DNA of 64,000 bases from an uncultured Pseudanabaenaceae cyanobacterium (GTDB taxonomy: Bacteria > Cyanobacteriota > Cyanobacteriia > PCC-9006 > JAAUQQ01). The stretch is from positions 75,450 through 139,449 of the forward strand of contig CALLAT010000009.1 of NCBI GenBank assembly GCA_938002085.1, in the 5' to 3' direction. How positions within the stretch are numbered: position 1 is the first letter of the stretch; each line of letters opens with the position of its first letter. Shown in pieces: positions 1-64,000 of this stretch. The translations under genes were made by a program, and so were the position numbers. The notes beneath the pieces are model-generated. The model did no database searches, had not been told where the DNA came from, and was given only the letters and a program-made list of their open reading frames with translations.

Positions 1-454
1 ATTTCAAGCATTGGAGACTGAAATCCTTGGCATTTCGGTAGACAGCCAATACTCTCACTTGGCTTGGATTCAGACGGAGCGCAAGCTGGGTGGGGTCGGC
101 GACATCCGCTATCCCTTGGTGTCCGACCTAACGAAAGCGATTACGGCTGCCTATGGCGTTCTCAATGCCCAGGAAGGCGTTGCTTTGCGAGGGCTGTTCA
201 TTCTTGACCCCGAGGGCGTTGTTCAGCATGCCACGGTGAATAATCTGGCCTTTGGTCGAAGTGTAGATGACACGCTCCGGAGCTTGAAAGCGATTCAGCA
301 TGTCCAGCGTTACCGCAATCAGGTCTGTCCAGTCGACTGGCAGCCGGGGGCCGCAACCCTGACCGAAGAGCCGGGCCAGGTGCAAGCTTACTTTGAACGT
401 GCTAATGATGCTGAGTCAGCTCTAGGAGGCGGGGATGGGGCCGCTCAGCAGTAA
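1..454 (+). CDS. 2-Cys peroxiredoxin (AhpC/TSA family), 5'-truncated by window edge
   Basis: The frame is open from position 2. The translation ...GISVDSQYSHLAWIQTERKLGGVGDIRYPLVSDLTK...LRGLFILDPEGVVQHATVNNLAFGRSVDDTLRSLKAIQHVQ...VCPVDWQPG matches the conserved C-terminal half of typical 2-Cys Prx, including the resolving-Cys VCP motif. Confidence 0.8.
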   Translation, partial: FQALETEILGISVDSQYSHLAWIQTERKLGGVGDIRYPLVSDLTKAITAAYGVLNAQEGVALRGLFILDPEGVVQHATVNNLAFGRSVDDTLRSLKAIQHVQRYRNQVCPVDWQPGAATLTEEPGQVQAYFERANDAESALGGGDGAAQQ

Positions 455-535
455 ATTGCAGCAGTTTCTTGCCCTATGCTCCATTGGTCCGCTAGGATAG
501 GGTGCCGGTGGACGAGAGACCACTGCGGACAATTT

Positions 536-622
536 GGAGAAGTGGCCGAGCGGTTTAAGGCGCAGCACTGGAAATGCTGTTTAGGGGCAACTCTAACGAG
601 GGTTCGAATCCCTCCTTCTCCG
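536..622 (+). tRNA. tRNA-Ser (anticodon GGA), class II tRNA with long variable arm
   Basis: Cloverleaf read by eye. Acceptor GGAGAAG/CTTCTCC with discriminator G. D-arm GCCG..GGCG. Anticodon stem CAGCA/TGCTG with loop CTGGAAA, giving anticodon GGA. Long variable arm. T-arm GAGGG-TTCGAAT-CCCTC. Confidence 0.85.
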
Positions 623-858
623 TTGAGAATTTTATACTGTTGGTCCAGTCCGTTAATCTATCGATTAAGCGGATAGAATAGGCATCAGCTTCAACAATTA
701 AGCTGAGCTTTTAGGTTGTTGTGTTTGATTTGAGCTGCTTGATTGATGTTGTGTGGGTTATGCTACGCATTCACTAGGGCAGAGCTCATTTAGGGCTAAT
801 GATCTTGGCCAGTTTGACTGGTTGACCTAAACGGATAGGCGAGGAGCAACAGTAACGC

Positions 859-3114
859 ATGGGTAGAGTAGTTGGCATTGACTTAGGAACCACGAATTCC
901 GTCGTTGCCGTGATGGAAGCTGGCAAGCCTGTGGTAATTGCCAATGCTGAAGGGGCTAGAACTACGCCTTCTGTTGTTGCCTTTAGTAAGGCTGGCGATC
1001 GCTTCGTTGGGCAAATGGCCCGCCGCCAGGCTGTGCTCGACCCCAAGAATACTTTCTTCAACATTAAGCGCTTCATTGGCCGTCCCTATGTGGAACTGAG
1101 CGCTGAGGATAAGCGAGTTCCCTACAAGGTTCGCCGCACTGAAGATAACAACATTCGCTTGGTGGCACCTCGCTTAGAGCGAGAGTTTGCGCCGGAAGAA
1201 ATTTCTGCCATGCTCATCCGCAAGCTGGCGGATGAGGCGGGTCGATATTTGGGGCAGACGGTCACCGGTGCCGTGATTACGGTGCCCGCTTACTTCAATG
1301 ACTCCCAGCGCCAGGCCACGCGAGATGCGGGCCGCATTGCGGGCTTGGATGTGAAGCGGATTCTCAATGAGCCTACGGCTGCGTCTCTGGCTTACGGCTT
1401 GGAACGCAATCAACGCCAGACCATTCTGGTCTTTGACCTGGGCGGTGGCACCTTTGACGTTTCGATCCTCAATGTCGGGGATGGCGTGTTTGAGGTGTTG
1501 TCTACCAGTGGCGATACTCAGCTCGGCGGAAATGACTTCGATCGCCTGATTGTTAATTGGCTAGCGGAGCAGTTCCTGGAGAAAGAAGGCATTGATTTGC
1601 GTCGGGAGCGCCAGTCCCTCCAGCGGCTCAATGAGGCTGCTGAGAAGGCCAAGATCGAACTGTCTGGCTTGGGGGCAACGGATATTAACTTGCCCTTTAT
1701 CACCGCAACGGAAGATGGACCGAAGCATCTGGAAGCTCGGTTGACCCGAGGTGAGTTTGAAATGATGGCGGGGGAGCTGCTGGAGCAGCTGCGCATTCCA
1801 GTGCGCCGTTCGATTCAAGATGCTGGGCTACGTCCCCAGCAGATTCAGGAAGTGGTTCTGGTGGGTGGCTCCACGCGGATGCCCATGGTTCAGGACCTCG
1901 TGCGGTCATTCATTAATCTTGAGCCGAACCAGAATGTGAACCCCGATGAGGTTGTGGCAGTGGGCGCTGCGATTCAGGCCGGCATCATTGCAGGAGATGT
2001 GCGGGATGTGTTGCTGTTGGATGTGACGCCTCTCTCCCTCGGCTTGGAAACCATTGGTGGGGTGATGAAGCCCCTGATTCCTCGCAATACGCCAGTGCCG
2101 GTGCGCAAGTCCGATATTTTCTCCACCTCGGAGGCGAACCAGACCCTGGTGGAGATCCATGTGCTCCAGGGGGAGCGGGAAATGTCGGCAGGGAATAAAT
2201 CCTTGGGTCGCTTTAAACTCATGGGCATTCCGCCCGCTCCTAGGGGCGTCCCCCAGGTTCAAGTCTCTTTTGATATTGATTCCAACGGCATTCTCCAGGT
2301 GAGTGCTTTGGATCGCACGACGGGACGTGAGCAAACGGTGACGATCCAGGGAGCTTCGACCCTGAGTGAAACCGAGATTAGTCGCATGGTCCAGGAGGCT
2401 GAGGACTATGCCTCTGTGGATCGAGAGAAGAAGGCTCGTGTCGAGAAGCGCAATAACGCTGAGAGTTTGATCAGTAAGTCGGAGCGTAAGCTGCGGGAAG
2501 TGGCGATCGACTTTGGCATGTATTTTGCTGACCCTCAGCGAAAGCGTGTGGAAGCTTATATTCGTGAGCTGAAGGACTATGTGGCGGCGGATGAGGATCG
2601 CGGTATTGATCTCGCCCAGGCGGATCTTCAAGAAGCAATCTACGGTCTGGAGCAAGAAATTAAAGCTCGCCTCTCCACAGAGGACGATGACGATGTCTTC
2701 AAGACTATTCGGGATACCTTCAAAGATGTGAAGGATACCCTCACTGGCGAAGACGACTATGACTACGGCACTGGTAGCTATAGCCAAGGGGGCTATAACC
2801 AGGGTGGTTATGGTCAGGGCGGGTACGGCCAAAGTAATTATGGACAAGGTGGCTACAACCCACCAGGGGGAGGCGGTCAGCAAGGCGGCTATAACCAGGG
2901 CCAGTATGGCGGTGGTCAGGGCCAATATGGAAACGCTAATCCAGGAGGCCCCGGCCAACCTCGGTATGACCAGGGCGATGCCCGCCGTTACGATCCGCGA
3001 GATGTTGCTCCCCGTCGGGATGAGCAAAACCGTGATCGCGGCAATCGTACTGGCCCCCGCTATGACGACCCCTATGCCAATGAGAATTGGGGCGAGGATA
3101 ACGATTGGATCTAG
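859..3114 (+). CDS. dnaK: Hsp70 chaperone DnaK (cyanobacterial DnaK3-like, long C-terminal extension ending in a low-complexity G/Y/Q/N-rich tail)
   Basis: 751 aa. N-terminal [24 protein letters not shown] and other Hsp70 signatures. The final ~120 aa are [23 protein letters not shown]...[18 protein letters not shown] low-complexity sequence. Confidence 0.95.
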
Positions 3115-3242
3115 TGATTGAGGCGATCGCTTCGCAAGCTTCCATTGGAATCGCTGTCGAGGTTGCATCGGCTGACCTGCAATCGCTTGTCTGTTGCTTT
3201 TTCTGATCTCTTGCTCAGCCCAGTGACTTTGGGCCTGTCCTT

Positions 3243-4184
3243 TTGCCCATGGCTGATTTTCGCGACTATTATCAATTGCTGGATGTGGCGGGAGATGCCA
3301 CCCAGGATGAGATCAAACAGGCCTTCCGTAAGCTGGCTCGTAAATATCACCCTGATGTAAATCCGGGGAATCAAGAGGCTGAGGAGAAGTTTAAGCAGAT
3401 TGGCGAAGCCTATGAGGTTTTGTCCGATGGGGAAAAGCGCTCTAAATACGACCAGTTTGGCCAGTACTGGAATCAAGATAATGATTTTGGTGCTGACCTC
3501 CGTCGCCGCTGGCCTAGTGCGCCGAGAATGGACTTTAGTCAGTTTCCTGACTTCGATACCTTCGTGGATGACTTGTTGGGTAAGAGCCCCCCATCGGCTA
3601 CGCCTGAGTCAGGGACTGCAGCTGCGGAATGGAGTGGGGATTATGGAACTACGGCTGCACCACCGCGATCGCCCCGCAATATTGAAGCTAATTTGGCGGT
3701 GCCTTTGGAGAAAGCCTATAGCGGTGGTTTGGAACGGATTCGCTTGGAAGACGGTCGGGCGATCGAAATTGATATGCCGGGAGGACTGGTTACTGGTCAG
3801 CAAATTCGCTTGCGGAGTCAGGGCATTGATGGAGGAGACCTCTATCTCAAAATTGAGGTGCCGCCCCACCCTTTCTTCAAATTGGATGCTAGCGATATTT
3901 ATTGCCGCTTGCCAGTGACGCCAGCGGAGGCTGCGCTGGGAGCTGCAGTGGAGGTACCGACCTTAGATGGTCGGGTGACGATGAATCTTCCTTTGGCAGT
4001 TCAATACGGTCAGCGCTTGCGTTTGGCAGGCAAGGGTTACCCCGATGAGTTAGGGCGGCGGGGAGACCAAATTATTGAAATTGAAGTGGTGCTACCTGAA
4101 CAATTGGACGCAGAGGAGCGATCGCTCTATGAACAGCTCTATCGATTAGAGAGCTTTGATCCGCGCCAGAATCTGCCCTATTAA
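3243..4184 (+). CDS. dnaJ: J-domain co-chaperone (DnaJ-like, lacks the Cys-rich zinc-finger region)
   Basis: N-terminal J domain YYQLLDV...[10 protein letters not shown]...[14 protein letters not shown] with the HPD motif. C-terminal DnaJ_C-like beta region. No CxxCxGxG repeats. It lies immediately downstream of dnaK in the same orientation. Confidence 0.85.
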
Positions 4185-4243
4185 CTCAAGTTCCTAGGGC
4201 AAGCTCTGCCGCAGCTTGTGAGCTACTTTCGCCTGTGCGAGCG

Positions 4244-4675
4244 CTAGTTGCGAGTTACGCAGGCTTCGCACTGACCCCGCACGGTCACCTCATAGTCCTC
4301 AACCTTCAAGCCAGGACGAAGCTTGCTAAGCGAAATACTTTGGAACTGCTCCCAGGCAATATCCTCAATCGCGCCACAGGACTGACAGCGAAAATGGTGG
4401 TGAGGTTCCACATTCGCGTCGTAACGGCAAATTCCCTCTTCTAGCAAAACCTCGCGCACGAGACCCACATCGCGCAGGGCCTGGAGGGAACTGTATACCG
4501 TTGCTTGGGAGGAGGTGGGAGCATCCTGGTTGAGGTCGCCCAGAATCTGCTCTGCAGTGGGGTGATCGGCACGACCCAGCAGGTTAGAGTACACGGCAAA
4601 GCGCTGGGGGGTCACTCTGAGGCCCTTCTCACGCAGCGTACTAACGATTTGATCAACGGGCTGTTGCATTCTCAT
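4244..4675 (-). CDS. Fur-family transcriptional regulator, PerR-like (divergent from a peroxiredoxin gene)
   Basis: 143 aa with Fur-family layout: helix-turn-helix region LRVTPQRFAVYSNLL, HHHF motif, CQSCG...C..C metal-binding cysteines. The PerR call is inferred from divergent arrangement with prxII, as in the Synechocystis perR-ahpC pair. Confidence 0.8.
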   Translation of the reverse strand: MRMQQPVDQIVSTLREKGLRVTPQRFAVYSNLLGRADHPTAEQILGDLNQDAPTSSQATVYSSLQALRDVGLVREVLLEEGICRYDANVEPHHHFRCQSCGAIEDIAWEQFQSISLSKLRPGLKVEDYEVTVRGQCEACVTRN

Positions 4676-4927
4676 CTGCCTCCAACGGCAACCCTGGTTA
4701 CGGACTCTTACCCCTTATTAAAAGGATGCGCTCTATCTGTAGGCTAAGCCCTAGACTTAATGTGCCCGGCTGTTTCTCACTGGTATTCACAGTGATGACA
4801 TTCGGCTGAACACCTTAACGATCTCTCAAGTTCTGGCTTTACGGAACTTGACATCTGAATCAAGAATAGCATTCCTTTCTGGGAAACAGCCCTAACCTGG
4901 GCTGAATCTCAGGATTAAAAAATATTG

Positions 4928-4960
4928 TTAAGTTATCGATTCCTAAGTTAGAATAATTCC
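4928..4960. promoter_or_regulatory. Candidate Fur/PerR-type operator in the perR-prx divergent intergenic region (AT-rich, repeated TAAGTTA, near-palindrome GAATAATTC)
   Basis: The sequence ttaagttatcgattcctaagttagaataattcc sits about 85 bp upstream of the prx start. It contains a TAAGTTA direct repeat and a Fur-box-like GAATAATTC. This is a visual match only. Confidence 0.25.
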
Positions 4961-5043
4961 AGATTGCAAACGCAGTTGTCGCTTCGTTCGTTTGAGTTCG
5001 AACAGCGGCTTGAATGTCTTTATTCCCGTGAGGTCTTAGTCCT

Positions 5044-5613
5044 ATGGCAGTTATCGAACGCGTTCCTAACGTTACTTTCAAAACCCGCGTCCGCGATGAG
5101 TCCGTCGGTGGTTCCAACCCCTTTCGTTGGCAAGACCTGACCACTCAAGAAATCTTCGGCGGCAAGAAAGTCGTTGTGTTCTCTTTGCCTGGTGCGTTCA
5201 CCCCCACCTGCTCCTCCAACCACCTGCCCCGCTACGAAGAGCTCTATGACGAGTTCAAGGCTCAAGGTGTCGATGCCATTGTTTGCGTTTCTGTGAACGA
5301 CGCCTTTGTTATGTTCCAGTGGGGCAAGCAAGTCGGTGCTAAGAACGTCTTCCTGCTGCCCGATGGCAACGGTGAGTTCACCCGCAAGATGGGCATGCTC
5401 GTCGCTAAGGACAACCTGGGCTTCGGTGCTCGCTCCTGGCGCTACTCCATGCTGGTTAACGATGGTGCGATCGAGAAGATCTTCACCGAAGCTGACTTTG
5501 CTGACAATTGCCCCACCGACCCCTTCGAAGTTTCTGACGCTGACACCATGCTGGCGCACCTTAAGGGAACCCAGTCTGCTGGTATCGCAACTCCTCGTGA
5601 GTTCGTGGGTTAA
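5044..5613 (+). CDS. Type II peroxiredoxin (Prx5-like, atypical 2-Cys)
   Basis: 189 aa. PGAFTPTCS peroxidatic-cysteine motif typical of PrxII/Prx5 subfamily. Divergent from a Fur/PerR gene. Confidence 0.85.
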
Positions 5614-5672
5614 ACCACGCTGTTTACTTAACCAGCTTTAATCTCTTGATTAGGCTAGTCTAAGCCATTCCT

Positions 5673-5720
5673 CAGCTCTCCCCTCTAGCTTAGAACCAGT
5701 TGGGAGAGCTGTTTTGCTTT
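5673..5720 (+). terminator. Putative rho-independent terminator after prxII
   Basis: Stem cagctctccc / gggagagctg (10 bp) followed by ttttgcttt. Confidence 0.5.
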
Positions 5721-5844
5721 CATCTCTATATGAATGTCTGAGAAATGAGAATTGTTGCTTAAACATCTGTTTGTTGGTAGCTGCTCTCGACTCTAAAACA
5801 CTCCCTCTTCTCACCACTCCCTGCGACTCGTTAGGAGGTCTGCT

Positions 5845-6843
5845 ATGAAACTCTCCAGTAAAAATATTGAAACTCGCTTGGATACGGTCTATGACGCGAT
5901 TGTTGTAGGCGGTGGCATGGGTGGTTTATCTGCCGCTATTTATTTGGCACGCTATGGCCTGAAATGCCTAGTGGTGGAAAAGGGGCGAGGTCGCTCGTTT
6001 TGGATGCAGGATACGCGCAATTTCTTGGGCCAAGATCCTACAGCGCCGGGTCGGGACATCATTAAGCATGGCACTGAGCAAGCCTTGGGCTGGGGCGCAG
6101 ACTTCCTGCGCGGGTTTGTGGAAGAGGTGACTGATGAAGGGGAGACCTTCGTTGTGAAGGTCAAGATTGGCAAGAAGGATGAGGTCGGCCATACGCTGCA
6201 TACCAAGTATGTGGTGGCTGCTTCGGGCATCATGGACAACTTGCCCAAGCTGGAAAACATGCAGAATGTCTATGACTATGCGGGCTATACGCTCCATGTC
6301 TGCATGATTTGTGATGGCTTTGACATGTGGGACCAGAAGGCGGCGCTGATTGTGAACACAGAGGGGCAGATGAATGCGGCCTTTGTGCTCAATTGGTTCA
6401 CGCCTTATATCTCTGTGTTCAGCCATGGCCTGTTTGAGGTGAGTGCTGAGATGAAGCAAAAACTGGCTGATCATGGCTATCCCCTGTATGAGCAGCCCAT
6501 TGCCAAGTTCCATGGCGAAGACCACAAGATGAGTGGCCTGGAGCTGGCTGATGGCACGATGGTGGAAGCTACGACGGGTCTAATCGGGATGGGCTCTCAC
6601 TATCACAATGAGTATCTCAAGGGGATTGAACTGGAGTACAACGGCAAGAATCTCGTAACCGATGACATGTGCAAGACCAGTCACGATCGCATCTTCGCCC
6701 TAGGCGATCTTAAGCAAGGTCTCAACCAAGTTTCCATTGCGGTTGCGGATGGCACCTTGGCGGCAACGCAAATCTGGCGAACGACTCGCCGAGCCAGTGA
6801 GCCTCGCAAGTGGGAAGAGAATATCGCTAAGGCCTCTGCTTAG
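5845..6843 (+). CDS. FAD-dependent pyridine nucleotide-disulfide oxidoreductase, thioredoxin-reductase-like
   Basis: 332 aa. N-terminal FAD-binding VVGGGMGGLSAAIYLA. Redox-active CMICDG motif (CxxCDG, as in TrxR). C-terminal FALGDL. Located downstream of perR/prx. Confidence 0.75.
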   Translation: MKLSSKNIETRLDTVYDAIVVGGGMGGLSAAIYLARYGLKCLVVEKGRGRSFWMQDTRNFLGQDPTAPGRDIIKHGTEQALGWGADFLRGFVEEVTDEGETFVVKVKIGKKDEVGHTLHTKYVVAASGIMDNLPKLENMQNVYDYAGYTLHVCMICDGFDMWDQKAALIVNTEGQMNAAFVLNWFTPYISVFSHGLFEVSAEMKQKLADHGYPLYEQPIAKFHGEDHKMSGLELADGTMVEATTGLIGMGSHYHNEYLKGIELEYNGKNLVTDDMCKTSHDRIFALGDLKQGLNQVSIAVADGTLAATQIWRTTRRASEPRKWEENIAKASA

Positions 6844-6862
6844 TTTTTCTCGGTGGACTCAA

Positions 6863-6903
6863 GAGCCCCTGTCTAGCTTGATCTAGGCAGGGGCTCTTTG
6901 TTG
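6863..6903 (+). terminator. Putative rho-independent terminator
   Basis: Stem gagcccctg / caggggctc with a 16-nt loop, followed by tttgttg. Confidence 0.6.
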
Positions 6904-7023
6904 AAGTTTGCCTGGTTGTAATGTTGATCGCCCACGATTGCAAGCCCTCCGCGATTGGGGGGGGGCTGGATGGCTCCGACAGATCGCTGAGGCCGTCTTC
7001 TGTGGCCCTAGCAACCTGCCCCT

Positions 7024-7407
7024 TTACCAAAACGGAACAATGTCTTTGAGTAGGCGTAGGAGCTTGAGCTGAAACACTAGCGACTGTATCTCTGGATTGA
7101 CCGCGACAGAATCTTGTGGAATTTCAGCGAGCTCTAGCTCCAGCTCTGCGTATTCCATGGGGGAGAGTGGGCTGCCATCAATGGGCGATCGCCCCTGGAG
7201 AATCACCTCTTCCCGCAAGACTTCCTCCGGTACATCATCTGGGGGGGGCAATGCCTCAGCCAGCTTACTCCGACAAGCCAAAGTCGGAGCTGAAACAAAG
7301 GTGAAGACAGTTCCCAGGTAGATTATTTTGTGGCCAAGCCCTAATCTCGCCATCTCACTTCGTCTTGTATAGGGAACCATTGTTCGCGTTCTGTGACGAC
7401 AAGCCAT
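7024..7407 (-). CDS. Hypothetical protein (127 aa, no recognisable motif)
   Basis: ORF only. The acidic EYAELELELAE stretch is the sole notable feature, so coding status is uncertain. Confidence 0.3.
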   Translation of the reverse strand: MACRHRTRTMVPYTRRSEMARLGLGHKIIYLGTVFTFVSAPTLACRSKLAEALPPPDDVPEEVLREEVILQGRSPIDGSPLSPMEYAELELELAEIPQDSVAVNPEIQSLVFQLKLLRLLKDIVPFW

Positions 7408-7683
7408 TGAGCAGAGGAAAATACTTCAGTGAATGGCTCTCGTTCACCCCAAGCGATTGTTTGAATCATCCCATGGGGACTCCCGTTGGAAAACCAGCTA
7501 TGGGTGGTAAATTTATCTATCAGCCAGAAAATGCTTAAACGTAGGCTCTACGTACTTTCAGTTTTTCTTTTTGGAGAGGGCTTTTGTCATCTCCAAAAGC
7601 CCTGAGGATTACTGAATCCATCAGGCTTCATATCTGGGCATCTTAGGATTACTCTCCTCCTTTGCCATAGCTGGATTTCCCAG

Positions 7684-9813
7684 ATGATCTCCTCCCCGGT
7701 TGATTCCCTTCGAGCTGGCGCAGCTGCCATTAAAGCTAAGCAATTTGATGTTGCGATCGCGCATCTTGAAGTCTATTGCAACGCCAATGTGGGTGTGGAA
7801 TCCAATGAACATTATCAGGCGCAGATCTGGTTGATCCAGAGCTATAAGGCCCAGGGCCGTACTACGGATGCCCGCCATCTTTGCTTCAACCTTAGCCAAG
7901 TGGACCAACCGAAGGTCAAGGCTTGGGCCAGTGAGATGATGACTCAACTGCCTGTCCAAATTCCAGGGCGAGAGCCCGCTGGGGGGAGTGATGCCGTGGG
8001 CTTTGGAGATGCCCCAGCCATGGCCGCCGCTGCCACTCCAGCCCGTTCAGCCAGGTCTGGTTCGAAAAAGCCCTTACCTAAGGCTGAGCGCGCACAGTCG
8101 GGTGGGGTCACGCTACTGTTGCGGGGCGCAGCGGCCAATTTGGCTTTGGTCTCTGGGATGACGCTGCTGGGGCTGTTTGGCATGGCCCTGAGTTTAGTCT
8201 GCGTCCTTGTCTTCATTCGGGGCAGTAGCAATCCGCTCTTCGGCTTAGGGGTTTCTGCTGCGGTAACCCTCGTCTTTAGCGCAGGCTCTTTTTTCATCTC
8301 ACCTCTGATCATGGATTGGTTGCAGCGCCTGGTATATGGCACCCAATGGACGACGCTTGAAGAGATCGAGAGTCTGAGCCCAGAAAGTGCCCAAGTGATT
8401 CGTAAGGTCTGCAAAGAGAAAAAGCTCAAGCAACCTCGCCTGGGCATTATTAATGACCAAAACCCTACAGCTTTTACCTACGGATCGTTGCCCAACAGTG
8501 CGCGCCTGGTGGTTAGTCGAGGCCTGTTTACCTATCTGGATGATGATGAGGTCGCGACGGTCTATGCCCATGAGCTAGGCCACATTGTCCACTGGGATTT
8601 TGCCGTGATGACCCTGGCGGCAACCCTCGTGCAGTTGTTGTATTTGATTTACAGCTATAGCCGAGAGATTGGTCGCAACTTGGGGACTGGCGATGGAGCA
8701 AAGAAGATTCGCAGTGGCTTGCAAGCGGCTTCCCTGGCTGCCCTTCTCTTTTACACCGTGGGAGAATATCTCCAGCTTTATCTCTCCCGCACCCGTGAGT
8801 ACTATGCTGACCATTTTGCGGCTGAAGTTACGGGCAATCCCAACGCTCTCTCCCGTGCCTTGGTGAAGATTGCCTATGGCATTGTCGAGGAAGGCAAGCG
8901 CCTTGAAGAGCAGAATCAGCCCCCAAGCAAGGTGCTGCAAGGTATGCGAGCCTTGGGCATTGCTGATGCCAAGAATGCAGGGGCTGCGGGGACAGCCTAT
9001 CGCGTTGCAGCGGATAGCAATAGTGTCGGTCGTGTCTTCTTGTGGGACATGTTTAATCCCTGGGCCAAGTGGATGGAGCTTAATTCGACCCACCCCCTTA
9101 CAGGCAAGCGGGTTCGAGCATTGGGCAACTATGCAGAGCAGCTAGACCTCAATAGCGAATTCGATATGGTTCGGGTTGTGCGGGCTGGCAATCAATTGGA
9201 TAAAAAGCGTCTCTACGGCAGTTTTGTTCAGGACGTAGCCTTGATGGGCAGTCCTTTGATTGGAGGGGCGGTTGGCTTCATTGCAGGAATCGCGGGGGCA
9301 GTGGCTTCGGGCAATTCTTTGGTGGCGCTGAGTGGTGCGCTGCTGGGTCTGGCTGTGGGCATTGTGCTCCATGCCTTTGTCATGTATCCCAAAATTCAGC
9401 GTCCCAATGAGACCGATATTTTGACGCTGATGTCTGATGCCTATGCCAGCCCTCTGAGAGGGAAGTCGGTGAAGTTGGCGGGGGAAATTATTGGCAAGGG
9501 TGATGCGGGAGGCAGGGTGAACGAAGATTTCCAGTTCAAGGACAAGACTGGCATGGTCTATCTGGATTATTCGTCTCGTTTTGGAGCTCTGGGCAATTTA
9601 TTTTTTGGCTGGAGCCAAGCCAGTCAATATGTGGGGCAGCCGGTGGCGCTGACGGGGTGGTTCCGCCGGGGGCTGACGGCGAAGGTGGACTTAAATGAGA
9701 TGGAATGTGACCAAGGCTTGGTGAAGAGCTATCACCGTTTTGGCAAGTTGGTTTCGGCGACGCTGTGTGTGATCGGAGCTGTGGCGATCGCGGTGATAGG
9801 TGCCAGTCTCTAG
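7684..9813 (+). CDS. M48-family zinc metallopeptidase (HtpX/Ste24-like) with N-terminal TPR-like region and ~300-aa C-terminal membrane extension
   Basis: 709 aa. HELGHIVHWD (HExxH) motif with a downstream E..ADHFAAE third ligand region. Multiple hydrophobic segments flank the catalytic region. Confidence 0.75.
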   Translation: MISSPVDSLRAGAAAIKAKQFDVAIAHLEVYCNANVGVESNEHYQAQIWLIQSYKAQGRTTDARHLCFNLSQVDQPKVKAWASEMMTQLPVQIPGREPAGGSDAVGFGDAPAMAAAATPARSARSGSKKPLPKAERAQSGGVTLLLRGAAANLALVSGMTLLGLFGMALSLVCVLVFIRGSSNPLFGLGVSAAVTLVFSAGSFFISPLIMDWLQRLVYGTQWTTLEEIESLSPESAQVIRKVCKEKKLKQPRLGIINDQNPTAFTYGSLPNSARLVVSRGLFTYLDDDEVATVYAHELGHIVHWDFAVMTLAATLVQLLYLIYSYSREIGRNLGTGDGAKKIRSGLQAASLAALLFYTVGEYLQLYLSRTREYYADHFAAEVTGNPNALSRALVKIAYGIVEEGKRLEEQNQPPSKVLQGMRALGIADAKNAGAAGTAYRVAADSNSVGRVFLWDMFNPWAKWMELNSTHPLTGKRVRALGNYAEQLDLNSEFDMVRVVRAGNQLDKKRLYGSFVQDVALMGSPLIGGAVGFIAGIAGAVASGNSLVALSGALLGLAVGIVLHAFVMYPKIQRPNETDILTLMSDAYASPLRGKSVKLAGEIIGKGDAGGRVNEDFQFKDKTGMVYLDYSSRFGALGNLFFGWSQASQYVGQPVALTGWFRRGLTAKVDLNEMECDQGLVKSYHRFGKLVSATLCVIGAVAIAVIGASL

Positions 9814-9932
9814 GCCACTGTTTCTCTGCTGGATGCTGAAGCGTTTGGCTTGGGCTTGGGCGGGTTTTGAGCGGAAGTTGTCTGATATGAACCTTCATAG
9901 AGCTGCTGAACCCGCCCTTACGGTGGCTGGGG

Positions 9933-10643
9933 TTAGGCGATGACTTCTTCCCGTTGGACGGTGCTGAGGCGTCCGTCTTCCATTTGCAGGATGCGATCGG
10001 CGACGTCGAGGATGCGGTTGTCGTGGGTGACGAGAAGGACGGCGCTGCCTCGCTGACGGGCGAGGCGCTGCATGATTTCGACGACGTCGCGCCCCGATTG
10101 TTTGTCGAGGGCTGCGGTGGGTTCGTCGGCCAAAACAACGCGGGGGGAGCTGACTAGGGCGCGGGCGATCGCCACACGCTGCTTTTGTCCGCCGGATAGC
10201 TCCTGGGGATAGTAGTTGGCCCAGTCCAGCAGCCCCACGGCTTCCAGCATTTCTAGGGAACGGGTTTTCTTTTCCTTGGCGGTGAGATTAGGGTGCAGGT
10301 CCAGGGACATTTGCACGTTTTGCCTGGCGGTGAGGGCATTCAGCAGGTTGTGGGCCTGGAAGATATAGCCGATGTTGCGCCGCAGCCTCACAAGCTGAGA
10401 TTTGCGCGCTTTGTACATTTCTTCGCCCAGGAGTCGCAGGCTGCCTTCCTGGGTGGAGCGCAATGCGCCAATCAAGGTCAGTAAGGTCGTTTTGCCCGAG
10501 CCTGATGGACCCATGAGGATGACGACTTCGCCAGGGTCCACGCGAGCGCTGACTTCGTAGAGCACTTGTTTGCGCAGGCGGCCACTGCCGAAGTAGTGGC
10601 TCACATGGTCAATGGAGATGATGGGGTCGGTAGCGGCAGTCAT
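9933..10643 (-). CDS. devA: ABC transporter ATP-binding protein (DevA/MacB-NBD-like)
   Basis: 236 aa. Walker [13 protein letters not shown] signature [15 protein letters not shown], Walker B VVLADEPT. It is the last gene of an MFP-permease-ATPase trio. Confidence 0.85.
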
Positions 10644-10731
10644 ATCAGGAAAGATGCGCCGACTGGCGCATCTGAAAGAAGGTAGATCGCGATGGGCGTT
10701 GGCTCAGCAAACTTGGCCTAGAAAGATTGGT

Positions 10732-11889
10732 TTAAAAGATATCGGCGGGGTCGGCTTCTTGAACCTTGCGGACGGCGATCGCCCCAGAAATCACACACAT
10801 CGCCATGGTGAGGCAAAAGACAAAGGTGCCCCGCTCCTGGGTCATTTGTAATGGCAGGGATGTGGCATTCTCTGTGGCTTGGTAGAGGCCAATGCAGAGG
10901 AAAAAGGCTGGGATAAAACCGAGAATCGACAGCACCACTGCCTCCTGGAAAACCACTGACAGCAAATAGCGATTGCGATAACCCATTGCCTTTAGGGTGG
11001 CATATTCCGCCAGGTGATCGGCGACGTCGGTATAAAGGATCTGATACACAATCACCATGCCGACGATCCAGCCGATGCCCGCGCCCAGATTAAAGATGAA
11101 GCCAATGGCTGTGCTGTTTTGCCAGTAGTCCCGTTCAAAGGCAATAAATTCATCCTTAGAGAGCACTAGGACATCGCCGTTGGGATCCTGGATGTCTTTG
11201 CGCATGAGGGCGATCGCTTTGTCCACATTTGCGCCAGGGTCCAATCGAATCATGCCCATATCGATGAGGCCAGGGTCGCGATCGAACATGCGCAAAAAGT
11301 TGATGTCGCTGGTCACCAAATTGCCATCCGCACCAAAGGAGGCTCCCAGGTTAAAGAGCCCACCCACAGTTACTCGGCGACCTGCGACTTCCGTAGTCAC
11401 ATATCCCTTTTCTTCAAACAGTTCTGCCACCGGGCCGAACTCTGGACGGGAATCCCGATCAAACAACACATAATCCCGCAGCTTCAGTGCTTCAGAATCT
11501 GGCAGTAAGTCTTTAGAAACAATGGATTGAGAGGGGTCATAGCCCATCACCTGAATGCTACGAGTGCTGCGATCTGCTGGATTTTTCCACAGGGCAAAAC
11601 TGATGTAGATCGGGGTCACACTTTCAACCCCTGGGACTCCCTCGGCTTGGAGTAACCGGCGGCGGGAAAAGCTATCTAAGGCAATCAGAGCCGTGGATTG
11701 AGGGCTCATCATAAAGATGTCGCCTTCTAGGGCTTGGTGCAACCGCACAGAGCTATCAAACAGGGCATCGCGAAAGCCCAGTTGGATAAACATCAAGATG
11801 ACTGCAAAGCCAATACCGGCTAAAGCCACCAGCAAGCGAACCTTTTCGCGAATGAGCTGCAGCCAGGCTAGGGGAATCGCGAAAATCAT
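10732..11889 (-). CDS. devC: ABC transporter permease, FtsX/DevC family
   Basis: 385 aa. N-terminal TM helix, large periplasmic domain and C-terminal 3-TM FtsX-like region. Its start overlaps the devB stop by 4 bp. Confidence 0.8.
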   Translation of the reverse strand: MIFAIPLAWLQLIREKVRLLVALAGIGFAVILMFIQLGFRDALFDSSVRLHQALEGDIFMMSPQSTALIALDSFSRRRLLQAEGVPGVESVTPIYISFALWKNPADRSTRSIQVMGYDPSQSIVSKDLLPDSEALKLRDYVLFDRDSRPEFGPVAELFEEKGYVTTEVAGRRVTVGGLFNLGASFGADGNLVTSDINFLRMFDRDPGLIDMGMIRLDPGANVDKAIALMRKDIQDPNGDVLVLSKDEFIAFERDYWQNSTAIGFIFNLGAGIGWIVGMVIVYQILYTDVADHLAEYATLKAMGYRNRYLLSVVFQEAVVLSILGFIPAFFLCIGLYQATENATSLPLQMTQERGTFVFCLTMAMCVISGAIAVRKVQEADPADIF

Positions 11890-13280
11890 GACTCGCTCCC
11901 ACCACTGACCTCAGCGGAATTATCTCCCTCGGATTCTGGCTGCTCATTGCCAGAATCCGATGGCAATGGGCTGTCCAATAAACCGTTATTTTGCAGTCCA
12001 CCACTGGAGAGGCCTGGCTGTCCCAGCGGATTCCCCTGCACTGCGGTGGAGTCATTGGGGCCTGGCCCAGACCGTAAAATAGGCGCAGCCGTGTCAATGG
12101 CAACATTGACCTGAAGATTGGTTAGGTTGGCTACTGGAGTACTGTTTTCCAATAGCACCGTGACTTCCACCACGCGGGCATCCGTATCTGCAGCTGGATC
12201 CGTGTCCAATACATCTTTTTTGTCGATTTTGAGCCCCACTTGGGCCACTCGTCCCTGGAGTGATGTGGCTAGGGCTGGGCTGGTCACCTTTGCCAGCTGA
12301 CCAACTTTGACATCGCGAATGTCGGTTTCGTAGATTTCAGCCACCACGGTCATACGGTCCGTGCGAGCTAAGTCCAAAATTCCATCGTCTCCCACGGCTT
12401 CCCCATTGCTGGTGTGGATTTCTAGCACCTGTCCCTCAATGGGAGCCAGCACCGCAGCTTGATCCAGTTCTGCTTTGGCGCGGGCTAGGTTGGCTAGGGC
12501 TGACTGAATTCCTGCTTCGGCGCGTCTTACATCCTCGGGGCGTACTTCGCTCACGCTAACCACCTGTTGCTCCGCCTGCTCAAAGCGCTTTGCAATGGCT
12601 TCTAGTTCACTGCGAGCACTATCTAGCTGACGGAGTGCTTCATCCAGCTCACGCTGTTTTGTAATAAAGGTGAGCTGGCGAACCTCAAAGTCAGATTCAG
12701 AGATTGCGCCGTCCTTGTAGAGATTTTGGTAGCGATTTAAATCTACCTGGGCTTTGCGAAGCTCCGCCTCAATCACTGCTGCACTGGCAGCCTTAGCATC
12801 TACTTCTGCGATTTGAGACCGAATATTGGCTTGGCTGGCTGCTGCAGCGGCCACCTCAGCTTGAATTTCGCCAACCTTAGCCCCAGCTTTCACCTGTTCT
12901 AGATTGCTCTGCGCCTCCATGAGCTGCGCTTCAGATTGAATGGCTGAAGCCCTGAGCTGTTCATAGGAATCCATTACCGCAAGGGGCTGCCCCTGCTGAA
13001 CCTGAGCCCCTTCCTGGACCAGAATGCGCAGGACCCGAGAAGAACTGAGTGCGGAGGGAGCTGCAACGTTATAAATGCCGCCTTGTGGTTCGATGCGCCC
13101 TAGAGCTGAGATTTTGCGCTTTTCAATGGCTTCTTCGGTCGTCGGTTCTTCGGTGGGTCCAACAGTGCTGCTGGGGCGCAGCATCAAAAACAGTCCAAAC
13201 CCAACAATTCCTAGAGACACGGCGGAAAGGGTGGCAATGATGAAGCCAGGAGATCTGAGGGTTCGGGAAGATATAGCCAT
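11886..13280 (-). CDS. devB: HlyD-family membrane fusion protein (DevB-like) with Ser/Gly/acidic low-complexity C-terminal tail
   Basis: 464 aa. N-terminal TM anchor and long coiled-coil segments (…AQLMEAQSNLEQVKAGAKVGEIQAEVAAAAAS…) typical of HlyD periplasmic adaptors. First gene of the devBCA-like operon. Confidence 0.8.
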   Translation of the reverse strand: MAISSRTLRSPGFIIATLSAVSLGIVGFGLFLMLRPSSTVGPTEEPTTEEAIEKRKISALGRIEPQGGIYNVAAPSALSSSRVLRILVQEGAQVQQGQPLAVMDSYEQLRASAIQSEAQLMEAQSNLEQVKAGAKVGEIQAEVAAAAASQANIRSQIAEVDAKAASAAVIEAELRKAQVDLNRYQNLYKDGAISESDFEVRQLTFITKQRELDEALRQLDSARSELEAIAKRFEQAEQQVVSVSEVRPEDVRRAEAGIQSALANLARAKAELDQAAVLAPIEGQVLEIHTSNGEAVGDDGILDLARTDRMTVVAEIYETDIRDVKVGQLAKVTSPALATSLQGRVAQVGLKIDKKDVLDTDPAADTDARVVEVTVLLENSTPVANLTNLQVNVAIDTAAPILRSGPGPNDSTAVQGNPLGQPGLSSGGLQNNGLLDSPLPSDSGNEQPESEGDNSAEVSGGSES

Positions 13281-13812
13281 GGGTAAAAGGAAAAGCAGAA
13301 ATGCAGGGCGCTGAGCTTAGGGGAAAACAGCCGAGATATTGTTTTGCGTCAGAGCGTTAGAAGATGGCATCCATGGAAAGACCTTTTAACGAATTGTAAC
13401 CATTGGTTGTCCGTCTCTGGTGAGCAGGACTTCTATGGGCGTTTCAGGGGGCCTGACCCCCCAGACTGTCTCAGGGGGCTGAAGAGGACTGTAGGCCATG
13501 GATAAAGCAAGGCGGTGTCCCTGTCGCAAGCTTGGATCAACAGGCTCTAGATTGGAGCTCTTCTGAGGAACTGGCATCATCGGTTCAGCTCGTGATGATG
13601 AGTCTGTTGTTTGGTCTGGGAGGTCTTGAATTCCTCCTAATTTCCAATGACTTTTACCGCTCTGAGTCGGTATGGGCTGGGTTCCAGCGGCAAGTTGTGA
13701 TACACAGATTGCGATACACTGTGCCCTTTAAGGTCGCATTTACCTTGAGTTAGTAGAAAAAGGTTGTCCCTTTCCTGTTCTCCTGCTAGATTTCGACTCA
13801 CCCTATTGACGC

Positions 13813-14511
13813 TTGGCGTGCATGAGTAACGTACAGATCCCCCAATTCCCAGAGGTCCGTCATCCGCTCATTGCGCCCCTTGCCCAGCGGAGTGACGAGG
13901 AACTGCTTCGGCTGTTCCAGGCAAAAGCCGATGAGGGGCGCTATTTCACGGCCATTCTTTGTCGCTACACTCCCGTTGTTTACACCTTGATCTGGCATTC
14001 CACGCGATCGGCGGTGCAGGCAGACTACCTCTTCTCTTTGGTGTGGCGTCACGTTTTTTATGAGCTGCGTGGTCTAGATCTTCAGCAAGCAAGCCCTAGC
14101 GATTCTCCGGAGCTAACGTTGCAAAATTGGTTGATTAACATCACTGCTCAATCTATCAACCAGGTTGCATTACCCCCTGTCGAGGAAATCCAATATTCGA
14201 TTAAGGCTGCGCCTCCTCCACTGTGGTGCTACGTGGAGCAGGCTTTGGATCAGCTTCCTCCGCGCCAGCGCCTGATGACGATCATGGCCCAGACCTACCA
14301 CTGGAGCGAGACTCGCATTGCTGCTTACTTGCAAGCGGAAGGCGAGCAGGTTTCTGCTGATGAGGTCCAGATGGGCTTGCAGGAGGCCTATCAGCAATTG
14401 GAGTCTTCTCTGCCTCCAGATCTGCGCACGATTTATTTTGATGAGCCTCTTGAGGAGACCCAGGCTGACCTCGCAGAAGGCGATTTGGCCGGGCTTTTGG
14501 GCAAGTCTTAA
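13813..14511 (+). CDS. Sigma-70-family (ECF-like) RNA polymerase sigma factor-like protein
   Basis: 232 aa. The segment ELLRLFQ...YTPVVYTLIWH...LVWRHVFYELRG resembles sigma region 2. C-terminal LPPRQRLMTIMAQTYHWSETRIAAYLQ resembles a region-4 HTH. Weak, by-eye assignment. Confidence 0.4.
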   Translation: MACMSNVQIPQFPEVRHPLIAPLAQRSDEELLRLFQAKADEGRYFTAILCRYTPVVYTLIWHSTRSAVQADYLFSLVWRHVFYELRGLDLQQASPSDSPELTLQNWLINITAQSINQVALPPVEEIQYSIKAAPPPLWCYVEQALDQLPPRQRLMTIMAQTYHWSETRIAAYLQAEGEQVSADEVQMGLQEAYQQLESSLPPDLRTIYFDEPLEETQADLAEGDLAGLLGKS

Positions 14512-14724
14512 CAGCCTGTGAGCGTTGGACATTCAAGCTGGAAAGAGGCGGTTTTTAATTACAGCGTGTAAAATTCCATGCAGCCGTGGGTAAGCTCCCA
14601 ACAAGGGAGTCTTGTGCCCTTGGGCATGCCGATGCAGGCCAATCTGAACAGCTGTTTGATGACTCACCTGAATCCTGACGAGATGGGGAAAATGATGCGG
14701 AATTTGTCTTCTTGGGGATCTAAC

Positions 14725-15798
14725 ATGGCTCACCTGAATCGTTGGTTCTATGGAAGCTTGAGCGCTGGTGCGTTGCTTCTTGCTGCCCAGGCTCCTGCCA
14801 TGGCCCAGTTTTTCCCTGATGAGCCGCTGCGCACGCGCCTTAATCCCACTTTGGATCAGCAGCTGCAGACGCAGATCAATAACGGGACCCGTGGTGAGTC
14901 TCGCGATCGCGCCGATCGCTATATGAACGAAGCTGGCAACCAGGCTCGCTTGGGCTTTCCCCGTAAGGCGATCGCTCTTTGGGAAGAGGCCTATGACCTT
15001 TACCGCCAGTCCAATGACGACATGGGCATGGGCCGTGCCTTGGACTTGATTGGCCTCACCCATGGGGAACTGGGCGAAGTCATCCCCGCGGAAGATGCCC
15101 TGCGCCGTCGCCTGGCCATTGCCCGCGACCAGGGGGACTACCGAGGCCAGGTCTACGCTTTGAATAATGTGGGTACCTTGCTCATGCGTCGAGGCTTTGC
15201 CCCCCAGGCTGAGCAAAGCTTTGGAGAAGCCCAGCGGATTGCTAAAGATATTGCCGATATCGACGGTCAGGGGATTTCCCTGAGTAATGTTGGCCTCGCG
15301 GCAGCTCGCCAAGGGGAGCATGGCCGCGCTGTGAAATTGCTAGAGCAAGCGCTCGTTTTCCGTCAACAGACCCGCGATCCCATTGCCCAAGCCAACACAC
15401 TGAATCACCTTGGGGATTCCTACCTGGCGTTGAACCTGTCGGCTGATGCCTTGGGTGCCTATGGGGCGGCTTACAACATGGCTAGGCGCGATCGCGATAC
15501 TCCCAATGAATTCCGTGCCATCGATGGTCTAGTCGCTGCCCACAGCCAAGCGGGCAGCGAAACTCGCGCCCTTGACCTCTTGGATCGTCGCCTCGCCATG
15601 GCCCGTTCCCAAAACGACGTGCGTCAGCAATTTGCCACGATCCGTTCCTTGGCTAGCTTCTACCAAGCCAAAGGCAATACCCCTGCAGCCAATAGCTACT
15701 TCCAGCGCGCCTTGATACTGGCTCGGGCCTTGGGCGATCGCCAAGAAGAAGTCTTGCTCTTGGATGAGCTGACCCAGATTGCCTATCCCGATCGCTAA
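14725..15798 (+). CDS. Secreted tetratricopeptide-repeat (TPR) protein
   Basis: Signal peptide MAHLNRWFYGSLSAGALLLAAQAPAMA. Repeated 34-aa A..Y/G..L TPR-like units. An upstream in-frame ATG at 14578 is less likely to be the start. Confidence 0.7.
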   Translation: MAHLNRWFYGSLSAGALLLAAQAPAMAQFFPDEPLRTRLNPTLDQQLQTQINNGTRGESRDRADRYMNEAGNQARLGFPRKAIALWEEAYDLYRQSNDDMGMGRALDLIGLTHGELGEVIPAEDALRRRLAIARDQGDYRGQVYALNNVGTLLMRRGFAPQAEQSFGEAQRIAKDIADIDGQGISLSNVGLAAARQGEHGRAVKLLEQALVFRQQTRDPIAQANTLNHLGDSYLALNLSADALGAYGAAYNMARRDRDTPNEFRAIDGLVAAHSQAGSETRALDLLDRRLAMARSQNDVRQQFATIRSLASFYQAKGNTPAANSYFQRALILARALGDRQEEVLLLDELTQIAYPDR

Positions 15799-16047
15799 AT
15801 GGCGAGCGCTGCAACTTGACCTGCCATAGAAAGGCTAGCTAGGACTATCCTGGCTAGCCTTTCTTGCAGGGTTGGGTCTTGTGCGGTGGCAAGTTTGGGC
15901 ATGTTGTGAAATCCCACCCTCCTGAATCTAAAACTCTCTGACGAACTCGCGATAGATTAGAACAGTCCGGACAGAGGGTGAGAGCATTAAAATAACCCAG
16001 GTTGCCACCCCCTATTGCCTTGACTCAGGTCATCAACAGGTTTATCC

Positions 16048-18489
16048 ATGAGTCACTCCAACTCACGTCCCTCCAGCCCTTCCCTTCAAGCTGCCTCCGA
16101 CGTAACCCAAGCCTTTGACCAATACTCCCAAGCCCAAACCAGCTTTAAGCAATACTTCGACCTGCCCCTGGATCTCCTCTGTAGCCTCAGCCGTGAAGGG
16201 CGTTTCCAAACGGCAAGCTTTAGCTGGGTCCAAAGCTTGGGCTGGCGGCCTGAAGAACTTCAAGGGCAAAACTGGAGCGAATGGATTCACCCTCAAGATC
16301 TCCAAAGCAGCCTTCTCCAACTCAACAGCCTGCTGAATCATCGCCCCAACGGCACGGCATTATCCTCGCGCCAGCGCAAACGCAGCACCTTTGAGCATCG
16401 CTTTCGCCATCGCGATGGCAGTTATCGCTGGCTACGCTGGCAACTGGTCACAGATGATGACTCCCAACAGATTGTCCATGGCTGGATTCGCGATGTAACG
16501 GATGAGAAAATCTCCCCCGCTGAGCAATTTGGCTTTGAGCGAGAGTTTCTTCAGCTCGCCCAAACCATGCGGGATGTCTTCTGGATTTATGATCCCGTCG
16601 CCCAGCAGCAGCTCTACGTCAGCCCTTCCTACGAGAAAGTTTGGGAGCGCTCTTGCAGTAGCCTTTACAGCAACCCTAGCTCTCTCCAAGATGCCATCCA
16701 CCCCGAAGATCGGAGCTATGTCAAAGCTGCCTTAGATCAGCTTTGTGCCACTAATCTCCATCCCAGTGGTCCCGATCAATGTGACCTGGAATATCGTATT
16801 CATACGCCCACGGGCAGCATTCGCTGGATTCATGACCGCAGCTTTCCGTTACGCGATGCCAATGGCCAGATGTATCGTTTCATCGGCGTTGCTGAAGACA
16901 TCACCGAACAGCGCCAAGCGGAACGGTCCTGCGATCGCCTCTTCCAGCAAATTTCTGCTCAAAATCAAACCCTGGAACAGGGCATTACCCAGCGCACCAT
17001 TGAACTCCGGGCCATCATTGACGCTGTTCCTGACCAAATCTACGTCATCAACCGTGAGAGCCAGCGCATCGACTACTGCAACCGTGCCTTTGTCGAGGCC
17101 CTAGACCTGAACCAGCGGGAAGCCGTCGAAGGCAAGACCTTGGCGCAATGCTTTGACAGTGCCAAGGCCCAACATATTGCCCAGCAAAACCAGCAGGTGT
17201 TTGACCAGGGAGAGAGCTTTCAAGCTGAAGAACGCTATCTCGACGATCGCCGTGACGGCAACCATTACCGCTACCTCGATACCCTCAAAATTCCCCTCCG
17301 AGATAGCGATGGCAAAATCTACGCCCTCGTCAGTGCCTCCCGTGACATCACGGACTTTAGAGTTGCCGAAATTAAGTTGCAAAACAGTCAGGCGCTTTCC
17401 CAGGCCATCGTGGAACAGGCCGCCGTGGGAATTAGTTTGGTGAGCCCTACCGGGACCTTTATGGAGGTCAATCAAAAGTTCTGCGATTTGCTCGGCTACG
17501 ATCGCCCAGAACTGATGGAGATGACCTTTCAAGAGATTACTGACCCTCGCTTTCTCAAGGAGGATTTAGCCCATTACCGCAAGCTGTTGAGCGGTGAAAT
17601 CAGTTCCTTCTCCCTAGAGAAATGCTTTATTCGCAAAGACGGTAAGCCCCAGTGGGCCGCTCTGACCGTCTCTGGCGTTTATGACGATAAAGGCTCGATG
17701 CAATTTGATATTGGCGTTTTGCAGGATATTAGCGATCGCAAACTGGCCGAGGCTGAAGTGCTCAAGTCCCTAGAAAAAGAACGGGAACTCAACGAGCTAA
17801 AATCGCGGGTGATTTCGATGATTTCCCACGAATACCGCACCCCCCTCACGATTATTTGCTCCTCCGCCGAGCTACTGGAACGGTATGGCCCGACCTGGGA
17901 TGAAGAGCGTCGCTCCACGCATTTTGAGCGGATCCAAACCTCTGTCCTGCATCTGACTGAGCTGGTCAATGATGTCCTCTTCCTCAATCGGGCTGAAGCC
18001 GATCGCCTCGACTTTTGCCCTGCCCCGCTGGATGTGGTGGCCTTCTTTCAGAACCTCTTTCCTGAGTTACAGGATGCCTTCGAATCTCAAAGCGATCGCA
18101 TCCATCCCTTGGAGGTGGATTATCCCTCTGGCAACCCCAGCTGCTACGTGGATGAAAGACTCCTGCGGCAAATTGTCACCAACCTCTTTTCTAACGCCCT
18201 CAAATATTCCCTAGAGGGACAACCGATCCAATGTGAGGTGCGCTGTGAGCCCGAAGCATTGGTCTTTTCCATCAGTGACAGTGGCATTGGCATTCCAGCG
18301 GAAGACCAACCCTATCTGTTTGAATCTTTCCATCGTGCGGCCAATGTGGGCGCCATTCCGGGGACGGGGCTGGGCCTGTCGATTGTGCGAAAATGCGTCG
18401 ATGTTCATGGGGGGAATATTCAGGTCACCAGTCAAGAAACCCAAGGCACTTGCTTTACGGTCAGCCTGCCCCTGCAACTTGAGACTTGA
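16048..18489 (+). CDS. Multi-PAS/PAC sensor histidine kinase
   Basis: 813 aa. At least three PAS/PAC-like modules. HisKA H-box ISHEYRTPL. HATPase_c N, G1 (DSGIGI) and G2 (GTGLGLSIV) boxes. Confidence 0.9.
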   Translation: MSHSNSRPSSPSLQAASDVTQAFDQYSQAQTSFKQYFDLPLDLLCSLSREGRFQTASFSWVQSLGWRPEELQGQNWSEWIHPQDLQSSLLQLNSLLNHRPNGTALSSRQRKRSTFEHRFRHRDGSYRWLRWQLVTDDDSQQIVHGWIRDVTDEKISPAEQFGFEREFLQLAQTMRDVFWIYDPVAQQQLYVSPSYEKVWERSCSSLYSNPSSLQDAIHPEDRSYVKAALDQLCATNLHPSGPDQCDLEYRIHTPTGSIRWIHDRSFPLRDANGQMYRFIGVAEDITEQRQAERSCDRLFQQISAQNQTLEQGITQRTIELRAIIDAVPDQIYVINRESQRIDYCNRAFVEALDLNQREAVEGKTLAQCFDSAKAQHIAQQNQQVFDQGESFQAEERYLDDRRDGNHYRYLDTLKIPLRDSDGKIYALVSASRDITDFRVAEIKLQNSQALSQAIVEQAAVGISLVSPTGTFMEVNQKFCDLLGYDRPELMEMTFQEITDPRFLKEDLAHYRKLLSGEISSFSLEKCFIRKDGKPQWAALTVSGVYDDKGSMQFDIGVLQDISDRKLAEAEVLKSLEKERELNELKSRVISMISHEYRTPLTIICSSAELLERYGPTWDEERRSTHFERIQTSVLHLTELVNDVLFLNRAEADRLDFCPAPLDVVAFFQNLFPELQDAFESQSDRIHPLEVDYPSGNPSCYVDERLLRQIVTNLFSNALKYSLEGQPIQCEVRCEPEALVFSISDSGIGIPAEDQPYLFESFHRAANVGAIPGTGLGLSIVRKCVDVHGGNIQVTSQETQGTCFTVSLPLQLET

Positions 18490-18559
18490 GATGGGGCGAT
18501 CGCCTCGTAAGGGTTGGAAGCATCGCTTCTATTCATTATTCCATTCTCTTCCAACCATT

Positions 18560-18928
18560 TTATTTTTGAGACACCACTAGAATCACACCGCTGATAATCA
18601 ATCCCAGTCCCACTAAACGCCCTAGGGGAATTGTTTCTTTAAAGACGAAATAGCTTAATAAAACTGAAAACACGTACACCAGCGACACCGATGGTCCTGC
18701 AATGCTCAAAGGCACTCGCGACAGCAACAAAATATAGGCTATGGCGCCCAAGCCATAACAGCCTAAACCGAGCATGAGTTCGGGAATTTTGATGGCCTCA
18801 ACGACCGTCGCGAGGGAGACCTGCTTCAATAAAGGAGCTAGTTTATCAGCCCCCAATTTCAGGAATAACTGTCCTCCCACGCTACTCAAAACAGAAAGCA
18901 ACAGAAAGCACAGTTCGATAGGATTCAT
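18560..18928 (-). CDS. Small 4-TM EamA/SMR-like membrane protein (ArnE/ArnF-like undecaprenyl-phosphate-sugar flippase subunit)
   Basis: 122 aa with four hydrophobic helices. Adjacent to and co-oriented with a GT2 polyprenol-phosphate glycosyltransferase, mirroring arnC-arnE/F and gtrB-gtrA pairs. Confidence 0.6.
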   Translation of the reverse strand: MNPIELCFLLLSVLSSVGGQLFLKLGADKLAPLLKQVSLATVVEAIKIPELMLGLGCYGLGAIAYILLLSRVPLSIAGPSVSLVYVFSVLLSYFVFKETIPLGRLVGLGLIISGVILVVSQK

Positions 18929-19129
18929 TCTTAAAATGCCAGGACATTAGCGGAGGTCAGTTTTCCCATACTCAATCCCATTCAGCACCACCTACCGGCA
19001 ATCAAGCCATAGGAGCAAACAGCTGGGAACCCGCAAAGCAGTGAAAGGTACAAGTCGCGAGAATTTCTGCTTGTCAGTTGGCTCTGCATCTGAACAAAGC
19101 GTGCGAAACTGACGAGCGAGCTTTTAGCG

Positions 19130-19882
19130 TTAGCGGTGCCGGGGGAGCGCAGGCTGGGGCAGCGGAATGGAAATGGTTTTCCAAGGCTTGACCCGAGCGA
19201 ATAAGTTGTACTTTAAGATACAAATAATAGCCCTTACGCCATCGCGCCAGCCAATTTTCTTTCCTTCCTGGTAAGTGCGACCATAATAGGAAATACCCAC
19301 CTCATAAATGCGGCAGCCCATCTTCGCGACCTTGGCGGTTATTTCTGGCTCAAAACCAAAGCGATTTTCTTCAATCTCTACTGCTTGAATCACCTCCCGG
19401 CGGAAGGCTTTGTAGCAGGTTTCCATATCTGTCAAATTGATGTTAGTCATCATGTTAGACAGCATTGTTAAAAAACGATTGCCCAGCATGTGCCAGTAAT
19501 AGACCACCCGATGGGGCTCGCCCCCCATGAATCGCGATCCGAACACCACATCTGCCTTGCCATTCTCAATGGGAGCAATTACGCGGGGAAATTCCTGGGG
19601 GTCATATTCCAAGTCCGCATCTTGAATGATGACAATATCTCCCGTTGCCGCCGCAAAACCACTGCGCAGTGCAGCACCTTTGCCCTGGTTACGGCGATGG
19701 AGAATCGCTTGATCGACTTGATCGCGCAGGGGACCTTGCAACAGCTCCCGCGTTCCATCCGTAGAGCCGTCATCAACAATGATAATTTCGCACTGCTTCA
19801 CTGGTGAAGCTTGAACCGCAGCAATGACGGTTTCGATTGTTTGAACCTCGTTGTAACAAGGAATAACCACCGACAATTTCAT
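19130..19882 (-). CDS. GT2 polyprenol-phosphate glycosyltransferase (DPM1/ArnC/GtrB-like)
   Basis: [12 protein letters not shown]...[12 protein letters not shown]...[11 protein letters not shown] motifs (DxD/DAD) typical of dolichyl/undecaprenyl-phosphate sugar synthases. Start chosen at the internal ATG (MKLS), because the longer ORF adds a non-conserved 27-aa leader. Confidence 0.85.
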
Positions 19883-20227
19883 GCTCTGGGCACTCCCGAA
19901 AATAGATACATTGTCCCCAATTAGTGAAGTAAAACCAGTTCCACTGGCACCGCCTTCACTCAAGTTGTAGCCTCAACCTGATAAATGACTTGAGACTGTG
20001 ATGTTGCTTCAAACCCTACCTCTTTTCTCGCAGCAGTACTAGCGTTTGTTCTCTCGTTGGATGTTCGCTGAACTGTTGTGCAAGCTGGAGACTGTGATGC
20101 CAGGCGCCTCAGCGAGAGTAGACTCCATTATGTTCTGACTATATAGAGGCTCGAGCAGTCAACCAAAATTTAGGCTCTTCTCCATTTAAGGAGATAACAC
20201 CCATAATCTTAAGGCGTACCTAGGGAA

Positions 20228-22537
20228 TTAGTTTTGGCTCCCGTTTTCTGAAAGCTCAACTCTTCGGAGGGCAACGCCAAGCCTCCTATCATCTTCAGAT
20301 AGAGATTGTGATGCCGGCGAAGTTGCATTAGGCACTTCAATTCTCACATTTATATATTGTTGCTTTAGATCATTCTTTGATAATGAGAGTGAATAGTTAC
20401 TAGCCTCACTATTCGTTACGCTGATGGTGCGTACGAGACGGTCATTGAGGTAGAGATAGATATCCTGTGGAGCATCCTCTGAAGCAGCATAGGTGCTCAT
20501 AATAAGCTCTAAATTTGCACTTTTGGCGTGCTCTGAGAAATACCGAGCAGGAAGTAACTGCAAATTTGCGCTAGGCCCAGACCAAACAAATGTTTCATCT
20601 AATCCTTGCCAACCCTGATCCAAAACAGATGCTATCTCCATTCGAGAAGCACAACTTTCTCCGACTTGAATGGCTGTTTCCTTCGAGTTTAAGCCGTCTT
20701 TCTTTTTCTTCGTCTCTCCAGTCGTTTGATGGAGGGTCACAACTGAATACAAGTCCTTCTCAACAACTTGATAGTTTGAGAGATTCCTTAGTGCAGAAAT
20801 AGAAGAACTAAATGCTTGTTTTTGCTTTTCTACATGTAGTTGCTTCTCATCCCAATAATGTGCACCTTTAAGCGTATCCATATAAGTCAATACGACTGCA
20901 TCAGCTGTCTGATTCTGTAAAATCGCTCCGACTCGCTCTGTAAGACATTCTCCTGCCCCCCCAAAAGGAAGTGTTCTCAAGAGATAAGGCCATGTTTCAC
21001 GAGCTTTCTCAAAATTCTTGTCTCCTCCTATGTTATATGTTTGGTATCCTCCCGTAGAAGCAATGTAGTTCACTATAAAATCATTGTAAATAGGTAAAAA
21101 AACGACCTTGTTCTCGGCATTAAAAATTTGGGAAAGGTAAGAGAAGCTAGAATCAACCTCCATTATCTCCTCCCTAAATCGGATTCCTGTCCATATCCTA
21201 GATGTGGGATTAGGGCAATTCCCAGCAATCAGTAAAGAAGTTAGGAATAAGGATATTAACTTATCTTTCCTTGTATGCTTTTCCTCTAACTCAAGAAATA
21301 GCAATACTGTTATGCCAAAAAATCCTGTAAACATTAATCCAGACCAGCGGTATGATGCTCGCATATTGCGAAACCCTGGCAGAGATCTGGATATAAAGGC
21401 ACTGCCAGTGGGGGCGATTGCAGCAGATTCTGGCATCACTCCTCCATCAATAATAGGGAGAGCTGATAGCTCTCCTACACGAATAGAGTTGAATTTTAAG
21501 GAAGGACCTAGCGATAAATAGAAGCCTAAGATCGATATTAAGAGTAAAGGTAGTACGAACTTTGACTTTCGCCCTTTTAAAAGTCCGAACCCACTTACAA
21601 GAATAAGAGGTAGAGAAAAAGTTGTCTGCCAAACGGATGCATCACCAAAAAAAAGTTTACCGCTACGTCGAGTACTGATCTGTAGAAAGTCCCACAATGC
21701 TGCAATGCCCTTAGATGGACGGAATAGCATGACTAAATCTATTCCCCATCCACGAAAAGCATCTATGCTGGATGGATTATAGTGAGTTGTACTCAGATAT
21801 GAGGTGTAGACAACGTAGGCAAACAAAAGTGAAATGCAGGCGATTATAAATATTTTGAATTTATGCTTAAATTCCCATTTTCTATCTATCCAAGCTGCAA
21901 GAAAAGTTAGTAAGAAACCAACTGCATGCATCATAAATGTATAGCCATCCATGAAAATAGATAACATGCTGACTAAACTGAATGTTATGAATCCTTTTAT
22001 GCAGCTAGATGAAAAGGAATTACTTTGAGAGCATTCGTAGACTAAATATAGTGATGCATAAATATAAAGTGGAAGCAGCGCAAAGCCAAATGAAACGTAG
22101 GAGTAACCTGCATGGACCCAAACAATAGGTAATGTCAAATAAATGGGAGCCAATGCAGCGCCCATCTTAAATGTCCCTCCCAGCAACTGGCATAGCTTTA
22201 TCGCTCCAAATAGTGATAAAGCCAACCAAAAAATAGCACATACAGAATAAGCATCTGCCGAGTGCAGGCCTAGAAACTGAATTAAGAAGCTTTGAAGGAT
22301 AGTGCTTGGTAGACCCAGAGGGATAGGTGCGGGGATTGGAATACCAAAATTAGTGGCTTTAATTGCAAAACCACCTACATTCGCAAAAGATTCTGCAAAT
22401 CCAGAAGCCCACAAAATTTGGCCTAGTGTAGGAATTGAGATACCAGGAATAGCTCCATAGACAATGACAATAATCGTCAAAGATAGGAAATAGCTAAAGC
22501 CAGAACTCTTGAGTAGTAAATTTTTCTTATCGCTCAT
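20228..22537 (-). CDS. Large polytopic membrane protein (~12+ TM in N-terminal 450 aa plus ~300-aa soluble C-domain), putative GT-C-type glycosyltransferase/polymerase
   Basis: 769 aa. Extremely hydrophobic N-terminal half with multiple Pro/Gly-containing helices. Sits in a low-GC block next to the GT2 polyprenol-P sugar synthase and small flippase. No family assigned with certainty. Confidence 0.5.
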   Translation of the reverse strand: MSDKKNLLLKSSGFSYFLSLTIIVIVYGAIPGISIPTLGQILWASGFAESFANVGGFAIKATNFGIPIPAPIPLGLPSTILQSFLIQFLGLHSADAYSVCAIFWLALSLFGAIKLCQLLGGTFKMGAALAPIYLTLPIVWVHAGYSYVSFGFALLPLYIYASLYLVYECSQSNSFSSSCIKGFITFSLVSMLSIFMDGYTFMMHAVGFLLTFLAAWIDRKWEFKHKFKIFIIACISLLFAYVVYTSYLSTTHYNPSSIDAFRGWGIDLVMLFRPSKGIAALWDFLQISTRRSGKLFFGDASVWQTTFSLPLILVSGFGLLKGRKSKFVLPLLLISILGFYLSLGPSLKFNSIRVGELSALPIIDGGVMPESAAIAPTGSAFISRSLPGFRNMRASYRWSGLMFTGFFGITVLLFLELEEKHTRKDKLISLFLTSLLIAGNCPNPTSRIWTGIRFREEIMEVDSSFSYLSQIFNAENKVVFLPIYNDFIVNYIASTGGYQTYNIGGDKNFEKARETWPYLLRTLPFGGAGECLTERVGAILQNQTADAVVLTYMDTLKGAHYWDEKQLHVEKQKQAFSSSISALRNLSNYQVVEKDLYSVVTLHQTTGETKKKKDGLNSKETAIQVGESCASRMEIASVLDQGWQGLDETFVWSGPSANLQLLPARYFSEHAKSANLELIMSTYAASEDAPQDIYLYLNDRLVRTISVTNSEASNYSLSLSKNDLKQQYINVRIEVPNATSPASQSLSEDDRRLGVALRRVELSENGSQN

Positions 22538-22782
22538 CTAGGATAGGCTCTCTTTTTAGATTCTTTTTTAAGTCAAGCTTGATCAGCATATTCACTTCGA
22601 AGGGAAAGACGAGAAATGCAGATATGCCGATCTTTTAGAAGTTGAAATAGGTTAAAAATTTAGTCGGATAAAATATTTCTTCGTGTATTTTTTTACATAA
22701 TAAAGGTTGGTTTATACTCTAGCTCTCCCTTAAAAAATCTCTTGTAATACCGACGCAGACCTTTGTAAGCATACCGAGATAA

Positions 22783-23775
22783 TTAGCTTCGTTTATACAA
22801 TAAAGATGTCCAGCCTAAGCCTGCATATATTCCAGACATTGCTAAGACAAAAGCATGCATACTCACACCTGCAATCAGAACTTTCTCAGGGTCTAGGCCA
22901 AGTAAAGAGAATCCCATCACCCATCCAGCCTCAAGCGTTCCGACACTACCTAAAGTATTAATGGGTAGGAGTTGTGTCAGACTAGCCAGGCTCGATCCAA
23001 CAATAACCTCTTGCCATGAGACGACTAAGCCTGCAGCACTCAGAAAGAGATTAAATAAACTGAGAAGAGACACCCAAATCAATCCTGAACACATAAATAG
23101 TTGAAAATGCAGTCTTATATCCTTGTATAGGCGTAACTCTTGATAGACCTGGGCTATCAGCTTAGATACCTTTCTAACTAAACGATGAATAGAAGTAGAG
23201 AATATATTCCTCTGACGACGTTTGGCAGTCACTCGCAAATGGAGACTATCTCTATATTTGATGTAGAGGAAGTACAAGATAGAGAATGCCATGAGAGCTA
23301 AAGCGACTTGCCCAACTAAAATCCATGAGATACTTGGCACTTGAAAATTGACTTGAAGCTGCTGACTGAGCTTCCATATACCAACAAGGACACAGCATAA
23401 TAGAAGTAGTGCATCATACAATCTAGCAATAATTAAGCAGGCGAGAGATGACGAGTATTTTGATTTTCCATACTTCTCTAGTAGGAATGGGAAGCTCATC
23501 TCTCCACTGCGCATAGGCAATATGTGGTTGAGGAATTGGTGGATGCATGTCACTCGCAACACCGTAAAAGGATGTGGATTTCCTTGAGTGGAGAGTAAGA
23601 TCTGAAATCGAGTTGCTCTAACCGACTGATTAAAAAAAACTAAGAAGGCAACTAGAAATATATTCTCTAAACTAAAGCTAGTGATGGCTGACTTAAAGCT
23701 TTCTACATCAACTACGACTATTAAAATGACGCAGAGTAGAAGAGTAAAAAAACTAATTCCGAGAAATTGCTTCAC
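22783..23775 (-). CDS. Polytopic membrane protein, lysylphosphatidylglycerol-synthase-TM/flippase-like domain family
   Basis: 330 aa, about 8 TM segments. Composition and layout resemble the flippase-like (LPG_synthase_TM) proteins that accompany GT2 enzymes. Low-GC coding sequence. Confidence 0.45.
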   Translation of the reverse strand: MKQFLGISFFTLLLCVILIVVVDVESFKSAITSFSLENIFLVAFLVFFNQSVRATRFQILLSTQGNPHPFTVLRVTCIHQFLNHILPMRSGEMSFPFLLEKYGKSKYSSSLACLIIARLYDALLLLCCVLVGIWKLSQQLQVNFQVPSISWILVGQVALALMAFSILYFLYIKYRDSLHLRVTAKRRQRNIFSTSIHRLVRKVSKLIAQVYQELRLYKDIRLHFQLFMCSGLIWVSLLSLFNLFLSAAGLVVSWQEVIVGSSLASLTQLLPINTLGSVGTLEAGWVMGFSLLGLDPEKVLIAGVSMHAFVLAMSGIYAGLGWTSLLYKRS

Positions 23776-23867
23776 TGATGCTGTTGGTTTAATATCTCCG
23801 TTGAAAGACTAGCAGAAAAGAGAGCTTGAGATAAAAGGATGGCTCTCAAATAAATCAAAACGGCTAA

Positions 23868-24503
23868 TTACTTAGCACGTAAGAGTAGTACCGTCCAAGG
23901 CAGTGGAGAAGCTACGGCCAAAATGTCAAACTTCTGACTGACAAGATTGATAAATCCTCGCTTTGACCAATGCTGTAGATGAGCAGGGCAGTTACCCCAG
24001 GAGGTTATATAGGCACCTCTGGCGAAGTTCATTGCCCTAAAAATAGGCTCCCTTGGCACACTGAGCAGGGCATAAGGTTTGGCTGCGGTATGCAAATTGT
24101 TGAGTCCTTGAATAGGATCCTCTAAATGCTCTAGCACTTCACAACAAACAACCATTTCAGCTTCTTTAGAGTCGTGCGAAAGGGTGTATATGCTTTGCTT
24201 CTTAAAAACAACTCGCTTGGAGTCTACATTTTGCTTGGCTTCTTGAATAATGGCGTCAGAGATATCTAATGCTTCGATTTCTGCAGAAGAATTCTGCAAA
24301 ATAATCTGGGTGATATGTCCTTCTCCACAGCCAACCTCTAACACATCAGTCGGCTGAATCTCTCTGATGAAGGATGCAATGGTTTTGTCAAAATTACTAA
24401 GGAGTAAACGCCCAATTGGGTTGCGAGTTTTATACTTGACTCCAGAGCCAACTACCACACTACCTTCAAATTTGAATGGGCTCTTTTTATAAGTGCTGCT
24501 CAT
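23868..24503 (-). CDS. Class I SAM-dependent methyltransferase
   Basis: 211 aa. Motif I VLEVGCGEGHIT, motif post-I EALDISD, acidic motif II CCEVLEHL. Confidence 0.75.
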   Translation of the reverse strand: MSSTYKKSPFKFEGSVVVGSGVKYKTRNPIGRLLLSNFDKTIASFIREIQPTDVLEVGCGEGHITQIILQNSSAEIEALDISDAIIQEAKQNVDSKRVVFKKQSIYTLSHDSKEAEMVVCCEVLEHLEDPIQGLNNLHTAAKPYALLSVPREPIFRAMNFARGAYITSWGNCPAHLQHWSKRGFINLVSQKFDILAVASPLPWTVLLLRAK

Positions 24504-24569
24504 ATTCGTCCAACCTTTTCGAAAAATACTGTCTAAATAGATGAAGAAATAAGTTTTTGTTGTCGTTCT

Positions 24570-25193
24570 CTAGCTATTCCTAGAGGCAGAAACGGGAATA
24601 TTTCCCTTTATTTTTCCGGCCTCAATAGATGACGTCGTAAATTCTGGAGACAGGACAACCATTTGATTCGCACCCAGCAAAAAGCGCCTATAGATAAGAA
24701 TTGGGCAGTCCGCAATTTGGGCTATACGCTGTAAAGATGACCTGTCCAACAGCATTTCATGCTCTTCGCTCGCATGGGCACTGAATAACCCCAGCTTTGC
24801 CCCGACATCATGGACCCATTCCAGGCTTGGGTGGGGGGTTGTTAAGACGATCCGACTCTGGCGATTAGGTTGAAGATAGCGGCATAGGTTTTTCAGAAAT
24901 AGATCGGGTTGAGGCACATGCTCAATAACTGCTAAAGAAACGACTGTATCGAAACTTGTTGGTTTTGGCATTTCCATTTGGAATTTATGCCTGGGGAATC
25001 GATGTCGAGCAATGTTGATTGATTCCTCATCATAGTCAACACCAAAATAAAGCTCGGGATCGACTAATGCTGCAAGAGAACCAGCACCACAGCCAATATC
25101 TAAAATGCGACCTCGTAGAAATGGGCTAATTGCTTTGATACGGCATTCTCTTAAGAAAGGAGACAACAAACCTTCGGCACCTTGATCAGCCAT
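24570..25193 (-). CDS. Class I SAM-dependent methyltransferase
   Basis: 207 aa. ILDIGCGAGSLAALV motif I, VDYDEESI, LAVIEHVPQP. Confidence 0.75.
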   Translation of the reverse strand: MADQGAEGLLSPFLRECRIKAISPFLRGRILDIGCGAGSLAALVDPELYFGVDYDEESINIARHRFPRHKFQMEMPKPTSFDTVVSLAVIEHVPQPDLFLKNLCRYLQPNRQSRIVLTTPHPSLEWVHDVGAKLGLFSAHASEEHEMLLDRSSLQRIAQIADCPILIYRRFLLGANQMVVLSPEFTTSSIEAGKIKGNIPVSASRNS

Positions 25194-25248
25194 CGATCCC
25201 TCTCTAGCTCAACTTTAAACCGTTAAATCTATCCTATTCGAGCCAATA

Positions 25249-26331
25249 TTACAGCTTATGGCTCAATATTGACAGGGTGGCTTCCCCAGTATTCTTCCAG
25301 CTAAAGCGGCTTGCTTGAGCAAGGCCTTGAGTCGCTAGCTGCCTACATAATGCTGCATCCTTTAGTAAGGATTTCATCGCTTGTTCTAGAGCCAGTTGAT
25401 CGGTTAAATCAACCTGTAGTGCTGCCTCTCCCGTTACTTCTGATAGCGCACCTGCATGGCTTGTAATCACTGGTGTCCCACAGGCTAAAGCTTCTAAGAC
25501 TGGCAAGCCAAAGCCTTCCCATGCACTTGGAAAGACAAAGGCGATCGCCTGATTAATCAATCGAGGCAAATCAGCATATGGCACATAGCCCAGGAATTTA
25601 ACTTGCTCTACGACTCCCAGCTCCTTTGCCTGGGCCTTGAGTTTGGGGGTGAAGCGAGGATCTGCAACACCCGCGATCCAGAGCTCACAATCTGAGGATT
25701 TGGGTAATTTGGCAAAGGCGGCGATCGCTTTGTCGATGCCTTTGTAGGGGTCATGGCGACCGATGTAGAGGAAGTAGTTTTTTCGAGGCAGGTCTAAGGG
25801 GTTGAAATGGTCCGCATCGTAGGCCAAGGGAATCGGTGTGATCTTGGATGCAGCTATATTGCCAAAGCGCATGACATCATCTGCTGTGGATTGGGAGTTG
25901 CAGATGATGTGCACGGCTTGGTTCAGAACTTGGGGAACGATGAAACGAAAGTAATTGGTGAGTGGCGATCGCCAGCGGGGAAACCGTAGAGGAATAAAAT
26001 CATGGACCATGACGACGGTGCGGCAGCCTCTCCAAAGTGGCATCTCCGGCACAGGTGAAAAGATGAGTGAGGATTGGTGAGACTTGTAATGGCGAGGAAG
26101 TTCCGTTTGGTTCCACAAGAGGCGGCGAGCATGGCCTTTGGAACCCTGCTCAGGCGTTAGATTGGCCTGGATGGTTTGGGTTTGAAAATTGGGGAAACGC
26201 TGGGGCTGGGCGGTGAGGAGGGTGGGATCGAGTGCTGCAAGATGGGGGACGACGTTCAGGGCATAGGTGCTGATGCCGGTGGGTCGTTCCATCAGCATTG
26301 CTAAGTTGATGAGTAGCCCTGAATCAGTCAT
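25249..26331 (-). CDS. GT4 (GT-B fold) glycosyltransferase
   Basis: 360 aa. C-terminal FVFPSAWEGFGLPVLEALACGTPVITS (E-x7-E motif region) typical of group 1 glycosyltransferases. Confidence 0.85.
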   Translation of the reverse strand: MTDSGLLINLAMLMERPTGISTYALNVVPHLAALDPTLLTAQPQRFPNFQTQTIQANLTPEQGSKGHARRLLWNQTELPRHYKSHQSSLIFSPVPEMPLWRGCRTVVMVHDFIPLRFPRWRSPLTNYFRFIVPQVLNQAVHIICNSQSTADDVMRFGNIAASKITPIPLAYDADHFNPLDLPRKNYFLYIGRHDPYKGIDKAIAAFAKLPKSSDCELWIAGVADPRFTPKLKAQAKELGVVEQVKFLGYVPYADLPRLINQAIAFVFPSAWEGFGLPVLEALACGTPVITSHAGALSEVTGEAALQVDLTDQLALEQAMKSLLKDAALCRQLATQGLAQASRFSWKNTGEATLSILSHKL

Positions 26332-26381
26332 CTCGCTGGATGCTCCTCTGTGACTTTGACTGTGCTGGTGTCAATAGAATC

Positions 26382-28184
26382 CTATTGACCTACCATGGCC
26401 TGAAACTCTGAGTTGCGAGCTAGCAATTCGTCGTAGGTTCCAACATCGGCGATCGCGCCTTCCTTCATCCAGTAGATGCGATCGCAGTTGCGAATCGTAC
26501 TCAAGCGATGGGCAATCACCACCAAGGTCTTTTGGCCAATCAGGCTTTCCATCGCTCGGACAATCTCCCGTTCTGTGCCGTTATCCAGGGCTGCTGTGGC
26601 TTCATCCATCACAACGACTTCTGGATTGTGATAAAGCGCGCGGGCAATGGCAATGCGTTGGCGCTGTCCCCCCGAAATTCTGACCCCCTGCTCGCCCACA
26701 CGGCTATTCAAGCGCATGGGCAAACCTCGAATGAAATCTTCGAGTTGTGCTAGACGCAGAACCTGCCAGACTCGATTGTCATCAATGGTGGAATCTGCCA
26801 GTCCAAAGGCGACATTGCGGCGAATTGTATCGTCTGAGAGATAGACCTGCTGCGGAATATAGCCGACCTGTTGTTGCCAAGCCAACAAATTCTTGTCGAT
26901 GGTTTGTCCGTCAACCAGAATCTGTCCCGCCATGGGTTGGAGCAGTCCCAGTAATAGATCCACTAAGGTGGTTTTGCCTGCTCCGGAAGGTCCTGCTAGG
27001 CCAATGGCTTCACCCCGTTTCAGTTCCAGCGAGACCGAATTCAAAGACAGGCTTTTAGAGTCCGGATAGACATAGCTCACCTGGTCTAAAACAATCGATT
27101 CCTGGAGGCTTCGGGGTTGTATGTAGGCTGGCAAACTCTCGTAGCGCGCTAGAAAGTTCTCGTCTTGGGGAATGGCGGTGATATCGGCGTGAACCGCATC
27201 TAGTGCTTTGCTATAGAAACGGATCGTCGTAACCGCAGCCACAATGCGGTTCAGAGACATCATTAGCCGGAATGCGGCGGCGGCAAACAGGGTGAGCAAT
27301 AAAAGCAATGACCGGGGTCGACGTCCCTGGGTTAAGTCCACCACCAGAACCACAAGCAGACAGACGACGGCGAGGGTTTCGATGAATAGGCGGGGTAGCT
27401 TATTGACGAATTGGATGCGCTGGGTCGCTTGGGTATAGCGCTCAACATGGAACCCATAGCGCTCTAAAAAGTAAGGCTCCCGGCCAAGAACTTTGGTCTC
27501 TTTGATGCTGCCTAGACCCTGGTTGACCCACTGGATCATGCGGCCAATGTGGCGATGTTGGCGGCGGCCCCAGAGCTCAATACGTCGCCGAAAACCGTGA
27601 TAAAACACGAGCATAGCGACCCCCAAAAGCGTGACTGCGATCAATGAGGAGATCGGTTCTGCTGCTAGCAACAGCAGGGAGATGCAGATGGCAATTAAAG
27701 ACTCGGTCAACAAAATCATGACGTCGCGCATGACTTCGTTGAATAAATTGGGGATCTCTACGTTGATATTGCGTAGCAGATCCGCTGTGTTGCGCTTGAG
27801 GTGAAATGGATAAGGCTGCTGTAAGTATTGAGATAAGAGTTGCTGGGAAACTTTGCTTTGCTTGCGGTAGATGAACTGGGTTTGCAGATATCCCAACCAA
27901 GCCAAATAACCGTTTTTGCCAATATAGAGACCCATGAGAGCCACGCAGGCCCATTGCACGAAGGTGCGGTAGTCCTCAAATCCTGCGAAATTATAAGCCC
28001 AGCCCACGACGCCGACTTCGCGCACTGCCTTAGCACTACCGAGCAAGCCCACGAAGGAGGGGATAACGCCCACCCCTAAGGTTTCGACAATCGCACCGAT
28101 GAGGGTGAGCGCAACGATGAATAGGAACTCTAGGCGATCACGACTATCCAGAAGACGATTAATCTTGCGAAATATCTGCACCAC
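26382..28184 (-). CDS. ABC exporter, fused TMD-NBD (MsbA/type I exporter-like)
   Basis: 600 aa. Six N-terminal TM helices. Walker A GPSGAGKTT, signature ISGGQRQRIAIARAL, Walker B VVVMDEATAALD. Confidence 0.9.
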   Translation of the reverse strand: MVQIFRKINRLLDSRDRLEFLFIVALTLIGAIVETLGVGVIPSFVGLLGSAKAVREVGVVGWAYNFAGFEDYRTFVQWACVALMGLYIGKNGYLAWLGYLQTQFIYRKQSKVSQQLLSQYLQQPYPFHLKRNTADLLRNINVEIPNLFNEVMRDVMILLTESLIAICISLLLLAAEPISSLIAVTLLGVAMLVFYHGFRRRIELWGRRQHRHIGRMIQWVNQGLGSIKETKVLGREPYFLERYGFHVERYTQATQRIQFVNKLPRLFIETLAVVCLLVVLVVDLTQGRRPRSLLLLLTLFAAAAFRLMMSLNRIVAAVTTIRFYSKALDAVHADITAIPQDENFLARYESLPAYIQPRSLQESIVLDQVSYVYPDSKSLSLNSVSLELKRGEAIGLAGPSGAGKTTLVDLLLGLLQPMAGQILVDGQTIDKNLLAWQQQVGYIPQQVYLSDDTIRRNVAFGLADSTIDDNRVWQVLRLAQLEDFIRGLPMRLNSRVGEQGVRISGGQRQRIAIARALYHNPEVVVMDEATAALDNGTEREIVRAMESLIGQKTLVVIAHRLSTIRNCDRIYWMKEGAIADVGTYDELLARNSEFQAMVGQ

Positions 28185-28420
28185 GGCGAGCTGTACCCAT
28201 GAGATTTCCTCGGCTCGAAAGCCGCCTCCATCTTACTGATCAACTGTGCAGCCAGAATAGGACGCTGTTGTTGTATCAATAACGACATTTATTGTTGCGA
28301 TAAGTAAAAATAGCTGAGCTGTGGCTGTGCAGTGATCCAGCCAGGTCCATATTTGCTCAACTAGTAATCTCTCCTTCAGGGATATTTGCTGGCTCCTGGG
28401 TGAAGGATGGGGCACTGCAT

Positions 28421-29413
28421 CTATCTTTCCTGGAGATTTCTGCCTTTGGTGGGTAAGCCATCTTGCCAGACCGTCAGGACCTGGGCGGGACGATGGAGTA
28501 ACTTGCGGCGACGGAACCAAGCCAAATTGGGCAGCGCAATCCAACCCAGCATCTTAATTAGCGTCGTGGGCCAAATCCAGCGTCGCCATCTTAATAGTTC
28601 GACCCCGCTGGTCCAGAGCAATTGGCCTGCAAAAGACCAAAACTGGGCATCGTCAAAGCGACTGATTTGAGTGTCTTGTTCCACCTTGGTTAGGGCATAG
28701 CCCAAAACCCAGCTCTCGGGCACCCGATTAAACTTACTTTGGAGCATCTCTAACACCTCTTGGTGCATCGAGACTGCTTGCCCTAGGGTTTTATTCTCCT
28801 CATGGAGGCGGGAGGCGGCTAGGGGCACTGGTAAATAATGGAAGCGCACTTTCTGACCATAGCGAAGCCACAGCTCGTAATCGAGGCAGTAGTGCAGCGA
28901 AACGTTTAAGGCGCCGAGTTGCTCGATCAGTCGTCGACGAAAGAAGACGGCTGGTTGACAGAGAAAACAGGTTTGCTGAAGGCGTCGGTAGCTCCATTTC
29001 TCTGTGGGAAATGGCTCAATAATATGGTCTGCCTCATCGACCCATTTGGCCTGTCCGTAGACTACGTCTACGTCGTCATGGGCATCGAAAAAAGCCTGCA
29101 CCTGCTCGAAGGCTTGGGGATAGTAAAGATCATCGGAGTTGATCCAGGCGATGATATCTCCTTGGGTCATGGCAATGCCCTTGTTGATCGCATCGGCTTG
29201 GCCCTGGTCCGGTTCGGAAATCCAGCGCAGGCGATCGCCATAGCGCTGCAAAATCTCGACTGTGCCGTCACTACTCCCTCCGTCGCACACCACGTAGTCG
29301 AAGGTCACGTTCTGCTGGGCTAGGACACTCAGAATAGTGCGTTCAATAAATTCCCCTTGGCGGAATGAAGGGGTAATTACACTGAACCTCGGAATACTGC
29401 GCTGGGGAGTCAT
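28421..29413 (-). CDS. GT2 glycosyltransferase
   Basis: FSVITPSFRQGEFIERTILSVLAQ...VVCDGGSSDGT...INSDD motifs. Start placed at the internal ATG (MTPQ...) to avoid overlapping the upstream gene's 3' end. Confidence 0.8.
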   Translation of the reverse strand: MTPQRSIPRFSVITPSFRQGEFIERTILSVLAQQNVTFDYVVCDGGSSDGTVEILQRYGDRLRWISEPDQGQADAINKGIAMTQGDIIAWINSDDLYYPQAFEQVQAFFDAHDDVDVVYGQAKWVDEADHIIEPFPTEKWSYRRLQQTCFLCQPAVFFRRRLIEQLGALNVSLHYCLDYELWLRYGQKVRFHYLPVPLAASRLHEENKTLGQAVSMHQEVLEMLQSKFNRVPESWVLGYALTKVEQDTQISRFDDAQFWSFAGQLLWTSGVELLRWRRWIWPTTLIKMLGWIALPNLAWFRRRKLLHRPAQVLTVWQDGLPTKGRNLQER

Positions 29414-29423
29414 TGTGGCCAAG

Positions 29424-30806
29424 CTAGAGCAGGCTCCGGTAAGCCTTAAGAGTTTCTTCTGCGGTTCTGCGCCAGGAGAACTGTGCTGCCTGGGCATATC
29501 CCTTTTCAATCAAGTTTTCCCGTAGGGCTGAACTGTCAATCAGCTGCCAAATCTGCTCTGCTATTTCTGCCGGCACGTTGGGATTAGCATAGAGAGCTGC
29601 ATCTCCGGCGACCTCGGGCAGAGAAGAGACGTTTGAGGTGACGACTGGAGCCCCTAGGGTCATGGCTTCTAAGACAGGTAGTCCAAATCCCTCGTAGAAA
29701 GAGGGGTAGACAAAGACATCCGCTTTGGAATAAAGGGCTTGAACCTGGCGATCACCCAGATAATTTAAGTGATGAATATTGTCACGCCAAGGGGAGCGAG
29801 CGATCGCTTCAAAAATGGGCTCATAGTGCCAGCCCTTCTTGCCAACGAGCAGTAGATCGTGATCCACGCCATGGTCAGACTTGAGGCGATTAAAAGCTTC
29901 CACTAGGTTGTTGATATTCTTGCGAGGCTCGATTGTACTCACGAAGAGTAAAAAAGGCTTCTTCCTATCATAGGAACTTGACTTCGCTAGGTCATCCAGG
30001 ATTCTATCGGTTTCACCGTAGCGAATCGTACGCACCTCACCGGCTGCAGGACGTGAACTGACCCCCACCGGAGTGGCTAGGGGCATCCGTCCAGCTGAGC
30101 CGCCCTGAAAGCCCTCGGCGATCTGAGAGCGTCGAATGTGATTGCCCGCTGCGACCCCAACTTCTTGCCCTAAACCCACCTTCATCTCCAGGGCAGAGGG
30201 AATGGAACAAGCTGCTGGGGCATATTGGCTGGCCAGCGGAGTCACCCAAACTTTATCTGCATCGACCCCCAGGTACTCAACGATGTCTCGCTTGGAACTC
30301 TCAGAAATCGTGATGACTAGGTCCGTCCAGCTGAGACAACGCTCTACCTGGGCTCGATAGGTCTTGACCACATTGTCGACAAACTCGGGATACCGAATGA
30401 AGGTCAAGTCGTAGATATTCATCACGGTTTTGGCCTTACGAGAAGGACAAACCGAATAATTTGTACCGTGAATAATCCCAGCTTGGTCGAAGCGGCGATC
30501 TATATGGGAGGTCAATAAATGCTGCAACGGCGGTGCATTGTAAGCGCCTGCGAGCAATGGGGTGGATAGACGAACCGGTAGGTCCCAAACATGACAGGGA
30601 TGCTTTCCACAGCTCACATTGGGAACCGAAGGCCGACGCATCAACCAGTTCTTCAACCCAGGTTGAAAAAGAGTTTCCACGGTATAGCCAGGCTCGACAG
30701 ACTCGGCCGCGATCGCCTCTAAGGCTCGCACCAAGTTGATTACATAAAGACCGACCCCACTGGGATAGGGGGTCACTGGCGTCACATCAATCAGCGCCTT
30801 TAACAC
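29424..30806 (-). CDS. GT4 glycosyltransferase (two Rossmann-like halves)
   Basis: 460 aa. C-terminal VFVYPSFYEGFGLPVLEAMTLGAPVVTS motif. Confidence 0.8.
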   Translation of the reverse strand: MLKALIDVTPVTPYPSGVGLYVINLVRALEAIAAESVEPGYTVETLFQPGLKNWLMRRPSVPNVSCGKHPCHVWDLPVRLSTPLLAGAYNAPPLQHLLTSHIDRRFDQAGIIHGTNYSVCPSRKAKTVMNIYDLTFIRYPEFVDNVVKTYRAQVERCLSWTDLVITISESSKRDIVEYLGVDADKVWVTPLASQYAPAACSIPSALEMKVGLGQEVGVAAGNHIRRSQIAEGFQGGSAGRMPLATPVGVSSRPAAGEVRTIRYGETDRILDDLAKSSSYDRKKPFLLFVSTIEPRKNINNLVEAFNRLKSDHGVDHDLLLVGKKGWHYEPIFEAIARSPWRDNIHHLNYLGDRQVQALYSKADVFVYPSFYEGFGLPVLEAMTLGAPVVTSNVSSLPEVAGDAALYANPNVPAEIAEQIWQLIDSSALRENLIEKGYAQAAQFSWRRTAEETLKAYRSLL

Positions 30807-30834
30807 AGGGCAATGATTCTCCTAGCGGACAAAC

Positions 30835-31812
30835 TCACTCTTTTGCAGCCTTGAGTTGTTCCATATCGTAGTCCACCATCAGCTCAACTAGTTGTTGGAA
30901 ACTATACTTTGGTTCCCAGCCCATGTCCGTTTTAATCTGAGTCACATCTCCCACGAGCTCAACGGCCTCATTGGGGCGATAAAACTCTGGTGCGACGCTC
31001 ACGTACTTTTCCCAGTCCAAATCTAAGTAGCGAAACGCAAACTCAACCAGCTCCCGAACAGCATAGGTTTGACCACTGGCAATGACGTAGTCCCCAGGGG
31101 TCTCCTGTTGCAGCATCATCCACATGGCTGAGACAACATCTTCCGCATGGCACCAGTCCCGCTTGGCTTCTAAGTTGCCCAAGCGCAGCTCTGAAGCCAA
31201 CCCCAGCTTGATCTGTGCTGCAGTGCGGGTAATCTTGCGAAACACGAATTCCGCACCTCGACGAGGAGACTCGTGGGTGTAGGTAATGCCGCAGCAGGCG
31301 TACAGACCATACTTTTCACGATAGTTGGTCGTCATCCAGTGGGCATAGGCTTTGGCTGTCCCATAGGGATTACGGGGACGGAAGGCAGTCTTCTCTGACT
31401 GGGGAGACTCATCGGGTTGACCAAACACCTCACTACTGGAGGCCTGATAAAAACGGGCTTTAGGCTGGCAGCGTCGAATGGCTTCCAGTAAACGGGATAC
31501 CCCTAAAGCTGTATATTCTGCCGTCAAGGCAGGTTGTGTCCAGGACAGAGGCACGTAGCTTTGAGAAGCGAGGTTGTAGATCTCATCGGGCTGAGTCTCG
31601 GCAATCACATCCATTAAGGAACATTGGTCGAGCAGGTCGCCAGGCACGACATGGACCCGATCCGCAAAATGAGCAATCCGACTCAGGCTTGAGGTACTTG
31701 ACCGCCTCACCAATCCGTAGACTTCGTAGCCTTTCTCAAGCAAGAGCTCGGCCAAATAAGAGCCGTCTTGGCCTGTCAGTCCTGTAATTAAGGCTCGTTT
31801 GGTCACTGACAT
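30835..31812 (-). CDS. gmd: GDP-mannose 4,6-dehydratase
   Basis: KRALITGLTGQDGSYLAELLLEKGYEVYGLVRRSS... with short-chain dehydrogenase YxxxK (YGTAKAYAHW). Strong match to Gmd family by eye. Start at the second ATG (MSVTK). Confidence 0.9.
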   Translation of the reverse strand: MSVTKRALITGLTGQDGSYLAELLLEKGYEVYGLVRRSSTSSLSRIAHFADRVHVVPGDLLDQCSLMDVIAETQPDEIYNLASQSYVPLSWTQPALTAEYTALGVSRLLEAIRRCQPKARFYQASSSEVFGQPDESPQSEKTAFRPRNPYGTAKAYAHWMTTNYREKYGLYACCGITYTHESPRRGAEFVFRKITRTAAQIKLGLASELRLGNLEAKRDWCHAEDVVSAMWMMLQQETPGDYVIASGQTYAVRELVEFAFRYLDLDWEKYVSVAPEFYRPNEAVELVGDVTQIKTDMGWEPKYSFQQLVELMVDYDMEQLKAAKE

Positions 31813-32048
31813 TGGAATAAGTACTAAAGTATTGGTGAGAGAAAGCAAAAGACAACTGCATTTTGCCTGCGGTCAAGGCTTCCCCTGACAACTCAGGATC
31901 AGATTATATGGCTTCAATGTCCAATGATTTAAGTCATTTCAACCTGGATCAATCTTCCTAAATTGTATGCCGTTTCCTTTCAGTGCCTCTGACTCAAACA
32001 TTATGCTTTCCTAGGGGCATGTGGAGGTTGGACGGCAATCGGTTTTCC

Positions 32049-33218
32049 CTAGGGGTCAATGGTGTCCAAGTACTTTTGTTCAATGCTTGCCCAGGTGTAG
32101 TTGGCTTCAACATACTGTTGACCTTGAGCGCCCAGTTGATTTCGAACTTGCGAAGATACCAGTTTCAATATTGCTGCAAGCTCCTCTTTCTCTGAAAACC
32201 ACAGCCCTCCATGGGAGCGATCGCATTGCCCCACTAAGACCGCACAATCCCGATTCACCAACACTGGCTTTTGCAGAGACCAAGCCTCTAAAAGAACAAT
32301 CGAGAGACTCTCGTGGGGAGAAGGCATGACCAACCAGTCACATGCAGCCATGGCATCCCACTTCGTCTGCTCTTCGACATAGCCCAAAGCGATAATGTCT
32401 GGATGGGCTGGAATCTCCATCATCGCCTTGCCCAAAACCACTAGCTTCATCGAAATAGATTGGCTCTCGCGCAGCGCCAAGAAATCTTCAAAAAGTTTGG
32501 AGCAGCCTTTAGATGGATCGACACGGCCGACATAAAGCAAGAACGGACCGTAAATTCCATGGTTCCGGCGAAACGCTTCAGGATGAACGGCGCCAGGAGG
32601 ATTGACAGCCATGCCACAAACGGGGCCATCAAAATCAACGTCTTCGAATTTATTCTGCAAAAATAGCTGCTCTTCTACAGCACTAAAAATGAATCCCTTA
32701 GGCAGCTTAAAAAACTCTTTCCAAATACCGAGATAGATGGGCCATTCATCGTGAGCGAAGGGCACTAAATAACTCTTATGTGCAACCAGCGGCAAGGTGA
32801 AGTAAGTCGTCGCATATAAGTAATTGAAGAAAATAAAAACATCGTACTCGTCTTGATGATTGAGTACATAGTCTTGAAGTCCAGGAGAAATTGGCCCTTG
32901 AGCCTTCATCCATTCTTCTTGGCGAGTAATCGTAGACGTCTCAATGTTTTGTGATACCTCATCGCAAAACAGATTAAACGAAGCAGTTTCCCTTGGCATC
33001 GGAACCGTAAACCGCCGTACCGTCACACCTGAAATCTTTGATTTACCGGGCTTATAGTGATCGGCCCACTCGGAATAATCTAAAGCACAGGTCGTTAAAA
33101 CATCTATATCCCAACAAGAGGCTGCCATATGCTCAGCCACAGCACGGCATAACACTTCAGCCCCGCCATTCACCTCAACGCCATAGCGTTGAATTACAAA
33201 CGCGACTTTTAACTTCAC
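32049..33218 (-). CDS. GT4 glycosyltransferase
   Basis: 389 aa. GGAEV N-terminal motif. C-terminal DWLVMPSPHESLSIVLLEAW region. Confidence 0.8.
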   Translation of the reverse strand: MKLKVAFVIQRYGVEVNGGAEVLCRAVAEHMAASCWDIDVLTTCALDYSEWADHYKPGKSKISGVTVRRFTVPMPRETASFNLFCDEVSQNIETSTITRQEEWMKAQGPISPGLQDYVLNHQDEYDVFIFFNYLYATTYFTLPLVAHKSYLVPFAHDEWPIYLGIWKEFFKLPKGFIFSAVEEQLFLQNKFEDVDFDGPVCGMAVNPPGAVHPEAFRRNHGIYGPFLLYVGRVDPSKGCSKLFEDFLALRESQSISMKLVVLGKAMMEIPAHPDIIALGYVEEQTKWDAMAACDWLVMPSPHESLSIVLLEAWSLQKPVLVNRDCAVLVGQCDRSHGGLWFSEKEELAAILKLVSSQVRNQLGAQGQQYVEANYTWASIEQKYLDTIDP

Positions 33219-34216
33219 TCAATTTCACCTTCAGGACAGCTTCGATATAGGAAAGCAGGTTTCTTTTGCCCGCCTGGGGAAACATTAACTGCTTTCACAA
33301 AAATATATTGTCCAAGATCCTGCTCTCGATGCTTCAATAATTCAGAGTAAATAGGTAGATTTACATCTGCATCGACAGCATTAGCATGAACATCTGCTGT
33401 AAACATTGCCGAAATCTCAAACCCTAAATAAGTTAGTAAAAGGTGAAGCTCGTGCTTGTTGTACTCGCGATTATGCCGACCATAGGGGCCATATCCAGAA
33501 TACGGATCATAGATATTTGTGCCTGATACCATACGCGAAACATTCTCTAGCCGACTCACGTTGGGTGTCGTGAGAATTAGAGTCCCTCCTGGCTTGAGAA
33601 CTCTTTTAATTTTCCGAATGACAGCAGCAGGATCCATCAACAGATGTTCGATGATTTCGCAGCATAATACGAGGTCAAACTGTTCAGATTCGAACGGGAA
33701 AGGCTCTTCTTCAATATTAAAATGGTGAGATGTCAATTCGAGCCGTTGAGGTTCTCCTGCCTCTACAAATGTGACTGCTTGCTTGATCAGTGATTCACAA
33801 TGAGGACCGAAGTAGTTCCCAAATTCTAGATCGAGGTCTGTAAAGCGTTTCAGCAGCATCGTCGTGAAATAAGGGTTCGCACCGAGTTCCAATGCTGTCC
33901 CATTGATGCCTTGAGCCAATCCCCAAGTATAGACAAAACGCCTGAAGTCTTGGCGACAGTAACCTGCCATTTCTTCTTTTGGAGCATCCTCTGGACAAAC
34001 GGACTCCAAAAAACTGAAGAGTTCTTCCTCTGTTAAATTCCCAGGTAGAGGTAAGCCAGGACGTAATGGGAAAAGAGCGTCAGCATTCAGCTTCTCTGGA
34101 CTATTAGAGTTAGCACTGCTTGAATCCTCAAGCGGCTTCTGTTCGGCTGAAAGTGTTGTGTTTAACTTTCGAACTGCTCTTTGGAAATAATTCATGATGT
34201 CCCACTGATAAAGCAA
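33215..34216 (-). CDS. Class I SAM-dependent methyltransferase
   Basis: 333 aa. LELGANPY motif I-like, FDLVLCCEIIEHL, LKPGGTLILTTPN. Confidence 0.7.
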   Translation of the reverse strand: MLYQWDIMNYFQRAVRKLNTTLSAEQKPLEDSSSANSNSPEKLNADALFPLRPGLPLPGNLTEEELFSFLESVCPEDAPKEEMAGYCRQDFRRFVYTWGLAQGINGTALELGANPYFTTMLLKRFTDLDLEFGNYFGPHCESLIKQAVTFVEAGEPQRLELTSHHFNIEEEPFPFESEQFDLVLCCEIIEHLLMDPAAVIRKIKRVLKPGGTLILTTPNVSRLENVSRMVSGTNIYDPYSGYGPYGRHNREYNKHELHLLLTYLGFEISAMFTADVHANAVDADVNLPIYSELLKHREQDLGQYIFVKAVNVSPGGQKKPAFLYRSCPEGEIE

Positions 34217-34234
34217 TCAAATCCGATTGTTTAC

Positions 34235-36676
34235 TCAAGTTGTGATGCGCTCTACTAGCTCATCAAGTTTATACCGAACCTGCGCGAGAAGAAATCTTTC
34301 ACGCTGGTCATGCTGAGCTTCAATGACTTGCGATCGCAACTTATTATCCTTGACCATCAAGTGTGCAAGGGCTGCAACGCTAAGCAAATCCTGTTTATGC
34401 TCAAACAAGACCCCCCCATGGCCCAGGGTTTCAGGGACCGCACTGCTCTTATAGGCTAAGACGGGAATATCGAACCACATAGACTCCACTAAGGGGACTC
34501 CAAATCCTTCATGCTCACTCATCGACCAAAATAAGTGAGCTGTTCGATAGCAGGCTAAAAGCTCGGCTTCTTCTACATGTCCTGTAAATAGAACATTGGG
34601 GCGAATGCCCAGCTCAATCATCCATTCAAACAATTCATCGTAAAAAGGATCCTCCTCTCTATATCTACCTACGAGTACGAGGCGAGCTTCGGGATCGAAC
34701 TTAAGATATAAAGCAAATGCTTTGAGGAGATCATCCTGGCATTTGTTCGGTGCAACCCTGCCAACGAACAGAATATTGCTTCTACCGTCTTGAAGTTTTT
34801 CCATCCAAGCCGGATCTGGCTTCATATCCCATTTCCGGGGATTGACAATGATAGGTAAAACATCAGAGCCTAAGAAACCTGACTCAATCAACTCGTCAGA
34901 ATTGTATTGAGAATCGCCTACCGTGATAGAAAAATGGCTAGAGAGTTGAGCTAAATCACGACGCCCTTCCTCTAAAATTAATGCAAAGTTAGGATCATAC
35001 TTCTCAAAGAAATGAGCCGGTGTGATGTTGTGATAGATTAAGCACTTTTTGGATGGATGGCTCACTGCATAAGCTGTTAAATCTGAACCAATTGAATGGT
35101 GATATATCAGACAGGCATTCTTTGAAAAAGATTCAGCAGAAAAGACGTGAGCCTCATGGGTCAACCGTTCATCTAAAAATAAGACATAAATGTCAGAGTG
35201 GTAGCCTCGTTGACGTAAATAATCCCGAATGGCTAATGCTTGATTTGAGATAGCATCTCCATAAGCAAAGCCAGGCAGGAGTTGGTGGATCTCAACCTTC
35301 TTGGATCGCTTTGCCGAGGATTCTGGCTGCGGCCCCTGTGCCAGCATTGCTTGTACTCTTTGAAGAATAGAGCCCCTGACTATTCCTGACGAAGCTTTGC
35401 CTGTTAACGGCTTGTGTTGAGATAACCCTTCTGAAGCCCCACTTTCAGACTCTGCCGGTGATATACCCAGGGCTTTTTCATAACGTCCCAGAACCTTTTC
35501 CCAGTCTGCATTCTCCGCTGCATACTCTTGGCCTCGACGGCCATAGGCGACGCATTCTGCTTCTGCCACATGATCGATGTGCTCAAACTGCTCCGCCCAC
35601 TCTGCTTCCGTTCCAGCCAGCCAGCCTCCTTGAGAGTTCTTGACTGCTAAAGCTGTGGCCAGACAATCCCGATGGACAACGACTGGACGCTGGTAGAACC
35701 AAGCTTCCATCATGACGCGAGAGTAGCTTTCATTTTTGCTCGGCTGAAATAAGGCTAAGCAGCGAGATAGAAGAGCTTCTTTCTCTGACTCACTAACGAG
35801 CTCTAAATCAATAATGTCTGGGGTATTCCCTTCTATCTGAGGGAGTACTCCAGGTCCTGCTAGAACAAGCTTCAAATCAGACTCTGGATGCGCTCTCCTA
35901 TATTCAGAGAAGGCACGCATCAGCAAATCGGTGTTTTTAGTACTGTCTCGTCGTCCTAAGCAAAGAATGAAACGCGATGTTGTGGTCTCGAAGCCCTTTA
36001 CTTCTGCTAAATTCGAGTCAAAGTGCAGCCCAGCTTCTATTCCTGCTCCAGTGGTGAAGCTCTTTAAAGTAATACCTGGTCCATACAGTTGTCTTGCAAG
36101 TTGTGCTTCACCGTCACTAATAAATAGTAATCCTTTCGCAGCATGGAAAATGTCAGAGACATGGGGCAAATAGGCGTAGGACTCGTCATGCAAGCAAGGC
36201 TGTAAAAAAGCACGTTGCTTGACTAAAGAAAGTCCTTGAAGAATCGGGCCATATAAGTAGGGTAAAAATAAGAATGCATCATAGGCTTCTGAATTCTTTT
36301 TTAGGTACTTAAGAAGTTTTGGAGAATTGATGTTCTCAGATACAAAATAATTTGAAAACTCAGGAGATACAGGAGAGACACCCGGCTTTAAGTCAGCCTT
36401 AGGGGTTTGCATTAATTGAGCATTAGCAGCATTAAACTGTGAGTCATTTCGAGCCATCACAGCAAATCGGCGAACCTTTAGATGCCCCTGCTGACTGACG
36501 CCAGGCTTGACATGATTTTGCGACCAATCCTTTTGGAAGGTTTCGCAGCAAGTCGTTAAGACTTCTACCTCATGCCCTCTCGCTGCTAAACGGTTAGAGA
36601 CTTGCCAGCCATGTTGCTCTGCACCTCCTTTCAAAGATTCACCAAACCAAGGAATAACGATCGCAATTCTACTCAT
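34235..36676 (-). CDS. Tandem two-module GT4 glycosyltransferase (WbdA-like serotype-specific polymerising mannosyl/glycosyltransferase architecture)
   Basis: 813 aa with two successive GT-B units. GGAE N-terminal motif, a mid-protein EAWFYQRPVVV motif, and a second unit ending MSEHEGFGVPLVESMWFDIPVLAYKS. Confidence 0.8.
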   Translation of the reverse strand: MSRIAIVIPWFGESLKGGAEQHGWQVSNRLAARGHEVEVLTTCCETFQKDWSQNHVKPGVSQQGHLKVRRFAVMARNDSQFNAANAQLMQTPKADLKPGVSPVSPEFSNYFVSENINSPKLLKYLKKNSEAYDAFLFLPYLYGPILQGLSLVKQRAFLQPCLHDESYAYLPHVSDIFHAAKGLLFISDGEAQLARQLYGPGITLKSFTTGAGIEAGLHFDSNLAEVKGFETTTSRFILCLGRRDSTKNTDLLMRAFSEYRRAHPESDLKLVLAGPGVLPQIEGNTPDIIDLELVSESEKEALLSRCLALFQPSKNESYSRVMMEAWFYQRPVVVHRDCLATALAVKNSQGGWLAGTEAEWAEQFEHIDHVAEAECVAYGRRGQEYAAENADWEKVLGRYEKALGISPAESESGASEGLSQHKPLTGKASSGIVRGSILQRVQAMLAQGPQPESSAKRSKKVEIHQLLPGFAYGDAISNQALAIRDYLRQRGYHSDIYVLFLDERLTHEAHVFSAESFSKNACLIYHHSIGSDLTAYAVSHPSKKCLIYHNITPAHFFEKYDPNFALILEEGRRDLAQLSSHFSITVGDSQYNSDELIESGFLGSDVLPIIVNPRKWDMKPDPAWMEKLQDGRSNILFVGRVAPNKCQDDLLKAFALYLKFDPEARLVLVGRYREEDPFYDELFEWMIELGIRPNVLFTGHVEEAELLACYRTAHLFWSMSEHEGFGVPLVESMWFDIPVLAYKSSAVPETLGHGGVLFEHKQDLLSVAALAHLMVKDNKLRSQVIEAQHDQRERFLLAQVRYKLDELVERITT

Positions 36677-38406
36677 GCCTTATACCCCACTACTGCATAG
36701 TCTTGTGGGCCGTAAAGTAATTCTCCTAGGCGTTGATCTAATTCATTCTCTTCCCTTAACCAAGTGGGCTTCGGAGATTGATTTAAATTCAATATTTGAA
36801 CATTGACGAATCCTCGTGACTCCAGCAGAAATGCCATCATCGGGCTGGGTAGAGGATTCCGGTGGGTCGGATCTAGATAAAATGAACAACTTCCCACGAG
36901 CAAGTTTGCTGGGTTAGGTGTCTCAAAAATAGTTATTCCCCCTGGCTTTAATGCCTTCAGCGAATAATCGAGACACTTAATCAATGCTGGGAATGGAAGG
37001 TGCTCAACCAAATGAAACCCCATGATGCCTCCTAGAGTAGATTCTTCTACAGAAGATAGATAATCAATGGCATCTGATTCAATGACAGTTAATGAACGGG
37101 CTCTACATTGGGCTAAGAAGGCATGATTAATATCCACACCAGTGACAGATTTGTAATTGTGCTGGCTTAAAAGTTCTAGCCATTCTCCTCTTCCACATCC
37201 TAGGTCTATAACGGTATCTTGCTCTGTAGATAAATTAGATTGTTCAAGAATGGGCAAATAAACTTTTAGACGCTCTAGAACGTCCTCGCGTTTTCCTCGA
37301 AACTTTTCTTCAAAAGCAGAATAGAAAGCATCTAAGTGATGCTCTGCTACATGTTCTACTTCCTCTAGAACTTCCGAATCTTTTCGAGAAGAAGGGGAAA
37401 CCAACTGCTTTAGTAAAATCGTTAACTGCTGTTGCTGATGAGCCAAGGATTGCTTGCAGTAGCTGAGATCTTGAATATGCCGCTCTGACGTTGTAGTGAG
37501 CAGGTGACTCGCTTCATTCTGACTGTTTCTTAAGCCCTGAAATATCTGTTCTCGAGTACTGCTTGTTTCAGAGAGTTCAAACAATTTGGCTTCTAAAACT
37601 TCTATTCGCGTTAAACCCGCCTGTTCAGCCTCCAAAGCAAGATGTAGCCGTTGGCCAATCGCCAGGAGATGCTGCTCGACTTGAGCTAGCTTACTTTCCC
37701 CAGCCTCTACTCTGGCTAGTGATGTTTGCTCACCTTCCAAAGACAGATTTAGCCGTTGACCAATTGCTAAAAGGTTCTCTTCTACGCCTACCGTTCGTTG
37801 TATAAGAGCATTGAGTGAGCTTTCAATAGCTTGTTCCTTTTCGCTCAAGGCTTTTTGTTTTGCATCAATGGCTTGTTCTTTTTTGTCTAAAGCTTGCTTG
37901 TATGAATTCGAAGCTCGCTGGGTCTCTGATATGTGACTTTCGAGTTGCCAAAGGCGCTCTTCTATTTCTTTAAGTTGCAGCGATGCTGTCTCAAACTGAA
38001 GCGATTGTTCATCTAGCTCATTGCCTAAACCAACCTTTTCAAGTTGATCATCCTTGAGTAGTCTAAGCAGCTCCTTTAAGGCAATGACAAAGTCTGAATT
38101 TATAACGGTTTGCTTCTTGAAGAGAAACCGAAAACATCGTATTACAAAATCTTGGAGCTTCAGGCTTAGAGAGAAGGGAAAGCGAGAAAACTTTGCTGGC
38201 CATTGCAGAGAGGCCTGGGACTGAAACCTAGCATCATCTACGACGGCTTCAATGCGTTCTAGCCTGTCTAAGTGTTTTCTATATTCCCGTTTCGATTTCT
38301 CGACTGCTGGCACTTGCTCCTGAAGTTTGTTGCAACGCTCAACTTCGAGACGGACCTGTTCCATCAGCTCGTGAACGTCAATTTTAGGATTATTAGAATC
38401 AATCAC
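36673..38406 (-). CDS. Coiled-coil / SAM-methyltransferase fusion protein (WbdD-like chain-terminating methyltransferase candidate, inverted domain order)
   Basis: 577 aa. N-terminal ~350 aa predicted coiled coil with heptad-like repeats LEGEQTSLARVEAGESKLAQVEQHLLAIGQRLHLALEAEQAGLTRIEVLEAKL. C-terminal MT domain with VIDLGCGRGEWLELL, GFHLVEHL, LKPGGITIFETPN. Confidence 0.7.
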   Translation of the reverse strand: MIDSNNPKIDVHELMEQVRLEVERCNKLQEQVPAVEKSKREYRKHLDRLERIEAVVDDARFQSQASLQWPAKFSRFPFSLSLKLQDFVIRCFRFLFKKQTVINSDFVIALKELLRLLKDDQLEKVGLGNELDEQSLQFETASLQLKEIEERLWQLESHISETQRASNSYKQALDKKEQAIDAKQKALSEKEQAIESSLNALIQRTVGVEENLLAIGQRLNLSLEGEQTSLARVEAGESKLAQVEQHLLAIGQRLHLALEAEQAGLTRIEVLEAKLFELSETSSTREQIFQGLRNSQNEASHLLTTTSERHIQDLSYCKQSLAHQQQQLTILLKQLVSPSSRKDSEVLEEVEHVAEHHLDAFYSAFEEKFRGKREDVLERLKVYLPILEQSNLSTEQDTVIDLGCGRGEWLELLSQHNYKSVTGVDINHAFLAQCRARSLTVIESDAIDYLSSVEESTLGGIMGFHLVEHLPFPALIKCLDYSLKALKPGGITIFETPNPANLLVGSCSFYLDPTHRNPLPSPMMAFLLESRGFVNVQILNLNQSPKPTWLREENELDQRLGELLYGPQDYAVVGYKA

Positions 38407-38461
38407 CTGAAATCTAAACCTTGAGTCTACAAAATTAACAACTTTAGAACCGATGAAGCCG

Positions 38462-39847
38462 TCACAATATTCGAGCTTTTCGCTTCTCTACTTGAAATAG
38501 CCCATGAACAAACTCCGGAGCGACTGCTTGAATAGAGACTGCATTTTGAATCCAGTCCAGCATTTCTAGGTTCTCGTGAGAGCCATCTCCAAATGCAATA
38601 TCTAAAGCATAGGTGCCTGTCGCAAGATAAGGCCACGAAAATTCAAGTTCGATCTTGGATGTTCCTGTCGGAGAAACCTCAACCCATTGCTGGGAAAAGT
38701 GGTGATCGAGTAGATCGGTACTCCAACCAGACAATACGGTTCTGAGGCGGTCTAAGAGAGCGATACCCACATGGGGATGTTTGATCGCGCTATGGCGGGT
38801 GACCGTTACCTCCACAATGACCACTTTCCCTGGCTCTGCAAAGGGTAAAGGGACCCGATCTGAGTCCAAAACTCTGACAGATAGTACTTCTCCTCGACCC
38901 GATCCAAAACGCTCGCATTCTTTAAGAGCTTGAAATTCTGCGTTGGTAAATAGGTTGATGCCGCTGCGTGTTAATGCATCAACTTCTATGTCTCCTTTCT
39001 GTGTGACTTCCACAGGTGGGGGAGGAGTTTCTACTTCGGAGGAGGGGACTTCACTCGGTAAAACATTATTTTCGATTTCTTCCGGTTGCGACTGATATTG
39101 CTGATTAACTCTTTGATATACCCAGGCTTGGTAATGCTTACAGATATCTGCAGGCAAACCCTGTTCAACAATCTTGCCTCCATTAATCCAAATAGCCTTG
39201 GAACAGAGTCGAGAGACTGAACCCACATCATGGGACACAAACAGGATTGTCCCCCCTGCGGCTTGGAAGTCTTTGATTTTGGCCATGCAACGGTGGACAA
39301 AAATTCCATCTCCGACAGCCAGAGCCTCATCCACAATTAAAATTTCAGGCTCAACATTGATGGCTACGGCAAAGGCAAGGCGGACAAACATACCGCTGGA
39401 ATATGTTTTGACCGGCTCATCCATAAAGTCCCCAATCTCAGCAAATGCTGCAATACGCTCAAATTTTTGAGCAATATCCTCCCGCGCGAGGCCCAGAATC
39501 TGGCCATTAAAGAAGACATTTTGGCGGCCCGTAAACTCAGGGTTAAAGCCACTACCGAGTTCGAGCAATGCCGCAACACGACCTGATGTTTTGACCTGAC
39601 CTTGGGTGGGGGTTAGGGTTCCTGCAATGATTTGCAGGAGTGTGCTTTTACCTGAGCCATTTTGGCCAATGATTCCTAAGGTTTCTCCCCGAGCAACGCT
39701 CAAGTTGATGTCGCGAAGCGCCCAAAACTCTTCCGCTCGATTTTTGCCGGGTAATAGAATCTCCTTTAAACGGTCTGTGGGATGGGAATAGCGCTTATAT
39801 CCCTTAGACACATCAGAGACTTCAATCGCATAGGTTTGTTCAGACAT
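38462..39847 (-). CDS. wzt: O-antigen/polysaccharide ABC transporter ATP-binding protein Wzt with C-terminal carbohydrate-binding extension
   Basis: 461 aa. NBD with GQNGSGKSTLL, LSGGM-like signature SSGMFVRLAFAVA, Walker B ILIVDEALAVGD. An extra ~190-aa C-terminal beta-rich domain follows, as in Wzt of E. coli O8/O9a. Confidence 0.85.
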   Translation of the reverse strand: MSEQTYAIEVSDVSKGYKRYSHPTDRLKEILLPGKNRAEEFWALRDINLSVARGETLGIIGQNGSGKSTLLQIIAGTLTPTQGQVKTSGRVAALLELGSGFNPEFTGRQNVFFNGQILGLAREDIAQKFERIAAFAEIGDFMDEPVKTYSSGMFVRLAFAVAINVEPEILIVDEALAVGDGIFVHRCMAKIKDFQAAGGTILFVSHDVGSVSRLCSKAIWINGGKIVEQGLPADICKHYQAWVYQRVNQQYQSQPEEIENNVLPSEVPSSEVETPPPPVEVTQKGDIEVDALTRSGINLFTNAEFQALKECERFGSGRGEVLSVRVLDSDRVPLPFAEPGKVVIVEVTVTRHSAIKHPHVGIALLDRLRTVLSGWSTDLLDHHFSQQWVEVSPTGTSKIELEFSWPYLATGTYALDIAFGDGSHENLEMLDWIQNAVSIQAVAPEFVHGLFQVEKRKARIL

Positions 39848-39885
39848 GACGATATCGCTTTACGGTTGATGGCTAAACAAACAAG

Positions 39886-40758
39886 CTAGAGAACGTCTGC
39901 AAAAGCAGGAGTGAGCTTTCGATAAATGAATCGTCCCAAGAGAAAGACAACTAAGCTAATGATGAATAGGCTGAAACCATAGGTCTCCAGGGTCTCAGTA
40001 CTTCCCCAAAAGACAAGATCACGGTATAACGCCGTAATGGTGGCCAAGGGATTGAACATCATGACCCAATGCTCAAAGCTGCCAAGCTTCTCGGGTCCAT
40101 ATACAACAGGGGTTAAATAGAAAAGTAGGTTTAAGATAATGCCGACACTTTGGGCAATGTCGCGAATAAATACAGTCAAACCGGCCACGATATAACAAAG
40201 GCCAGCTGTCAGCATCATTTGCATTCCCCAAACTAATGGCAGTAATGCGAGTTGCCAAGGCAGACTGTGGGTGAGGAAGGCTAGCAATACGATCAGTACG
40301 GCTAACCCAAACGCACTTTCAATTAAGGCGGAGAAAACGGGAACTAGCGGTAGCAAGCTTAGGGGGAAAACCACCTTCTTGACGAGGTTCACCTGTCCCA
40401 CTACGGCATTAGATGCCTGGGTGACGCTGGTGGAAAAAGCAATCCAAGGTACGAGGGCGGCGAAGAGCCATAGACCAAATAGGAGAGTGCTATCGGGGTC
40501 AAAGCCGCGAGAGGCCAACATCATGGCTTGGGGACTTTGACCCTGAACCGGAAGCTTGACCCGCAAAACGATTGAAAACACATAGGTGTAAATCAATAGT
40601 TGAGAAATCTGGTTAAGTAAGGGCCAGAGATTTCCGAGCATGGAGCCCTTGTAGCGGGCCTCTAGATCTCGGCGAACCAGCATTTGCAATAGGCTGAACT
40701 TGGATAAACGCTCAAGTTTTGAAAATAGCCATTGTTTTAGGGGAAGCTTAAGGCGCAT
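39886..40758 (-). CDS. wzm: ABC-2 type polysaccharide export permease Wzm
   Basis: 290 aa, 6 TM helices, ABC-2 family organisation. Immediately upstream of wzt. Confidence 0.8.
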   Translation of the reverse strand: MRLKLPLKQWLFSKLERLSKFSLLQMLVRRDLEARYKGSMLGNLWPLLNQISQLLIYTYVFSIVLRVKLPVQGQSPQAMMLASRGFDPDSTLLFGLWLFAALVPWIAFSTSVTQASNAVVGQVNLVKKVVFPLSLLPLVPVFSALIESAFGLAVLIVLLAFLTHSLPWQLALLPLVWGMQMMLTAGLCYIVAGLTVFIRDIAQSVGIILNLLFYLTPVVYGPEKLGSFEHWVMMFNPLATITALYRDLVFWGSTETLETYGFSLFIISLVVFLLGRFIYRKLTPAFADVL

Positions 40759-40892
40759 ATAGACGATAGAGAAGCTGACTCACCAGTAGATCTTCGAAAA
40801 GCAGTTGCCAATTTTTTGGCAATCGGTAACTCCTAATCTCCGATCATTCGATTCAGCAGATACCTTGGGGCAATCGTATCATTTGGAACGGA

Positions 40893-42824
<1,932 letters not shown>

Positions 42825-42925
42825 AACAATGAACTCCTTTCGCAGCCGAAGGCCGAAGACGAAGAAATTATACTAGCCAATTTCGGATCTGCTTCTCTCA
42901 TCATCCAGGCCGTTAGCTCGCCTAG

Positions 42926-42970
42926 AAACAGCAAAAGGGTTGAGAGTCATCAATGAAGACTCTCAACCCT
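42926..42970 (-). terminator. Putative rho-independent terminator downstream of psaC (minus strand)
   Basis: 13-bp perfect stem aagggttgagagtc / gactctcaaccctt with a 9-nt loop. On the minus strand it is followed by TTTGCTGTTT. Confidence 0.5.
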
Positions 42971-43010
42971 TCCGAGAAGCAAAAGCCAGGTTAAAAAATC
43001 CTAGAAGGAT

Positions 43011-43367
<357 letters not shown>

Positions 43368-43757
43368 TTATGGGAAACGCTGATGAGCCGAACATCAGGT
43401 CCACTAGACCGACGATGTTTTTATCAGGATTAGCCCAAGTCTACCCCAGGGATTTCGTCGGCCTGCGATCGCCTAATTAAAACTTTAAACATCGTAATAA
43501 TCGCTCGAAATCCCGTCCCTAGGGCTATTCGGAGAATTGGGGTATAGAACGATAGAAAGCGATCCCTTTTTCAATTCAAGCCATTGCCTAGCGTCTATCC
43601 AGAAGGACATTGCCGGTTGGGATTAAGCCCCCTGGAACTCCGCTCTGGGACTAATTCTAAAGAAGATCTAAAGCGGAATGACCCTTTGCCGATAAGATGA
43701 ACCAATGCCTAAATGCTGATAAAGCATGACGCCGGTACCGCAAAGGAATTGAGGTTT

Positions 43758-43997
43758 ATGAGCAAAGAGGAAACCCTGTCAAAAGTGCAAAAGATTGTCG
43801 CTGAACAACTCAGCGTCGATCTTGAAGAGGTCAAGGCCGAAGCAAGCTTCGCCAATGACCTTGGTGCCGACTCCCTTGACACTGTTGAGCTAGTGATGGC
43901 TCTGGAAGAAGAGTTCGAGATTGAAATTCCTGATGAAGCAGCTGAAGGGATCGCTACGGTCCAAGACGCCGTTAACTTCATTGAAGAAAAGGCCTAG
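43758..43997 (+). CDS. acpP: Acyl carrier protein
   Basis: 79 aa, with the 4'-phosphopantetheine attachment motif LGADSLD. Start at the internal ATG (MSKEETL). Confidence 0.95.
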
Positions 43998-44366
43998 TCA
44001 ATAAGCTGCCATAGAACTGAACTCGAGCCATAAAAGGCTGTGCGGATGAAGTTAGGCCCTCAAGCTTGATTTTTCCCTTTCTTTTTCTATGTTGCTTTAA
44101 TTTCCTCAACCAAGCTGTTGTGTACCAACAACTTGGTTGAGACAGCTCACAAGGCTGTCAAGCTGAGGCCTTCCTCAGCTTTTTAGTTTTTAAGCCTGCG
44201 GTCTGTTGATCTGAACCATACTCTGCGACTTTAATCCCTGACTGGCCTTGCTTCGGTTGATTGACCAACTGAAATGACTAAGGCAAGGCTGGCGATCGCG
44301 AATATTGTTTCTGAAGGATTTGAACAGGCCCTTTCCAAGCTCCTATTTGGTTTGACTGAGAACCCT

Positions 44367-45623
44367 ATGACTGATTCTGCTGCTCGCCGCGTGGTCATCA
44401 CGGGCATGGGTGCCATCACCCCCATTGGCAATAACCTGGCCGATTACTGGGAAGGCTTGACCACTGGCCGGAATGGCATTGGTCTCATTACCCATTTTGA
44501 TGCCTCGGCCCATGCTTGCCGCATTGCGGGAGAAGTCAAAGGGTTTAAGCCAGAAGACTATATGGACCGAAAAGACGCGAAGCGAATGGACCGCTTCTCT
44601 CAATTTGGCGCGGCAGCAGCAAAGCAGGCTGTTAAAGATGCCGATCTAGACATCAATGATTCCAATGCGGAGCGCATTGGCGTACTGCTAGGCAGTGGCG
44701 TAGGCGGTCTCAAGGTGATGGAAGATCAACAGAAGATCTACCTCAACAAGGGACCCTCGCGCTGTAGCCCCTTTATGATTCCGATGATGATTGCCAATAT
44801 GGCGGCTGGCCTAACGGCGATTCAAATTGGAGCTAAGGGGCCTAACTCTTGCACGGTGACGGCCTGTGCCGCTGGAGCCAATGCCGTCGGGGATGCATTT
44901 CGGCAAATTAAGTGGAACTATGCCGATGCCATGGTTTGTGGAGGAACAGAGGCGGCGATTACACCTCTGGGCATGGCCGGATTTGCAGCTTGCCGAGCCT
45001 TGTCGAGCCGCAATGATGATCCTGAACATGCTTGCCGTCCCTTTGATGTGGGTCGCGATGGCTTTGTCATGGGCGAAGGCGCAGGCCTGCTGGTGCTTGA
45101 GGAGCTGGAGCATGCCAAGGCGCGTGGGGCTCGCATCTATGCAGAGGTTGTGGGCTATGGCATGACCTGTGATGCTTACCATATGACCCTGCCAGTGCCC
45201 GGTGGCTTAGGTGCAGCCCGAGCGATTGAGTTGGCGCTTGAGGATGCGGGTGTCAAACCAAGTGAAATCAGCTACATCAACGCCCACGGCACCAGCACCC
45301 CGGCTAACGATAAAACCGAGACGGCTGCCATTAAAAAGGCCCTGGGTGAAGACAATGCCCGCAAGGTCGCCATTAGCTCGACCAAATCCATGACCGGTCA
45401 CTTGCTGGGCGGTTCTGGTGGCATTGAAGCGGTGGCCACTGCTCTGGCGGTTTACCATGACCAGCTGCCTCCCACCATCAACATCGAAACTCCGGACCCA
45501 GAGTGTGACCTGGACTACGTCCCCCACACCTCCCGTGCCCAGACCGTGGATGTTGCCATCTCCAACTCCTTTGGATTTGGGGGCCACAATGTCACGCTGG
45601 TCATGCGCAAGTATTCTGGCTAA
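44367..45623 (+). CDS. fabF: 3-oxoacyl-ACP synthase II
   Basis: Active-site Cys in TACAAG and catalytic His residues in HGTST / GHLLGGSG motifs. Start at the internal ATG (MTDSAARRVVITGMG), about 120 bp downstream of acpP. Confidence 0.95.
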   Translation: MTDSAARRVVITGMGAITPIGNNLADYWEGLTTGRNGIGLITHFDASAHACRIAGEVKGFKPEDYMDRKDAKRMDRFSQFGAAAAKQAVKDADLDINDSNAERIGVLLGSGVGGLKVMEDQQKIYLNKGPSRCSPFMIPMMIANMAAGLTAIQIGAKGPNSCTVTACAAGANAVGDAFRQIKWNYADAMVCGGTEAAITPLGMAGFAACRALSSRNDDPEHACRPFDVGRDGFVMGEGAGLLVLEELEHAKARGARIYAEVVGYGMTCDAYHMTLPVPGGLGAARAIELALEDAGVKPSEISYINAHGTSTPANDKTETAAIKKALGEDNARKVAISSTKSMTGHLLGGSGGIEAVATALAVYHDQLPPTINIETPDPECDLDYVPHTSRAQTVDVAISNSFGFGGHNVTLVMRKYSG

Positions 45624-46027
45624 GGTTTGCTGCTCTGAAGCCTTTTTGAGCCTGCTCAGCAGACAAATGTTACGTCTAGACTCGCTCAATCGAACCTTGG
45701 CCCTGGAATACAGGCTGTATCTGGTTCGAGAGGCTGGCCAAGACTCTGTCAGGACTCGCTGAAGATAGAATTCTGAAGCAAATTTTACAGAAATCTCCCG
45801 GCTTCACACTTGTTCATCATCTCCGTCGATGGAATGATGACCATAAGGACATTTAATTATTAGTGCGGTTTTCCTGCTGAGCTTCAGTGTGGAATCGTCA
45901 ATCGCCAAAAAGCAATCGCGAGCGATCGCGGTCCGGGGCATCCCTGGCGTTCTCTCGGGGCGTTCCCTGAGACGACCTAAGGCACCCAAGCCCCTCACCC
46001 ACCCAATCACGTTAGGTAGTTACAAAT

Positions 46028-48022
46028 ATGGTTGCTGCAACCCAATCTTTAGAAGAACTCTGCATTAATTCGGTGCGCTTTTTGGCGATCGATGGCGTTG
46101 AGAAGGCCAAGTCTGGCCACCCCGGTCTGCCCATGGGTGCAGCCCCCATGTGCTTTGTCCTCTGGGACAAGTTCATGCAGTTCAACCCCAAGAATCCTAA
46201 CTGGGTGAACCGCGATCGCTTTGTCCTGTCCGCAGGTCATGGCTCCATGCTCCAGTACGCCCTGCTCTACCTGACGGGCTATGACAGCGTGACGATGGAA
46301 GATCTCAAGCAGTTCCGTCAGTGGGGCTCCCGCACCCCTGGCCACCCCGAGAACTTTGAGACCAAGGGTGTGGAAGTGACCACCGGTCCTTTGGGCCAGG
46401 GCATTTGCAACGGTGTTGGCTTGGCCATGGCTGAAGCTCACCTCGCGGCTAAATTCAACAAGCCGGATTGCAGCATCATTGACCACTACACCTATGTGTT
46501 GATGGGTGATGGTTGCAACATGGAAGGTATCTCTGGCGAGGCCTGCTCCTTAGCCGGTCACCTGGGCTTGGGCAAGCTGATTGCGCTCTATGACGATAAC
46601 CACATCTCCATTGATGGCGACACCACTGTGTCCTTCACCGAGGATGTGGGCAAGCGCTACGAAGCCTATGGCTGGCAGGTCATCGTTGTAGGTAATGGCG
46701 ACACCGACACCGCTTCCATCGAAGCAGCAATTAAGGAAGCGAAGGCAAACACCGAACAGCCCACCTTAATCAAGGTTCGCACCACCATTGGCTTTGGCTC
46801 TCCTAACCGTCAAGGTACCGCCGGTATCCACGGTGCAGCCCTAGGTGCTGAGGAAATCGAAGCCACCAAGAAGAACTTGGGTTGGGAGCATGGTTCCTTT
46901 GAAGTGCCTGACGACGCGCTGGCTCACTGGCGCAAGGCGATTGATCGCGGTGCCAGTGCAGAAGCTGAATGGGACAAGACCTTTGCAACCTACAAGGGCA
47001 AGTATGCGGCTGAGGCGGCTGAGTTTGAGCGCCAAATCAGCGGCAAGTTGCCTGATGGTTGGGAGAAGTGCCTGCCCACCTACACCCCTGAGGACAAGCC
47101 TTTAGCGACTCGCAAGACCTCGGAGATTACGCTGAACGCGATCGCCGAAGCAGTCCCCGAGCTCGTTGGCGGTTCTGCTGACCTGACCCACTCAAACCTC
47201 ACCTACCTGAAGTGCTCCACGGACTTCCAGAAGGGTGCCTACGGGGGGCGTAACTTACGTTTTGGTGTGCGTGAGCATGGCATGGGCGCGATTTGCAACG
47301 GCATTTCCCTCCATGGCACCGGCCTGATTCCTTTCGACGCGACCTTCCTGGTATTTGCTGATTACATGCGCGGTGCCATCCGCCTGTCGGCTCTGTCCCA
47401 GTGCCAGGTCATCCATGTCATGACCCATGACTCCATCGCCCTAGGCGAAGATGGTCCTACCCACCAGCCTGTGGAAACCGTTGCTTCCCTGCGCGTGATT
47501 CCTAACCTGTTGGTCTTCCGTCCTGCGGATGGTAACGAGACCTCTGGTGCTTATAAGGTGGCGATCGAGCGCCGCAAAGAGTCTTCCATCATGGCCATGA
47601 CTCGTCAGGGTCTGCCCCAGTTGGCCGGTTCTTCCATTGAGGGTGTGGCTAAAGGTGCTTACACCGTCGTCGATTGCGATGGCACACCTGATTTGGTGAT
47701 GCTGGCGACGGGTAGTGAAGTCAGCCTCTGCGTTAATGCTGCCAAGGAAATGGGTGGCAAGATTCGTGTGGTTTCCATGCCCTGCCGCGAGCTGTTCGAA
47801 GAGCAGGATGAGGCTTATCGCACTTCCATTCTGCCCGCAGGCGTTAAGCGTCTAGTGGTTGAAGCTGGCACCACCTACGGTTGGGGCAAGTATGCAGGCG
47901 ACACTGGCGACATCATTGGCGTTGATACCTTCGGTGCTTCCGCACCCGGTGGCAAGATTATGGAAGAGTTTGGCTTCACGGTGGCTAACGTTGTTGCTAA
48001 AGCGAAGGCGTTGATCGGCTAG
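46028..48022 (+). CDS. tkt: Transketolase
   Basis: 664 aa. TPP-binding GHPG, GDG-x-MEG motif ([10 protein letters not shown]), and [15 protein letters not shown] motif. Confidence 0.95.
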
Positions 48023-48056
48023 GTTTATTTCTAGGACTAACGTTTGGTTCCAATAG

Positions 48057-48100
48057 AAAGGGCCTTGGCTATAGCAGCCAAGGCCCTTTTGCATTTTTGG
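48057..48100 (+). terminator. Rho-independent terminator after tkt
   Basis: 12-bp perfect stem agggccttggct / agccaaggccct, loop atagc, followed by TTTGCATTTTTGG. Confidence 0.7.
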
Positions 48101-48188
48101 TGGTTGCTATAGGTGAGGATTTGCTAGAAAAACGACTGACTTTGGTTTAGCGCCTTACGATAGATTCAGTCCGCGCTGTTCTGCTGTT

Positions 48189-48944
48189 ATGACCCCAGTA
48201 CCCGAAACCTGTTCCCATAGTGGAGATCTCCACAGTACCCATGCCCATGGTGAGCATCAGGGAGAGACCTGTAATCATTCCTTGATTGCGAGTGATCTCT
48301 CCAAGCAAAAAGTCCAGCGCTTACTCTGGGTCGCGGGCTTAGTTCTTAGCTTTGCCATTTTAGAAATTGGTGTTGGGGTTTGGAGCCACAGCGTTGCCCT
48401 GTTTGCCGATGCGGGACATTTGATTGTGGACTGCGGTGCGGTGTTGTTGGCGTTGGGCGCAGCTTGGTGGAGTCAGCGTCAGCAACAAACTCAGCCTGAT
48501 CTCGTTCAGGATAGAACCGTGGAGACTTGGGCAGCTTTGCTCAATGGTGTGGCCTTGGTGGCGATCGCCCTTTGGGTCGGTTATGAAGCGATCGAATCCC
48601 TTCGCGCTCCCCCCGTCGAAATCCTCAGCTTACCAATGCTAATCACCGCTACTGTGGGCCTGAGCGTGAATAGCCTCAACGCAAAACTGTTGCATCAGCA
48701 TAGTCATGATGACTTGAATGTGAGAGGAGTGCTGTTGCATGCGATCGCCGATGCAGCCAGCTCCTGCGGCATCTTAATCGCGGCGCTGGCAATCTACCTG
48801 TTGCATTGGCAACGAGCTGATGGAATCGTCAGCCTTGCCGTGGCAGGGTTTATTCTGATCGGTGCCATTCCACTCATCCTAGCGAGCATGAAGCAGCTGA
48901 ATGAGCCTGAACAACTTATATCTCAAAGCAGCACTGAGCCTTAG
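48189..48944 (+). CDS. Cation diffusion facilitator (CDF) family metal efflux transporter with His-rich N-terminus
   Basis: 251 aa. N-terminal HSTHAHGEHQGE His-rich segment, then 6 TM helices with HSVALFADAGH and HAIADAASS motifs typical of CzcD/ZnT. Confidence 0.85.
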   Translation: MTPVPETCSHSGDLHSTHAHGEHQGETCNHSLIASDLSKQKVQRLLWVAGLVLSFAILEIGVGVWSHSVALFADAGHLIVDCGAVLLALGAAWWSQRQQQTQPDLVQDRTVETWAALLNGVALVAIALWVGYEAIESLRAPPVEILSLPMLITATVGLSVNSLNAKLLHQHSHDDLNVRGVLLHAIADAASSCGILIAALAIYLLHWQRADGIVSLAVAGFILIGAIPLILASMKQLNEPEQLISQSSTEP

Positions 48945-48975
48945 TTTCAGGCTGAATGGCTGGGAGTAGGCAAGG

Positions 48976-50178
48976 TTAATTCCCTGAACTAATCAGTGCG
49001 ACCTGTTCAATCAGCTTGCCTTTGACCAGGCGTTTGGCGACACCGCCGGGAATGATGCCGTAGATGGCGCTGCCATTGGTGTAGATGAGGCGATCGCCAG
49101 CTGCGACATGGAAGGCTAGGATGCCTCGGGCGATCGCTTCTGCATCCTGTCCAGGCCGTTGCCGGATCAACTCCCAACTGCGGGGCACGAGGGCAGGGGA
49201 GTCTTCATCATCAAAGCGTTGGTTGCGCTTGGCTTCTTCGTTGGTGTTGATGGGCTGTCCCCAAATCAAGGCATTGCCTGAACCTTGGGCCTGGGGTTTG
49301 GATGGCTTGGCTAATCCCTTGCCGGTAAACATTCGAGTAAAGGCATTGAGAAATTCAAAGATGGCATAGGCCAAACGAAAGGGCATCAACAGAATGTCCT
49401 TGAGAATTTGGAAAATGCCTAGGGGCTTAATAGCTTTGTAGGGACGACGGATGTAGTAAAGCGTTCCGTCGGTGGTGAGTTGGGGGGCGAGGTAATCCCA
49501 ATTGGGATCTTCGGCCAGGGTGTCTACGGTTTTAGCTTCTAGGTCGAGCTGTTCGATGCAGAAGGGCCCTTGGGCCAGCATGGCACCATCGTCATTGCGA
49601 GCAATGCCTGCGGATTGGAAGACGAGGGCCTGCTTTTTGCCAGGAACCCAAGCGGGGGCTAGATCAACGGAATCGCCGGAGGTGAGCTCTTGGGGGCGAA
49701 TGCCGTCGGCTTTCATGGTGGCGATGTTGCTCTCGCCGCTGGGGTAGGCGACGCAGCAGGCGACCAGGGATTCTGCTGGGTTGTAGTTGAGGTGCTGGAC
49801 GGTGAATTCGGCGCTGTGGAAGAGGCGTTTTTCTTTATTTTGGTGGGTGTCGAAGGAGAAGATTCCGCCCATTTCGTCGCTTGAGAGGGCGTAGAAGAGA
49901 GTGCCCTCTTGGCCTGCACAAATGTCCGTGAGCTTGATAGGGAGGTTCGTTTCCTCGTCTTGGCGCGTGCTGAGGGGCGTCATGCTGGCCATTTCGGCGG
50001 TGCTGCGTTTCCAGGCATCGCGGCGCTGCATTTGGCGGCGAGTGTTCTTGGCGGCTTCGGCAAATTCGCTATCTACGGTGCGCACTGCGGCATTGCCTTG
50101 CTTGAGGTGAAGCTTGCCGCCGGAGAGGTAGGCGATGTCGAAGGACATGACTCGGAGTTTTGATAGGGCTAAACCCAT
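48976..50178 (-). CDS. Hypothetical protein (400 aa), no recognised domain
   Basis: Long ORF with coding-like composition. No motif recognised by eye. Confidence 0.4.
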   Translation of the reverse strand: MGLALSKLRVMSFDIAYLSGGKLHLKQGNAAVRTVDSEFAEAAKNTRRQMQRRDAWKRSTAEMASMTPLSTRQDEETNLPIKLTDICAGQEGTLFYALSSDEMGGIFSFDTHQNKEKRLFHSAEFTVQHLNYNPAESLVACCVAYPSGESNIATMKADGIRPQELTSGDSVDLAPAWVPGKKQALVFQSAGIARNDDGAMLAQGPFCIEQLDLEAKTVDTLAEDPNWDYLAPQLTTDGTLYYIRRPYKAIKPLGIFQILKDILLMPFRLAYAIFEFLNAFTRMFTGKGLAKPSKPQAQGSGNALIWGQPINTNEEAKRNQRFDDEDSPALVPRSWELIRQRPGQDAEAIARGILAFHVAAGDRLIYTNGSAIYGIIPGGVAKRLVKGKLIEQVALISSGN

Positions 50179-50222
50179 TATTCCCTAGCTAGGGAAAGGA
50201 GCAGTCGTATCAAAGTAGATGG

Positions 50223-50567
50223 TTATGGTTCGAGCTGGCTGAGGCGGGTTTCGAGGCTTTGGATGTCTTGCTTGAGTTCGATGACGAGGTTGGCCAGGTT
50301 TTGAAGTTGGGGGTCGCTGGTGCTGGTGCTGCGTTGGGGGACGGGAGTAGGAGGCGTAGGGGATTGGCGAGGGGAGGGAGGTTGCAATCGCAGTTGCCCC
50401 ATTTCTCGCTGAAGCTGACGCAGGCCGATTTCCAGGTTGGCGACTTTGCCGTCTAGGTGGGAGTTGTTGATGGTGGGAAAGTCGTTGTGGGCCAGGCTGC
50501 GGCTGGCAAATAGCAGCAGGCAGAGGCTGACTAGGCTGATCCAGAACCAGCGATTGAGTTGTTTCAT
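50223..50567 (-). CDS. Small secreted Pro-rich/coiled-coil protein (114 aa)
   Basis: Signal peptide MKQLNRWFWISLVSLCLLLFASRSLA. Pro-rich linker PPSPRQSPTPPTPVP. C-terminal heptad-like LANLVIELKQDIQSLETRLSQLE. Confidence 0.4.
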   Translation of the reverse strand: MKQLNRWFWISLVSLCLLLFASRSLAHNDFPTINNSHLDGKVANLEIGLRQLQREMGQLRLQPPSPRQSPTPPTPVPQRSTSTSDPQLQNLANLVIELKQDIQSLETRLSQLEP

Positions 50568-50615
50568 GGCATTCGCTTAAAGGTCGCTTTAGGTTTGCGT
50601 TGAAGGCTTCTTGTT

Positions 50616-51689
50616 TTATTCGGTTGATTCAGTCTCGCTGAGTTCGATGGTGGCTAATTCTGCTTCAAGTTCTTCGATGCTGGGTAGGGCATTGCGTAGG
50701 GCTTCGGGGAGCTCTTGCTTGTACTGGGAAATGGCGATCGCCTTGTTCACGTCTCGCAGTGAATATTCGGCAACGGCTCGATTGCGTGATTTGCAGAGGA
50801 TTAGGCCAATGGTTGGGGCATCATCGGGGTGTCGGAGGAGGCCATCCACTGCTGAAACATAGAAGCCCATTTTGCCGGAATATTCGGGTTTGAACGCGGT
50901 CATTTTGAGGTCAATTACGACGTAGCAGCGCAATTGGAGGTGGTAGAACAGGAGGTCAATATAGAAGTCATCGCCGCCTATTTCGAGGTGATGTTGACTG
51001 CCAACGAAGGCAAAGCCGACGCCCAGTTCCAGGAGGAATTGGCGGATATGAGTCAGGAGGGCTTTCTCTAGATCTCGTTCCTGTGCTTCTGGCCCCAAGC
51101 TCAAGAAGTCGAAGGAATAGGGGTCTTTGAGTAGCTGTTGGGCTAGCTCGGACTGGGGCTGGGTTAAGGTGGCTTCAAAGTTAGAGATTGCTTTACCCTG
51201 TCGCTGGTAAAGTTGTGTTTCAATCTGGTGTTCTAAGATGGCTCGACTCCATCCATAGGCGATGGTTTGCTCCACGTACCAAAGACGCTCATTGGGGTCG
51301 CCTACCTTATCCAACAGCCGCACGTTGTGACCCCAAGGAATTTGTCCAACAGTCTGTTGGACGATTGACTCATCAGGCCAAGCTGTAGCGAAGGCTCTCA
51401 TGTACAGAAGGTTGGTGCGGGAGAATCCCTTCATCTCGGGGAATGCCTGCTTTAAGTCTTTGGCTAGGCGAGTGATGACTTTGGAGCCCCAGCCCTCTTG
51501 TCCCTGGCGCGACAGAATTTCTTGGCCGATTTGCCAATACAGCAGTACGAGTTCTTGGTTGACGGCCAGTGCTGCCCGCACTTGGGCGGATTGAATGCGG
51601 CTTTTCAGCGTTTGCAGAAGCTGGTTGTAGTCTGGGGGCAGTATTTCAAATGCCATTGCGTTGTGGTCTTGCTGCGAGCTTAGTTCCAT
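50616..51689 (-). CDS. YhcG-like PDDEXK-family nuclease (DUF1016-type)
   Basis: 357 aa. The C-terminal EIGGDDFYIDLLFYHLQLRCYVVIDLK fits the PD-(D/E)xK core (D...IDLL...VIDLK). Overall size and architecture are typical of YhcG/DUF1016 proteins. Confidence 0.7.
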   Translation of the reverse strand: MELSSQQDHNAMAFEILPPDYNQLLQTLKSRIQSAQVRAALAVNQELVLLYWQIGQEILSRQGQEGWGSKVITRLAKDLKQAFPEMKGFSRTNLLYMRAFATAWPDESIVQQTVGQIPWGHNVRLLDKVGDPNERLWYVEQTIAYGWSRAILEHQIETQLYQRQGKAISNFEATLTQPQSELAQQLLKDPYSFDFLSLGPEAQERDLEKALLTHIRQFLLELGVGFAFVGSQHHLEIGGDDFYIDLLFYHLQLRCYVVIDLKMTAFKPEYSGKMGFYVSAVDGLLRHPDDAPTIGLILCKSRNRAVAEYSLRDVNKAIAISQYKQELPEALRNALPSIEELEAELATIELSETESTE

Positions 51690-51854
51690 CTACAACGCTT
51701 AGGTGCTAAGCCAGGAACTTAAGGATATGGTTCTTAGCCCTGTTCTAGCTGGAGCATGTTCTCGTTTAATAGATCCTAATGCTAAAGAATAGCTCTAGCA
51801 AGACACCCGGTGTTTCGAAAAACACCGGGTGTCTGAAGCAGAAGCTTATGCTCG

Positions 51855-52095
51855 ACTATTCTTCGTCTTCCTCAGTCTTAGGAACGTAGGTGGACTTCAC
51901 CTCCAGCTCCTCCAACTGCGCGTCATCCACATTGGACGGTGCATCGGTGAGGAGGCAGCGGGCTTGATGGGTCTTGGGGAAGGCGATGGTGTCACGGATG
52001 GACTCGGAGCCGTTCATCAGCATAGTGATGAGAGCGATGACGCGGGGGCTGTACTTAAAAGAGTTGAACAGCAAGCTGAATTTCCCTAATTTTGT
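51855..52095 (-). pseudogene. Decayed duplicate of the 3' end of aspS (last ~75 codons), non-functional fragment
   Basis: About 90% nucleotide identity to 52837-53030 over the first ~190 bp, with degenerate similarity continuing to ~52095. The translation ...[55 protein letters not shown] matches the intact AspS C-terminus (...[55 protein letters not shown]). Confidence 0.7.
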
Positions 52096-52216
52096 TGTCG
52101 CTCAATAAGATCGCCTCGAAGGCTTTCTCATGACCCTATCGTTATAATTTGAGCTTGCAATAATTTGAACTCAAGGAAATTAATTTTGAAAAAACGTCTA
52201 CCAGTAGGTCTCGCTG

Positions 52217-52708
52217 ATGTCCCCTGATCTTAACTATATAGTCCCTGGTCCTGTCCCTCCTGATAATGATGCTCTTAAGGCAAGTGCTGCAGCTTTAGCC
52301 GCTATTCAAGTTCTTGCTAAGAAGCAGCTGGAAATTGTAGAGCGCCAGGAACAGGCCAATGTTCAGAAAGAAAAGGCTAACGACAAAGCCGCCCGGCGCT
52401 CAATGCTGCTTACTTTGCTGAGCTTGGGAATTGCAACTGTTAGCTTTATGGGCACAGCCTGGGCGTCCTGGGCTGATTGGCGAGGGGATGCTGTGTGGCA
52501 ATCGGAGCAGGTGACAGAACTACAAGCTGCGAATGAACAATTGGAGAAAATGCTGGAGCTTCAAGTCGAGGTTCGAGCTGAACAACAGCGGCAGATTGAG
52601 GAGTTATTGAAGGCGATCTCCGCACAAAATTCCGAGGGGAGCAATGCCGACTCAGCTGCTGGTCAATCCTCAAATCCTGAGTCACGACAGGTCGTAGAGA
52701 ATCAATAG
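52217..52708 (+). CDS. Hypothetical membrane-anchored coiled-coil protein (163 aa) lying between aspS and its duplicated 3' fragment
   Basis: One central TM segment LLTLLSLGIATVSFMGTAWASWA, flanked by Ala/Gln/Glu-rich helices. AT-rich promoter-like region upstream (52100-52216). Confidence 0.45.
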   Translation: MSPDLNYIVPGPVPPDNDALKASAAALAAIQVLAKKQLEIVERQEQANVQKEKANDKAARRSMLLTLLSLGIATVSFMGTAWASWADWRGDAVWQSEQVTELQAANEQLEKMLELQVEVRAEQQRQIEELLKAISAQNSEGSNADSAAGQSSNPESRQVVENQ

Positions 52709-52777
52709 TCTTTATTTCTCTTTCATGGATATATTGACTCGATGGGGAAGCCCTAGAGCCCTAGAGGCAAGAAGTAA

Positions 52778-52810
52778 GATCCCCCGATGCTGTCAAAGCA
52801 TCGGGGGATC
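52778..52810. terminator. Hairpin between convergent genes (ORF 52217-52708 and aspS), possible bidirectional terminator
   Basis: 13-bp perfect stem gatcccccgatgc / gcatcgggggatc with a 7-nt loop. T-rich flanks on both strands. Confidence 0.5.
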
Positions 52811-52836
52811 TGTTGTCTAGAAGCTTGACCTAACGA

Positions 52837-54642
52837 TTATTCTTCGTCTTCCTCACTCTTAGGAACATAGGTGGACTTCACTTCCAGCTCCTCCAACTGT
52901 GCGTCATCCACATTAGATGGTGCATCGGTGAGGAGGCAGCGGGCCTGCTGGGTCTTGGGGAAGGCGATGGTGTCGCGAATGGACTCGGAGCCGGTCATGA
53001 GCATGACGATGCGATCCAAGCCGAAGGCGATGCCGCCGTGGGGCGGGGTGCCGTATTCGAAGGCGTTGAGCAGGAAGCCGAATTTCTCCTGAGCTTCTTC
53101 GTCGCTGAGGCCGATCGCCGCAAAAACCTTCTCCTGCACATCCCGCTTGTAAATCCGCAAACTACCGCCACCTAGCTCAGTGCCATTCAGCACCATGTCA
53201 TAGGCAACGGCGCGGGCAGTCTTGAGGTCATCAATGTCCTCAGGATTAGGCGCGGTGAAGGGGTGGTGCAGGGCCTCCAGGCGCTTCTCATCTTCATTCC
53301 ACTCAAACATGGGGAATTCCGTCACCCAGAGGAAGTTGAGCTGGTCCTCTTCGTAGAGCTTCATTTCCTTGGCGACAAACTGGCGCACGCGGTCCAGGGA
53401 CTTGTTGACCGTGCCTTCGTCTGCCGCACCAAACAGCAACAGGGTGCCGGGCTGGGCATCGGTGCGCTTGAGGATTTCTGCCTTCATCTCATCGGTGAGG
53501 CCCTTTTGAATCGCGCCGATGGTGTCCATTTCGCCGCCTTCGCGGACGCGGATGTAAGCCAAGCCCTTGGCACCAGCTTCCGCGGCTTCGCGGAAGATGT
53601 CGCCGCCAGGCTTGATGCGGACGTTAGAGATGACGTCGTTGCCGCCGGGGATGGGCAGGATTTTGACGATGCCGCCGCCCTTGATGGTGCCGGAGAAGAC
53701 TTTGAAGCCGCAGTCTGCCAAGACATCACTGACGTTGACTAGCTCTAGGCCGTAGCGGGTGTCGGGGCGATCGCAGCCGTACCGCTCCATCGAATCCTTA
53801 TAGGTGATGCGAGGGAAGGGCCGGGGCAGGTCGATGCCTTTGACTTCTTTGAACACATGGCTAATTAAGGCTTCGTTGAGGTCGAGGATTTCTTCCTCGC
53901 TCATGAAGCTCATTTCCATGTCCAGCTGGGTGAACTCGGGTTGGCGATCGGCGCGGAGGTCTTCGTCGCGGAAGCAGCGGGCCACTTGGTAGTAGCGATC
54001 GCAGCCGGACACCATCAGCAGTTGCTTGAACAGCTGGGGCGACTGGGGTAGGGCAAACCATTCGCCCAGGTTGACGCGGGAGGGCACGATGAAATCGCGA
54101 GCGCCTTCGGGGGTGGACTTGTTGAGAATCGGCGTCTCAATTTCCATAAAGCCTTCCTGGTCCTCCAGGAAGCGGCGCACGGCCTTGACCACGGAATGGC
54201 GGGTTTGCAGGTTCTGGGCCATGCGGCTGCGGCGCAGATCCAGGTAGCGATACTTCAGGCGCAGTTCTTCGCGAACATTTTCTTCGGCGTCGGCGGAGGA
54301 GACTTGGAAGGGTAGCTGCTTATTGACAGTGTTGAGCAGTTCGATGCTATCGGCGTAGATCTCAATGTCGCCGGTTTTCAAGCGGGGGTTCACTGCACCG
54401 CCTTCGCGACCGCTGACCCGCCCGGTGATTTTGGCGACGTACTCGTTGCGCAGCTTGTCCGCCTGGGGGTAAGACTCGGGGGTGCGCTCGGGGTCGCTGA
54501 CGATTTGCACCACGCCCATACGATCGCGCAGGTCAATAAACACCACGCCCCCGTGGTCCCGGCGACGATCCACCCAACCAAATAGGGTCACGGTTTCGTC
54601 GATGTGCTGGGCGGTCAATTCGCCGCAGTAATGGGTTCTCAT
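52837..54642 (-). CDS. aspS: Aspartate--tRNA ligase
   Basis: 601 aa. N-terminal OB-fold [10 protein letters not shown]...[20 protein letters not shown]. Class II aaRS motifs [18 protein letters not shown] and GGIAFGLDR. Confidence 0.95.
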
Positions 54643-54778
54643 GGGCTCGGGGGCTAGCGTGGGTAAGTTGACAAACGTTTATTATCCAACATGGTCTGCC
54701 CGCTGGTGTAAAGCTTTCTGACCAATTCTCATTCAAGAGCGAAATTTGTTCAGAATCGTTGGCGTGAGTCTGGTGCTT

Positions 54779-55372
54779 TTACGCTTGGGCTGGGCTCCTT
54801 GTACTGGGCCTGAGGCTGTAGTAACGCCACATCTTGTCGTAGAGCAAAATGTCGTTGCGGTAGGCCATGCCAAGCTTTTGGGCGACGCGGATGGAGGCCT
54901 TATTGTCAGGGCTGATTAGAGCGGCAATGCGAGGCAGCTGGAGCAGTTCAAACCCATAGCGAAGGATTTCGCGGCTAGCTTCGGTGGCGAGGCCCTGACC
55001 CCAGTGGGACTGGGCGATGAGGTAGTTGAGTTCGACGGTTTGCAAGTTGGGGGAGATTTCTAGCCCGGCATGGCCAATGAGTTGGGGCTCGGATTGGGTA
55101 GGCTCTGCTTTGTCCAAAGGGCTGTTCTTGTCCGAATGGCTGTTCTTACATAGCAGCATCCAGCGGCCAAAGCCATGGTCGCTCCAGTGGGCCAGGATGA
55201 TTTCGAAGGCAATTTCGCTTTGCTTAAAGTCGAGTGGGCTGCTGTTGCTGCGGTATTGGGCGACGGCGGGGTTGGCGTAGATTTTGGCCAGGGTGGGGAG
55301 GTCGGCGGGGGTGGGCGATCGCAAGATTAGCCGAGGCGTTTCCAATCTCTGGTCAGCTGTCCATTGCGTCAT
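54779..55372 (-). CDS. GNAT-family N-acetyltransferase (RimJ/RimL-like)
   Basis: LETPRLILRSPTPADLPTLAKIYANP N-terminal pattern typical of RimL-type acetyltransferases. Acetyl-CoA-binding-like QSHWGQGLATEASREIL. Confidence 0.8.
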   Translation of the reverse strand: MTQWTADQRLETPRLILRSPTPADLPTLAKIYANPAVAQYRSNSSPLDFKQSEIAFEIILAHWSDHGFGRWMLLCKNSHSDKNSPLDKAEPTQSEPQLIGHAGLEISPNLQTVELNYLIAQSHWGQGLATEASREILRYGFELLQLPRIAALISPDNKASIRVAQKLGMAYRNDILLYDKMWRYYSLRPSTRSPAQA

Positions 55373-55832
55373 TACTGCAAAACCGGGCAAGAGCTTGTGC
55401 AGCTTGCCCGATTTGTTTGGGGAAATCAAATTTTTGGCCTTTGTTGCCGTCTGTCTCAACAGTCCACCGATGAAGGGGGGGTGGAGGTGGAATCAATTTA
55501 GACGAGGCGATGTAGGCGCCTGGGAATGCGGATAAAATTCAACGGCTGGGCTTTTAGCCATGCTTCTGACATGGCAATGACATGCCACTACGAGGGATCT
55601 CCGCTTCGATAGATCTCGAAATTTCTGAATGATTAGGGTTGTGAATGCAACCTGACTCGACTCTCTCAATGATTGTTCTGTGTCTCAAGTAGAACAATGA
55701 CAGCAAACTCACCCGAACTCGAAACCTCTAGAAAAGGTAGATGACCTGACTCACCTGGGATTTTCCCGTCTCGATTTAGTCAGCGCGTGACGCTATGAGA
55801 CGTTGCACAAGGAAAACGATATCGAGGCTTGA

Positions 55833-56567
55833 TTAGCCTTGCTGACGGCGACGCAGGTGCTTCGCAGCGAACAAGCCAGCAATGGCCATACCAGCCATGC
55901 CAGTGGGCTCAGGCACCTTCTTGGTGTCGATGGGCGTGGTGCTGTCGTACCAACCTTGGCTTAGATAACCGAAGTCCTTCAAGGAACCATCAACGTTGTA
56001 ATCTGCCTCAAAGTCGTTGACACCGTGGAACCAGATGCCGACCTCGTCAGCGAAGCTGGTGCCTTCCCAGTCAGCACCGAGGTCAGTGCGGCCATTGATG
56101 GCAGTCATGTCGATGTCGAAGCTGAAGGTGCGCTCGTCAGTCCCCTCAGAAACGCTTAGATCCCAAGAGTCCAGGTAGACGCTGTTGGAATCCTGCCAGC
56201 TATTGCTGCCATTGACGCCGTTGTAGGTGTAAGCCGTGAGCTTCTCAGCATCGCCATCCATGTAGAACATGGTGTACTTTTGCTCGCCACCTTTGGGGTT
56301 CTTACCATCGCTAATAACTAACCAGCCGCCATCTGCTAGGTTCCCGTGGTTATTGGCGGTGAAGGTGGAACTCCAACTAAAGAGGTCCGTTTCATCATCG
56401 AAGGAGGTTTTAATTTCCTCGTAGTTACCTGCACGATTATTGATTGCAACGCCGGACGCAGGGTCGATGCTGGAATTAAATGAGAAGGTTGAAGCTTCGG
56501 CAACACTGCCTGCAAAAGCAATAACTGGTGTAACAAAGGCCAACCCAACAAGGGAAGTAATACGCAT
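55833..56567 (-). CDS. Secreted PEP-CTERM sorting-domain protein (paralogue A)
   Basis: Signal peptide. C-terminal VPEPTGMAGMAIAGLFAAKHLRRRQQG, which is PEP motif plus TM helix plus Arg cluster, the exosortase sorting signal. Confidence 0.75.
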   Translation of the reverse strand: MRITSLVGLAFVTPVIAFAGSVAEASTFSFNSSIDPASGVAINNRAGNYEEIKTSFDDETDLFSWSSTFTANNHGNLADGGWLVISDGKNPKGGEQKYTMFYMDGDAEKLTAYTYNGVNGSNSWQDSNSVYLDSWDLSVSEGTDERTFSFDIDMTAINGRTDLGADWEGTSFADEVGIWFHGVNDFEADYNVDGSLKDFGYLSQGWYDSTTPIDTKKVPEPTGMAGMAIAGLFAAKHLRRRQQG

Positions 56568-57164
56568 TTTCGGGAACTCCACGTTCGCTTTGGTTCGTAA
56601 CTATACCTATCGTATATACACGGAAATTTGATTGGGAAAAGGTGACGTGAATCTACGGTCTAAAAGTATGTTTAATTGCTCAATTAACCTCTGGTATTGA
56701 TGTCTGTTAAGTTGGAGTATTTGTGATGAAGTTTGGCTTATTCTTCCAGATTTATTCTTGCTCGAAAAGTTGATAGGAAAATAGACTGAAAATTCCCCAG
56801 AGCAATTGTTGCTCTGGGGAATTGAGGGGCTCTATTGATTCTGATGCGTTGGGAGAGGTGTGACTTCTATGGAAGCTTGTGCAGCGATCGCCTTGTCCAG
56901 CCGATGAAGTGTGTGGCTGGTCTAGGTAAGCTCAAATCGTCAATATTTGGAAAATAATAATGCTCTGGGTCCAAGATGCAACCTAACCCAAGCTTTAATC
57001 CGTGATAATCACTCTCTTTCTCAAGGAGAGCATCCAGCAAATGCACCCGAACTACTAAACCTCTAGGAATGGTAGATGACCTGACTCTTCTCTAAACTTC
57101 TCTCAAGTCAGCCTGCATGGGGCTAGCTGAAACTCAACTCGTCAAATTGCAGGTACTGAGGTGC

Positions 57165-57875
57165 TTAGCCTTGCTGGCGACGGCGTAGGCTCTTGGCTGC
57201 AAGCAGACCTGCGACAGCGAGACCTGCCATGGCGCTGGGCTCAGGAACCCGCTCAGCCACTTGGTTCTTGGTGTCGTACCAGCCCTGGCTCTCATAGCCA
57301 AACTGCTCCAAGGTGCCATCGGTGTTGTAAGCCACGTCGAGGTTGTTGACGGCGTGGAACCAGATCCCCACTTTGTCGTTGAACAAGGAGCCTTCCCAGG
57401 CTGCACCCAGGTCGGTGCGGCCGTTGATGGCGCTCATGTCAATGTCGAAACTGAAGGTGCGCTCGTCACCGTTGTTTTCAACATTGAGATCCCATGAATC
57501 GAGATAAACGCTATTGGCATCCTTCCAGCTGTTGCTACCGTTAACGCCGTTGTAGGTGTAAGCAGTCAGCTTGTTGTTGATGCCATCCATGTAGAACATG
57601 GTGTTTTCTTGCACGTGGGACTTGGGATTGGGGCCGTCGTTGAGTACGAGCCAAGCACCGTTCGCTAGGGTGCCGTCGACGGCGGAGAAGGTCGAACTCC
57701 AGGTAAGTCGCTCGGACTGGTCGTCAAAAGTCGTTGTGATGTTCTCAGAGGCAATGTTGCCGATTTTGCCACCACTTGTGTTGTCTTCGTAGATGAATGT
57801 GGAAGCTTCGGCGGTGCTTGCAAAGGCAATGATGGGAGCTGCAATAGCCAAGCCAACCAGGGAAGAAATACGCAT
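57165..57875 (-). CDS. Secreted PEP-CTERM sorting-domain protein (paralogue B)
   Basis: About 65% identical to paralogue A (shared TAYTYNGVNGSNSW.D.NSVYLDSWDL...DERTFSFDIDM.AINGRTDLGA.WEG). C-terminal VPEPSAMAGLAVAGLLAAKSLRRRQQG. Confidence 0.75.
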   Translation of the reverse strand: MRISSLVGLAIAAPIIAFASTAEASTFIYEDNTSGGKIGNIASENITTTFDDQSERLTWSSTFSAVDGTLANGAWLVLNDGPNPKSHVQENTMFYMDGINNKLTAYTYNGVNGSNSWKDANSVYLDSWDLNVENNGDERTFSFDIDMSAINGRTDLGAAWEGSLFNDKVGIWFHAVNNLDVAYNTDGTLEQFGYESQGWYDTKNQVAERVPEPSAMAGLAVAGLLAAKSLRRRQQG

Positions 57876-58491
57876 TTTTTTGAACTCCGTTGTTTGATCT
57901 TCGTGTCTATACCTATCGTAAATATACGGGAATTTGATTGGGCAAAGTTAGTGTGAAACTACGGATAGAAAGTATGTCTAAAAGCTCAATTAATCTCTCG
58001 TATTACTCTGCCTAAAAAAATATAAAAGACGTGAAAGCTATCGTAAATTTCCGGGTTTATTCTTCCTTTAAGTACTTTTGGTCGCTTGATCTATGGGGGA
58101 GAATATTCAGATTCTGCTCTCTGCCCTTTAGTCTCCTCTCTGCATCAGGCGAGGAAAAATATGGACTGTAGAAAATAGGAATGGAGAGAAGTATGATTCG
58201 CTACGAACACGATTCCCTTGTTCTGAGACTGGTCTAAAAGCTACAGTTATGGGTGTTACAGCCCTCTGTAGGACTGCCTAGTCTGAATCGCGATAGTCTT
58301 AGATTCTGAACTCTCATTATGTGAACTGAGTGACAGGATTAGAAATTGCAATAGGGTAAAAATTGCGATCGCTGTCACAAGTGGTCCATCTATAGATAGA
58401 CTTATTTCAATGCAGAGTTTGATATTCATAGAATGAGTGGTGGGTCGATCCATCCTCAGCTGTTTCAGGTTCTCCTCACTGTGCGACTACC

Positions 58492-60216
58492 ATGACCCTG
58501 ATCAACCCGATACGATTCGATAATTTCAAAGGCGATGTCTTTGGCGGTCTGACCGCTGCAGTCATCGCCCTCCCCATGGCCCTGACCTTTGGCGTTAGCT
58601 CCGGTGCCGGTGCAACGGCTGGTCTCTACGGAGCCATTGTCATTGGTCTCATGGCTTCACTGTTTGGCGGCACGCCAACACTGATCTCTGAGCCCACTGG
58701 CCCAATGTTTGTGGTCTTTGCTCAAATCGTCCTTGACCTGACGGAACGCAGCGATGGCGACATGGCCAAGGGTCTCACCATGGCCTTCACCGTTGTGATG
58801 ATGGCGGGCGCATTGCAAATTCTGTTCGGCTTTCTAAAGCTGGGCAAGTACATCACGCAAATGCCCTATACGGTGATCTCTGGCTTTATGTCAGGCATCG
58901 GCATCATTCTGATGGTGTTGCAACTGCCACCGTTGCTGGGCTATGCCAGCCCCAAGGGCGGTGTCATCGGAACCTTGCAAGGCTTGCCGGGATTCATCAG
59001 CGCGGTCAATGTACCGGTACTGATGGTGGGCTTGGTTTGTATTGCAATTCTGTTTTTGACGCCTGCTCGAGTCAAGCGCACGGTGCCGCCTCAGCTGTTG
59101 GCTCTGGTAATCGCAACGGTGTTTTCCTTGGTGTTCTTCAGTGGTAACAACGCTGCGGGTGAGCCCCTGATTAGCCGCATTCCCCCCATTGAGAGTGCGT
59201 TGCCGACCCTGACGGTACCGACCTTCACGGCTGCAGATTTGAAGACCATGATGGTGGATGCTGGCATCTTGGCCATGCTGGGCAGTATTGATGCGCTGCT
59301 GACCTCTGTGGTGGCGGATAGCTTGACCCGAACAGAGCATGATTCCGATAAGGAGTTGATTGGTCAGGGCATTGGTAACTTGGCGTCCGGTTTTGTCGGT
59401 GGTCTACCGGGTGCTGGTGCCACGATGGGCACGGTGGTGAATATTCAGTCCGGGGGTCGCACTATTCTGTCAGGCATTGCTCGGGCAGCAATCTTGCTGA
59501 TTGTTGTACTGGGTGCGGCAAAGCTGACTGAACCCATCCCCATGGCTGTGCTTGCAGGTATCGCCTTCAAGGTGGGTCTAGATATTGTCGATTGGGATTT
59601 CTTGAAGCGGGCCCATCACCTGTCTTGGAAGGCCGCGATGATTCTGTACAGCGTCATCATTTTGACGGTGTTCGTGGATTTGATTACGGCGGTTGGTTTG
59701 GGCGTCTTTGTGGCTAACGTGCTGACGATTAATCGTTTGAGCAAGCTGCGTTCCGATGACGTTAAGGCTGTAACGGTCGCTGATGATGAAATTATGCTGC
59801 CGCCCAAGGAGAAGGCACTGCTGAACCAGGCCCATGGTCGGGTGTTGCTCTTAAGCTTGAGCGGTCCGATGATCTTTGGTGTGGCCAAGGCGATCGCCCA
59901 GGAACATGCCCTAGTAGACAAATATCGGGTGCTGTTGCTGGATCTCCATGAGGTGTCTCACATTGGTGTGACGGCATCGCTGGCGTTGGAAAATGCTTTG
60001 GAAGAGGCGTTGGAAAATAAACGCCATGTCTTCATTGTGGGCGCTGGCCCCAAGGTGCTGAAGCGTTTGGGTAAGCTGCGCGTTTGGCAGCAGATTCCGC
60101 CTGCGAATGTGTTGGATAGTCGTGAGGAGGCTTTGGAGCGGTCTATTGCTCTGTTGCCTGAAGCTGACTTGGTTGTCCCTGCTATGGGAGATGAGTCCCA
60201 GTTAGCTGGCGCATAA
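58492..60216 (+). CDS. SulP-family inorganic anion transporter with C-terminal STAS domain (sulfate permease / BicA-like)
   Basis: 574 aa, 10-12 TM helices, and a C-terminal STAS-like domain (...VLLLDLHEVSHIGVTASLALENALEE...). Confidence 0.9.
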   Translation: MTLINPIRFDNFKGDVFGGLTAAVIALPMALTFGVSSGAGATAGLYGAIVIGLMASLFGGTPTLISEPTGPMFVVFAQIVLDLTERSDGDMAKGLTMAFTVVMMAGALQILFGFLKLGKYITQMPYTVISGFMSGIGIILMVLQLPPLLGYASPKGGVIGTLQGLPGFISAVNVPVLMVGLVCIAILFLTPARVKRTVPPQLLALVIATVFSLVFFSGNNAAGEPLISRIPPIESALPTLTVPTFTAADLKTMMVDAGILAMLGSIDALLTSVVADSLTRTEHDSDKELIGQGIGNLASGFVGGLPGAGATMGTVVNIQSGGRTILSGIARAAILLIVVLGAAKLTEPIPMAVLAGIAFKVGLDIVDWDFLKRAHHLSWKAAMILYSVIILTVFVDLITAVGLGVFVANVLTINRLSKLRSDDVKAVTVADDEIMLPPKEKALLNQAHGRVLLLSLSGPMIFGVAKAIAQEHALVDKYRVLLLDLHEVSHIGVTASLALENALEEALENKRHVFIVGAGPKVLKRLGKLRVWQQIPPANVLDSREEALERSIALLPEADLVVPAMGDESQLAGA

Positions 60217-60242
60217 GCTTTAGCTGACGGTCATAAATTGTG

Positions 60243-60287
60243 AAAGCGCGGTCTGCCTGATTCAGGTGGGCCGCGCTTGGTTTTTTT
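60243..60287 (+). terminator. Rho-independent terminator after the SulP gene
   Basis: Stem aagcgcgg / ccgcgctt with a 19-nt loop, followed by GGTTTTTTT. Confidence 0.65.
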
Positions 60288-60288
60288 A

Positions 60289-60318
60289 GGCCATTGCCAT
60301 TGCCATTGCCATTGCCGA
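60289..60318. repeat. Hexanucleotide microsatellite (GCCATT)x4 plus a degenerate fifth unit
   Basis: gccattgccattgccattgccattgccgat is directly visible. It lies immediately after the terminator T-run. Confidence 0.85.
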
Positions 60319-60342
60319 TGGTGAAGGCAGTTCGGTACACCG

Positions 60343-60653
60343 GTAGGGACATGGCATCGCTATGTTCGCAGAGGAATGAATACCATGACAGGCATCTATG
60401 CGGTGGTTTTGATGCAGGTGTATTGGTCTTGGCATTGGCGGATATGGCACTGTCATGTCCGCCAATGCAATGTCTGCCACCGCCGTTGTGTTTATCCGAT
60501 GCAGCTGCCCACAATTCCATTCCATCCAACGATGTATAGGAATGTCCGAAAACGCGAAACGGCCAAGCATCTATGCAGATACCTGGCCGTTTTCGTTGCG
60601 TATGTCTAGGCCGGAGCTGACCGATGCCGGACATGGCGATGCCATGTCCCTAC
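60343..60653. repeat. Pair of 18-bp perfect inverted repeats (gtagggacatggcatcgc ... gcgatgccatgtccctac) bounding a ~310-bp non-coding segment; the right copy is itself a 9-bp-stem hairpin
   Basis: Left copy 60343-60360. Right copy 60636-60653, which is the exact reverse complement. The internal sequence shows further partial copies (ggcactgtcatgtccgcc, tgccggacatggcgatgcc). MITE-like or structured intergenic element. Confidence 0.55.
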
Positions 60654-60656
60654 GGG

Positions 60657-62594
60657 TTAACCTTCGCCGTCTTGCAGATAGGCTTCCAGCGCTGCCGCTG
60701 CCAAATCCCGCAGGGACTTGCCTTCTGCATCAGCTTTTTCCTTCAGGCGATCGTGGAGTGTAGGCGACAGCTCAACCCGCCAGCGCTTACGAGACGCGCC
60801 CTTCTTCGCCGTCTTAAAGGCATCGGGATTGGCTTTGTATTCTTCAGAGAAGGACCGTAGGGCATCGAAGCCCACGCGATCGCAGAAGTCTCCAAAGCTC
60901 TCACTGCGCTTGCGATCGCGCTTGAACTGCACAAACATCGGCTCCAGCTCAGCCTCAATCTCCGTCTCCTGCAACTTCTGCATATAGGGACGGGCCAAGC
61001 GAGTCTGGTTGGGGCAACCGCCGAGCCAGAGCTGGTAAGCATCATTGGCACTGCCAACGAAGCCGACTTCCGCCATATAGGGACGAGCGCAACCGTTGGG
61101 GCAACCCGTCATGCGAACAACGAAATGCTCATCCTTGGACAGGCCAACTTTGGTCATCGTTCCGCGAATGCGTTCCAGGATTCCAGGAATTGCCCGCTCC
61201 GACTCAATCATGGCCAAGCCACAAGTGGGCAGGGCCGGGCAGGCCATGGCGTAGCGTTCCAGCGGATCAACATCCGTTTCCTTGGCGACGCCGTGGCTAT
61301 CGAGAATGCCCTGGATGGTGTCCTTATCCTTGGGGTCAATCTCGTAAATGATGGCGTTGTGGTTAGCGGTTAGACGCGTGGGCAGGTGGAACTGCTCGAT
61401 GATCTTGCGCAGGGCCGCTTTGAGCCTAAAATTGCCCTCGTCCTTGACGCGACCATTGGCAATATTGATGCCCAGGAACAGCTTGCCATCGCCCTGATCG
61501 TTCCAGCCCAGGTAGTCCTCGTACTTGAAGGCCACCGTGGACTTGCTGGGTTGAATCTTCTTGCCGAAGTACTCTTCCAGCTTGGCGGTGAATTTTTCCA
61601 CGCCCCAGTCGTGCAGCAGGTACTTCATGCGGGCATGGCGACGGTTGACGCGATCGCCATAGTCCCGCTGGGTGCAAAGAATCGCCTTAACCAGGTCGTA
61701 GATATCCTCGGTGGCAACAAAGCCAATCGGATCCGCAGCCCGAGCAAAGGTCTCTTCCTTATTATGGGTGCGACCCAAGCCACCACCGGCATAGACGTTG
61801 AAGCCGAGGTGCTTGCCATCCTTGTCGCAAATCACCACCAGGCCAATGTCCTGGGTGAGGATATCGATGGAGTTATCGCCGGGCACCGTTACCGCAATTT
61901 TGAACTTGCGGGGCATGTAGTAGGTGCCGTAAAGGGGCTCCTCGCTGCCGTGCTTGATTGTGCCGTTGCCATTGCGCTGGCGAGCAGCTTTGACTTCGGG
62001 ATCTTCTTCTGCACTAATGGCCTTCTCGCCATCGAGCCAAATTTCGTAGTAAGCGCCGGTTTGAGGCGTTAGTAGATCGGCGATGTTATCGGCGTATTTC
62101 CAGGCCAGCTGGTAGTCCAGGCGATTCTTATAAGGCGCTGGCGGTGCCATGACGTTGCGGTTGAGATCACCGCAGGCTCCCAAGGTGGAGCCCATGTTCT
62201 TGATGATCGTGGAGATCACCGTTTTGATGTCTTTCTTGGGGATGCCATGGAGCTGGAATCCCTGGCGTGTGGTGATGCGCAGATTGCCGCAGCCAATATC
62301 GTCGGACATGGTATCCATGGCCAAGTACAGCTCTGGCGGAATGAAGCCCCCCGGATTGCGGGTGCGCAGCATCATGCTGTAGTCCTTCTCCTGGCCTGGC
62401 ACGCGCTTGAGGTCGCGATCGCTCTGCTGGTAGAAGCCGTGGAATTTGATGATTTGGGTCGCGTCTTTGCTGAAGTGGGTGGTGTCTTGCTTCAGCTCGG
62501 TGGCGACGGGCTCGCGCAGGAAATTACTGCGCTCCTTGATGCCCTCAAGTTTAGATTTTTTTTGCTCGGTGGATGCAGTAGCTGCTGGGGACAT
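60657..62594 (-). CDS. sir: Ferredoxin--sulfite reductase (siroheme/[4Fe-4S])
   Basis: 645 aa. Siroheme-Fe4S4 cysteine cluster motifs ...[10 protein letters not shown]... and ...[10 protein letters not shown]... The length is typical of cyanobacterial/plant Sir, and NirA is shorter. Confidence 0.85.
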
Positions 62595-62829
62595 GATGGC
62601 TCTGAGATGGAGGAGAAATGGCCAGTCGAGGCCATAGCTAGACAGGTCGAATCGCTGACAGACCAGTTCTCAAGGCTGTGGGGCAAGGCTGGGGAGCATT
62701 GCGCCTTTGGGAGCCTCAGGTCAATCAGTGCTAATGACGACAGATTTAAATCCTAACATTGGATCCCAGCTAGAGAACATTTCCCTCACTGAAGTTTGGG
62801 AAACGCAATCCAAACCTCGACTTTAGGGG

Positions 62830-63711
62830 CTATTTCCGCGTGACAGTGACTGCTAGGGCTGCTTCTTGGGGCTGGGGAGCATCGCTGCCGATGTCCCAGG
62901 TTGCGGATTCTAGGGTGATCTCATCGACCTGGGATTCGATGCCGTAGCTCTGTTGAAAGGCGCGGGTTTCGCCAGGGGCGAGTTGGCTTTGGCTCAGGGC
63001 CAGGGGGGCTTGGAAGTGCCCGGCAGCATTACCGTCACGGTGGCTGTAGGTGAGGGCGATCGCGGATATGGGCTGCTGAGTTCGGTTGGTTATGCAACCG
63101 GTTAGTAAATCCTCTCCATTTCTGGATTCGATTTGGAGGTCGCTGAGCAAAATGTCAGCACTGCCGGGGGCTGCCACCTGGCAATCCGCCGGGCTCACGG
63201 CGGCACTGGCATTGCGTTCCTGGGGGGAGCGTCGATGGGCCAAACCGGTCTCTGGGAGACGCTCTGCCATGGCTAGGCTGGGGACTGAGCCCTCTGCACT
63301 GGCGCGTCGCACTTGGCCTAGGGCACCATTCAAACGTTTTTCGTAGTCGATGATCTTGGCCCGAGCCGAACTGTACATGGGGCTGCCCTGGGGGATGGCC
63401 TTGAGGAAGTTCAGGGCTCGCTCCCAGCTCATGGCGGCTCGTTCCCAGTCGCGGGGAGTGCGAGCCCGATCTGCGGCATGTTGAGCATCGCCACCCAATG
63501 CCACTGCTGCGTTGTAGAGCGCATTGGGGTCGGGGAGGGTCGCTGCTTCTACTGCTGCGGTTTCTCCGATGATGGCTCCATAGCCTAGACCTAAGTTTTT
63601 AGAGTCCCCTTCCTTGACATGACTCGATAATTTTGTTTCTTCACAACCACTCAGCAGAAAGATGAGTGACCCCGATGCGATCGGCACCAAACGACGAAGG
63701 TTTAGCGTCAT
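62830..63711 (-). CDS. Hypothetical lipoprotein (293 aa)
   Basis: Signal peptide with lipobox LLSGC. No further recognisable domain. Confidence 0.5.
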   Translation of the reverse strand: MTLNLRRLVPIASGSLIFLLSGCEETKLSSHVKEGDSKNLGLGYGAIIGETAAVEAATLPDPNALYNAAVALGGDAQHAADRARTPRDWERAAMSWERALNFLKAIPQGSPMYSSARAKIIDYEKRLNGALGQVRRASAEGSVPSLAMAERLPETGLAHRRSPQERNASAAVSPADCQVAAPGSADILLSDLQIESRNGEDLLTGCITNRTQQPISAIALTYSHRDGNAAGHFQAPLALSQSQLAPGETRAFQQSYGIESQVDEITLESATWDIGSDAPQPQEAALAVTVTRK

Positions 63712-64000
63712 AGATTTATTTGTAAGCGAAGCGAAGTTGGGAACATCTACAGGCTGCGAGGGGAGGGGGAAACCGCAGGGCTATAGCGTGGTTGACTGGC
63801 TCTAACCACGTAATCTTCAATGTTCCCTGGTATTCCGCAAAAAACGCAGACTTGTCCCAGCAACAAACCTTGCCTGGATAGAAAAATGTCGATTCCTAAG
63901 ATGAGAGTAATGCAATCGTGGAATTCACCGATTTTGAATCTGAATCTTATTTCATTTAAGTGTGGTTTAGGCCAGGAATAATCATAGGAAGAGAAATGCC

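Follow-up and report, generated by a model that had tools for sequence, protein, structure and literature searches.

We consider it likely that the genes between positions 18560 and 40758 of the window, the 64-kb stretch of cyanobacterial DNA analyzed here, form a single ABC-transporter-dependent surface-glycan locus of the polymerase-terminator type, most probably for an LPS O-polysaccharide, in which a conserved backbone is combined with two horizontally exchanged cassettes. E. coli, Klebsiella, and Aquifex are already known to use this strategy, and the cluster represents a fairly ordinary cyanobacterial case of it, with methyl capping probable. An ORF listing combined with a gap scan delineates 17 minus-strand ORFs in this interval, separated by intergenic gaps of -86 to 264 bp that hold no further ORF of at least 40 aa. 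The presence of 17 co-oriented genes with a single functional theme far exceeds what chance would produce. The run is bordered on one side by a convergent plus-strand PAS histidine kinase gene (16048-18489) and on the other by the minus-strand genes glmS and psaC (40893-43358), of which psaC corroborates the cyanobacterial origin of the DNA.

The extent, strand, and gene content of the cluster, the last checked by Pfam and NCBIfam domain searches, agree with the original prediction, except that it had counted twenty genes. The items it listed sum to about 17. As it had proposed, the terminal ABC pair is of the ABC-2/Wzt type with an additional C-terminal domain, and the 813-aa protein is a dual GT-B enzyme. 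The domain searches likewise bear out GT4 (389, 460, and 360 aa) and GT2 (362 and 277 aa) glycosyltransferases, a GDP-mannose 4,6-dehydratase, four class I SAM methyltransferases (577, 333, 207, and 211 aa), a second exporter, and a polyprenol-phosphate-sugar module comprising the 277-aa GT2 enzyme, an LPG_synthase_TM protein, an ArnE/F-like transporter, and a 769-aa membrane protein modeled as a GT-C enzyme.

The Wzm/Wzt exporter and a putative chain-terminating methyltransferase

The permease gene wzm (39886..40758) encodes a 290-aa ABC-2 type protein with several hydrophobic segments (Pfam ABC2_membrane, E 1.7e-16), and cyanobacterial loci encode its orthologs (54-58% identity) upstream of wzt. 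The 461-aa ATPase encoded by wzt (38462..39847) combines an NBD (residues 1 to about 260; Pfam ABC_tran, 3.3e-24) with a C-terminal carbohydrate-binding domain (CBD; about 300-461; Pfam Wzt_C at residues 311-452, 1.7e-22). Such a CBD on Wzt is a feature of cap-dependent transporters. The best PDB match of the NBD is the A. aeolicus Wzt (1.5e-76), and it is 48% identical to that of the E. coli O9 Wzt. Likewise, a profile of the C-terminal domains of Wzt proteins linked to the methyltransferase described below best matches the A. aeolicus CBD (2e-35), which binds 3-O-methyl-Man/Rha caps (PMC9445017); the position aligned with its methyl-stacking Trp362 is conserved at 90% or more. Relative to the Aquifex CBD, the subtype found in the window nevertheless shows changes at two of the four methyl-pocket positions (L300 to A, T346 to D), and the window CBD alone, used as a phmmer query, found no solved CBD, which counts against our favored reading.

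Next to wzt lies the gene for the putative chain-terminating methyltransferase, here termed ccMT (36673..38406; 577 aa), whose GTG start is backed by alignments A1 and A3. It displays a conserved N-terminal region (~1-110), long helices (~104-336), and a class I SAM methyltransferase domain (~356-577; Pfam matches at 393-537). The AF2 model places the helices at 104-173, 183-278, and 282-336, for a total of about 230 helical residues. The methyltransferase domain is modeled confidently (pLDDT near 90); the low confidence of the helical region in the monomer model (pLDDT about 50-67) counts against the favored reading. A hydrophobicity check revealed no TM segment in ccMT; its best-conserved N-terminal stretch contains a cationic amphipathic helix (residues 80-97, muH 0.56, net charge +3). 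The family is large, with more than 4000 homologs, many of which carry the JGI name "O-antigen chain-terminating methyltransferase." These range in length from 382 to 771 aa, varying mainly in the central region, and some match the Pfam tropomyosin or myosin-tail families. A Wzt-type NBD is encoded within 10 kb of the ccMT family member in 49 of 80 loci, including 29 of the 33 cyanobacterial ones, nearly always on the same strand and upstream.

On the other hand, ccMT might not act on chain ends at all: there could be no terminal cap, with the four methyltransferases decorating internal residues and the balance between polymerization and export setting the length, as in CBD-independent systems. 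The methyltransferase domains are indeed generic, and sequence assigns no activity to them; that of ccMT has as its best match an uncharacterized archaeal protein (3dli). Moreover, the WbdD-like methyltransferases of the P. aeruginosa CPA system did not act as chain-length regulators (PMC3560663). However, those enzymes lack the extended helical region of ccMT, a feature that marks terminators, and the pairing of coiled-coil terminators with a Wzt that bears a CBD is widespread as a strategy (PMC11231755). Taken with the CBD on Wzt and the tight synteny of ccMT with wzt, this makes an uncapped polymer quite improbable.

The polymerase candidate and the comparison with polymannose systems

Directly following ccMT is the gene for the candidate polymerase GT4x2 (34235..36676; 813 aa), a protein built of two GT4 (GT-B) modules. 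Two matches each are obtained with Pfam Glycos_transf_1 and Glyco_trans_1_4, along with an N-terminal Glyco_transf_4 match; those from NCBIfam span residues 233-397 and 607-811. Orthologs (53-57% identity, 99% coverage) occupy the same position after ccMT in 10 loci. It is followed by MT333 (33215..34216; 333 aa, or 326 aa in the L001 gene call on an identical contig), a SAM methyltransferase (Pfam Methyltransf_11/23) whose orthologs (62-70% identity) are similarly lodged between GT4x2 and GT4_389 in loci L023, L026, L029, L042, L043, and L049. GT4_389 itself (32049..33218) is a single-module enzyme (Pfam Glycos_transf_1, 4.4e-13), with orthologs of 54-59% identity syntenic with GT4x2. Nostoc, Rivularia, Chroococcidiopsis, Calothrix, Coleofasciculus, and Leptolyngbyaceae carry a collinear wzm-wzt-ccMT-GT4x2-(MT333)-GT4_389 array.

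The O9 cluster of E. coli HS shares this gene order, wzm-wzt-methyltransferase-dual GT4-GT4. GT4 enzymes typically use GDP-mannose. This, together with the presence of a dual GT4 protein and a long-helix methyltransferase, would be compatible with a literal O8/O9a-type system, in which the 813-aa and 577-aa proteins are the counterparts of WbdA and WbdD and produce a methyl-capped mannan. Several observations render this very unlikely. The BLASTP alignment of GT4x2 with WbdA (25% over 242 aa) pairs noncorresponding modules, and the likeness is only that of GT4 enzymes in general. The alignment of ccMT with WbdD (24% over 152 aa) involves the SAM core alone; WbdD has the opposite domain order and a kinase domain that ccMT lacks, and it is absent from the sequence matches of ccMT (E up to 0.01) and from its top 50 fold matches. 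Hence, the original prediction of an O8/O9a-like logic holds for the mechanism, with the O9 gene order, the long helices, the synteny, and the Aquifex-CBD match making a polymerase, a coiled-coil methyltransferase, and a cap-reading transporter plausible; as homology, including the description of the 813-aa protein as WbdA-like, it does not extend beyond a generic fold.

The proposed polymannose-type product is also doubtful because of gmd (30835..31848), with which the conserved backbone begins. Its product (Pfam GDP_Man_Dehyd, 7.5e-123; TIGR01472 at 390.8 bits, below the cutoff of 415) has as its closest solved relatives the P. aeruginosa GMD (1rpn, 1.7e-104) and then A. aeolicus 2z1m, and is 91% identical in a sister strain and 73-77% identical in many related loci. 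It points to a 6-deoxyhexose, comparable to the D-rhamnose-containing polymers of P. aeruginosa and A. aeolicus. Neither manB nor manC was found in the 64-kb window. The window likewise yielded no initiating transferase, no O-antigen ligase (waaL), and no 4-reductase partner for gmd, all of which are counted against the favored reading.

A mosaic of backbone genes and exchanged cassettes

Beyond gmd, the backbone includes the glycosyltransferases GT4_460 (29424..30806; Pfam Glycos_transf_1, 3.1e-34; 79% identical in the sister strain), GT2_362 (28421..29509; Pfam Glycos_transf_2, 1.6e-26; 87%), which probably starts near 29413, judging from its 329-aa sister-strain homolog, and GT4_360 (25249..26331; Pfam Glycos_transf_1, 3.3e-37, and Glyco_transf_4, 4.1e-14; 75%, and 54-56% in Nostocales). 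Among them lies the gene for ABC_PglK (26382..28184), a 600-aa fused TMD-NBD exporter (Pfam ABC_membrane and ABC_tran; 92% identical in the sister strain) resembling PglK (314 bits, cutoff 1000), MsbA (283), and HepA (276), all NCBIfam scores under the cutoff. The small SAM methyltransferase MT207 (24570..25193; Pfam Methyltransf_23, 2.3e-16) has its position taken by 28-29% identical relatives in loci L085, L010, and L035.

The adjoining GT-C cassette begins with the SAM methyltransferase MT211 (23868..24503; Pfam Methyltransf_12/23), 44-45% identical to 214-aa methyltransferases adjoining GT-C homologs in Serratia, a Pseudomonadota MAG, and Desulfallas. It is followed by a candidate flippase for the lipid-linked donor, LPGsynTM (22783..23775), a 330-aa polytopic protein with seven hydrophobic segments and an MprF flippase-like domain (Pfam LPG_synthase_TM, 8.9e-31); the Serratia and Desulfallas cassettes have a ~300-aa protein with a weak match to this family at its position. 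The next protein, memb769 (20228..22537; 769 aa, gene GC 0.40), matches no Pfam or NCBIfam family. Its AF2 model (pLDDT 87, pTM 0.81) predicts a GT-C fold glycosyltransferase, with AftA 8if8 (7e-7), AglB 3wak, DPY19 7zli, ArnT 5f15, and AftD 6wby as top Foldseek matches and a C-terminal CBM-like beta-sandwich resembling CBM35/36/6. The run closes with the polyprenyl-phosphate glycosyltransferase GT2_277 (19130..19963; 250 aa, 19130-19882, in the L084 gene call on an identical contig), which is ArnC/AglJ/DPM-like (Pfam Glycos_transf_2, 6.9e-36; NCBIfam AglJ 4.2e-35, ArnC 4.6e-24, dolichyl-P hexose transferase 5.9e-22), and a 122-aa ArnE/F-like transporter with about 4 TM segments (18560..18928; NCBIfam ArnF 1.6e-10, ArnE 1.1e-9; Pfam EamA 7.3e-8), a candidate polyprenyl-P-sugar flippase. 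The two are adjacent in Nostocales loci too, at 77-80% and 61-68% identity, respectively.

The cluster is a mosaic of a conserved backbone (GC 0.52-0.53) and swappable cassettes (0.40-0.48) rather than a uniform unit. In the sister strain, the chromosomal site is unchanged, as is the general gene arrangement running from wzt through the ArnE/F-like gene, with backbone proteins 75-92% identical. A single 1562-aa GT4-GT2-GT4-coiled-coil-methyltransferase protein replaces ccMT, GT4x2, MT333, and GT4_389 there, and its Wzt and that of the window share only 42% identity in the CBD. Since both the polymerase/terminator and GT-C cassettes differ at this shared site, the locus is variable in the manner of serotype loci.

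Such a mosaic could in principle be two or three independent glycan systems lying side by side: a Wzm/Wzt polymer (~32-41 kb), a pathway centered on the PglK/MsbA-like exporter with glycosyltransferases of its own, the exporter being, for example, a flippase for lipid-linked oligosaccharide or lipid A-core (~25-32 kb), and a stand-alone periplasmic glycosylation cassette with a different target (18.5-24.5 kb). The block borders match the GC steps, and four gaps of 200-264 bp (31849-32048, 28185-28420, 22538-22782, and 19964-20227) could be breaks between transcription units, a point that weighs against a single locus. So does the presence of two unlike exporters; the canonical model does not accommodate the PglK-like one. 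This exporter has no ortholog in the other 80 ccMT loci, and its 41-48% identical metagenomic relatives occur in clusters without wzm/wzt, one of them adjoining gmd, an fcl-like gene, and a GT9 gene. The MT211-LPGsynTM-GT-C cassette, too, is found outside O-polysaccharide clusters in Serratia and the Pseudomonadota MAG. Against this stand the uninterrupted co-orientation of all 17 genes and the overall gene order held by the sister strain at the shared site. Furthermore, in Nostocales the gmd-GT4_460-GT4_360 block and the GT2_277/ArnE/F pair directly follow wzm-wzt-ccMT without a second exporter, which assigns the backbone to the Wzm/Wzt system. Accordingly, we regard separate systems as unlikely.

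Proposed pathway and nature of the product

Under the single-locus reading, an enzyme whose gene lies beyond the window would start synthesis on undecaprenyl phosphate, and the backbone enzymes (gmd, GT4_460, GT2_362, GT4_360) would probably supply a GDP-6-deoxyhexose precursor and build the primer/adaptor. GT4x2 and GT4_389 would then polymerize the repeat domain in the cytoplasm, and MT333 would probably methylate internal residues. By analogy with WbdD/WbbB, ccMT may serve as a ruler: anchored at the membrane or the polymerase via its conserved N-terminal region with the amphipathic helix, it would hold its methyltransferase domain at the far end of the ~230-residue helical spacer and methylate the nonreducing end of chains that have reached a sufficient length, stopping elongation and setting the modal length. 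The Wzt CBD would read this cap, and the lipid-linked polymer would be exported by Wzm/Wzt. In the periplasm, a side-chain sugar could be added: GT2_277 would make the polyprenyl-phosphate sugar, the ArnE/F-like protein, the LPG_synthase_TM protein, or both would flip it, and memb769 would transfer it; MT211 belongs to the same cassette. Three-component periplasmic glycosylation is known to act also on ABC-transporter-made O-polysaccharides (PMC11127046).

The same mechanism could alternatively yield a product other than an LPS O-antigen, namely an exopolysaccharide, either released or capsular, or a glycan meant for an S-layer or another protein, which we see as a possible, if somewhat doubtful, outcome. 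The lack of a waaL-type ligase gene in the window is consistent with it, as is the use of Wzm in S-layer glycan transport (PMC4594306). Similarly, Synechocystis mutants in Wzm/Wzt-type genes were altered in EPS and not in O-antigen (PMC4390846), which also counts against the favored reading. In contrast, S. elongatus makes its O-antigen by the Wzm/Wzt route, which has been suggested as the predominant one for cyanobacterial LPS (PMC4390846, PMC4594306). Further, the window lacks genes for outer-membrane export of the KpsE/KpsD or Wza type, and both the NBD and the CBD of Wzt are closest to those of bona fide O-antigen transporters.

Overview of the locus and its exporter

The locus brings together, in complete and interpretable form, the parts for a putative capped, length-controlled polymer. 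The strategy of pairing a terminator with a cap-reading carbohydrate-binding domain (CBD) is already known to be widespread, with cyanobacterial examples noted (PMC11231755); the locus extends it into an under-studied phylum and does not overturn the current understanding. Three of its features are worth following up, namely, a terminator of inverted polarity, a cassette swap in a sister strain, and a GT-C cassette that is as yet unclassified. The three linked readings that they invite, i.e., inverted ruler terminators, a fixed-site serotype switch, and a new GT-C family, are offered tentatively, since we judge that all three hold together with somewhat less than an even chance.

The cluster, at window positions 18560-40758, comprises 17 consecutive minus-strand ORFs with intergenic distances of -86 to 264 bp, and a scan of the gaps within it found no extra ORF of 40 aa or longer. 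The original prediction had put the gene count at 20, which the ORF listing corrects; the rest of what it observed in the cluster holds. In the direction of transcription, the first half encodes the permease Wzm, the ATPase Wzt, the putative terminator methyltransferase ccMT, the candidate polymerase GT4x2, the SAM methyltransferase MT333, GT4_389, gmd, GT4_460, and GT2_362 (single glycosyltransferases are named by family and length in aa). The second half encodes a 600-aa fused ABC exporter, GT4_360, the methyltransferases MT207 and MT211, a 330-aa LPG_synthase_TM protein (LPGsynTM), the membrane protein memb769, GT2_277, and a 122-aa ArnE/F-like transporter.

A convergent PAS histidine kinase gene (16048-18489, plus strand) bounds the cluster on one side, and glmS (40893-42824) and psaC (43011-43358) lie upstream of it on the other; the presence of psaC confirms that the DNA is from a cyanobacterium. 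The wider flanks are of housekeeping type (dnaK/dnaJ, peroxiredoxin, M48 peptidase, a DevBCA-like ABC set, a TPR protein, fabF, transketolase, and aspS, among others). A Pfam search of the 64-kb window outside the cluster covered 20 larger ORFs, with all but a few of those of at least 150 aa, and in this set there was neither an initiating phosphoglycosyltransferase of the WecA/WbaP type nor a WaaL O-antigen ligase, and neither manB/manC nor a GDP-4-keto-6-deoxymannose reductase. The polymer may end up on LPS or as another surface glycan.

Several other genes in the flanks deserve mention. A tripartite ABC efflux set of three minus-strand genes (9933-13280), resembling the cyanobacterial DevBCA arrangement, lies 5 kb from the cluster and encodes an HlyD-type adaptor (11886-13280), an FtsX-type permease (10732-11889), and an ABC ATPase (9933-10643). 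Embedded amid housekeeping genes is a YhcG/DUF1016 PDDEXK nuclease gene (50616-51689, minus strand), and three flanking ORFs of 232-400 aa (48976-50178 and 55833-56582 on the minus strand and 13813-14511 on the plus strand) have no Pfam match at E <=1e-4.

The assignment of the terminal ABC pair to the ABC-2/Wzt type, a point on which the original prediction hung, is upheld. Wzm is an ABC-2 family permease (PF01061, E 1.7e-16, residues 24-248), and Wzt joins an ABC_tran nucleotide-binding domain (NBD) to a C-terminal Wzt_C domain (PF14524, 1.7e-22, residues 311-452). The best PDB match of the NBD is Aquifex aeolicus Wzt (1.5e-76), followed by TarH/TagH, and it is 48% identical to the E. coli O9 Wzt over residues 7-256. 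The C-domain, searched alone against the PDB with phmmer, matched no solved structure, the Aquifex CBD included, and no pairwise alignment with the E. coli O9 CBD was obtained. A profile built from 25 ccMT-linked Wzt C-domains, on the other hand, matches the solved CBDs 8dku/6o14, 5hno, and 2r5o, with the A. aeolicus CBD as the best match (2e-35) and the Raoultella (1e-10) and E. coli O9a (2e-8) CBDs also recovered. The Raoultella CBD reads a Kdo cap and that of E. coli O9a a methyl-phosphate cap; the A. aeolicus CBD binds 3-O-methyl-mannose and is compatible with 3-O-methyl-rhamnose, both of which cap a D-Rha/D-Man polymer (PMC9445017).

The position aligned with Trp362, which stacks on the methyl group in Aquifex, is at least 90% conserved across the CBD alignment, and the conserved Trp belongs to an LDWIQN motif. 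The window CBD is of a subtype common to four Nostocales/Chroococcidiopsis loci and the sister strain, in which two of the four methyl-pocket residues differ from those of Aquifex (L300 to A and T346 to D). On this evidence, some form of methyl-type cap is plausible. A methyl cap free of phosphate, as in Aquifex, would also suit a terminator equipped with a methyltransferase but lacking a kinase. The transporters linked to ccMT fall into at least three CBD subtypes. At many cyanobacterial loci (among them L023, L026, L029, L049, L002, L004, and L006), the Wzt match covers the NBD only and about 2.5 kb separate the NBD from ccMT, reflecting either a very different, larger Wzt C-terminal region or an inserted extra gene.

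The putative terminator and its relation to known O-polysaccharide systems

The reading frame of ccMT (36673-38406) begins with a GTG codon, and the resulting 577-aa protein is correctly delimited, because the N-terminal motif MI(D/E)xNNPxI(D/N)V that is conserved among its homologues falls inside it; a 563-aa version in the protein collection is probably due to gene callers choosing a later start. Its N-terminal region of about 110 residues is conserved, lacks a TM segment, and has a cationic, amphipathic helix at residues 80-97 (muH 0.56, net charge +3). The center, rich in E/K/Q/L and poor in Pro/Gly, is modeled by AlphaFold2 as three very long helices (104-173, 183-278, and 282-336), at a low monomer pLDDT of about 50-67, and the C-terminus is confidently modeled as a class I methyltransferase domain. 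Length variation among homologues (382 to 771 aa) falls in the central region, and some of them match tropomyosin or myosin-tail Pfam families. As modeled, the protein is built as a coiled-coil ruler terminator would be (PMC11231755), a role that we treat as putative. The catalytic domain, however, is C-terminal, the opposite of its placement in WbdD, WbbB, and the Klebsiella O4 and O7 terminators. Among solved structures, the best match is an uncharacterized Archaeoglobus methyltransferase (3dli). In the protein collection, the family numbers more than 4000 proteins, many of them named “O-antigen chain-terminating methyltransferase” by JGI. The protein may exemplify a large group of molecular-ruler terminators of inverted polarity that experiments have yet to touch; such enzymes would be anchored to the membrane or polymerase at the N-terminus, carry a coiled coil assembled from repeats and variable in length, and end in the methyltransferase. 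The family could allow the coiled-coil ruler idea to be tested in a protein of the reverse polarity to all terminators characterized so far.

Further variation is seen within the family. Some members of about 750-770 aa (P0028, P0034, and P0044) have added sulfotransferase domains (PF13469, PF00685), which suggests, from their domain composition, that they might be terminators adding sulfate besides methyl. Nostoc homologues (e.g., P0033, P0050, P0031, and P0067) build their central helices from near-perfect tandem repeats of about 14 residues, such as DERLVNMDSRVQGI (columns ~200-400 of A1, the ccMT-homologue alignment), and the differing copy number among them indicates an easily expandable spacer. 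The window protein has a single internal duplication of about 42 residues (LLAIGQRL...), and the DNA encoding its putative coiled coil shows just a weak 20-bp x 2.9 tandem repeat (37823-37883); unlike in some Nostoc homologues, strong repeat expansion is absent from it.

The E. coli O8/O9/O9a systems are composed of Wzm-Wzt with a CBD, the terminator WbdD, the polymerase WbdA, and WbdB/WbdC. The locus shares with them, and with Klebsiella O5/O3, the order wzm-wzt-terminator methyltransferase-multimodule GT4-single GT4s, as well as a Wzt bearing Wzt_C, a methyltransferase attached to a long helical spacer, and the proposed logic of polymerizing, capping, reading the cap, and exporting. It differs from them in carrying gmd in place of manB/manC and in the presence of the fused ABC exporter and a periplasmic GT-C module, and ccMT differs from E. 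coli WbdD in its succession of conserved N-terminal region, helices, and C-terminal methyltransferase, with no kinase.

The 813-aa GT4x2 protein (34235-36676) does contain two GT4 modules (Pfam and NCBIfam), as the dual GT-B enzyme originally predicted should, and its role as polymerase is inferred. A head-to-head comparison with the O9 cluster of E. coli HS led us to reject orthology to the E. coli enzymes for both proteins. The best HSP between GT4x2 and WbdA reaches 25% identity over 242 aa; it pairs the C-module of the former with the N-module of the latter, i.e., noncorresponding modules, and the other HSPs are marginal. For ccMT and WbdD, BLASTP gives 24% over 152 aa (E 4e-4), restricted to the SAM core, and the domain order is reversed and the kinase lacking; nor does WbdD appear among the PDB sequence matches of ccMT (E up to 0.01) or its top 50 Foldseek matches. 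With similarity limited to the SAM core and WbdD missing from these matches, ccMT may act like WbdD but does not belong to its family. Thus, what survives of the O8/O9a-like logic first proposed for the cluster is the type of system and its likely logic; relatedness to WbdA and WbdD does not extend beyond generic folds.

As to the sugars, gmd is full length (Pfam 7.5e-123). It scores 390.8 bits against TIGR01472 (curated cutoff, 415) and matches solved GMDs at 1e-92 to 1e-104, those of Pseudomonas aeruginosa (1.7e-104) and A. aeolicus being the closest; identity is 73-77% in many related cyanobacterial loci and 91% in the sister strain. These similarities argue for a 6-deoxyhexose component, of either the D-rhamnose or the fucose type. 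A pure polymannose, the type of product initially envisaged, becomes the less likely reading, as gmd is full length, conserved, and nearest to the P. aeruginosa and A. aeolicus enzymes. The P. aeruginosa GMD has been reported to act to some extent as a reductase as well, and this could make up for the lack of a partner gene.

The common polysaccharide antigen (CPA) of P. aeruginosa is a D-rhamnan, made by gmd/rmd, wzm/wzt, the GT4 enzymes WbpX/Y/Z, and PA5455-5459. It resembles the window system in combining GT4 enzymes and Wzm/Wzt with several methyltransferases and in offering the closest solved gmd relative; in contrast, the window methyltransferase carries a long helical region, and no rmd was found among the scanned ORFs of the window. 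O-methyl 6-deoxyhexoses are reported in CPA, and the P. aeruginosa methyltransferases are without membrane- and GT-interaction domains and did not regulate chain length (PMC3560663). Likeness to A. aeolicus lies in the best Wzt NBD and CBD-profile matches, the close gmd, and the conserved cap-stacking Trp position; this comparison covers the transporter and gmd, as PMC9445017 identifies no glycosyltransferases or terminator.

Klebsiella O12 WbbB and O7 ORF6 follow the same principle of a terminating enzyme at the distal end of a coiled coil, with terminators from differing catalytic families: O12 has a Kdo transferase, and O7 has a methyltransferase-kinase (PMC11231755). Their terminator is N-terminal, whereas the methyltransferase is C-terminal both in ccMT and in the terminator/polymerase fusion of the sister strain (see below). 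Among cyanobacteria, Synechococcus elongatus PCC 7942 has, by published description, an ABC-transporter-dependent surface glycan as well, and Wzm/Wzt has been proposed as the main cyanobacterial O-antigen route (PMC4390846; PMC4594306). The published description of the S. elongatus pathway mentions neither a coiled-coil terminator nor cap recognition, and a literature search pairing S. elongatus and WbdD came up empty. In cyanobacteria, susceptibility to grazing and phages, flocculation, and biofilm behavior are governed by surface glycans, whose biosynthesis has seen little experimental characterization (PMC4390846).

Related loci, a sister strain, and the mosaic structure of the cluster

A scan of species-representative genomes with ccMT yielded 80 loci. 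A Wzt-type NBD lies within 10 kb of the ccMT homologue in 49 of these, including 29 of the 33 cyanobacterial ones, and is almost always upstream on the same strand. Among the 80, the N-terminal region of ccMT was detected almost exclusively in the cyanobacterial loci; other phyla match the methyltransferase part only. The genes wzm-wzt-ccMT-GT4x2-(MT333)-GT4_389 keep this order, with 53-70% identity, in genomes of Nostoc, Rivularia, Chroococcidiopsis, Calothrix, Coleofasciculus, and Leptolyngbyaceae. Calothrix PCC 7103/7716 and Chroococcidiopsis FACHB-1243 are examples of tractable relatives with this core. The Nostocales loci also repeat the blocks gmd-GT4_460-GT4_360 and GT2_277...ArnE/F. 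Nostocales orthologues of GT4_460 (29424-30806, minus strand) align in two pieces (about 43% and 42% of its length), with a Gly/Ala/Ser/Pro-rich stretch at residues ~195-275 between them; the sister-strain orthologue aligns over its full length, so this insertion seems lineage specific.

The sister-strain locus (L085:1-18261, on a 38.5-kb contig of ENA ERZ6864290) was found via a protein 92% identical to the fused ABC exporter and compared with window 18560-39847. Flanking histidine-kinase and TPR genes 78-85% identical in DNA place it at the same chromosomal site. A backbone of gmd, GT4_460, GT2_362, the exporter, GT4_360, GT2_277, and the ArnE/F-like gene is retained at 75-92% amino acid identity. 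In place of ccMT, GT4x2, MT333, and GT4_389, however, the sister strain has one 1562-aa protein with GT4, GT2, and GT4 modules, a Q/E/L-rich stretch (a putative coiled coil), and an unrelated C-terminal methyltransferase, making it a terminator/polymerase fusion like Klebsiella O12 WbbB and O7 ORF6; a Methyltransf_24 gene comes after it. Similarly, a 541-aa protein without a family match takes the place of MT211, LPGsynTM, and memb769, and an additional Acyl_transf_3 gene is present. The Wzt CBDs of the two strains are only 42% identical.

The window segments swapped in the sister strain are exactly those of low GC (0.40-0.48), against 0.52-0.53 in the backbone and 0.53-0.57 in the flanks. By these comparisons, the site behaves as a putative serotype-determining locus with exchangeable polymerase/terminator/CBD and side-chain cassettes. 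It may act as a serotype switch at a fixed site, with cassettes for polymerase, terminator, and CBD exchanged as matched sets between sister strains, and the swap of the polymerase/terminator and GT-C cassettes at one site amounts to a natural experiment.

The second exporter and the predicted periplasmic glycosylation cassette

The 600-aa fused ABC protein, which we call the PglK-like exporter, has the general fused TMD-NBD architecture (Pfam) and scores below all NCBIfam cutoffs (PglK, 314 versus 1000 bits; MsbA, 283 versus 602; HepA, 276 versus 725). Though the sister strain keeps it, orthologues are lacking from all of the other 80 ccMT loci. A metagenome scan recovered 16 relatives at 35-48% identity with unrelated neighbors, in glycan or LPS-core-like contexts; one of them adjoins gmd, an fcl-like gene, GT9, and radical-SAM genes. 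The exporter may flip a lipid-linked intermediate or may serve a second pathway. With the latter, the cluster may house several glycan systems side by side instead of one, for which this exporter offers the main support.

The membrane protein memb769 (769 aa) has no Pfam or NCBIfam family match. Its AlphaFold2 model (pLDDT 87, pTM 0.81) has GT-C enzymes as all of its top 11 Foldseek PDB matches (E 7e-7 to 5e-5), AftA, AglB, DPY19, ArnT, and AftD included, and its C-terminal beta-sandwich resembles CBM35/36/6. We found 409 homologues, the closest about 42% identical, and the named ones are mostly noncyanobacterial (Serratia, Vibrio cholerae, Rhizobium, Burkholderia, and Desulfallas), with one cyanobacterial MAG. 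Nearby, GT2_277 resembles polyprenyl-phosphate glycosyltransferases (NCBIfam AglJ, 4.2e-35; ArnC, 4.6e-24; dolichyl-P hexose transferase, 5.9e-22; all below equivalog cutoffs), and the 122-aa protein is a candidate flippase (ArnF, 1.6e-10; ArnE, 1.1e-9; below cutoff), with the LPG_synthase_TM protein besides. The GT-C protein, the ArnC/AglJ-like GT2, and the ArnE/F-like transporter complete a predicted three-component periplasmic glycosylation system.

Such systems have been shown to modify O-polysaccharides made by the ABC-transporter route (PMC11127046). GtrA/B/C, the GT136 system of Citrobacter youngae, and ArnC/E/F/T share the GT2 polyprenyl-phosphate transferase and small SMR/ArnE/F-like transporter, and ORF12/GT136 is described as having the same GT-C fold plus an extra CBM-like domain (PMC11127046). 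Unlike the Gtr/Arn systems, the window cassette includes a dedicated methyltransferase and an LPG_synthase_TM-type membrane protein.

The window cassette (20228-24503) has counterparts around memb769 homologues at L087:3478-8286, L089:4168-8259, and L090:4378-9372. The GT-C homologues of Serratia, Desulfallas, and a Pseudomonadota MAG each lie with a GT2 and with a methyltransferase of 214 aa that shares 44-45% identity with MT211. The Serratia and Desulfallas cassettes also encode a roughly 300-aa membrane protein that weakly matches LPG_synthase_TM and was not called in the Pseudomonadota MAG. This recurrence of partners points to MT211-LPGsynTM-memb769 as a cross-phylum mobile cassette and assigns MT211 to it rather than to backbone synthesis. 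The cassette may define a new GT-C family, as yet lacking a Pfam model, that would attach a side-chain sugar, possibly a methylated one, and would spread across phyla. The Serratia copy sits amid housekeeping genes rather than within an O-antigen cluster.

Follow-up and report, generated by a model that had tools for sequence, protein, structure and literature searches.

A low-GC gene cassette encoding a predicted GT-C-fold protein suggests a periplasmic glycosylation system in a Pseudanabaenaceae cyanobacterium

Genes and gene families of the region

We analysed a stretch of 64,000 nucleotides, hereafter the window, from an uncultured Pseudanabaenaceae cyanobacterium; the genes discussed here are collected in Table 1. 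The four minus-strand open reading frames of the first-pass annotation (122, 277, 769 and 330 aa) were all recovered. The frame of 277 aa (19130-19963) belongs to the GT2. Its orthologues begin to align at the ATG at 19882, which we take as the most likely true start and which yields a protein of 250 aa. Two methyltransferase genes, MT211 and MT207, lie outside the coordinates of that annotation and had been missed by it.

Table 1 Features of the region in window coordinates, with the evidence on which each assignment is based
Feature	Position	Strand	Basis
EamA122: EamA/SMR-like, 122 aa	18560-18928	minus	EamA profile, four hydrophobic segments
GT2_250: GT2 without TM helices, 250 aa	19130-19882	minus	Glycos_transf_2
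BIG769: polytopic membrane protein, 769 aa	20228-22537	minus	AF2 model and Foldseek
Stand-alone MprF-flippase-type protein, 330 aa (LPG_synthase_TM = UPF0104 = PplT)	22783-23775	minus	PF03706
MT211: class-I SAM-dependent methyltransferase, 211 aa	23868-24503	minus	Pfam
MT207: second SAM-dependent methyltransferase, 207 aa	24570-25193	minus	Pfam
Four-gene low-GC cassette (MT207, MT211, LPG_synthase_TM protein, BIG769)	20228-25193	minus	GC, GC3, gene order
GT4 gene (GT4_360), beside cassette	25249-26331
Surrounding polysaccharide locus	25249-40758	minus	Pfam and NCBIfam

GT2_250 matches Glycos_transf_2 at 7e-36, and no hydrophobic segments were found in it. Its best NCBIfam matches (AglJ, ArnC, PgfS, Dol-P-hexose transferase and PpgS) all fall far below their equivalog cut-offs. 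The nearest PDB sequences are the Pyrococcus Dol-P-Man synthase (5mlz, 2e-22), ArnC (about 1e-19) and GtrB sll0501 (3e-10), and this grouping with DPMS, ArnC and GtrB agrees with its previous description as a polyprenol-phosphate sugar synthase type, for which it is a candidate. EamA122 matches the EamA profile at 7e-8, as well as ArnF (1.6e-10, 41.4 bits against a cut-off of 99) and ArnE (1.1e-9, 38.5 bits against 92), and is a possible flippase partner of GT2_250.

The 330-aa protein matches PF03706 (LPG_synthase_TM) at 9e-31, scoring 107.9 bits (cut-off 33.4) and covering profile positions 5-297 of 302. The best PDB folds for its AF2 model (pLDDT 77.8) are four MprF structures (TM-score 0.53-0.60, query-normalised), and the profile and the fold together bear out the LPG-synthase-TM-like identity suggested earlier. 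It is a stand-alone protein, without the aminoacyl-PG synthase domain. MprF flips and scrambles phospholipids, and we propose that the 330-aa MprF-type protein is the flippase of a lipid-linked sugar. Flippase activity has been shown by experiment for MprF only; stand-alone UPF0104 proteins such as GpgF are predicted flippases, found in operons of a synthase, a modifier and a flippase, gpgSDF and hexSDF among them (PMC12713373). In archaea, UPF0104 proteins have been predicted to partner AglD-like GT2 enzymes and PMT/STT3-like GT-C enzymes (Makarova, Galperin, Koonin 2015, PMC5898192).

Of the two methyltransferases, MT211 matches the Pfam families Methyltransf_12/23/25/31/11 at about 1e-13 and MT207 matches Methyltransf_23 at 2e-16. 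The surrounding locus encodes GT4, a PglK/MsbA-like ABC exporter, GT2, GT4, GDP-mannose 4,6-dehydratase, GT4 and a methyltransferase, together with a double GT4, a methyltransferase protein of 577 aa, a Wzt with a Wzt_C domain (1.7e-22) and Wzm (ABC2_membrane, 1.7e-16). This is an ABC-transporter-dependent surface-polysaccharide locus, and the acceptor probably comes from it.

Conserved module, resident genes and origin of the cassette

We compared the gene neighbourhood of BIG769 relatives across 80 genomes, which represent at least 8 phyla, counting as partners the genes on the same strand and within 4 kb. A GT2 of about 305-390 aa is found near the BIG769 relative in 55 of the 80 loci and an LPG_synthase_TM-like protein in 56 (64 if either strand is counted), the latter being divergent, with PF03706 matched by 24 of 38 (best 6e-17). 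The flippase-like gene directly precedes the large protein in about 46 loci, the exact order GT2-MT-flippase-like-BIG is kept in 30, and 18 loci have no partner within 4 kb on the same strand. EamA relatives were found in none of the 80 loci (phmmer, E <= 1e-5). The first-pass annotation had taken the EamA protein as the flippase of the module; the conserved partner is instead the LPG_synthase_TM-like protein.

In 43 of the 80 loci the place between the GT2 and the flippase-like gene is taken by an MT211 homologue (38-46% identity), and MT211 is 53-55% identical to the methyltransferase adjoining LPG_synthase_TM in Gloeocapsopsis and Chroococcidiopsis. MT207 homologues (48-59% identity) are present in 5 loci, in 3 of these along with MT211, and MT207 is 51% identical to MT189 of the locus L091, where the gene order is GT2-MT-MT-flippase-like-BIG. 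Judged from these homologues, MT211 is a conserved component of the module and MT207 an optional one. Methylation is dispensable to the system, since 8 of the 80 loci lack a methyltransferase. The methyltransferases might act on a nucleotide sugar or on the completed glycan instead of the lipid-linked sugar.

The GT2 of the module requires separate consideration. Each of five module-type GT2s examined carries two C-terminal TM segments, and the best solved relatives of the one in L091 are DPMS and ArnC. GT2_250 is the only gene of the window that these module-type GT2s match, at 30-37% identity. Orthologues of GT2_250 occur in many cyanobacterial genera at 75-92% (about 80%) identity. The gene that comes after them encodes a PMT_2-like GT-C in Leptolyngbya (L088) and in a Synechococcales MAG (L094), and is EamA-like in Tolypothrix (L089). 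EamA122 is 63% identical to this Tolypothrix gene, and 58% identical to a Gloeocapsopsis gene adjoining the GT4 orthologue. By sequence comparison, GT2_250 and the EamA gene are core cyanobacterial genes outside the cassette. They had previously been placed within the low-GC module; the island comprises instead MT207, MT211, the LPG_synthase_TM protein and BIG769, and the GC3 of GT2_250 (0.54) and of the EamA gene (0.51) is host-like. The cassette lies upstream of GT2_250 on the same strand, with a gap of 345 bp.

GT2_250 is a plausible donor synthase for the cassette, being its neighbour on the same strand and the only GT2 of the polyprenyl-phosphate type in the window, with orthologues that sit immediately ahead of other GT-C genes. 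It may also serve another pathway, because it is a core gene of different composition, has low identity to the module-type GT2s and has no TM anchor. The cassette would then be a periplasmic glycosylation system independent of GT2_250 and EamA122, these two serving a phylum-wide pathway of their own, and its donor would come from a membrane-anchored GT2 elsewhere in the genome or be one that the cell already makes. Consistent with such independence, GT2_250 is conserved in unrelated contexts (e.g. L086), its orthologues come with a small methyltransferase upstream and a PMT_2-like GT-C or EamA partner of their own, its composition is that of the host, and the module-type GT2s to which it is distantly related are TM-anchored. 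We regard this as a serious alternative, albeit a somewhat unlikely one: more than half of the relatives (the 55 loci above) have a dedicated GT2 beside the large protein, for which the window offers GT2_250 alone, and the cassette ends just upstream of this gene in the same orientation. We give slightly better than even chances to the reading that the region combines genes of two origins into a three-component-type system for glycosylation in the periplasm after export.

The composition of the cassette bears on its origin. In 500-bp windows GC is 0.37-0.45 from ~19.75 to 25.25 kb and ~0.50-0.55 on either flank, and the GC of the whole cassette (0.409) is the lowest among all 4966-bp windows of the 64 kb (mean 0.510, sd 0.038). 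The GC3 values of its four genes (0.35, 0.38, 0.42 and 0.40) correspond to z scores of -2.9 to -3.9 relative to the 34 genes outside both low-GC stretches (mean 0.607, sd 0.066). GC2 is unaltered in the cassette and both soluble methyltransferases are as low in GC as the membrane proteins; therefore, the dip reflects codon usage and not amino-acid composition. An AT-rich block (~40% against ~55% GC) had been noticed by eye, and the formal calculation of GC and GC3 indicates that this anomaly is real, although it ends at ~25.2 kb and not at 24.5 kb. A second low-GC stretch, at 32-40 kb of the same locus, takes in the Wzt gene together with the methyltransferase and GT4 genes that lie upstream of Wzt.

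An identical gene order is found on a metagenome contig (L083), at 85-97% amino-acid identity to the cassette, and the order recurs, with a membrane-anchored GT2 ahead, at L091, which holds the closest BIG769 relative. Syntenic orthologues of GT2_250, the EamA gene and GT4_360 are present in Tolypothrix and Gloeocapsopsis, which suggests that the cassette was inserted into that neighbourhood. Low GC could also be a usual oddity of surface-polysaccharide loci and be uninformative on origin, in which case no separate acquisition need have taken place. The second low-GC stretch is in line with this, as are the module genes of L091, which are likewise below their neighbour in GC, and the outcome of a search around the cassette for flanking repeats, tRNA and mobility genes, which yielded none. 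However, the low-GC block has sharp edges at gene borders, between genes that are adjacent in other cyanobacteria: the orthologues of GT4_360 and EamA122 adjoin in Gloeocapsopsis, and those of the GT2, EamA and GT4 genes cluster in Tolypothrix. Moreover, the nearest relatives of BIG769 are just 42% identical and mainly non-cyanobacterial, whereas the flanking genes have cyanobacterial orthologues at 54-92% identity. We therefore consider it unlikely that the cassette arose without separate acquisition.

Fold and conservation of BIG769

The AF2 model of BIG769 (pLDDT 88.6, pTM 0.86) places ~11 TM helices in residues 2-440 and has an alpha/beta domain on the periplasmic side and a beta-sandwich at the C-terminus. 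An N-terminus inside and a C-terminal domain outside are also what hydropathy and the positive-inside rule indicate. In a Foldseek search of the PDB the top 10 matches are all GT-C proteins (AglB, AftA, ArnT, AftD and STT3; E 6e-7 to 1e-4); AglB, an oligosaccharyltransferase, ranks first, PMTs rank below the top 10, and the cross-family TM-scores are modest (0.33-0.51). The beta-sandwich matches CBM35/36/6 and BcsB in fold searches.

At the level of sequence, BIG769 has no significant match in Pfam or NCBIfam, including the models of GT-C families (PMT_2/ArnT GT83/GT39, YfhO, STT3 and GtrC-type). Sequence and profile searches of the PDB returned nothing relevant, and hhalign against cyanobacterial PMT_2-like proteins gave a probability of 0.1 and no sequence link. 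Among 42 homologues scanned at E <= 1, no known GT-C family was returned and DUF7024 alone appeared; it is a weak match at the BIG769 C-terminus and is matched by 16 of the 42 (best 3.5e-12). On the basis of the modelled fold, BIG769 is predicted to be a GT-C-fold glycosyltransferase of a family without a name. The suggestion that it could be a new GT-C-type enzyme, unlike ArnT and the known GtrC families, is upheld by the GT-C fold of the model and the lack of a Pfam or NCBIfam family.

The family comprises 509 clusters at 50% identity (E <= 1e-30). Its invariant residues are D95, H142, D197, D267, D283, R291, D299, K348, R393, Y396 and R397, along with the motif N502-N508 (NxGGxxN) in the large, strongly conserved alpha/beta domain, and all of them face the periplasm according to the topology derived from the model and hydropathy. 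GT-C enzymes usually carry a catalytic Asp/Glu shortly after TM1. The first periplasmic loop of BIG769 (residues 28-92, 65 residues) contains two helices and no invariant or near-invariant acid, and no invariant acid was found in the family between residues 28 and 94. The helical loop and the periplasmic placement of invariant acidic and basic residues favour a GT-C enzyme; the lack of a conserved acid after TM1 and the modest TM-scores count against one. The first invariant acid is D95, at the boundary of the loop and TM2, while D197, D267, D283 and D299 lie in other periplasmic loops.

These features leave room for a mode of action in which BIG769 is processive or chain-building, like Emb, AftD or MptA, and makes an oligo- or polysaccharide branch from lipid-phosphate-sugar donors instead of adding one residue. 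AftA and AftD are among its best fold matches, the large alpha/beta domain with its invariant motif is conserved, and a CBM-like C-terminal domain is found in Emb and AftD too (PMC11127046). However, the single-residue decorator GT136 ORF12 has the same layout of GT-C and CBM, many family members of ~600 aa are without the CBM-like domain, and the sequence features fit both modes alike; we consider chain building distinctly unlikely.

Proposed pathway and its relation to known systems

The first-pass annotation had proposed a periplasmic decoration from a lipid-phosphate sugar, and this overall logic fits the evidence best. In the most likely case the cassette would add a possibly methylated sugar to a surface polysaccharide outside the cytoplasm. 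We propose four steps. A GT2 of the DPMS/ArnC/GtrB type would load a sugar derived from a nucleotide sugar on undecaprenyl (polyprenyl) phosphate at the cytoplasmic face; the membrane-anchored GT2 of the cassette itself may have been lost or never been present, and the adjacent GT2_250 is the sole candidate within the window. The lipid-linked sugar would then be O-methylated before export by MT211 and, in this organism, by MT207 too, much as ArnD, GpgD and HexD alter a lipid-linked sugar that has been made but not yet flipped. The stand-alone MprF-type protein would move the lipid-phosphate sugar to the periplasmic leaflet, as might the EamA/ArnE-like EamA122. Finally, BIG769 would pass the sugar to a periplasmic glycan, which its alpha/beta domain and CBM-like C-terminus would bind; the polysaccharide of the surrounding Wzm/Wzt locus is the most likely acceptor. 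The use of a polyprenyl-phosphate-linked donor has contextual support in the DPMS/ArnC/GtrB-type GT2 found beside the homologue in 55 of the 80 loci. We regard as rather unlikely the complete scheme, in which a sugar is O-methylated once or twice on undecaprenyl phosphate, flipped by an MprF-type protein and transferred as a pre-methylated residue by a GT-C family not yet listed in CAZy.

The parallel with the Arn and Gtr systems drawn earlier stands as regards the working logic, but the region belongs to neither. In the Arn pathway, synthesis by ArnC is followed by modification on the carrier by ArnD, flipping by the SMR-like, four-TM ArnE/F and transfer of aminoarabinose to lipid A by the GT-C enzyme ArnT. 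The proposed order of events is the same here, ArnC and ArnT are near GT2_250 and BIG769, respectively, among the solved structures, and EamA122 weakly matches ArnE and ArnF. Unlike in Arn, all of these profile scores are far under their cut-offs (for ArnC, 85 bits against 529); no relatives of ArnA, ArnB or ArnD and no ArnT/PMT_2 match were found among the annotated locus genes at 16.0-42.8 kb; and the modifier acting at the carrier would be a methyltransferase and not a deformylase, with a polysaccharide as the likely acceptor in place of lipid A.

The Gtr system, which glucosylates O-antigen, consists of the flippase GtrA, the Und-P-Glc synthase GtrB and a serotype-specific GT-C enzyme, GtrC, and has a Gram-positive counterpart in CsbB/GtcA/YfhO. 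As in Gtr, a DPMS/GtrB-type GT2 would act ahead of a proposed small membrane flippase and a polytopic GT-C-fold enzyme working on a finished extracytoplasmic glycan. The supply genes also recur with non-homologous large transferases, as they do with GtrC; in Chroococcidiopsidales, an MT-LPG_synthase_TM-GT2 set lies beside a different large protein without a Pfam match. The differences are that no GtrA Pfam match was found among the locus proteins, the partner being an MprF-type protein of 8-10 helices; that one or two SAM methyltransferases stand between synthase and flippase; that BIG769 has no sequence similarity to the GtrC, YfhO and PMT_2 models; and that GT2_250, with its distant match to GtrB sll0501, does not have the two C-terminal TM helices of GtrB.

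In architecture, as judged from the published description, BIG769 resembles GT136 ORF12 of C. youngae, a GT-C enzyme in which 11 TM helices are combined with a helical periplasmic domain following TM1 and a CBM at the C-terminus (Kelly et al. 2024, PMC11127046). It decorates the O-polysaccharide of an ABC-transporter pathway whose Wzt has a carbohydrate-binding domain. BIG769 shares the 11 TM helices and the CBM-like domain, and the locus is of the same type. The GT136 three-component pentofuranose systems rely on a PRPP-dependent synthase and a MATE flippase, with catalytic D31/E34 just after TM1 (PMC11127046), whereas the donor route here would involve a GT2 and an MprF-type protein, and D31/E34 have no conserved counterpart in the BIG769 family. 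The archaeal gene neighbourhoods resemble the present one in placing an MprF-type protein as the proposed flippase beside a GT2 and a GT-C-like enzyme, but they were predicted computationally to serve N-glycosylation, and their GT-C is not the same (PMC5898192).

The operons gpgSDF and hexSDF likewise have a UPF0104 gene behind those for a synthase of lipid-linked sugar and for its modification in the cytoplasm, but the enzymes are a GT4 and a deacetylase, without a GT-C, and the products are phospholipid or diacylglycerol glycolipids; the characterised UPF0104-containing operons make membrane glycolipids (PMC12713373). By analogy, the GT2, methyltransferase and MprF-type genes could have as their final product a methylated glycolipid, which they would both make and flip, with BIG769 being no transferase that uses it and acting, perhaps, as a protein O/N-glycosyltransferase or in a non-GT role. 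The phospholipid substrates of MprF and the first rank of AglB among the fold matches would suit this, but we find it highly improbable, as the flippase-like gene is tightly linked to the large protein in a fixed order, the partner GT2s belong to the DPMS/ArnC/GtrB type, which uses polyprenyl phosphate, and are not GT4 enzymes like GpgS, and the CBM-like domain and the polysaccharide locus point to a glycan acceptor.

If the complete scheme with methylation on the carrier is true, no earlier case of carrier-level methylation would precede it in bacterial extracytoplasmic glycosylation, and an MprF-type flippase would for the first time have a polyprenyl-phosphate sugar as its substrate, rather than a phospholipid. 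It would also mean that this cyanobacterium has plugged an imported cassette into a resident, phylum-wide lipid-sugar synthase.

Composition and setting of the low-GC cassette

The first-pass annotation had grouped four genes into one low-GC module, i.e. those of an EamA-like protein of 122 aa (EamA122), a GT2 glycosyltransferase, a 769-aa polytopic membrane protein and a 330-aa protein. All four open reading frames were found on the minus strand, where they had been placed, and their domain assignments were upheld, as was the lack of any match for the 769-aa protein (see the table). EamA122 also matched ArnF (1e-10) and ArnE (1e-9), both far under the curated cut-offs. The functional start of the GT2 is almost certainly the ATG at 19882, because its orthologues (229-256 aa) align from that residue, and the product, GT2_250, would then be 250 aa long.

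Features of the window and of related loci, with coordinates in each sequence
Feature	Sequence	Coordinates	Strand	Observation
EamA-like ORF (EamA122)	window	18560-18928	-	122 aa; EamA match 7e-8
GT2 ORF	window	19130-19963	-	277 aa as open frame; Glycos_transf_2 match 7e-36
15-nt motif CTTGAGACTGTGATG	window	19989-20313		three copies at 80-100% identity
769-aa ORF	window	20228-22537	-	no domain match
330-aa ORF	window	22783-23775	-	LPG_synthase_TM 9e-31, above gathering score
MT211	window	23868-24503	-	methyltransferase gene inside low-GC island
MT207	window	24570-25193	-	methyltransferase gene inside low-GC island
ABC exporter, half-transporter	window	26382-28184		PglK/MsbA/HepA-like; best NCBIfam PglK 1.3e-93, under cut-off
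Second low-GC stretch	window	32049-39847		GC3 0.37-0.48; GT4_389, MT333, 813-aa double-GT4 protein, 577-aa protein, Wzt with Wzt_C domain
GT2 and EamA parts of the cyanobacterial GT2 module	window	18560-19882
Cyanobacterial GT2 module	Tolypothrix (L089)	6430-8330
Cyanobacterial GT2 module	Leptolyngbya (L088)	7001-9827
Cyanobacterial GT2 module	Synechococcales MAG (L094)	5268-8702
Cyanobacterial GT2 module	L093	3279-6690
MT211-like, LPG_synthase_TM and GT2 genes with Pfam-less membrane protein	Gloeocapsopsis (L082)	4629-8996
MT211-like, LPG_synthase_TM and GT2 genes with Pfam-less membrane protein	Chroococcidiopsis (L084)	5268-10160
765-aa Pfam-less protein	Gloeocapsopsis (L082)	322-2619		directly upstream of 258-aa GT2, same cluster

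Sliding-window GC and codon-usage calculations bore out the proposed compositional anomaly. In 500-bp windows, GC falls to 0.37-0.45 over ~19.75-25.25 kb, compared with ~0.50-0.55 in both flanks, and the interval 20228-25193 (GC 0.409) is the minimum among all windows of equal length in the 64 kb (mean 0.510, sd 0.038). The genes concerned are not the four grouped initially. The island consists of MT207, MT211, the LPG_synthase_TM protein and the 769-aa protein, whose GC3 is 0.35-0.42 as against 0.607 +/- 0.066 in 34 other genes (z -2.9 to -3.9); the GT2 (0.54) and the EamA gene (0.51) have host-like values. GC2 in the island genes does not change, and GC is as low in the two soluble methyltransferases as in the membrane proteins; therefore, the dip reflects codon usage and not hydrophobic composition.

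The surrounding genes encode GT4 glycosyltransferases, a PglK/MsbA-like exporter, a GT2, a GDP-mannose 4,6-dehydratase, further GT4 proteins and methyltransferases, Wzm, and Wzt with a Wzt_C domain. As judged from this gene content, the region is an ABC-transporter-dependent polysaccharide locus, and the exporter and the Wzm/Wzt pair in one cluster suggest two export routes for lipid-linked glycans.

Comparison with other genomes divides the genes in the same way as GC does. Orthologues of GT2_250 that are 75-92% identical occur in Leptolyngbya, Nostoc, Tolypothrix, Pseudanabaena, Spirulina, Microcoleus and many others. Among 5.8 billion proteins, the nearest relative of the 769-aa protein is only 42% identical, besides an identical entry and one metagenome fragment. 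In Tolypothrix PCC 7101, orthologues of GT2_250 (77%), EamA122 (63%) and the GT4 proteins GT4_460 and GT4_360 (56%) are clustered, and in Gloeocapsopsis the EamA orthologue (58%) adjoins that of GT4_360 (54%). In the window, the four low-GC genes sit exactly between GT4_360 and GT2_250, and therefore the cassette looks inserted into a conserved cyanobacterial neighbourhood. The window looks like a clear example of a conserved polysaccharide locus that has taken up a decoration cassette. A metagenome contig has the matching gene order, GT4-MT207-MT211-LPG_synthase_TM-769-aa protein, at 84-97% amino-acid identity.

It is partly fair to object that low GC is uninformative on acquisition, given that a second low-GC block lies within the same locus; nevertheless, the broken synteny and a nearest neighbour of 42% identity favour import. 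The polysaccharide locus as a whole is compositionally mosaic. In the second block, the 577-aa protein has a C-terminal methyltransferase domain and is possibly a WbdD-like chain terminator. The island borders showed no mobility genes and neither direct nor inverted repeats of note, a scan for promoters and terminators gave results at or near the shuffled expectation and was uninformative, and a search for annotated plasmid homologues of the 769-aa protein found none. The copies of the 15-nt motif lie in and beside the 345 bp that separate the 769-aa gene from GT2_250 and may be chance matches.

Predicted fold of the 769-aa protein and extent of its family

Neither Pfam nor NCBIfam matched the 769-aa protein, and 42 family members searched against Pfam at E <= 1 returned C-terminal DUF7024 only, for which no papers were found. 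Searches of the PDB by phmmer and hmmsearch gave noise only, and hhalign of the family with three cyanobacterial PMT_2-like proteins was not significant. By these searches, the family appears to lack a sequence-level link to any named family. It is nevertheless large, with 509 representatives of 50%-identity clusters at E <= 1e-30 (886 at E <= 1e-10) in Proteobacteria, Firmicutes, Chloroflexi, Cyanobacteria, Acidobacteria, Nitrospirae and Verrucomicrobia; the hosts include Rhizobium (e.g. R. tropici), Pseudomonas (e.g. P. jinjuensis), Pantoea (e.g. P. agglomerans), Serratia, Vibrio cholerae and Burkholderia. Nearly all members are named 'hypothetical protein' at source, and a few UniRef titles are of glycosyltransferase type ('4-amino-4-deoxy-L-arabinose transfer...', 'Glycosyltransferase Rg...').

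The AlphaFold2 model built with 42 homologues (pLDDT 88.6, pTM 0.86) has ~11 membrane helices within residues 2-440, a first external loop of 65 residues containing two helices, two more long external loops (residues 249-308 and 343-394), a soluble alpha/beta domain (~445-600) and a beta-sandwich (~620-765). The GT-C-like character first ascribed to the protein agrees with this predicted fold, as the top ten Foldseek matches in the PDB are all GT-C glycosyltransferases (E 6e-7 to 1e-4, probability 1.00), among them AglB (three entries), AftA, ArnT (two), AftD and human STT3A; PMT4 ranks lower. The TM-scores to GT-C structures are modest, 0.3-0.5, which in our judgement is what one would expect for a comparison across GT-C families. 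For the beta-sandwich, the matches are CBM35/36/6 modules and the carbohydrate-binding domain of BcsB.

The N terminus is placed inside and the C-terminal domains outside by three lysines among the first ten residues and by the basic short loops 219-222 and 322-327. This topology would place all the invariant polar residues of the family on the periplasmic side, i.e. D95 (HxADAY), H142, D197 (FMDGYTF), D267, D283, R291, D299 (FFGDxSVW), K348, R393/Y396/R397 and the NIGGDKN motif (502-508). PglB, ArnT, PMT and GT136 have their catalytic Asp/Glu just after TM1, whereas the family alignment has no conserved acidic residue in that stretch; its first invariant acid is D95, at the loop end, and in this respect the family is atypical.

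Partner genes and the possible source of the lipid-linked sugar

We searched the ORFs of 80 genomic loci encoding relatives of the 769-aa protein, counting as partners those on the same strand and within 4 kb. A GT2 of ~305-390 aa was present in 55 of the 80 loci, a hydrophobic ~300-aa protein in 56 (64 with both strands counted), a homologue of MT211 (38-46% identity) in 43, a homologue of MT207 in five and a relative of EamA122 in none. The exact order GT2-MT211-(300 aa)-large protein occurs in 30 of the loci and GT2-(300 aa)-large protein in eight. The ~300-aa protein is a divergent LPG_synthase_TM, with PF03706 matched by 24/38 (best 6e-17); tblastn, phmmer, hmmsearch and hhalign all failed to connect it with the LPG_synthase_TM protein of the window, and the two are equated through their PF03706 match only. 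The model of the window protein (pLDDT 77.8) has four MprF structures as its best PDB matches, in keeping with its initial classification and with a predicted MprF-type fold.

At the locus of the closest relative, the order is GT2(324 aa)-MT189-MT215-(307 aa)-large protein (900 aa), which is the order of the window cassette plus a leading GT2; MT189 and MT207 share 51% identity, MT215 and MT211 46%. The nearest solved relatives of this GT2, the only one used in a PDB search, are Dol-P-Man synthase and ArnC, and all five module-type GT2s examined have two C-terminal hydrophobic segments. No module-type GT2 or remnant was found in the window besides GT2_250, the sole window gene matched by module-type GT2s (30-37% identity). 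The window cassette is without its own synthase and adjoins a phylum-wide one.

Hydropathy analysis found no hydrophobic segment in GT2_250, whose nearest solved relatives are Pyrococcus DPMS (2e-22), ArnC (~1e-19) and GtrB sll0501 (3e-10). Upstream of its orthologues there is typically a gene for a small SAM methyltransferase, and downstream one for a PMT_2-like GT-C (630-690 aa; Leptolyngbya FACHB-261, in a wzm/wzt cluster, and a Synechococcales MAG) or an EamA-like gene (Tolypothrix). These neighbours fit a role for GT2_250 as a resident polyprenyl-phosphate-sugar synthase feeding GT-C enzymes. Across the phylum, a SAM methyltransferase (186-238 aa), a TM-less GT2 (229-256 aa, ~80% identity across genera) and a PMT_2-like GT-C or EamA-like protein, the latter with 4 TM helices, form a module that appears uncharacterised; the window has its GT2 and EamA parts only. 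Since GT2_250 is a core gene with usual partners of its own, it is plausible that the cassette is independent of GT2_250 and EamA122 and has another donor source.

In Chroococcidiopsidales, the neighbours of a different Pfam-less protein, 586 or 637 aa long, are a methyltransferase (53-55% to MT211), an LPG_synthase_TM protein (40%) and a TM-anchored GT2. These large proteins of Gloeocapsopsis and Chroococcidiopsis share 59% identity, and neither single-sequence hhalign nor hmmsearch detected any similarity between them and the 769-aa family. The supply genes are thus found with more than one kind of large membrane protein, in the way that different GtrC enzymes accompany GtrA and GtrB, and the 586/637-aa proteins may be another unclassified transferase family served by them. 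The 765-aa Gloeocapsopsis protein is unrelated in sequence to the 769-aa protein.

Proposed mechanism and its precedents

Predicted folds, family memberships, synteny and composition are best read together as a periplasmic glycosylation system of the three-component type. A DPMS/GtrB-type GT2, which in the window may be GT2_250, would put a sugar on polyprenyl phosphate, the presumed carrier. The methyltransferase(s) would then methylate the lipid-linked sugar, a placement suggested by their position between synthase and flippase in the conserved order. The MprF-type protein would flip the product, and the GT-C-fold enzyme would move the sugar onto a glycan held by its own periplasmic domains. 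Chain building in place of single addition by this enzyme is improbable. Less probable still is a reading in which the end product of the GT2, methyltransferase and flippase genes is a glycolipid and the large protein does something else; it is at odds with the fixed, close gene order and with the polyprenyl type of the GT2.

The proposed system has its overall logic in common with Gtr and Arn; membership tests for both were negative, and we do not file it under either. Its parts have precedents. ArnD, GpgD and HexD alter a lipid-linked sugar ahead of flipping, and UPF0104 proteins are the predicted flippases of gpgSDF and hexSDF (PMC12713373). An archaeal neighbourhood of AglD-like GT2, UPF0104 and PMT/STT3-like proteins was predicted in 2015 (PMC5898192), and an O-polysaccharide of the ABC-transporter-dependent kind is decorated by the GT136 enzyme ORF12, a GT-C that has a CBM and 11 TM helices (PMC11127046). 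We found no paper describing a GT2-methyltransferase-UPF0104-GT-C module; a paper on the Actinoplanes gsf cluster turned out to be unrelated.

Bacterial surface glycans owe much of their diversity in serotype, and of their variation as phage receptors, to periplasmic three-component glycosylation. To our knowledge, the flippases of the known systems are GtrA, SMR or MATE proteins, and their GT-C enzymes belong to a handful of families. The module differs from these in its uncharacterised GT-C-fold family, present in many phyla, in the MprF-type protein at the flippase position and in the methyltransferases between synthase and flippase. Methylated side-branch sugars are common in cyanobacterial and rhizobial polysaccharides, and, as far as we know, the genes behind them have been worked out in few cases. 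Systems of this kind are known, and we found no report of this particular make-up, i.e. an unnamed GT-C-fold family with an MprF-type flippase partner and embedded methyltransferases. The system leaves current understanding in place; it is a promising candidate from which to found a new GT family and to give stand-alone UPF0104 proteins a class of substrate. If confirmed, the 769-aa family would define a new CAZy GT family, stand-alone UPF0104 proteins would gain a polyprenyl-sugar substrate, and the module would provide a route to methylated side-branch sugars.

Follow-up and report, generated by a model that had tools for sequence, protein, structure and literature searches.

Does the 577-aa ORF that lies beside wzt in this 64,000-nucleotide stretch of cyanobacterial DNA (the window) encode a chain terminator of a surface glycan, and is that terminator assembled back to front? 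Coiled-coil rulers/terminators are among the few understood ways in which bacteria measure a polymer, and every studied example has its enzyme N-terminal and its anchor C-terminal. The original prediction read the ORF as a WbdD-like ruler/terminator of inverted domain order, and all of its elements that could be checked by computation were upheld, with the catalytic link to WbdD turning out firmer than had been appreciated. We consider it fairly probable that the protein terminates the chains of an ABC-transporter-dependent (Wzm/Wzt) surface glycan, with the length of its rod helping to set chain length.

The ORF is real and fills exactly positions 36673..38406 on the minus strand, being read from 38406 to 36673. 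Its GTG start at 38406 is backed by the relatives P0002, P0004 and P0005, which begin MIDSNNPKIDVHELMEQ, and the NCBI/ENA gene call on the contig is likewise 577 aa (P0133). The protein has three parts, namely an N-terminal module (N-module, aa 1-125), a helical rod (aa ~96/126-340) and a methyltransferase (aa 356-577, 36676..37341, minus strand). As predicted, the C-terminal domain is a class I SAM methyltransferase, matched by Pfam at aa ~393-537. It belongs to the WbdD(O8)/3dli type and carries the motifs FYxAFEExFRG, DLGCGRGEWLE, GFHLVEHLPF, FETPNPxN and FYxDPTH. No Pfam domain was matched N-terminal of the methyltransferase, and neither the Pfam search nor the AF2 model contained a kinase domain, in agreement with the absence of a kinase that had been claimed.

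The methyltransferase could have belonged to a family unrelated to glycan capping. Instead, it is a clear homologue of the methyltransferase of E. coli O8 WbdD, with 44% identity over 156 aa by BLASTP (E 2e-46) and 40% over 224 columns in a local alignment that covered the whole domain. Residues 360-577 of the ORF pair with aa 4-217 of WbdD from E. coli IAI1 (O8). O8 WbdD has been described as a “simple methyltransferase” terminator that adds a terminal methyl (PMC3482155). WbdD of the O9a type was not among the top structural matches of the 577-aa ORF. All characterised terminators have an N-terminal catalytic unit and a C-terminal coiled coil (PMC11231755, PMC3482155, PMC13168486) and, therefore, the inversion in the 577-aa ORF, with its rod N-terminal and its methyltransferase C-terminal, is real and opposite to the order in O8 WbdD.

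The rod was predicted as a heptad region of about 350 aa at the N-terminus. The heptads are real, but the rod spans only ~210-245 aa and the first ~125 aa form a conserved module that is not repetitive. Helical structure with heptad periodicity occupies aa 126-335 (37402..38031, minus strand; ~31 nm if a single continuous helix), and the heptad register begins ahead of this, by aa 96. Hydrophobicity over aa 96-335 gave a sharp peak at a period of 3.50 (z 8.7, 0/500 shuffles), which was absent from the methyltransferase domain in the same test, and the positive controls, the coiled-coil regions of WbdD O9 and O8 from E. coli, gave similar signals. Register tracking found three unbroken heptad runs (aa 96-192, 193-312 and 313-340) separated by two register shifts, with 66% of the a/d core positions hydrophobic (z 4.7, 0/200 shuffles). 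Together with the long helices of the AF2 model, these tests bear out the predicted coiled-coil propensity; the Pfam coiled-coil profiles matched weakly, below threshold (Fib_alpha, E 0.006). The recurring LAIGQRL motif that had been noticed is a duplication of 35 residues, or five heptads, which gives a peak in the autocorrelation at lag 35; the two copies (LLAIGQRLxLxLExEQ...) lie at aa 211-280 (37567..37776, minus strand). A second array, a DNA tandem repeat of ~20-21 nt in 2.9 copies (37823..37883, minus strand), encodes KEQAI(D/E) heptads at aa ~175-195.

A rod of this kind could also fold back on itself. AF2 splits it into two long helices (aa 96-224 and 239-335), and the stretch between them at aa 221-238, inside the first 35-residue copy, has low confidence and contains glycine, of which the rod has several residues. 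An antiparallel hairpin of these helices would return the methyltransferase to the membrane, beside the N-module, and the rod would not act as a spacer. We regard this as very improbable, since the heptad register runs through aa 221-238 and is unbroken over aa 193-312, across the supposed turn. The two helices are also unequal (129 vs 97 aa), relatives extend the rod through one-sided tandem arrays, and AF2 monomer models are unreliable here for homo-oligomeric coiled coils.

Opposite the methyltransferase end, the non-repetitive N-module (aa 1-125, 38032..38406, minus strand; MIDSNNPKIDV..., WPxKFxRFPF, LQxFxxxxFxFLFKKQ) is conserved among cyanobacterial relatives. It was found in 76 representatives clustered at 50% identity, and 29 of the 31 full-length ones end in a methyltransferase. 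The protein has no transmembrane segment. A helix scan scored aa 80-97 (LSLKLQDFVIRCFRFLFK; 38116..38169, minus strand) best among its cationic amphipathic helices (muH 0.56, charge +3, four aromatics), making this segment a candidate in-plane membrane helix. The identical scan picked aa 620-637 of WbdD O9, inside the C-terminal non-catalytic domain (aa 460-708), and aa 337-354 of WbdD O8, near the C-terminus, such that the top-scoring helix lies opposite the methyltransferase end in all three proteins. We propose that the N-module is a membrane-proximal anchor and the polymerase-docking end of the protein. When its profile was compared with the C-terminal regions of O8 and O9 WbdD, no homology was detected (hhalign probability <1%); the arrangement is one of domain shuffling with an analogous anchor rather than a clean circular permutation.

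The neighbours annotated by Pfam match the position originally claimed for the ORF, between a WbdA-like tandem glycosyltransferase and wzt, and all are on the minus strand. Upstream are wzm, an ABC-2 permease gene (39886..40758), and wzt (38462..39847), whose ABC ATPase ends in a Wzt_C carbohydrate-binding module (aa 311-452, nt 38492-38917, E 1.7e-22) and has a nucleotide-binding domain 48% identical to that of E. coli O9 Wzt. Downstream, the start of a gene for an 813-aa two-module GT4 of WbdA-like architecture (34235..36676) overlaps the stop of the ORF by 4 nt; this GT4 is 25% identical to E. coli O9 WbdA over 242 aa. The rest of the operon (28421..34216) encodes a stand-alone methyltransferase (33215-34216), a GT4 (32049-33218), a GDP-mannose 4,6-dehydratase (30835-31848), another GT4 (29424-30806) and a GT2 (28421-29509). 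In E. coli O8 and O9 the genes run wzm-wzt-wbdD-wbdA, and the order here of wzm, wzt with Wzt_C, 577-aa ORF and tandem GT4 is the same. The published hallmark by which capped-glycan systems are recognised is the pairing of a coiled-coil terminator with a Wzt that bears a carbohydrate-binding module (PMC11231755, PMC11127046), and this single operon holds the ABC-2 permease, the ATPase with Wzt_C, the glycosyltransferases and the coiled-coil candidate terminator. Mutants of Synechocystis Wzm/Wzt were altered in EPS rather than O-antigen (PMC3769361) and, thus, the polymer class made by this cluster is uncertain.

The cluster contains three stand-alone methyltransferases besides the 577-aa ORF, and relatives frequently have another methyltransferase adjoining; those in Nostocales have an additional double methyltransferase between wzt and the ORF homologue. 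Given these enzymes, the ORF is the probable rather than the certain maker of the cap. They also fit a different role for the ORF, in which it would be a tethered methyltransferase that acts on internal residues of every repeat unit, while the cap is added by another methyltransferase of the cluster or there is none. This is improbable in our view. The domain is 40-44% identical to that of O8 WbdD, whose methyl is terminal (PMC3482155), and a coiled coil is a published marker of terminators (PMC11231755). Moreover, the ORF is the sole methyltransferase of the cluster whose Pfam domain is preceded by a long N-terminal stretch (the rod test covered the 577-aa ORF alone), and its relatives co-occur with Wzt_C.

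The relatives share a fixed catalytic end and a variable rod. The methyltransferase was at the extreme C-terminus in the closest ~200 relatives examined. Between the SAM motif and the C-terminal end lay a fixed 169-191 aa in 109 of the 120 best matches with a recognisable domain-start motif, and likewise in 79 of the 80 genomic loci where a SAM motif could be recognised; the N-terminal extension spanned 38 to 1729 aa. Repeats in the rods were of 7, 14, 28 or 35 residues (3.5 periodicity), of 11, 22 or 44 residues (3.67, z up to 26), or of 15 or 18 residues, and length differences among Microcystis-type members came in steps of about 22 aa. Rods of relatives passed the Pfam threshold for Tropomyosin (P0156, E 1e-11, 45 bits, cutoff 38.6), and the Myosin_tail, Filament and crescentin-rod matches of P0156 were all under the curated thresholds. 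Wzt was found in the flank at 52 of 80 relative loci, upstream and on the same strand at 46 of the 52, and 45 of the 52 Wzt proteins carried Wzt_C; in certain systems with the scaffold, Wzt lacks the binding module. The reversed architecture is not rare but widespread.

Simple repeats could grow or shrink neutrally. Variation in the rod might then be drift in a true terminator whose rod serves merely for oligomerisation or scaffolding, with chain length following from the terminator-to-polymerase ratio or from kinetics. This explanation seems unlikely to us, although less so than the two above, given that the repeat lengths are confined to values compatible with a coiled coil (7n, 11n, 15, 18) and that the catalytic domain is always at the far end. 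The same logic also recurs in a fused protein (encoded at L034), where three GT4 modules, DUF4214, a repeat rod and an O8-type methyltransferase form a single chain of 1898 aa that adjoins wzm and wzt.

We infer the following mechanism for a rod that acts as a ruler. The cationic amphipathic helix of the N-module would tether the protein to the membrane on the cytoplasmic side, and the module is probably also the docking site of the two-module GT4 polymerase, whose gene is translationally coupled to the ORF. The heptad rod (aa ~96-340, some 30-36 nm long) would oligomerise and hold the C-terminal methyltransferase off the membrane. Once the growing lipid-linked chain is able to reach the distal methyltransferase, the sugar at the non-reducing end of the chain would be O-methylated and elongation would end. 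The Wzt_C module of Wzt would then read the methyl cap, licensing export. Because capping would wait until the chain reaches the rod-held enzyme, we propose that rod length helps to set the modal chain length.

More tentatively, and with somewhat less than even confidence, we suggest that the N-module and variable rod are a portable, polarity-inverted “ruler cassette” with an N-terminal anchor and interchangeable C-terminal capping heads. Three kinds of head were found on this scaffold: the O8-type methyltransferase, a second methyltransferase type (P0004 and P0005, whose N-terminal half is as in the 577-aa ORF) and an O9a-type methyltransferase-kinase. The last is in P0146, from another cyanobacterium, where the same N-module and heptad rod are followed by a unit 29% identical over 382 aa to aa 5-371 of E. 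coli O9 WbdD (E 2e-47), in a wzm-wzt-X-GT4-GT4 operon. Some members carry an extra sulfotransferase, N-terminal and before the N-module. Rod length in the cassette may be tuned by gain or loss of 7-, 11-, 22- or 35-residue repeats, and the reversed layout, not that of E. coli, may be the common form of O8-type terminator in Cyanobacteria, Acidobacteriota, Desulfobacterota, Pseudomonadota and others.

If the cassette reading is true, the ruler mechanism would be independent of chain polarity. Countable rod repeats and swappable heads offer a natural test of whether chain length is set by spacing alone, and the reversed family likewise tests whether polarity or a particular anchor matters. The analysis also gives one of the common but uncharacterised genes in the surface-glycan clusters of cyanobacteria an annotation that is specific and testable; such glycans influence flocculation, grazing and phage susceptibility. 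The protein is a polarity-inverted version of a known system. The ruler concept predates this work, as does automatic annotation, with IMG labelling some relatives “O-antigen chain-terminating methyltransferase”, and the census of Mann et al. (2019, Glycobiology) may already include the reversed layout.

Compared with known proteins, PDB 3dli of Archaeoglobus fulgidus is an uncharacterised, stand-alone SAM methyltransferase of 240 aa with neither rod nor anchor. WbbB (Klebsiella O12), ORF6 (O7), ORF7 (O4) and the E. coli O101 methyltransferase all have the terminator N-terminal and the coiled coil C-terminal, and they differ from the 577-aa ORF in catalytic chemistry or fold (GT99, GT137, methyltransferase-kinase). 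Some terminators of these types are fused to polymerase glycosyltransferases (PMC11231755, PMC13168486), and the 1898-aa protein described above is their mirror image. WbdD of E. coli O9a and Klebsiella O3, a methyltransferase-kinase with a trimeric coiled-coil ruler, shares the operon position and the logic of the ORF (PMC3482155). O9 WbdD and the ORF both have a basic, aromatic amphipathic helix (HFIKRVLRFVF vs DFVIRCFRFLF), but their methyltransferases are only 24% identical over 152 aa. In contrast to the ORF, O9a WbdD has a kinase and its parts are in the opposite order. WbdD of E. coli O8 and Klebsiella O5 shares with the ORF a homologous catalytic domain without a kinase, and in O8 WbdD also a heptad-periodic helical spacer, a cationic amphipathic helix opposite the catalytic end and a gene between wzt with its carbohydrate-binding module and the polymerising GT4. 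The anchor modules of the two show no detected homology, and the rod is ~210-245 aa in the ORF vs ~90 aa in O8 WbdD. O8 WbdD runs from methyltransferase (aa 1-217) through coiled coil to anchor, whereas the 577-aa ORF runs from anchor through rod to methyltransferase.

The predicted ORF was confirmed at its exact coordinates (36673-38406), and its strand was found to be minus. It runs from 38406 to 36673 and encodes 577 aa from a GTG start, which is backed by close relatives beginning MIDSNNPKIDVHELMEQ and by a 577-aa protein on record for the source contig. The gene belongs to a single minus-strand operon, listed as wzm, wzt, the ORF, GT4 and further genes, with a glmS-like gene listed before wzm. 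wzm (39886-40758, minus) and a wzt with a Wzt_C carbohydrate-binding module (38462-39847, minus) lie on one side. On the other side is an 813-aa two-module GT4 (34235-36676, minus), whose start overlaps the stop of the ORF by 4 nt, and the gene was thus correctly placed between a tandem GT and wzt. The rest of the operon, also on the minus strand, consists of a stand-alone methyltransferase, a GT4, a GDP-mannose 4,6-dehydratase, another GT4 and a GT2.

The glycan operon is followed downstream by further minus-strand genes, which encode a fused MsbA-type ABC exporter (26382-28184), a GT4 (25249-26331), two small methyltransferases (24570-25193 and 23868-24503) and a membrane protein of the LPG_synthase_TM family (22783-23775). 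Together these genes (22783-28184) could form a second unit for export or modification. Two minus-strand ORFs, of 769 aa (20228-22537) and 400 aa (48976-50178), matched nothing in Pfam at the thresholds applied. A YhcG-type PDDEXK nuclease (DUF1016_N + YhcG_C; 50616-51689, minus) is flanked by housekeeping genes.

In the 577-aa protein, the Pfam match to a class I SAM methyltransferase covers aa ~393-537; no domain was found N-terminal of it and no kinase, in agreement with the original prediction. Alignment with relatives divided the protein into four parts: an N-module, a variable repeat rod, a short linker and the methyltransferase domain (aa 356-577). The identity of this last part was examined against WbdD from E. 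coli O8, a methyltransferase-only terminator (PMC3482155), using the sequence from E. coli IAI1. BLASTP aligned aa 359-514 with O8 WbdD aa 4-158 (44% identity, E 2e-46), so the domain matches that of a known terminator. Over the whole domain, local alignment of aa 360-577 with O8 WbdD aa 4-217 gave 40% identity in 224 columns. The motifs FYxSFEExxRG, GCGRGEWLE, GFHxxEHLPF, ETPNPxN and FYxDPTH are common to both.

A heptad-like N-terminal region of about 350 aa had been predicted. This held for a rod at aa ~96-340 and failed for aa 1-125, the N-module, which is conserved, non-repetitive and marked by the motifs WPxKFxRFPF and LQxFxxxxFxFLFKKQ. Fourier analysis of hydrophobicity gave a single sharp peak at 3.50 residues for aa 96-335 (z 8.7; 0/500 shuffles) and no such peak in the methyltransferase domain. 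As positive controls, the known coiled-coil regions of WbdD O9 and O8 gave z 4-8 and 3.4-3.8, respectively. Register tracking resolved three unbroken heptad runs (96-192, 193-312 and 313-340) with two register shifts between them, and the a/d core positions were 66% hydrophobic (z 4.7; 0/200 shuffles). Both analyses bear out the predicted coiled-coil propensity; Pfam coiled-coil profiles gave only sub-threshold matches to the isolated rod, and a 28-residue ad hoc score for heptads could not tell it from composition-matched shuffles. The rod also contains several glycines. The recurring motif seen earlier corresponds to a 35-residue (5-heptad) duplication at aa ~211-280. The only DNA-level repeat is a short one of ~20 nt (Tandem Repeats Finder); the duplication itself has diverged at the DNA level.

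AF2, run with a 45-sequence alignment (mean pLDDT 77.8), modelled helices at 10-62, 81-94, 96-224 and 239-335, followed by an alpha/beta domain with pLDDT >90. The sole low-confidence stretch in the rod was aa 221-238. A rod that folds back on itself as a hairpin, one of the main rival explanations, would turn at this break. The middle heptad run (193-312) continues through it, which argues against a turn there.

In O8 WbdD, the methyltransferase is followed by a segment with heptad periodicity (aa ~225-315) and then by a cationic amphipathic helix (aa 337-354). Parts of these three kinds also occur in the 577-aa protein, but their order is reversed, as predicted, and its best cationic amphipathic helix is at aa 80-97 (LSLKLQDFVIRCFRFLFK). 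The same scan of WbdD O9 picked aa 620-637, inside the C-terminal non-catalytic domain (aa 460-708), and WbdA recruitment to the membrane has been reported for a region within that domain (PMC3482155). No homology was detected by hhalign between the N-module profile and the C-terminal regions of O8 and O9 WbdD (probability <1%). A clean whole-protein circular permutation of WbdD is therefore unsupported; the catalytic domain is shared, and the other parts look shuffled around it.

The homology to O8 WbdD, the heptad rod and the wzm/wzt/GT4 operon support the overall reading of a WbdD-like terminator with inverted order. A polarity-inverted, O8-type terminator is the best-supported mechanism, and we consider it moderately probable. 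The N-module would sit at the membrane and the polymerase end, the rod would act as a spacer, and the distal methyltransferase would cap chains that are sufficiently long. The cap would then be read by the carbohydrate-binding module of Wzt, allowing export. Capping and ruler effect are both putative, the former being more secure; a main rival to the latter is that the protein is a terminator whose rod is merely a scaffold. Since other methyltransferases are present, another main rival is a tethered enzyme that methylates internal residues, set against the match of its domain to a known terminator. As for the polymer, O-antigen and other exported glycans are both candidates. In Synechocystis, it was the EPS and not the O-antigen that changed in Wzm/Wzt mutants (PMC3769361).

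Among 5.8 billion proteins searched, at least 1456 matched. The closest named ones were cyanobacterial, and several are named 'O-antigen chain-terminating methyltransferase' by IMG. In the 120 best matches, the SAM motif stands at a fixed distance from the C-terminus (174-191 aa), and the N-extension, measurable in 109 of them, ranged from 113 to 588 aa. A genome scan with one genome per species gave 557 relatives, of which the best 80 loci were analysed. There, the same distance was 169-186 aa in 79/79 scorable ORFs and the N-extension 38 to 1729 aa. The loci came from Cyanobacteria, Acidobacteriota, Desulfobacterota, Nitrospirota, Verrucomicrobiota and Bacteroidota, plus one Firmicute and one archaeon; family members were also found on plasmids of Pseudomonas and roseobacters. 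One of these, the Pseudomonas monteilii IncP plasmid NZ_CP014061 (locus L084, record 40754-45462), encodes a Wzt that has the Wzt_C module, a family member of 477 aa with the layout DUF4214-rod-methyltransferase, a GT and a GDP-mannose 4,6-dehydratase. These genes lie next to Tn3 and mer genes, so part of a glycan cluster of this kind is mobile.

The rods of the relatives are tandem repeats of coiled-coil-compatible lengths. Repeats of 7, 14, 28, 35 or 42 residues showed 3.5 periodicity, those of 11, 22 or 44 residues showed 3.67 periodicity (Microcystis-type, z up to 26), and lengths of 15 and 18 also occurred. The lengths of Microcystis-type members vary in steps of roughly 22 residues. In the 80 loci, z exceeded 3 in 55/79 rods. 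The Tropomyosin profile was matched above the Pfam threshold (protein P0156, E 1e-11); Myosin_tail, Filament and crescentin-rod matches fell below curated thresholds.

A Wzt-like ATPase was present within 8 kb at 52/80 loci, many of the remaining loci being short contigs. Of these 52 neighbours, 46 lie upstream and share the strand of the gene, 19 adjoin it directly and 45 have Wzt_C. At one Nostocales locus (L001), a 611-aa double methyltransferase (Methyltransf_24 + Methyltransf_25; L001:6091-7923) separates wzt from the rod-methyltransferase gene. Roughly a dozen further Nostocales loci have a comparable gap of ~1.9 kb at this point, which suggests that the insertion is shared, and clusters of this type are unusually rich in methyltransferases.

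Searching 1.84 billion representatives with the N-module alone gave 76 proteins, and 29/31 full-length ones end in a methyltransferase. The cyanobacterial protein P0146 (L085:8001-9956; GCA_018447775.1) joins the N-module and a heptad-repeat rod of (D/E)xxEQRI units to a methyltransferase-kinase that aligns with E. coli O9 WbdD aa 5-371 (29% identity over 382 aa, E 2e-47). By sequence, the same reversed scaffold here bears a genuine O9a-type catalytic pair, which ties the scaffold to chain termination. Its operon reads wzm-wzt-X-GT4-GT4, and the adjoining Wzt is only 246 aa, without a carbohydrate-binding module. Two metagenomic proteins, P0004 and P0005, are nearly identical to the 577-aa protein over the N-terminal ~270 aa and carry a different methyltransferase domain, which looks like a recent catalytic-head swap. 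Five others (P0012, P0015, P0016, P0139 and P0158) have a sulfotransferase domain (PF00685/PF13469) ahead of a complete N-module-rod-methyltransferase, suggesting two modifications by one scaffold.

Literature searches on chain-terminating methyltransferases and cyanobacterial coiled-coil terminators turned up no account of this layout, though the 2019 census of Mann, Kimber and Whitfield may include it. The layout is widespread and already loosely auto-annotated, and uncharacterised in the searchable literature. Synechocystis slr1610, annotated as a putative C-3 methyltransferase, has been proposed as a terminator (PMC3769361) and was left out of the characterised members. A Syntrophobacteraceae MAG (JBEKTT010000006) encodes one 1898-aa ORF (L034:3111-8804, plus) with three GT4 modules, DUF4214, a hydrophobic stretch, twelve 9-residue 'ALKADRDEL' repeats and a C-terminal methyltransferase of this family; 23 nt beyond its end wzm begins, and wzt comes next. 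This fusion, too, ties the scaffold to chain termination, and it is the mirror image of WbbB and ORF6(O7), the 'all-in-one' polymerase-ruler-terminator fusions. In every characterised terminator of the available literature (WbdD O8, WbdD O9a, WbbB, Klebsiella ORF7(O4), ORF6(O7) and the E. coli O101 methyltransferase), the catalytic unit is N-terminal and the coiled coil C-terminal to it (PMC3482155, PMC11231755, PMC13168486). The 577-aa protein fits the functional rule of these terminators with its polarity inverted.
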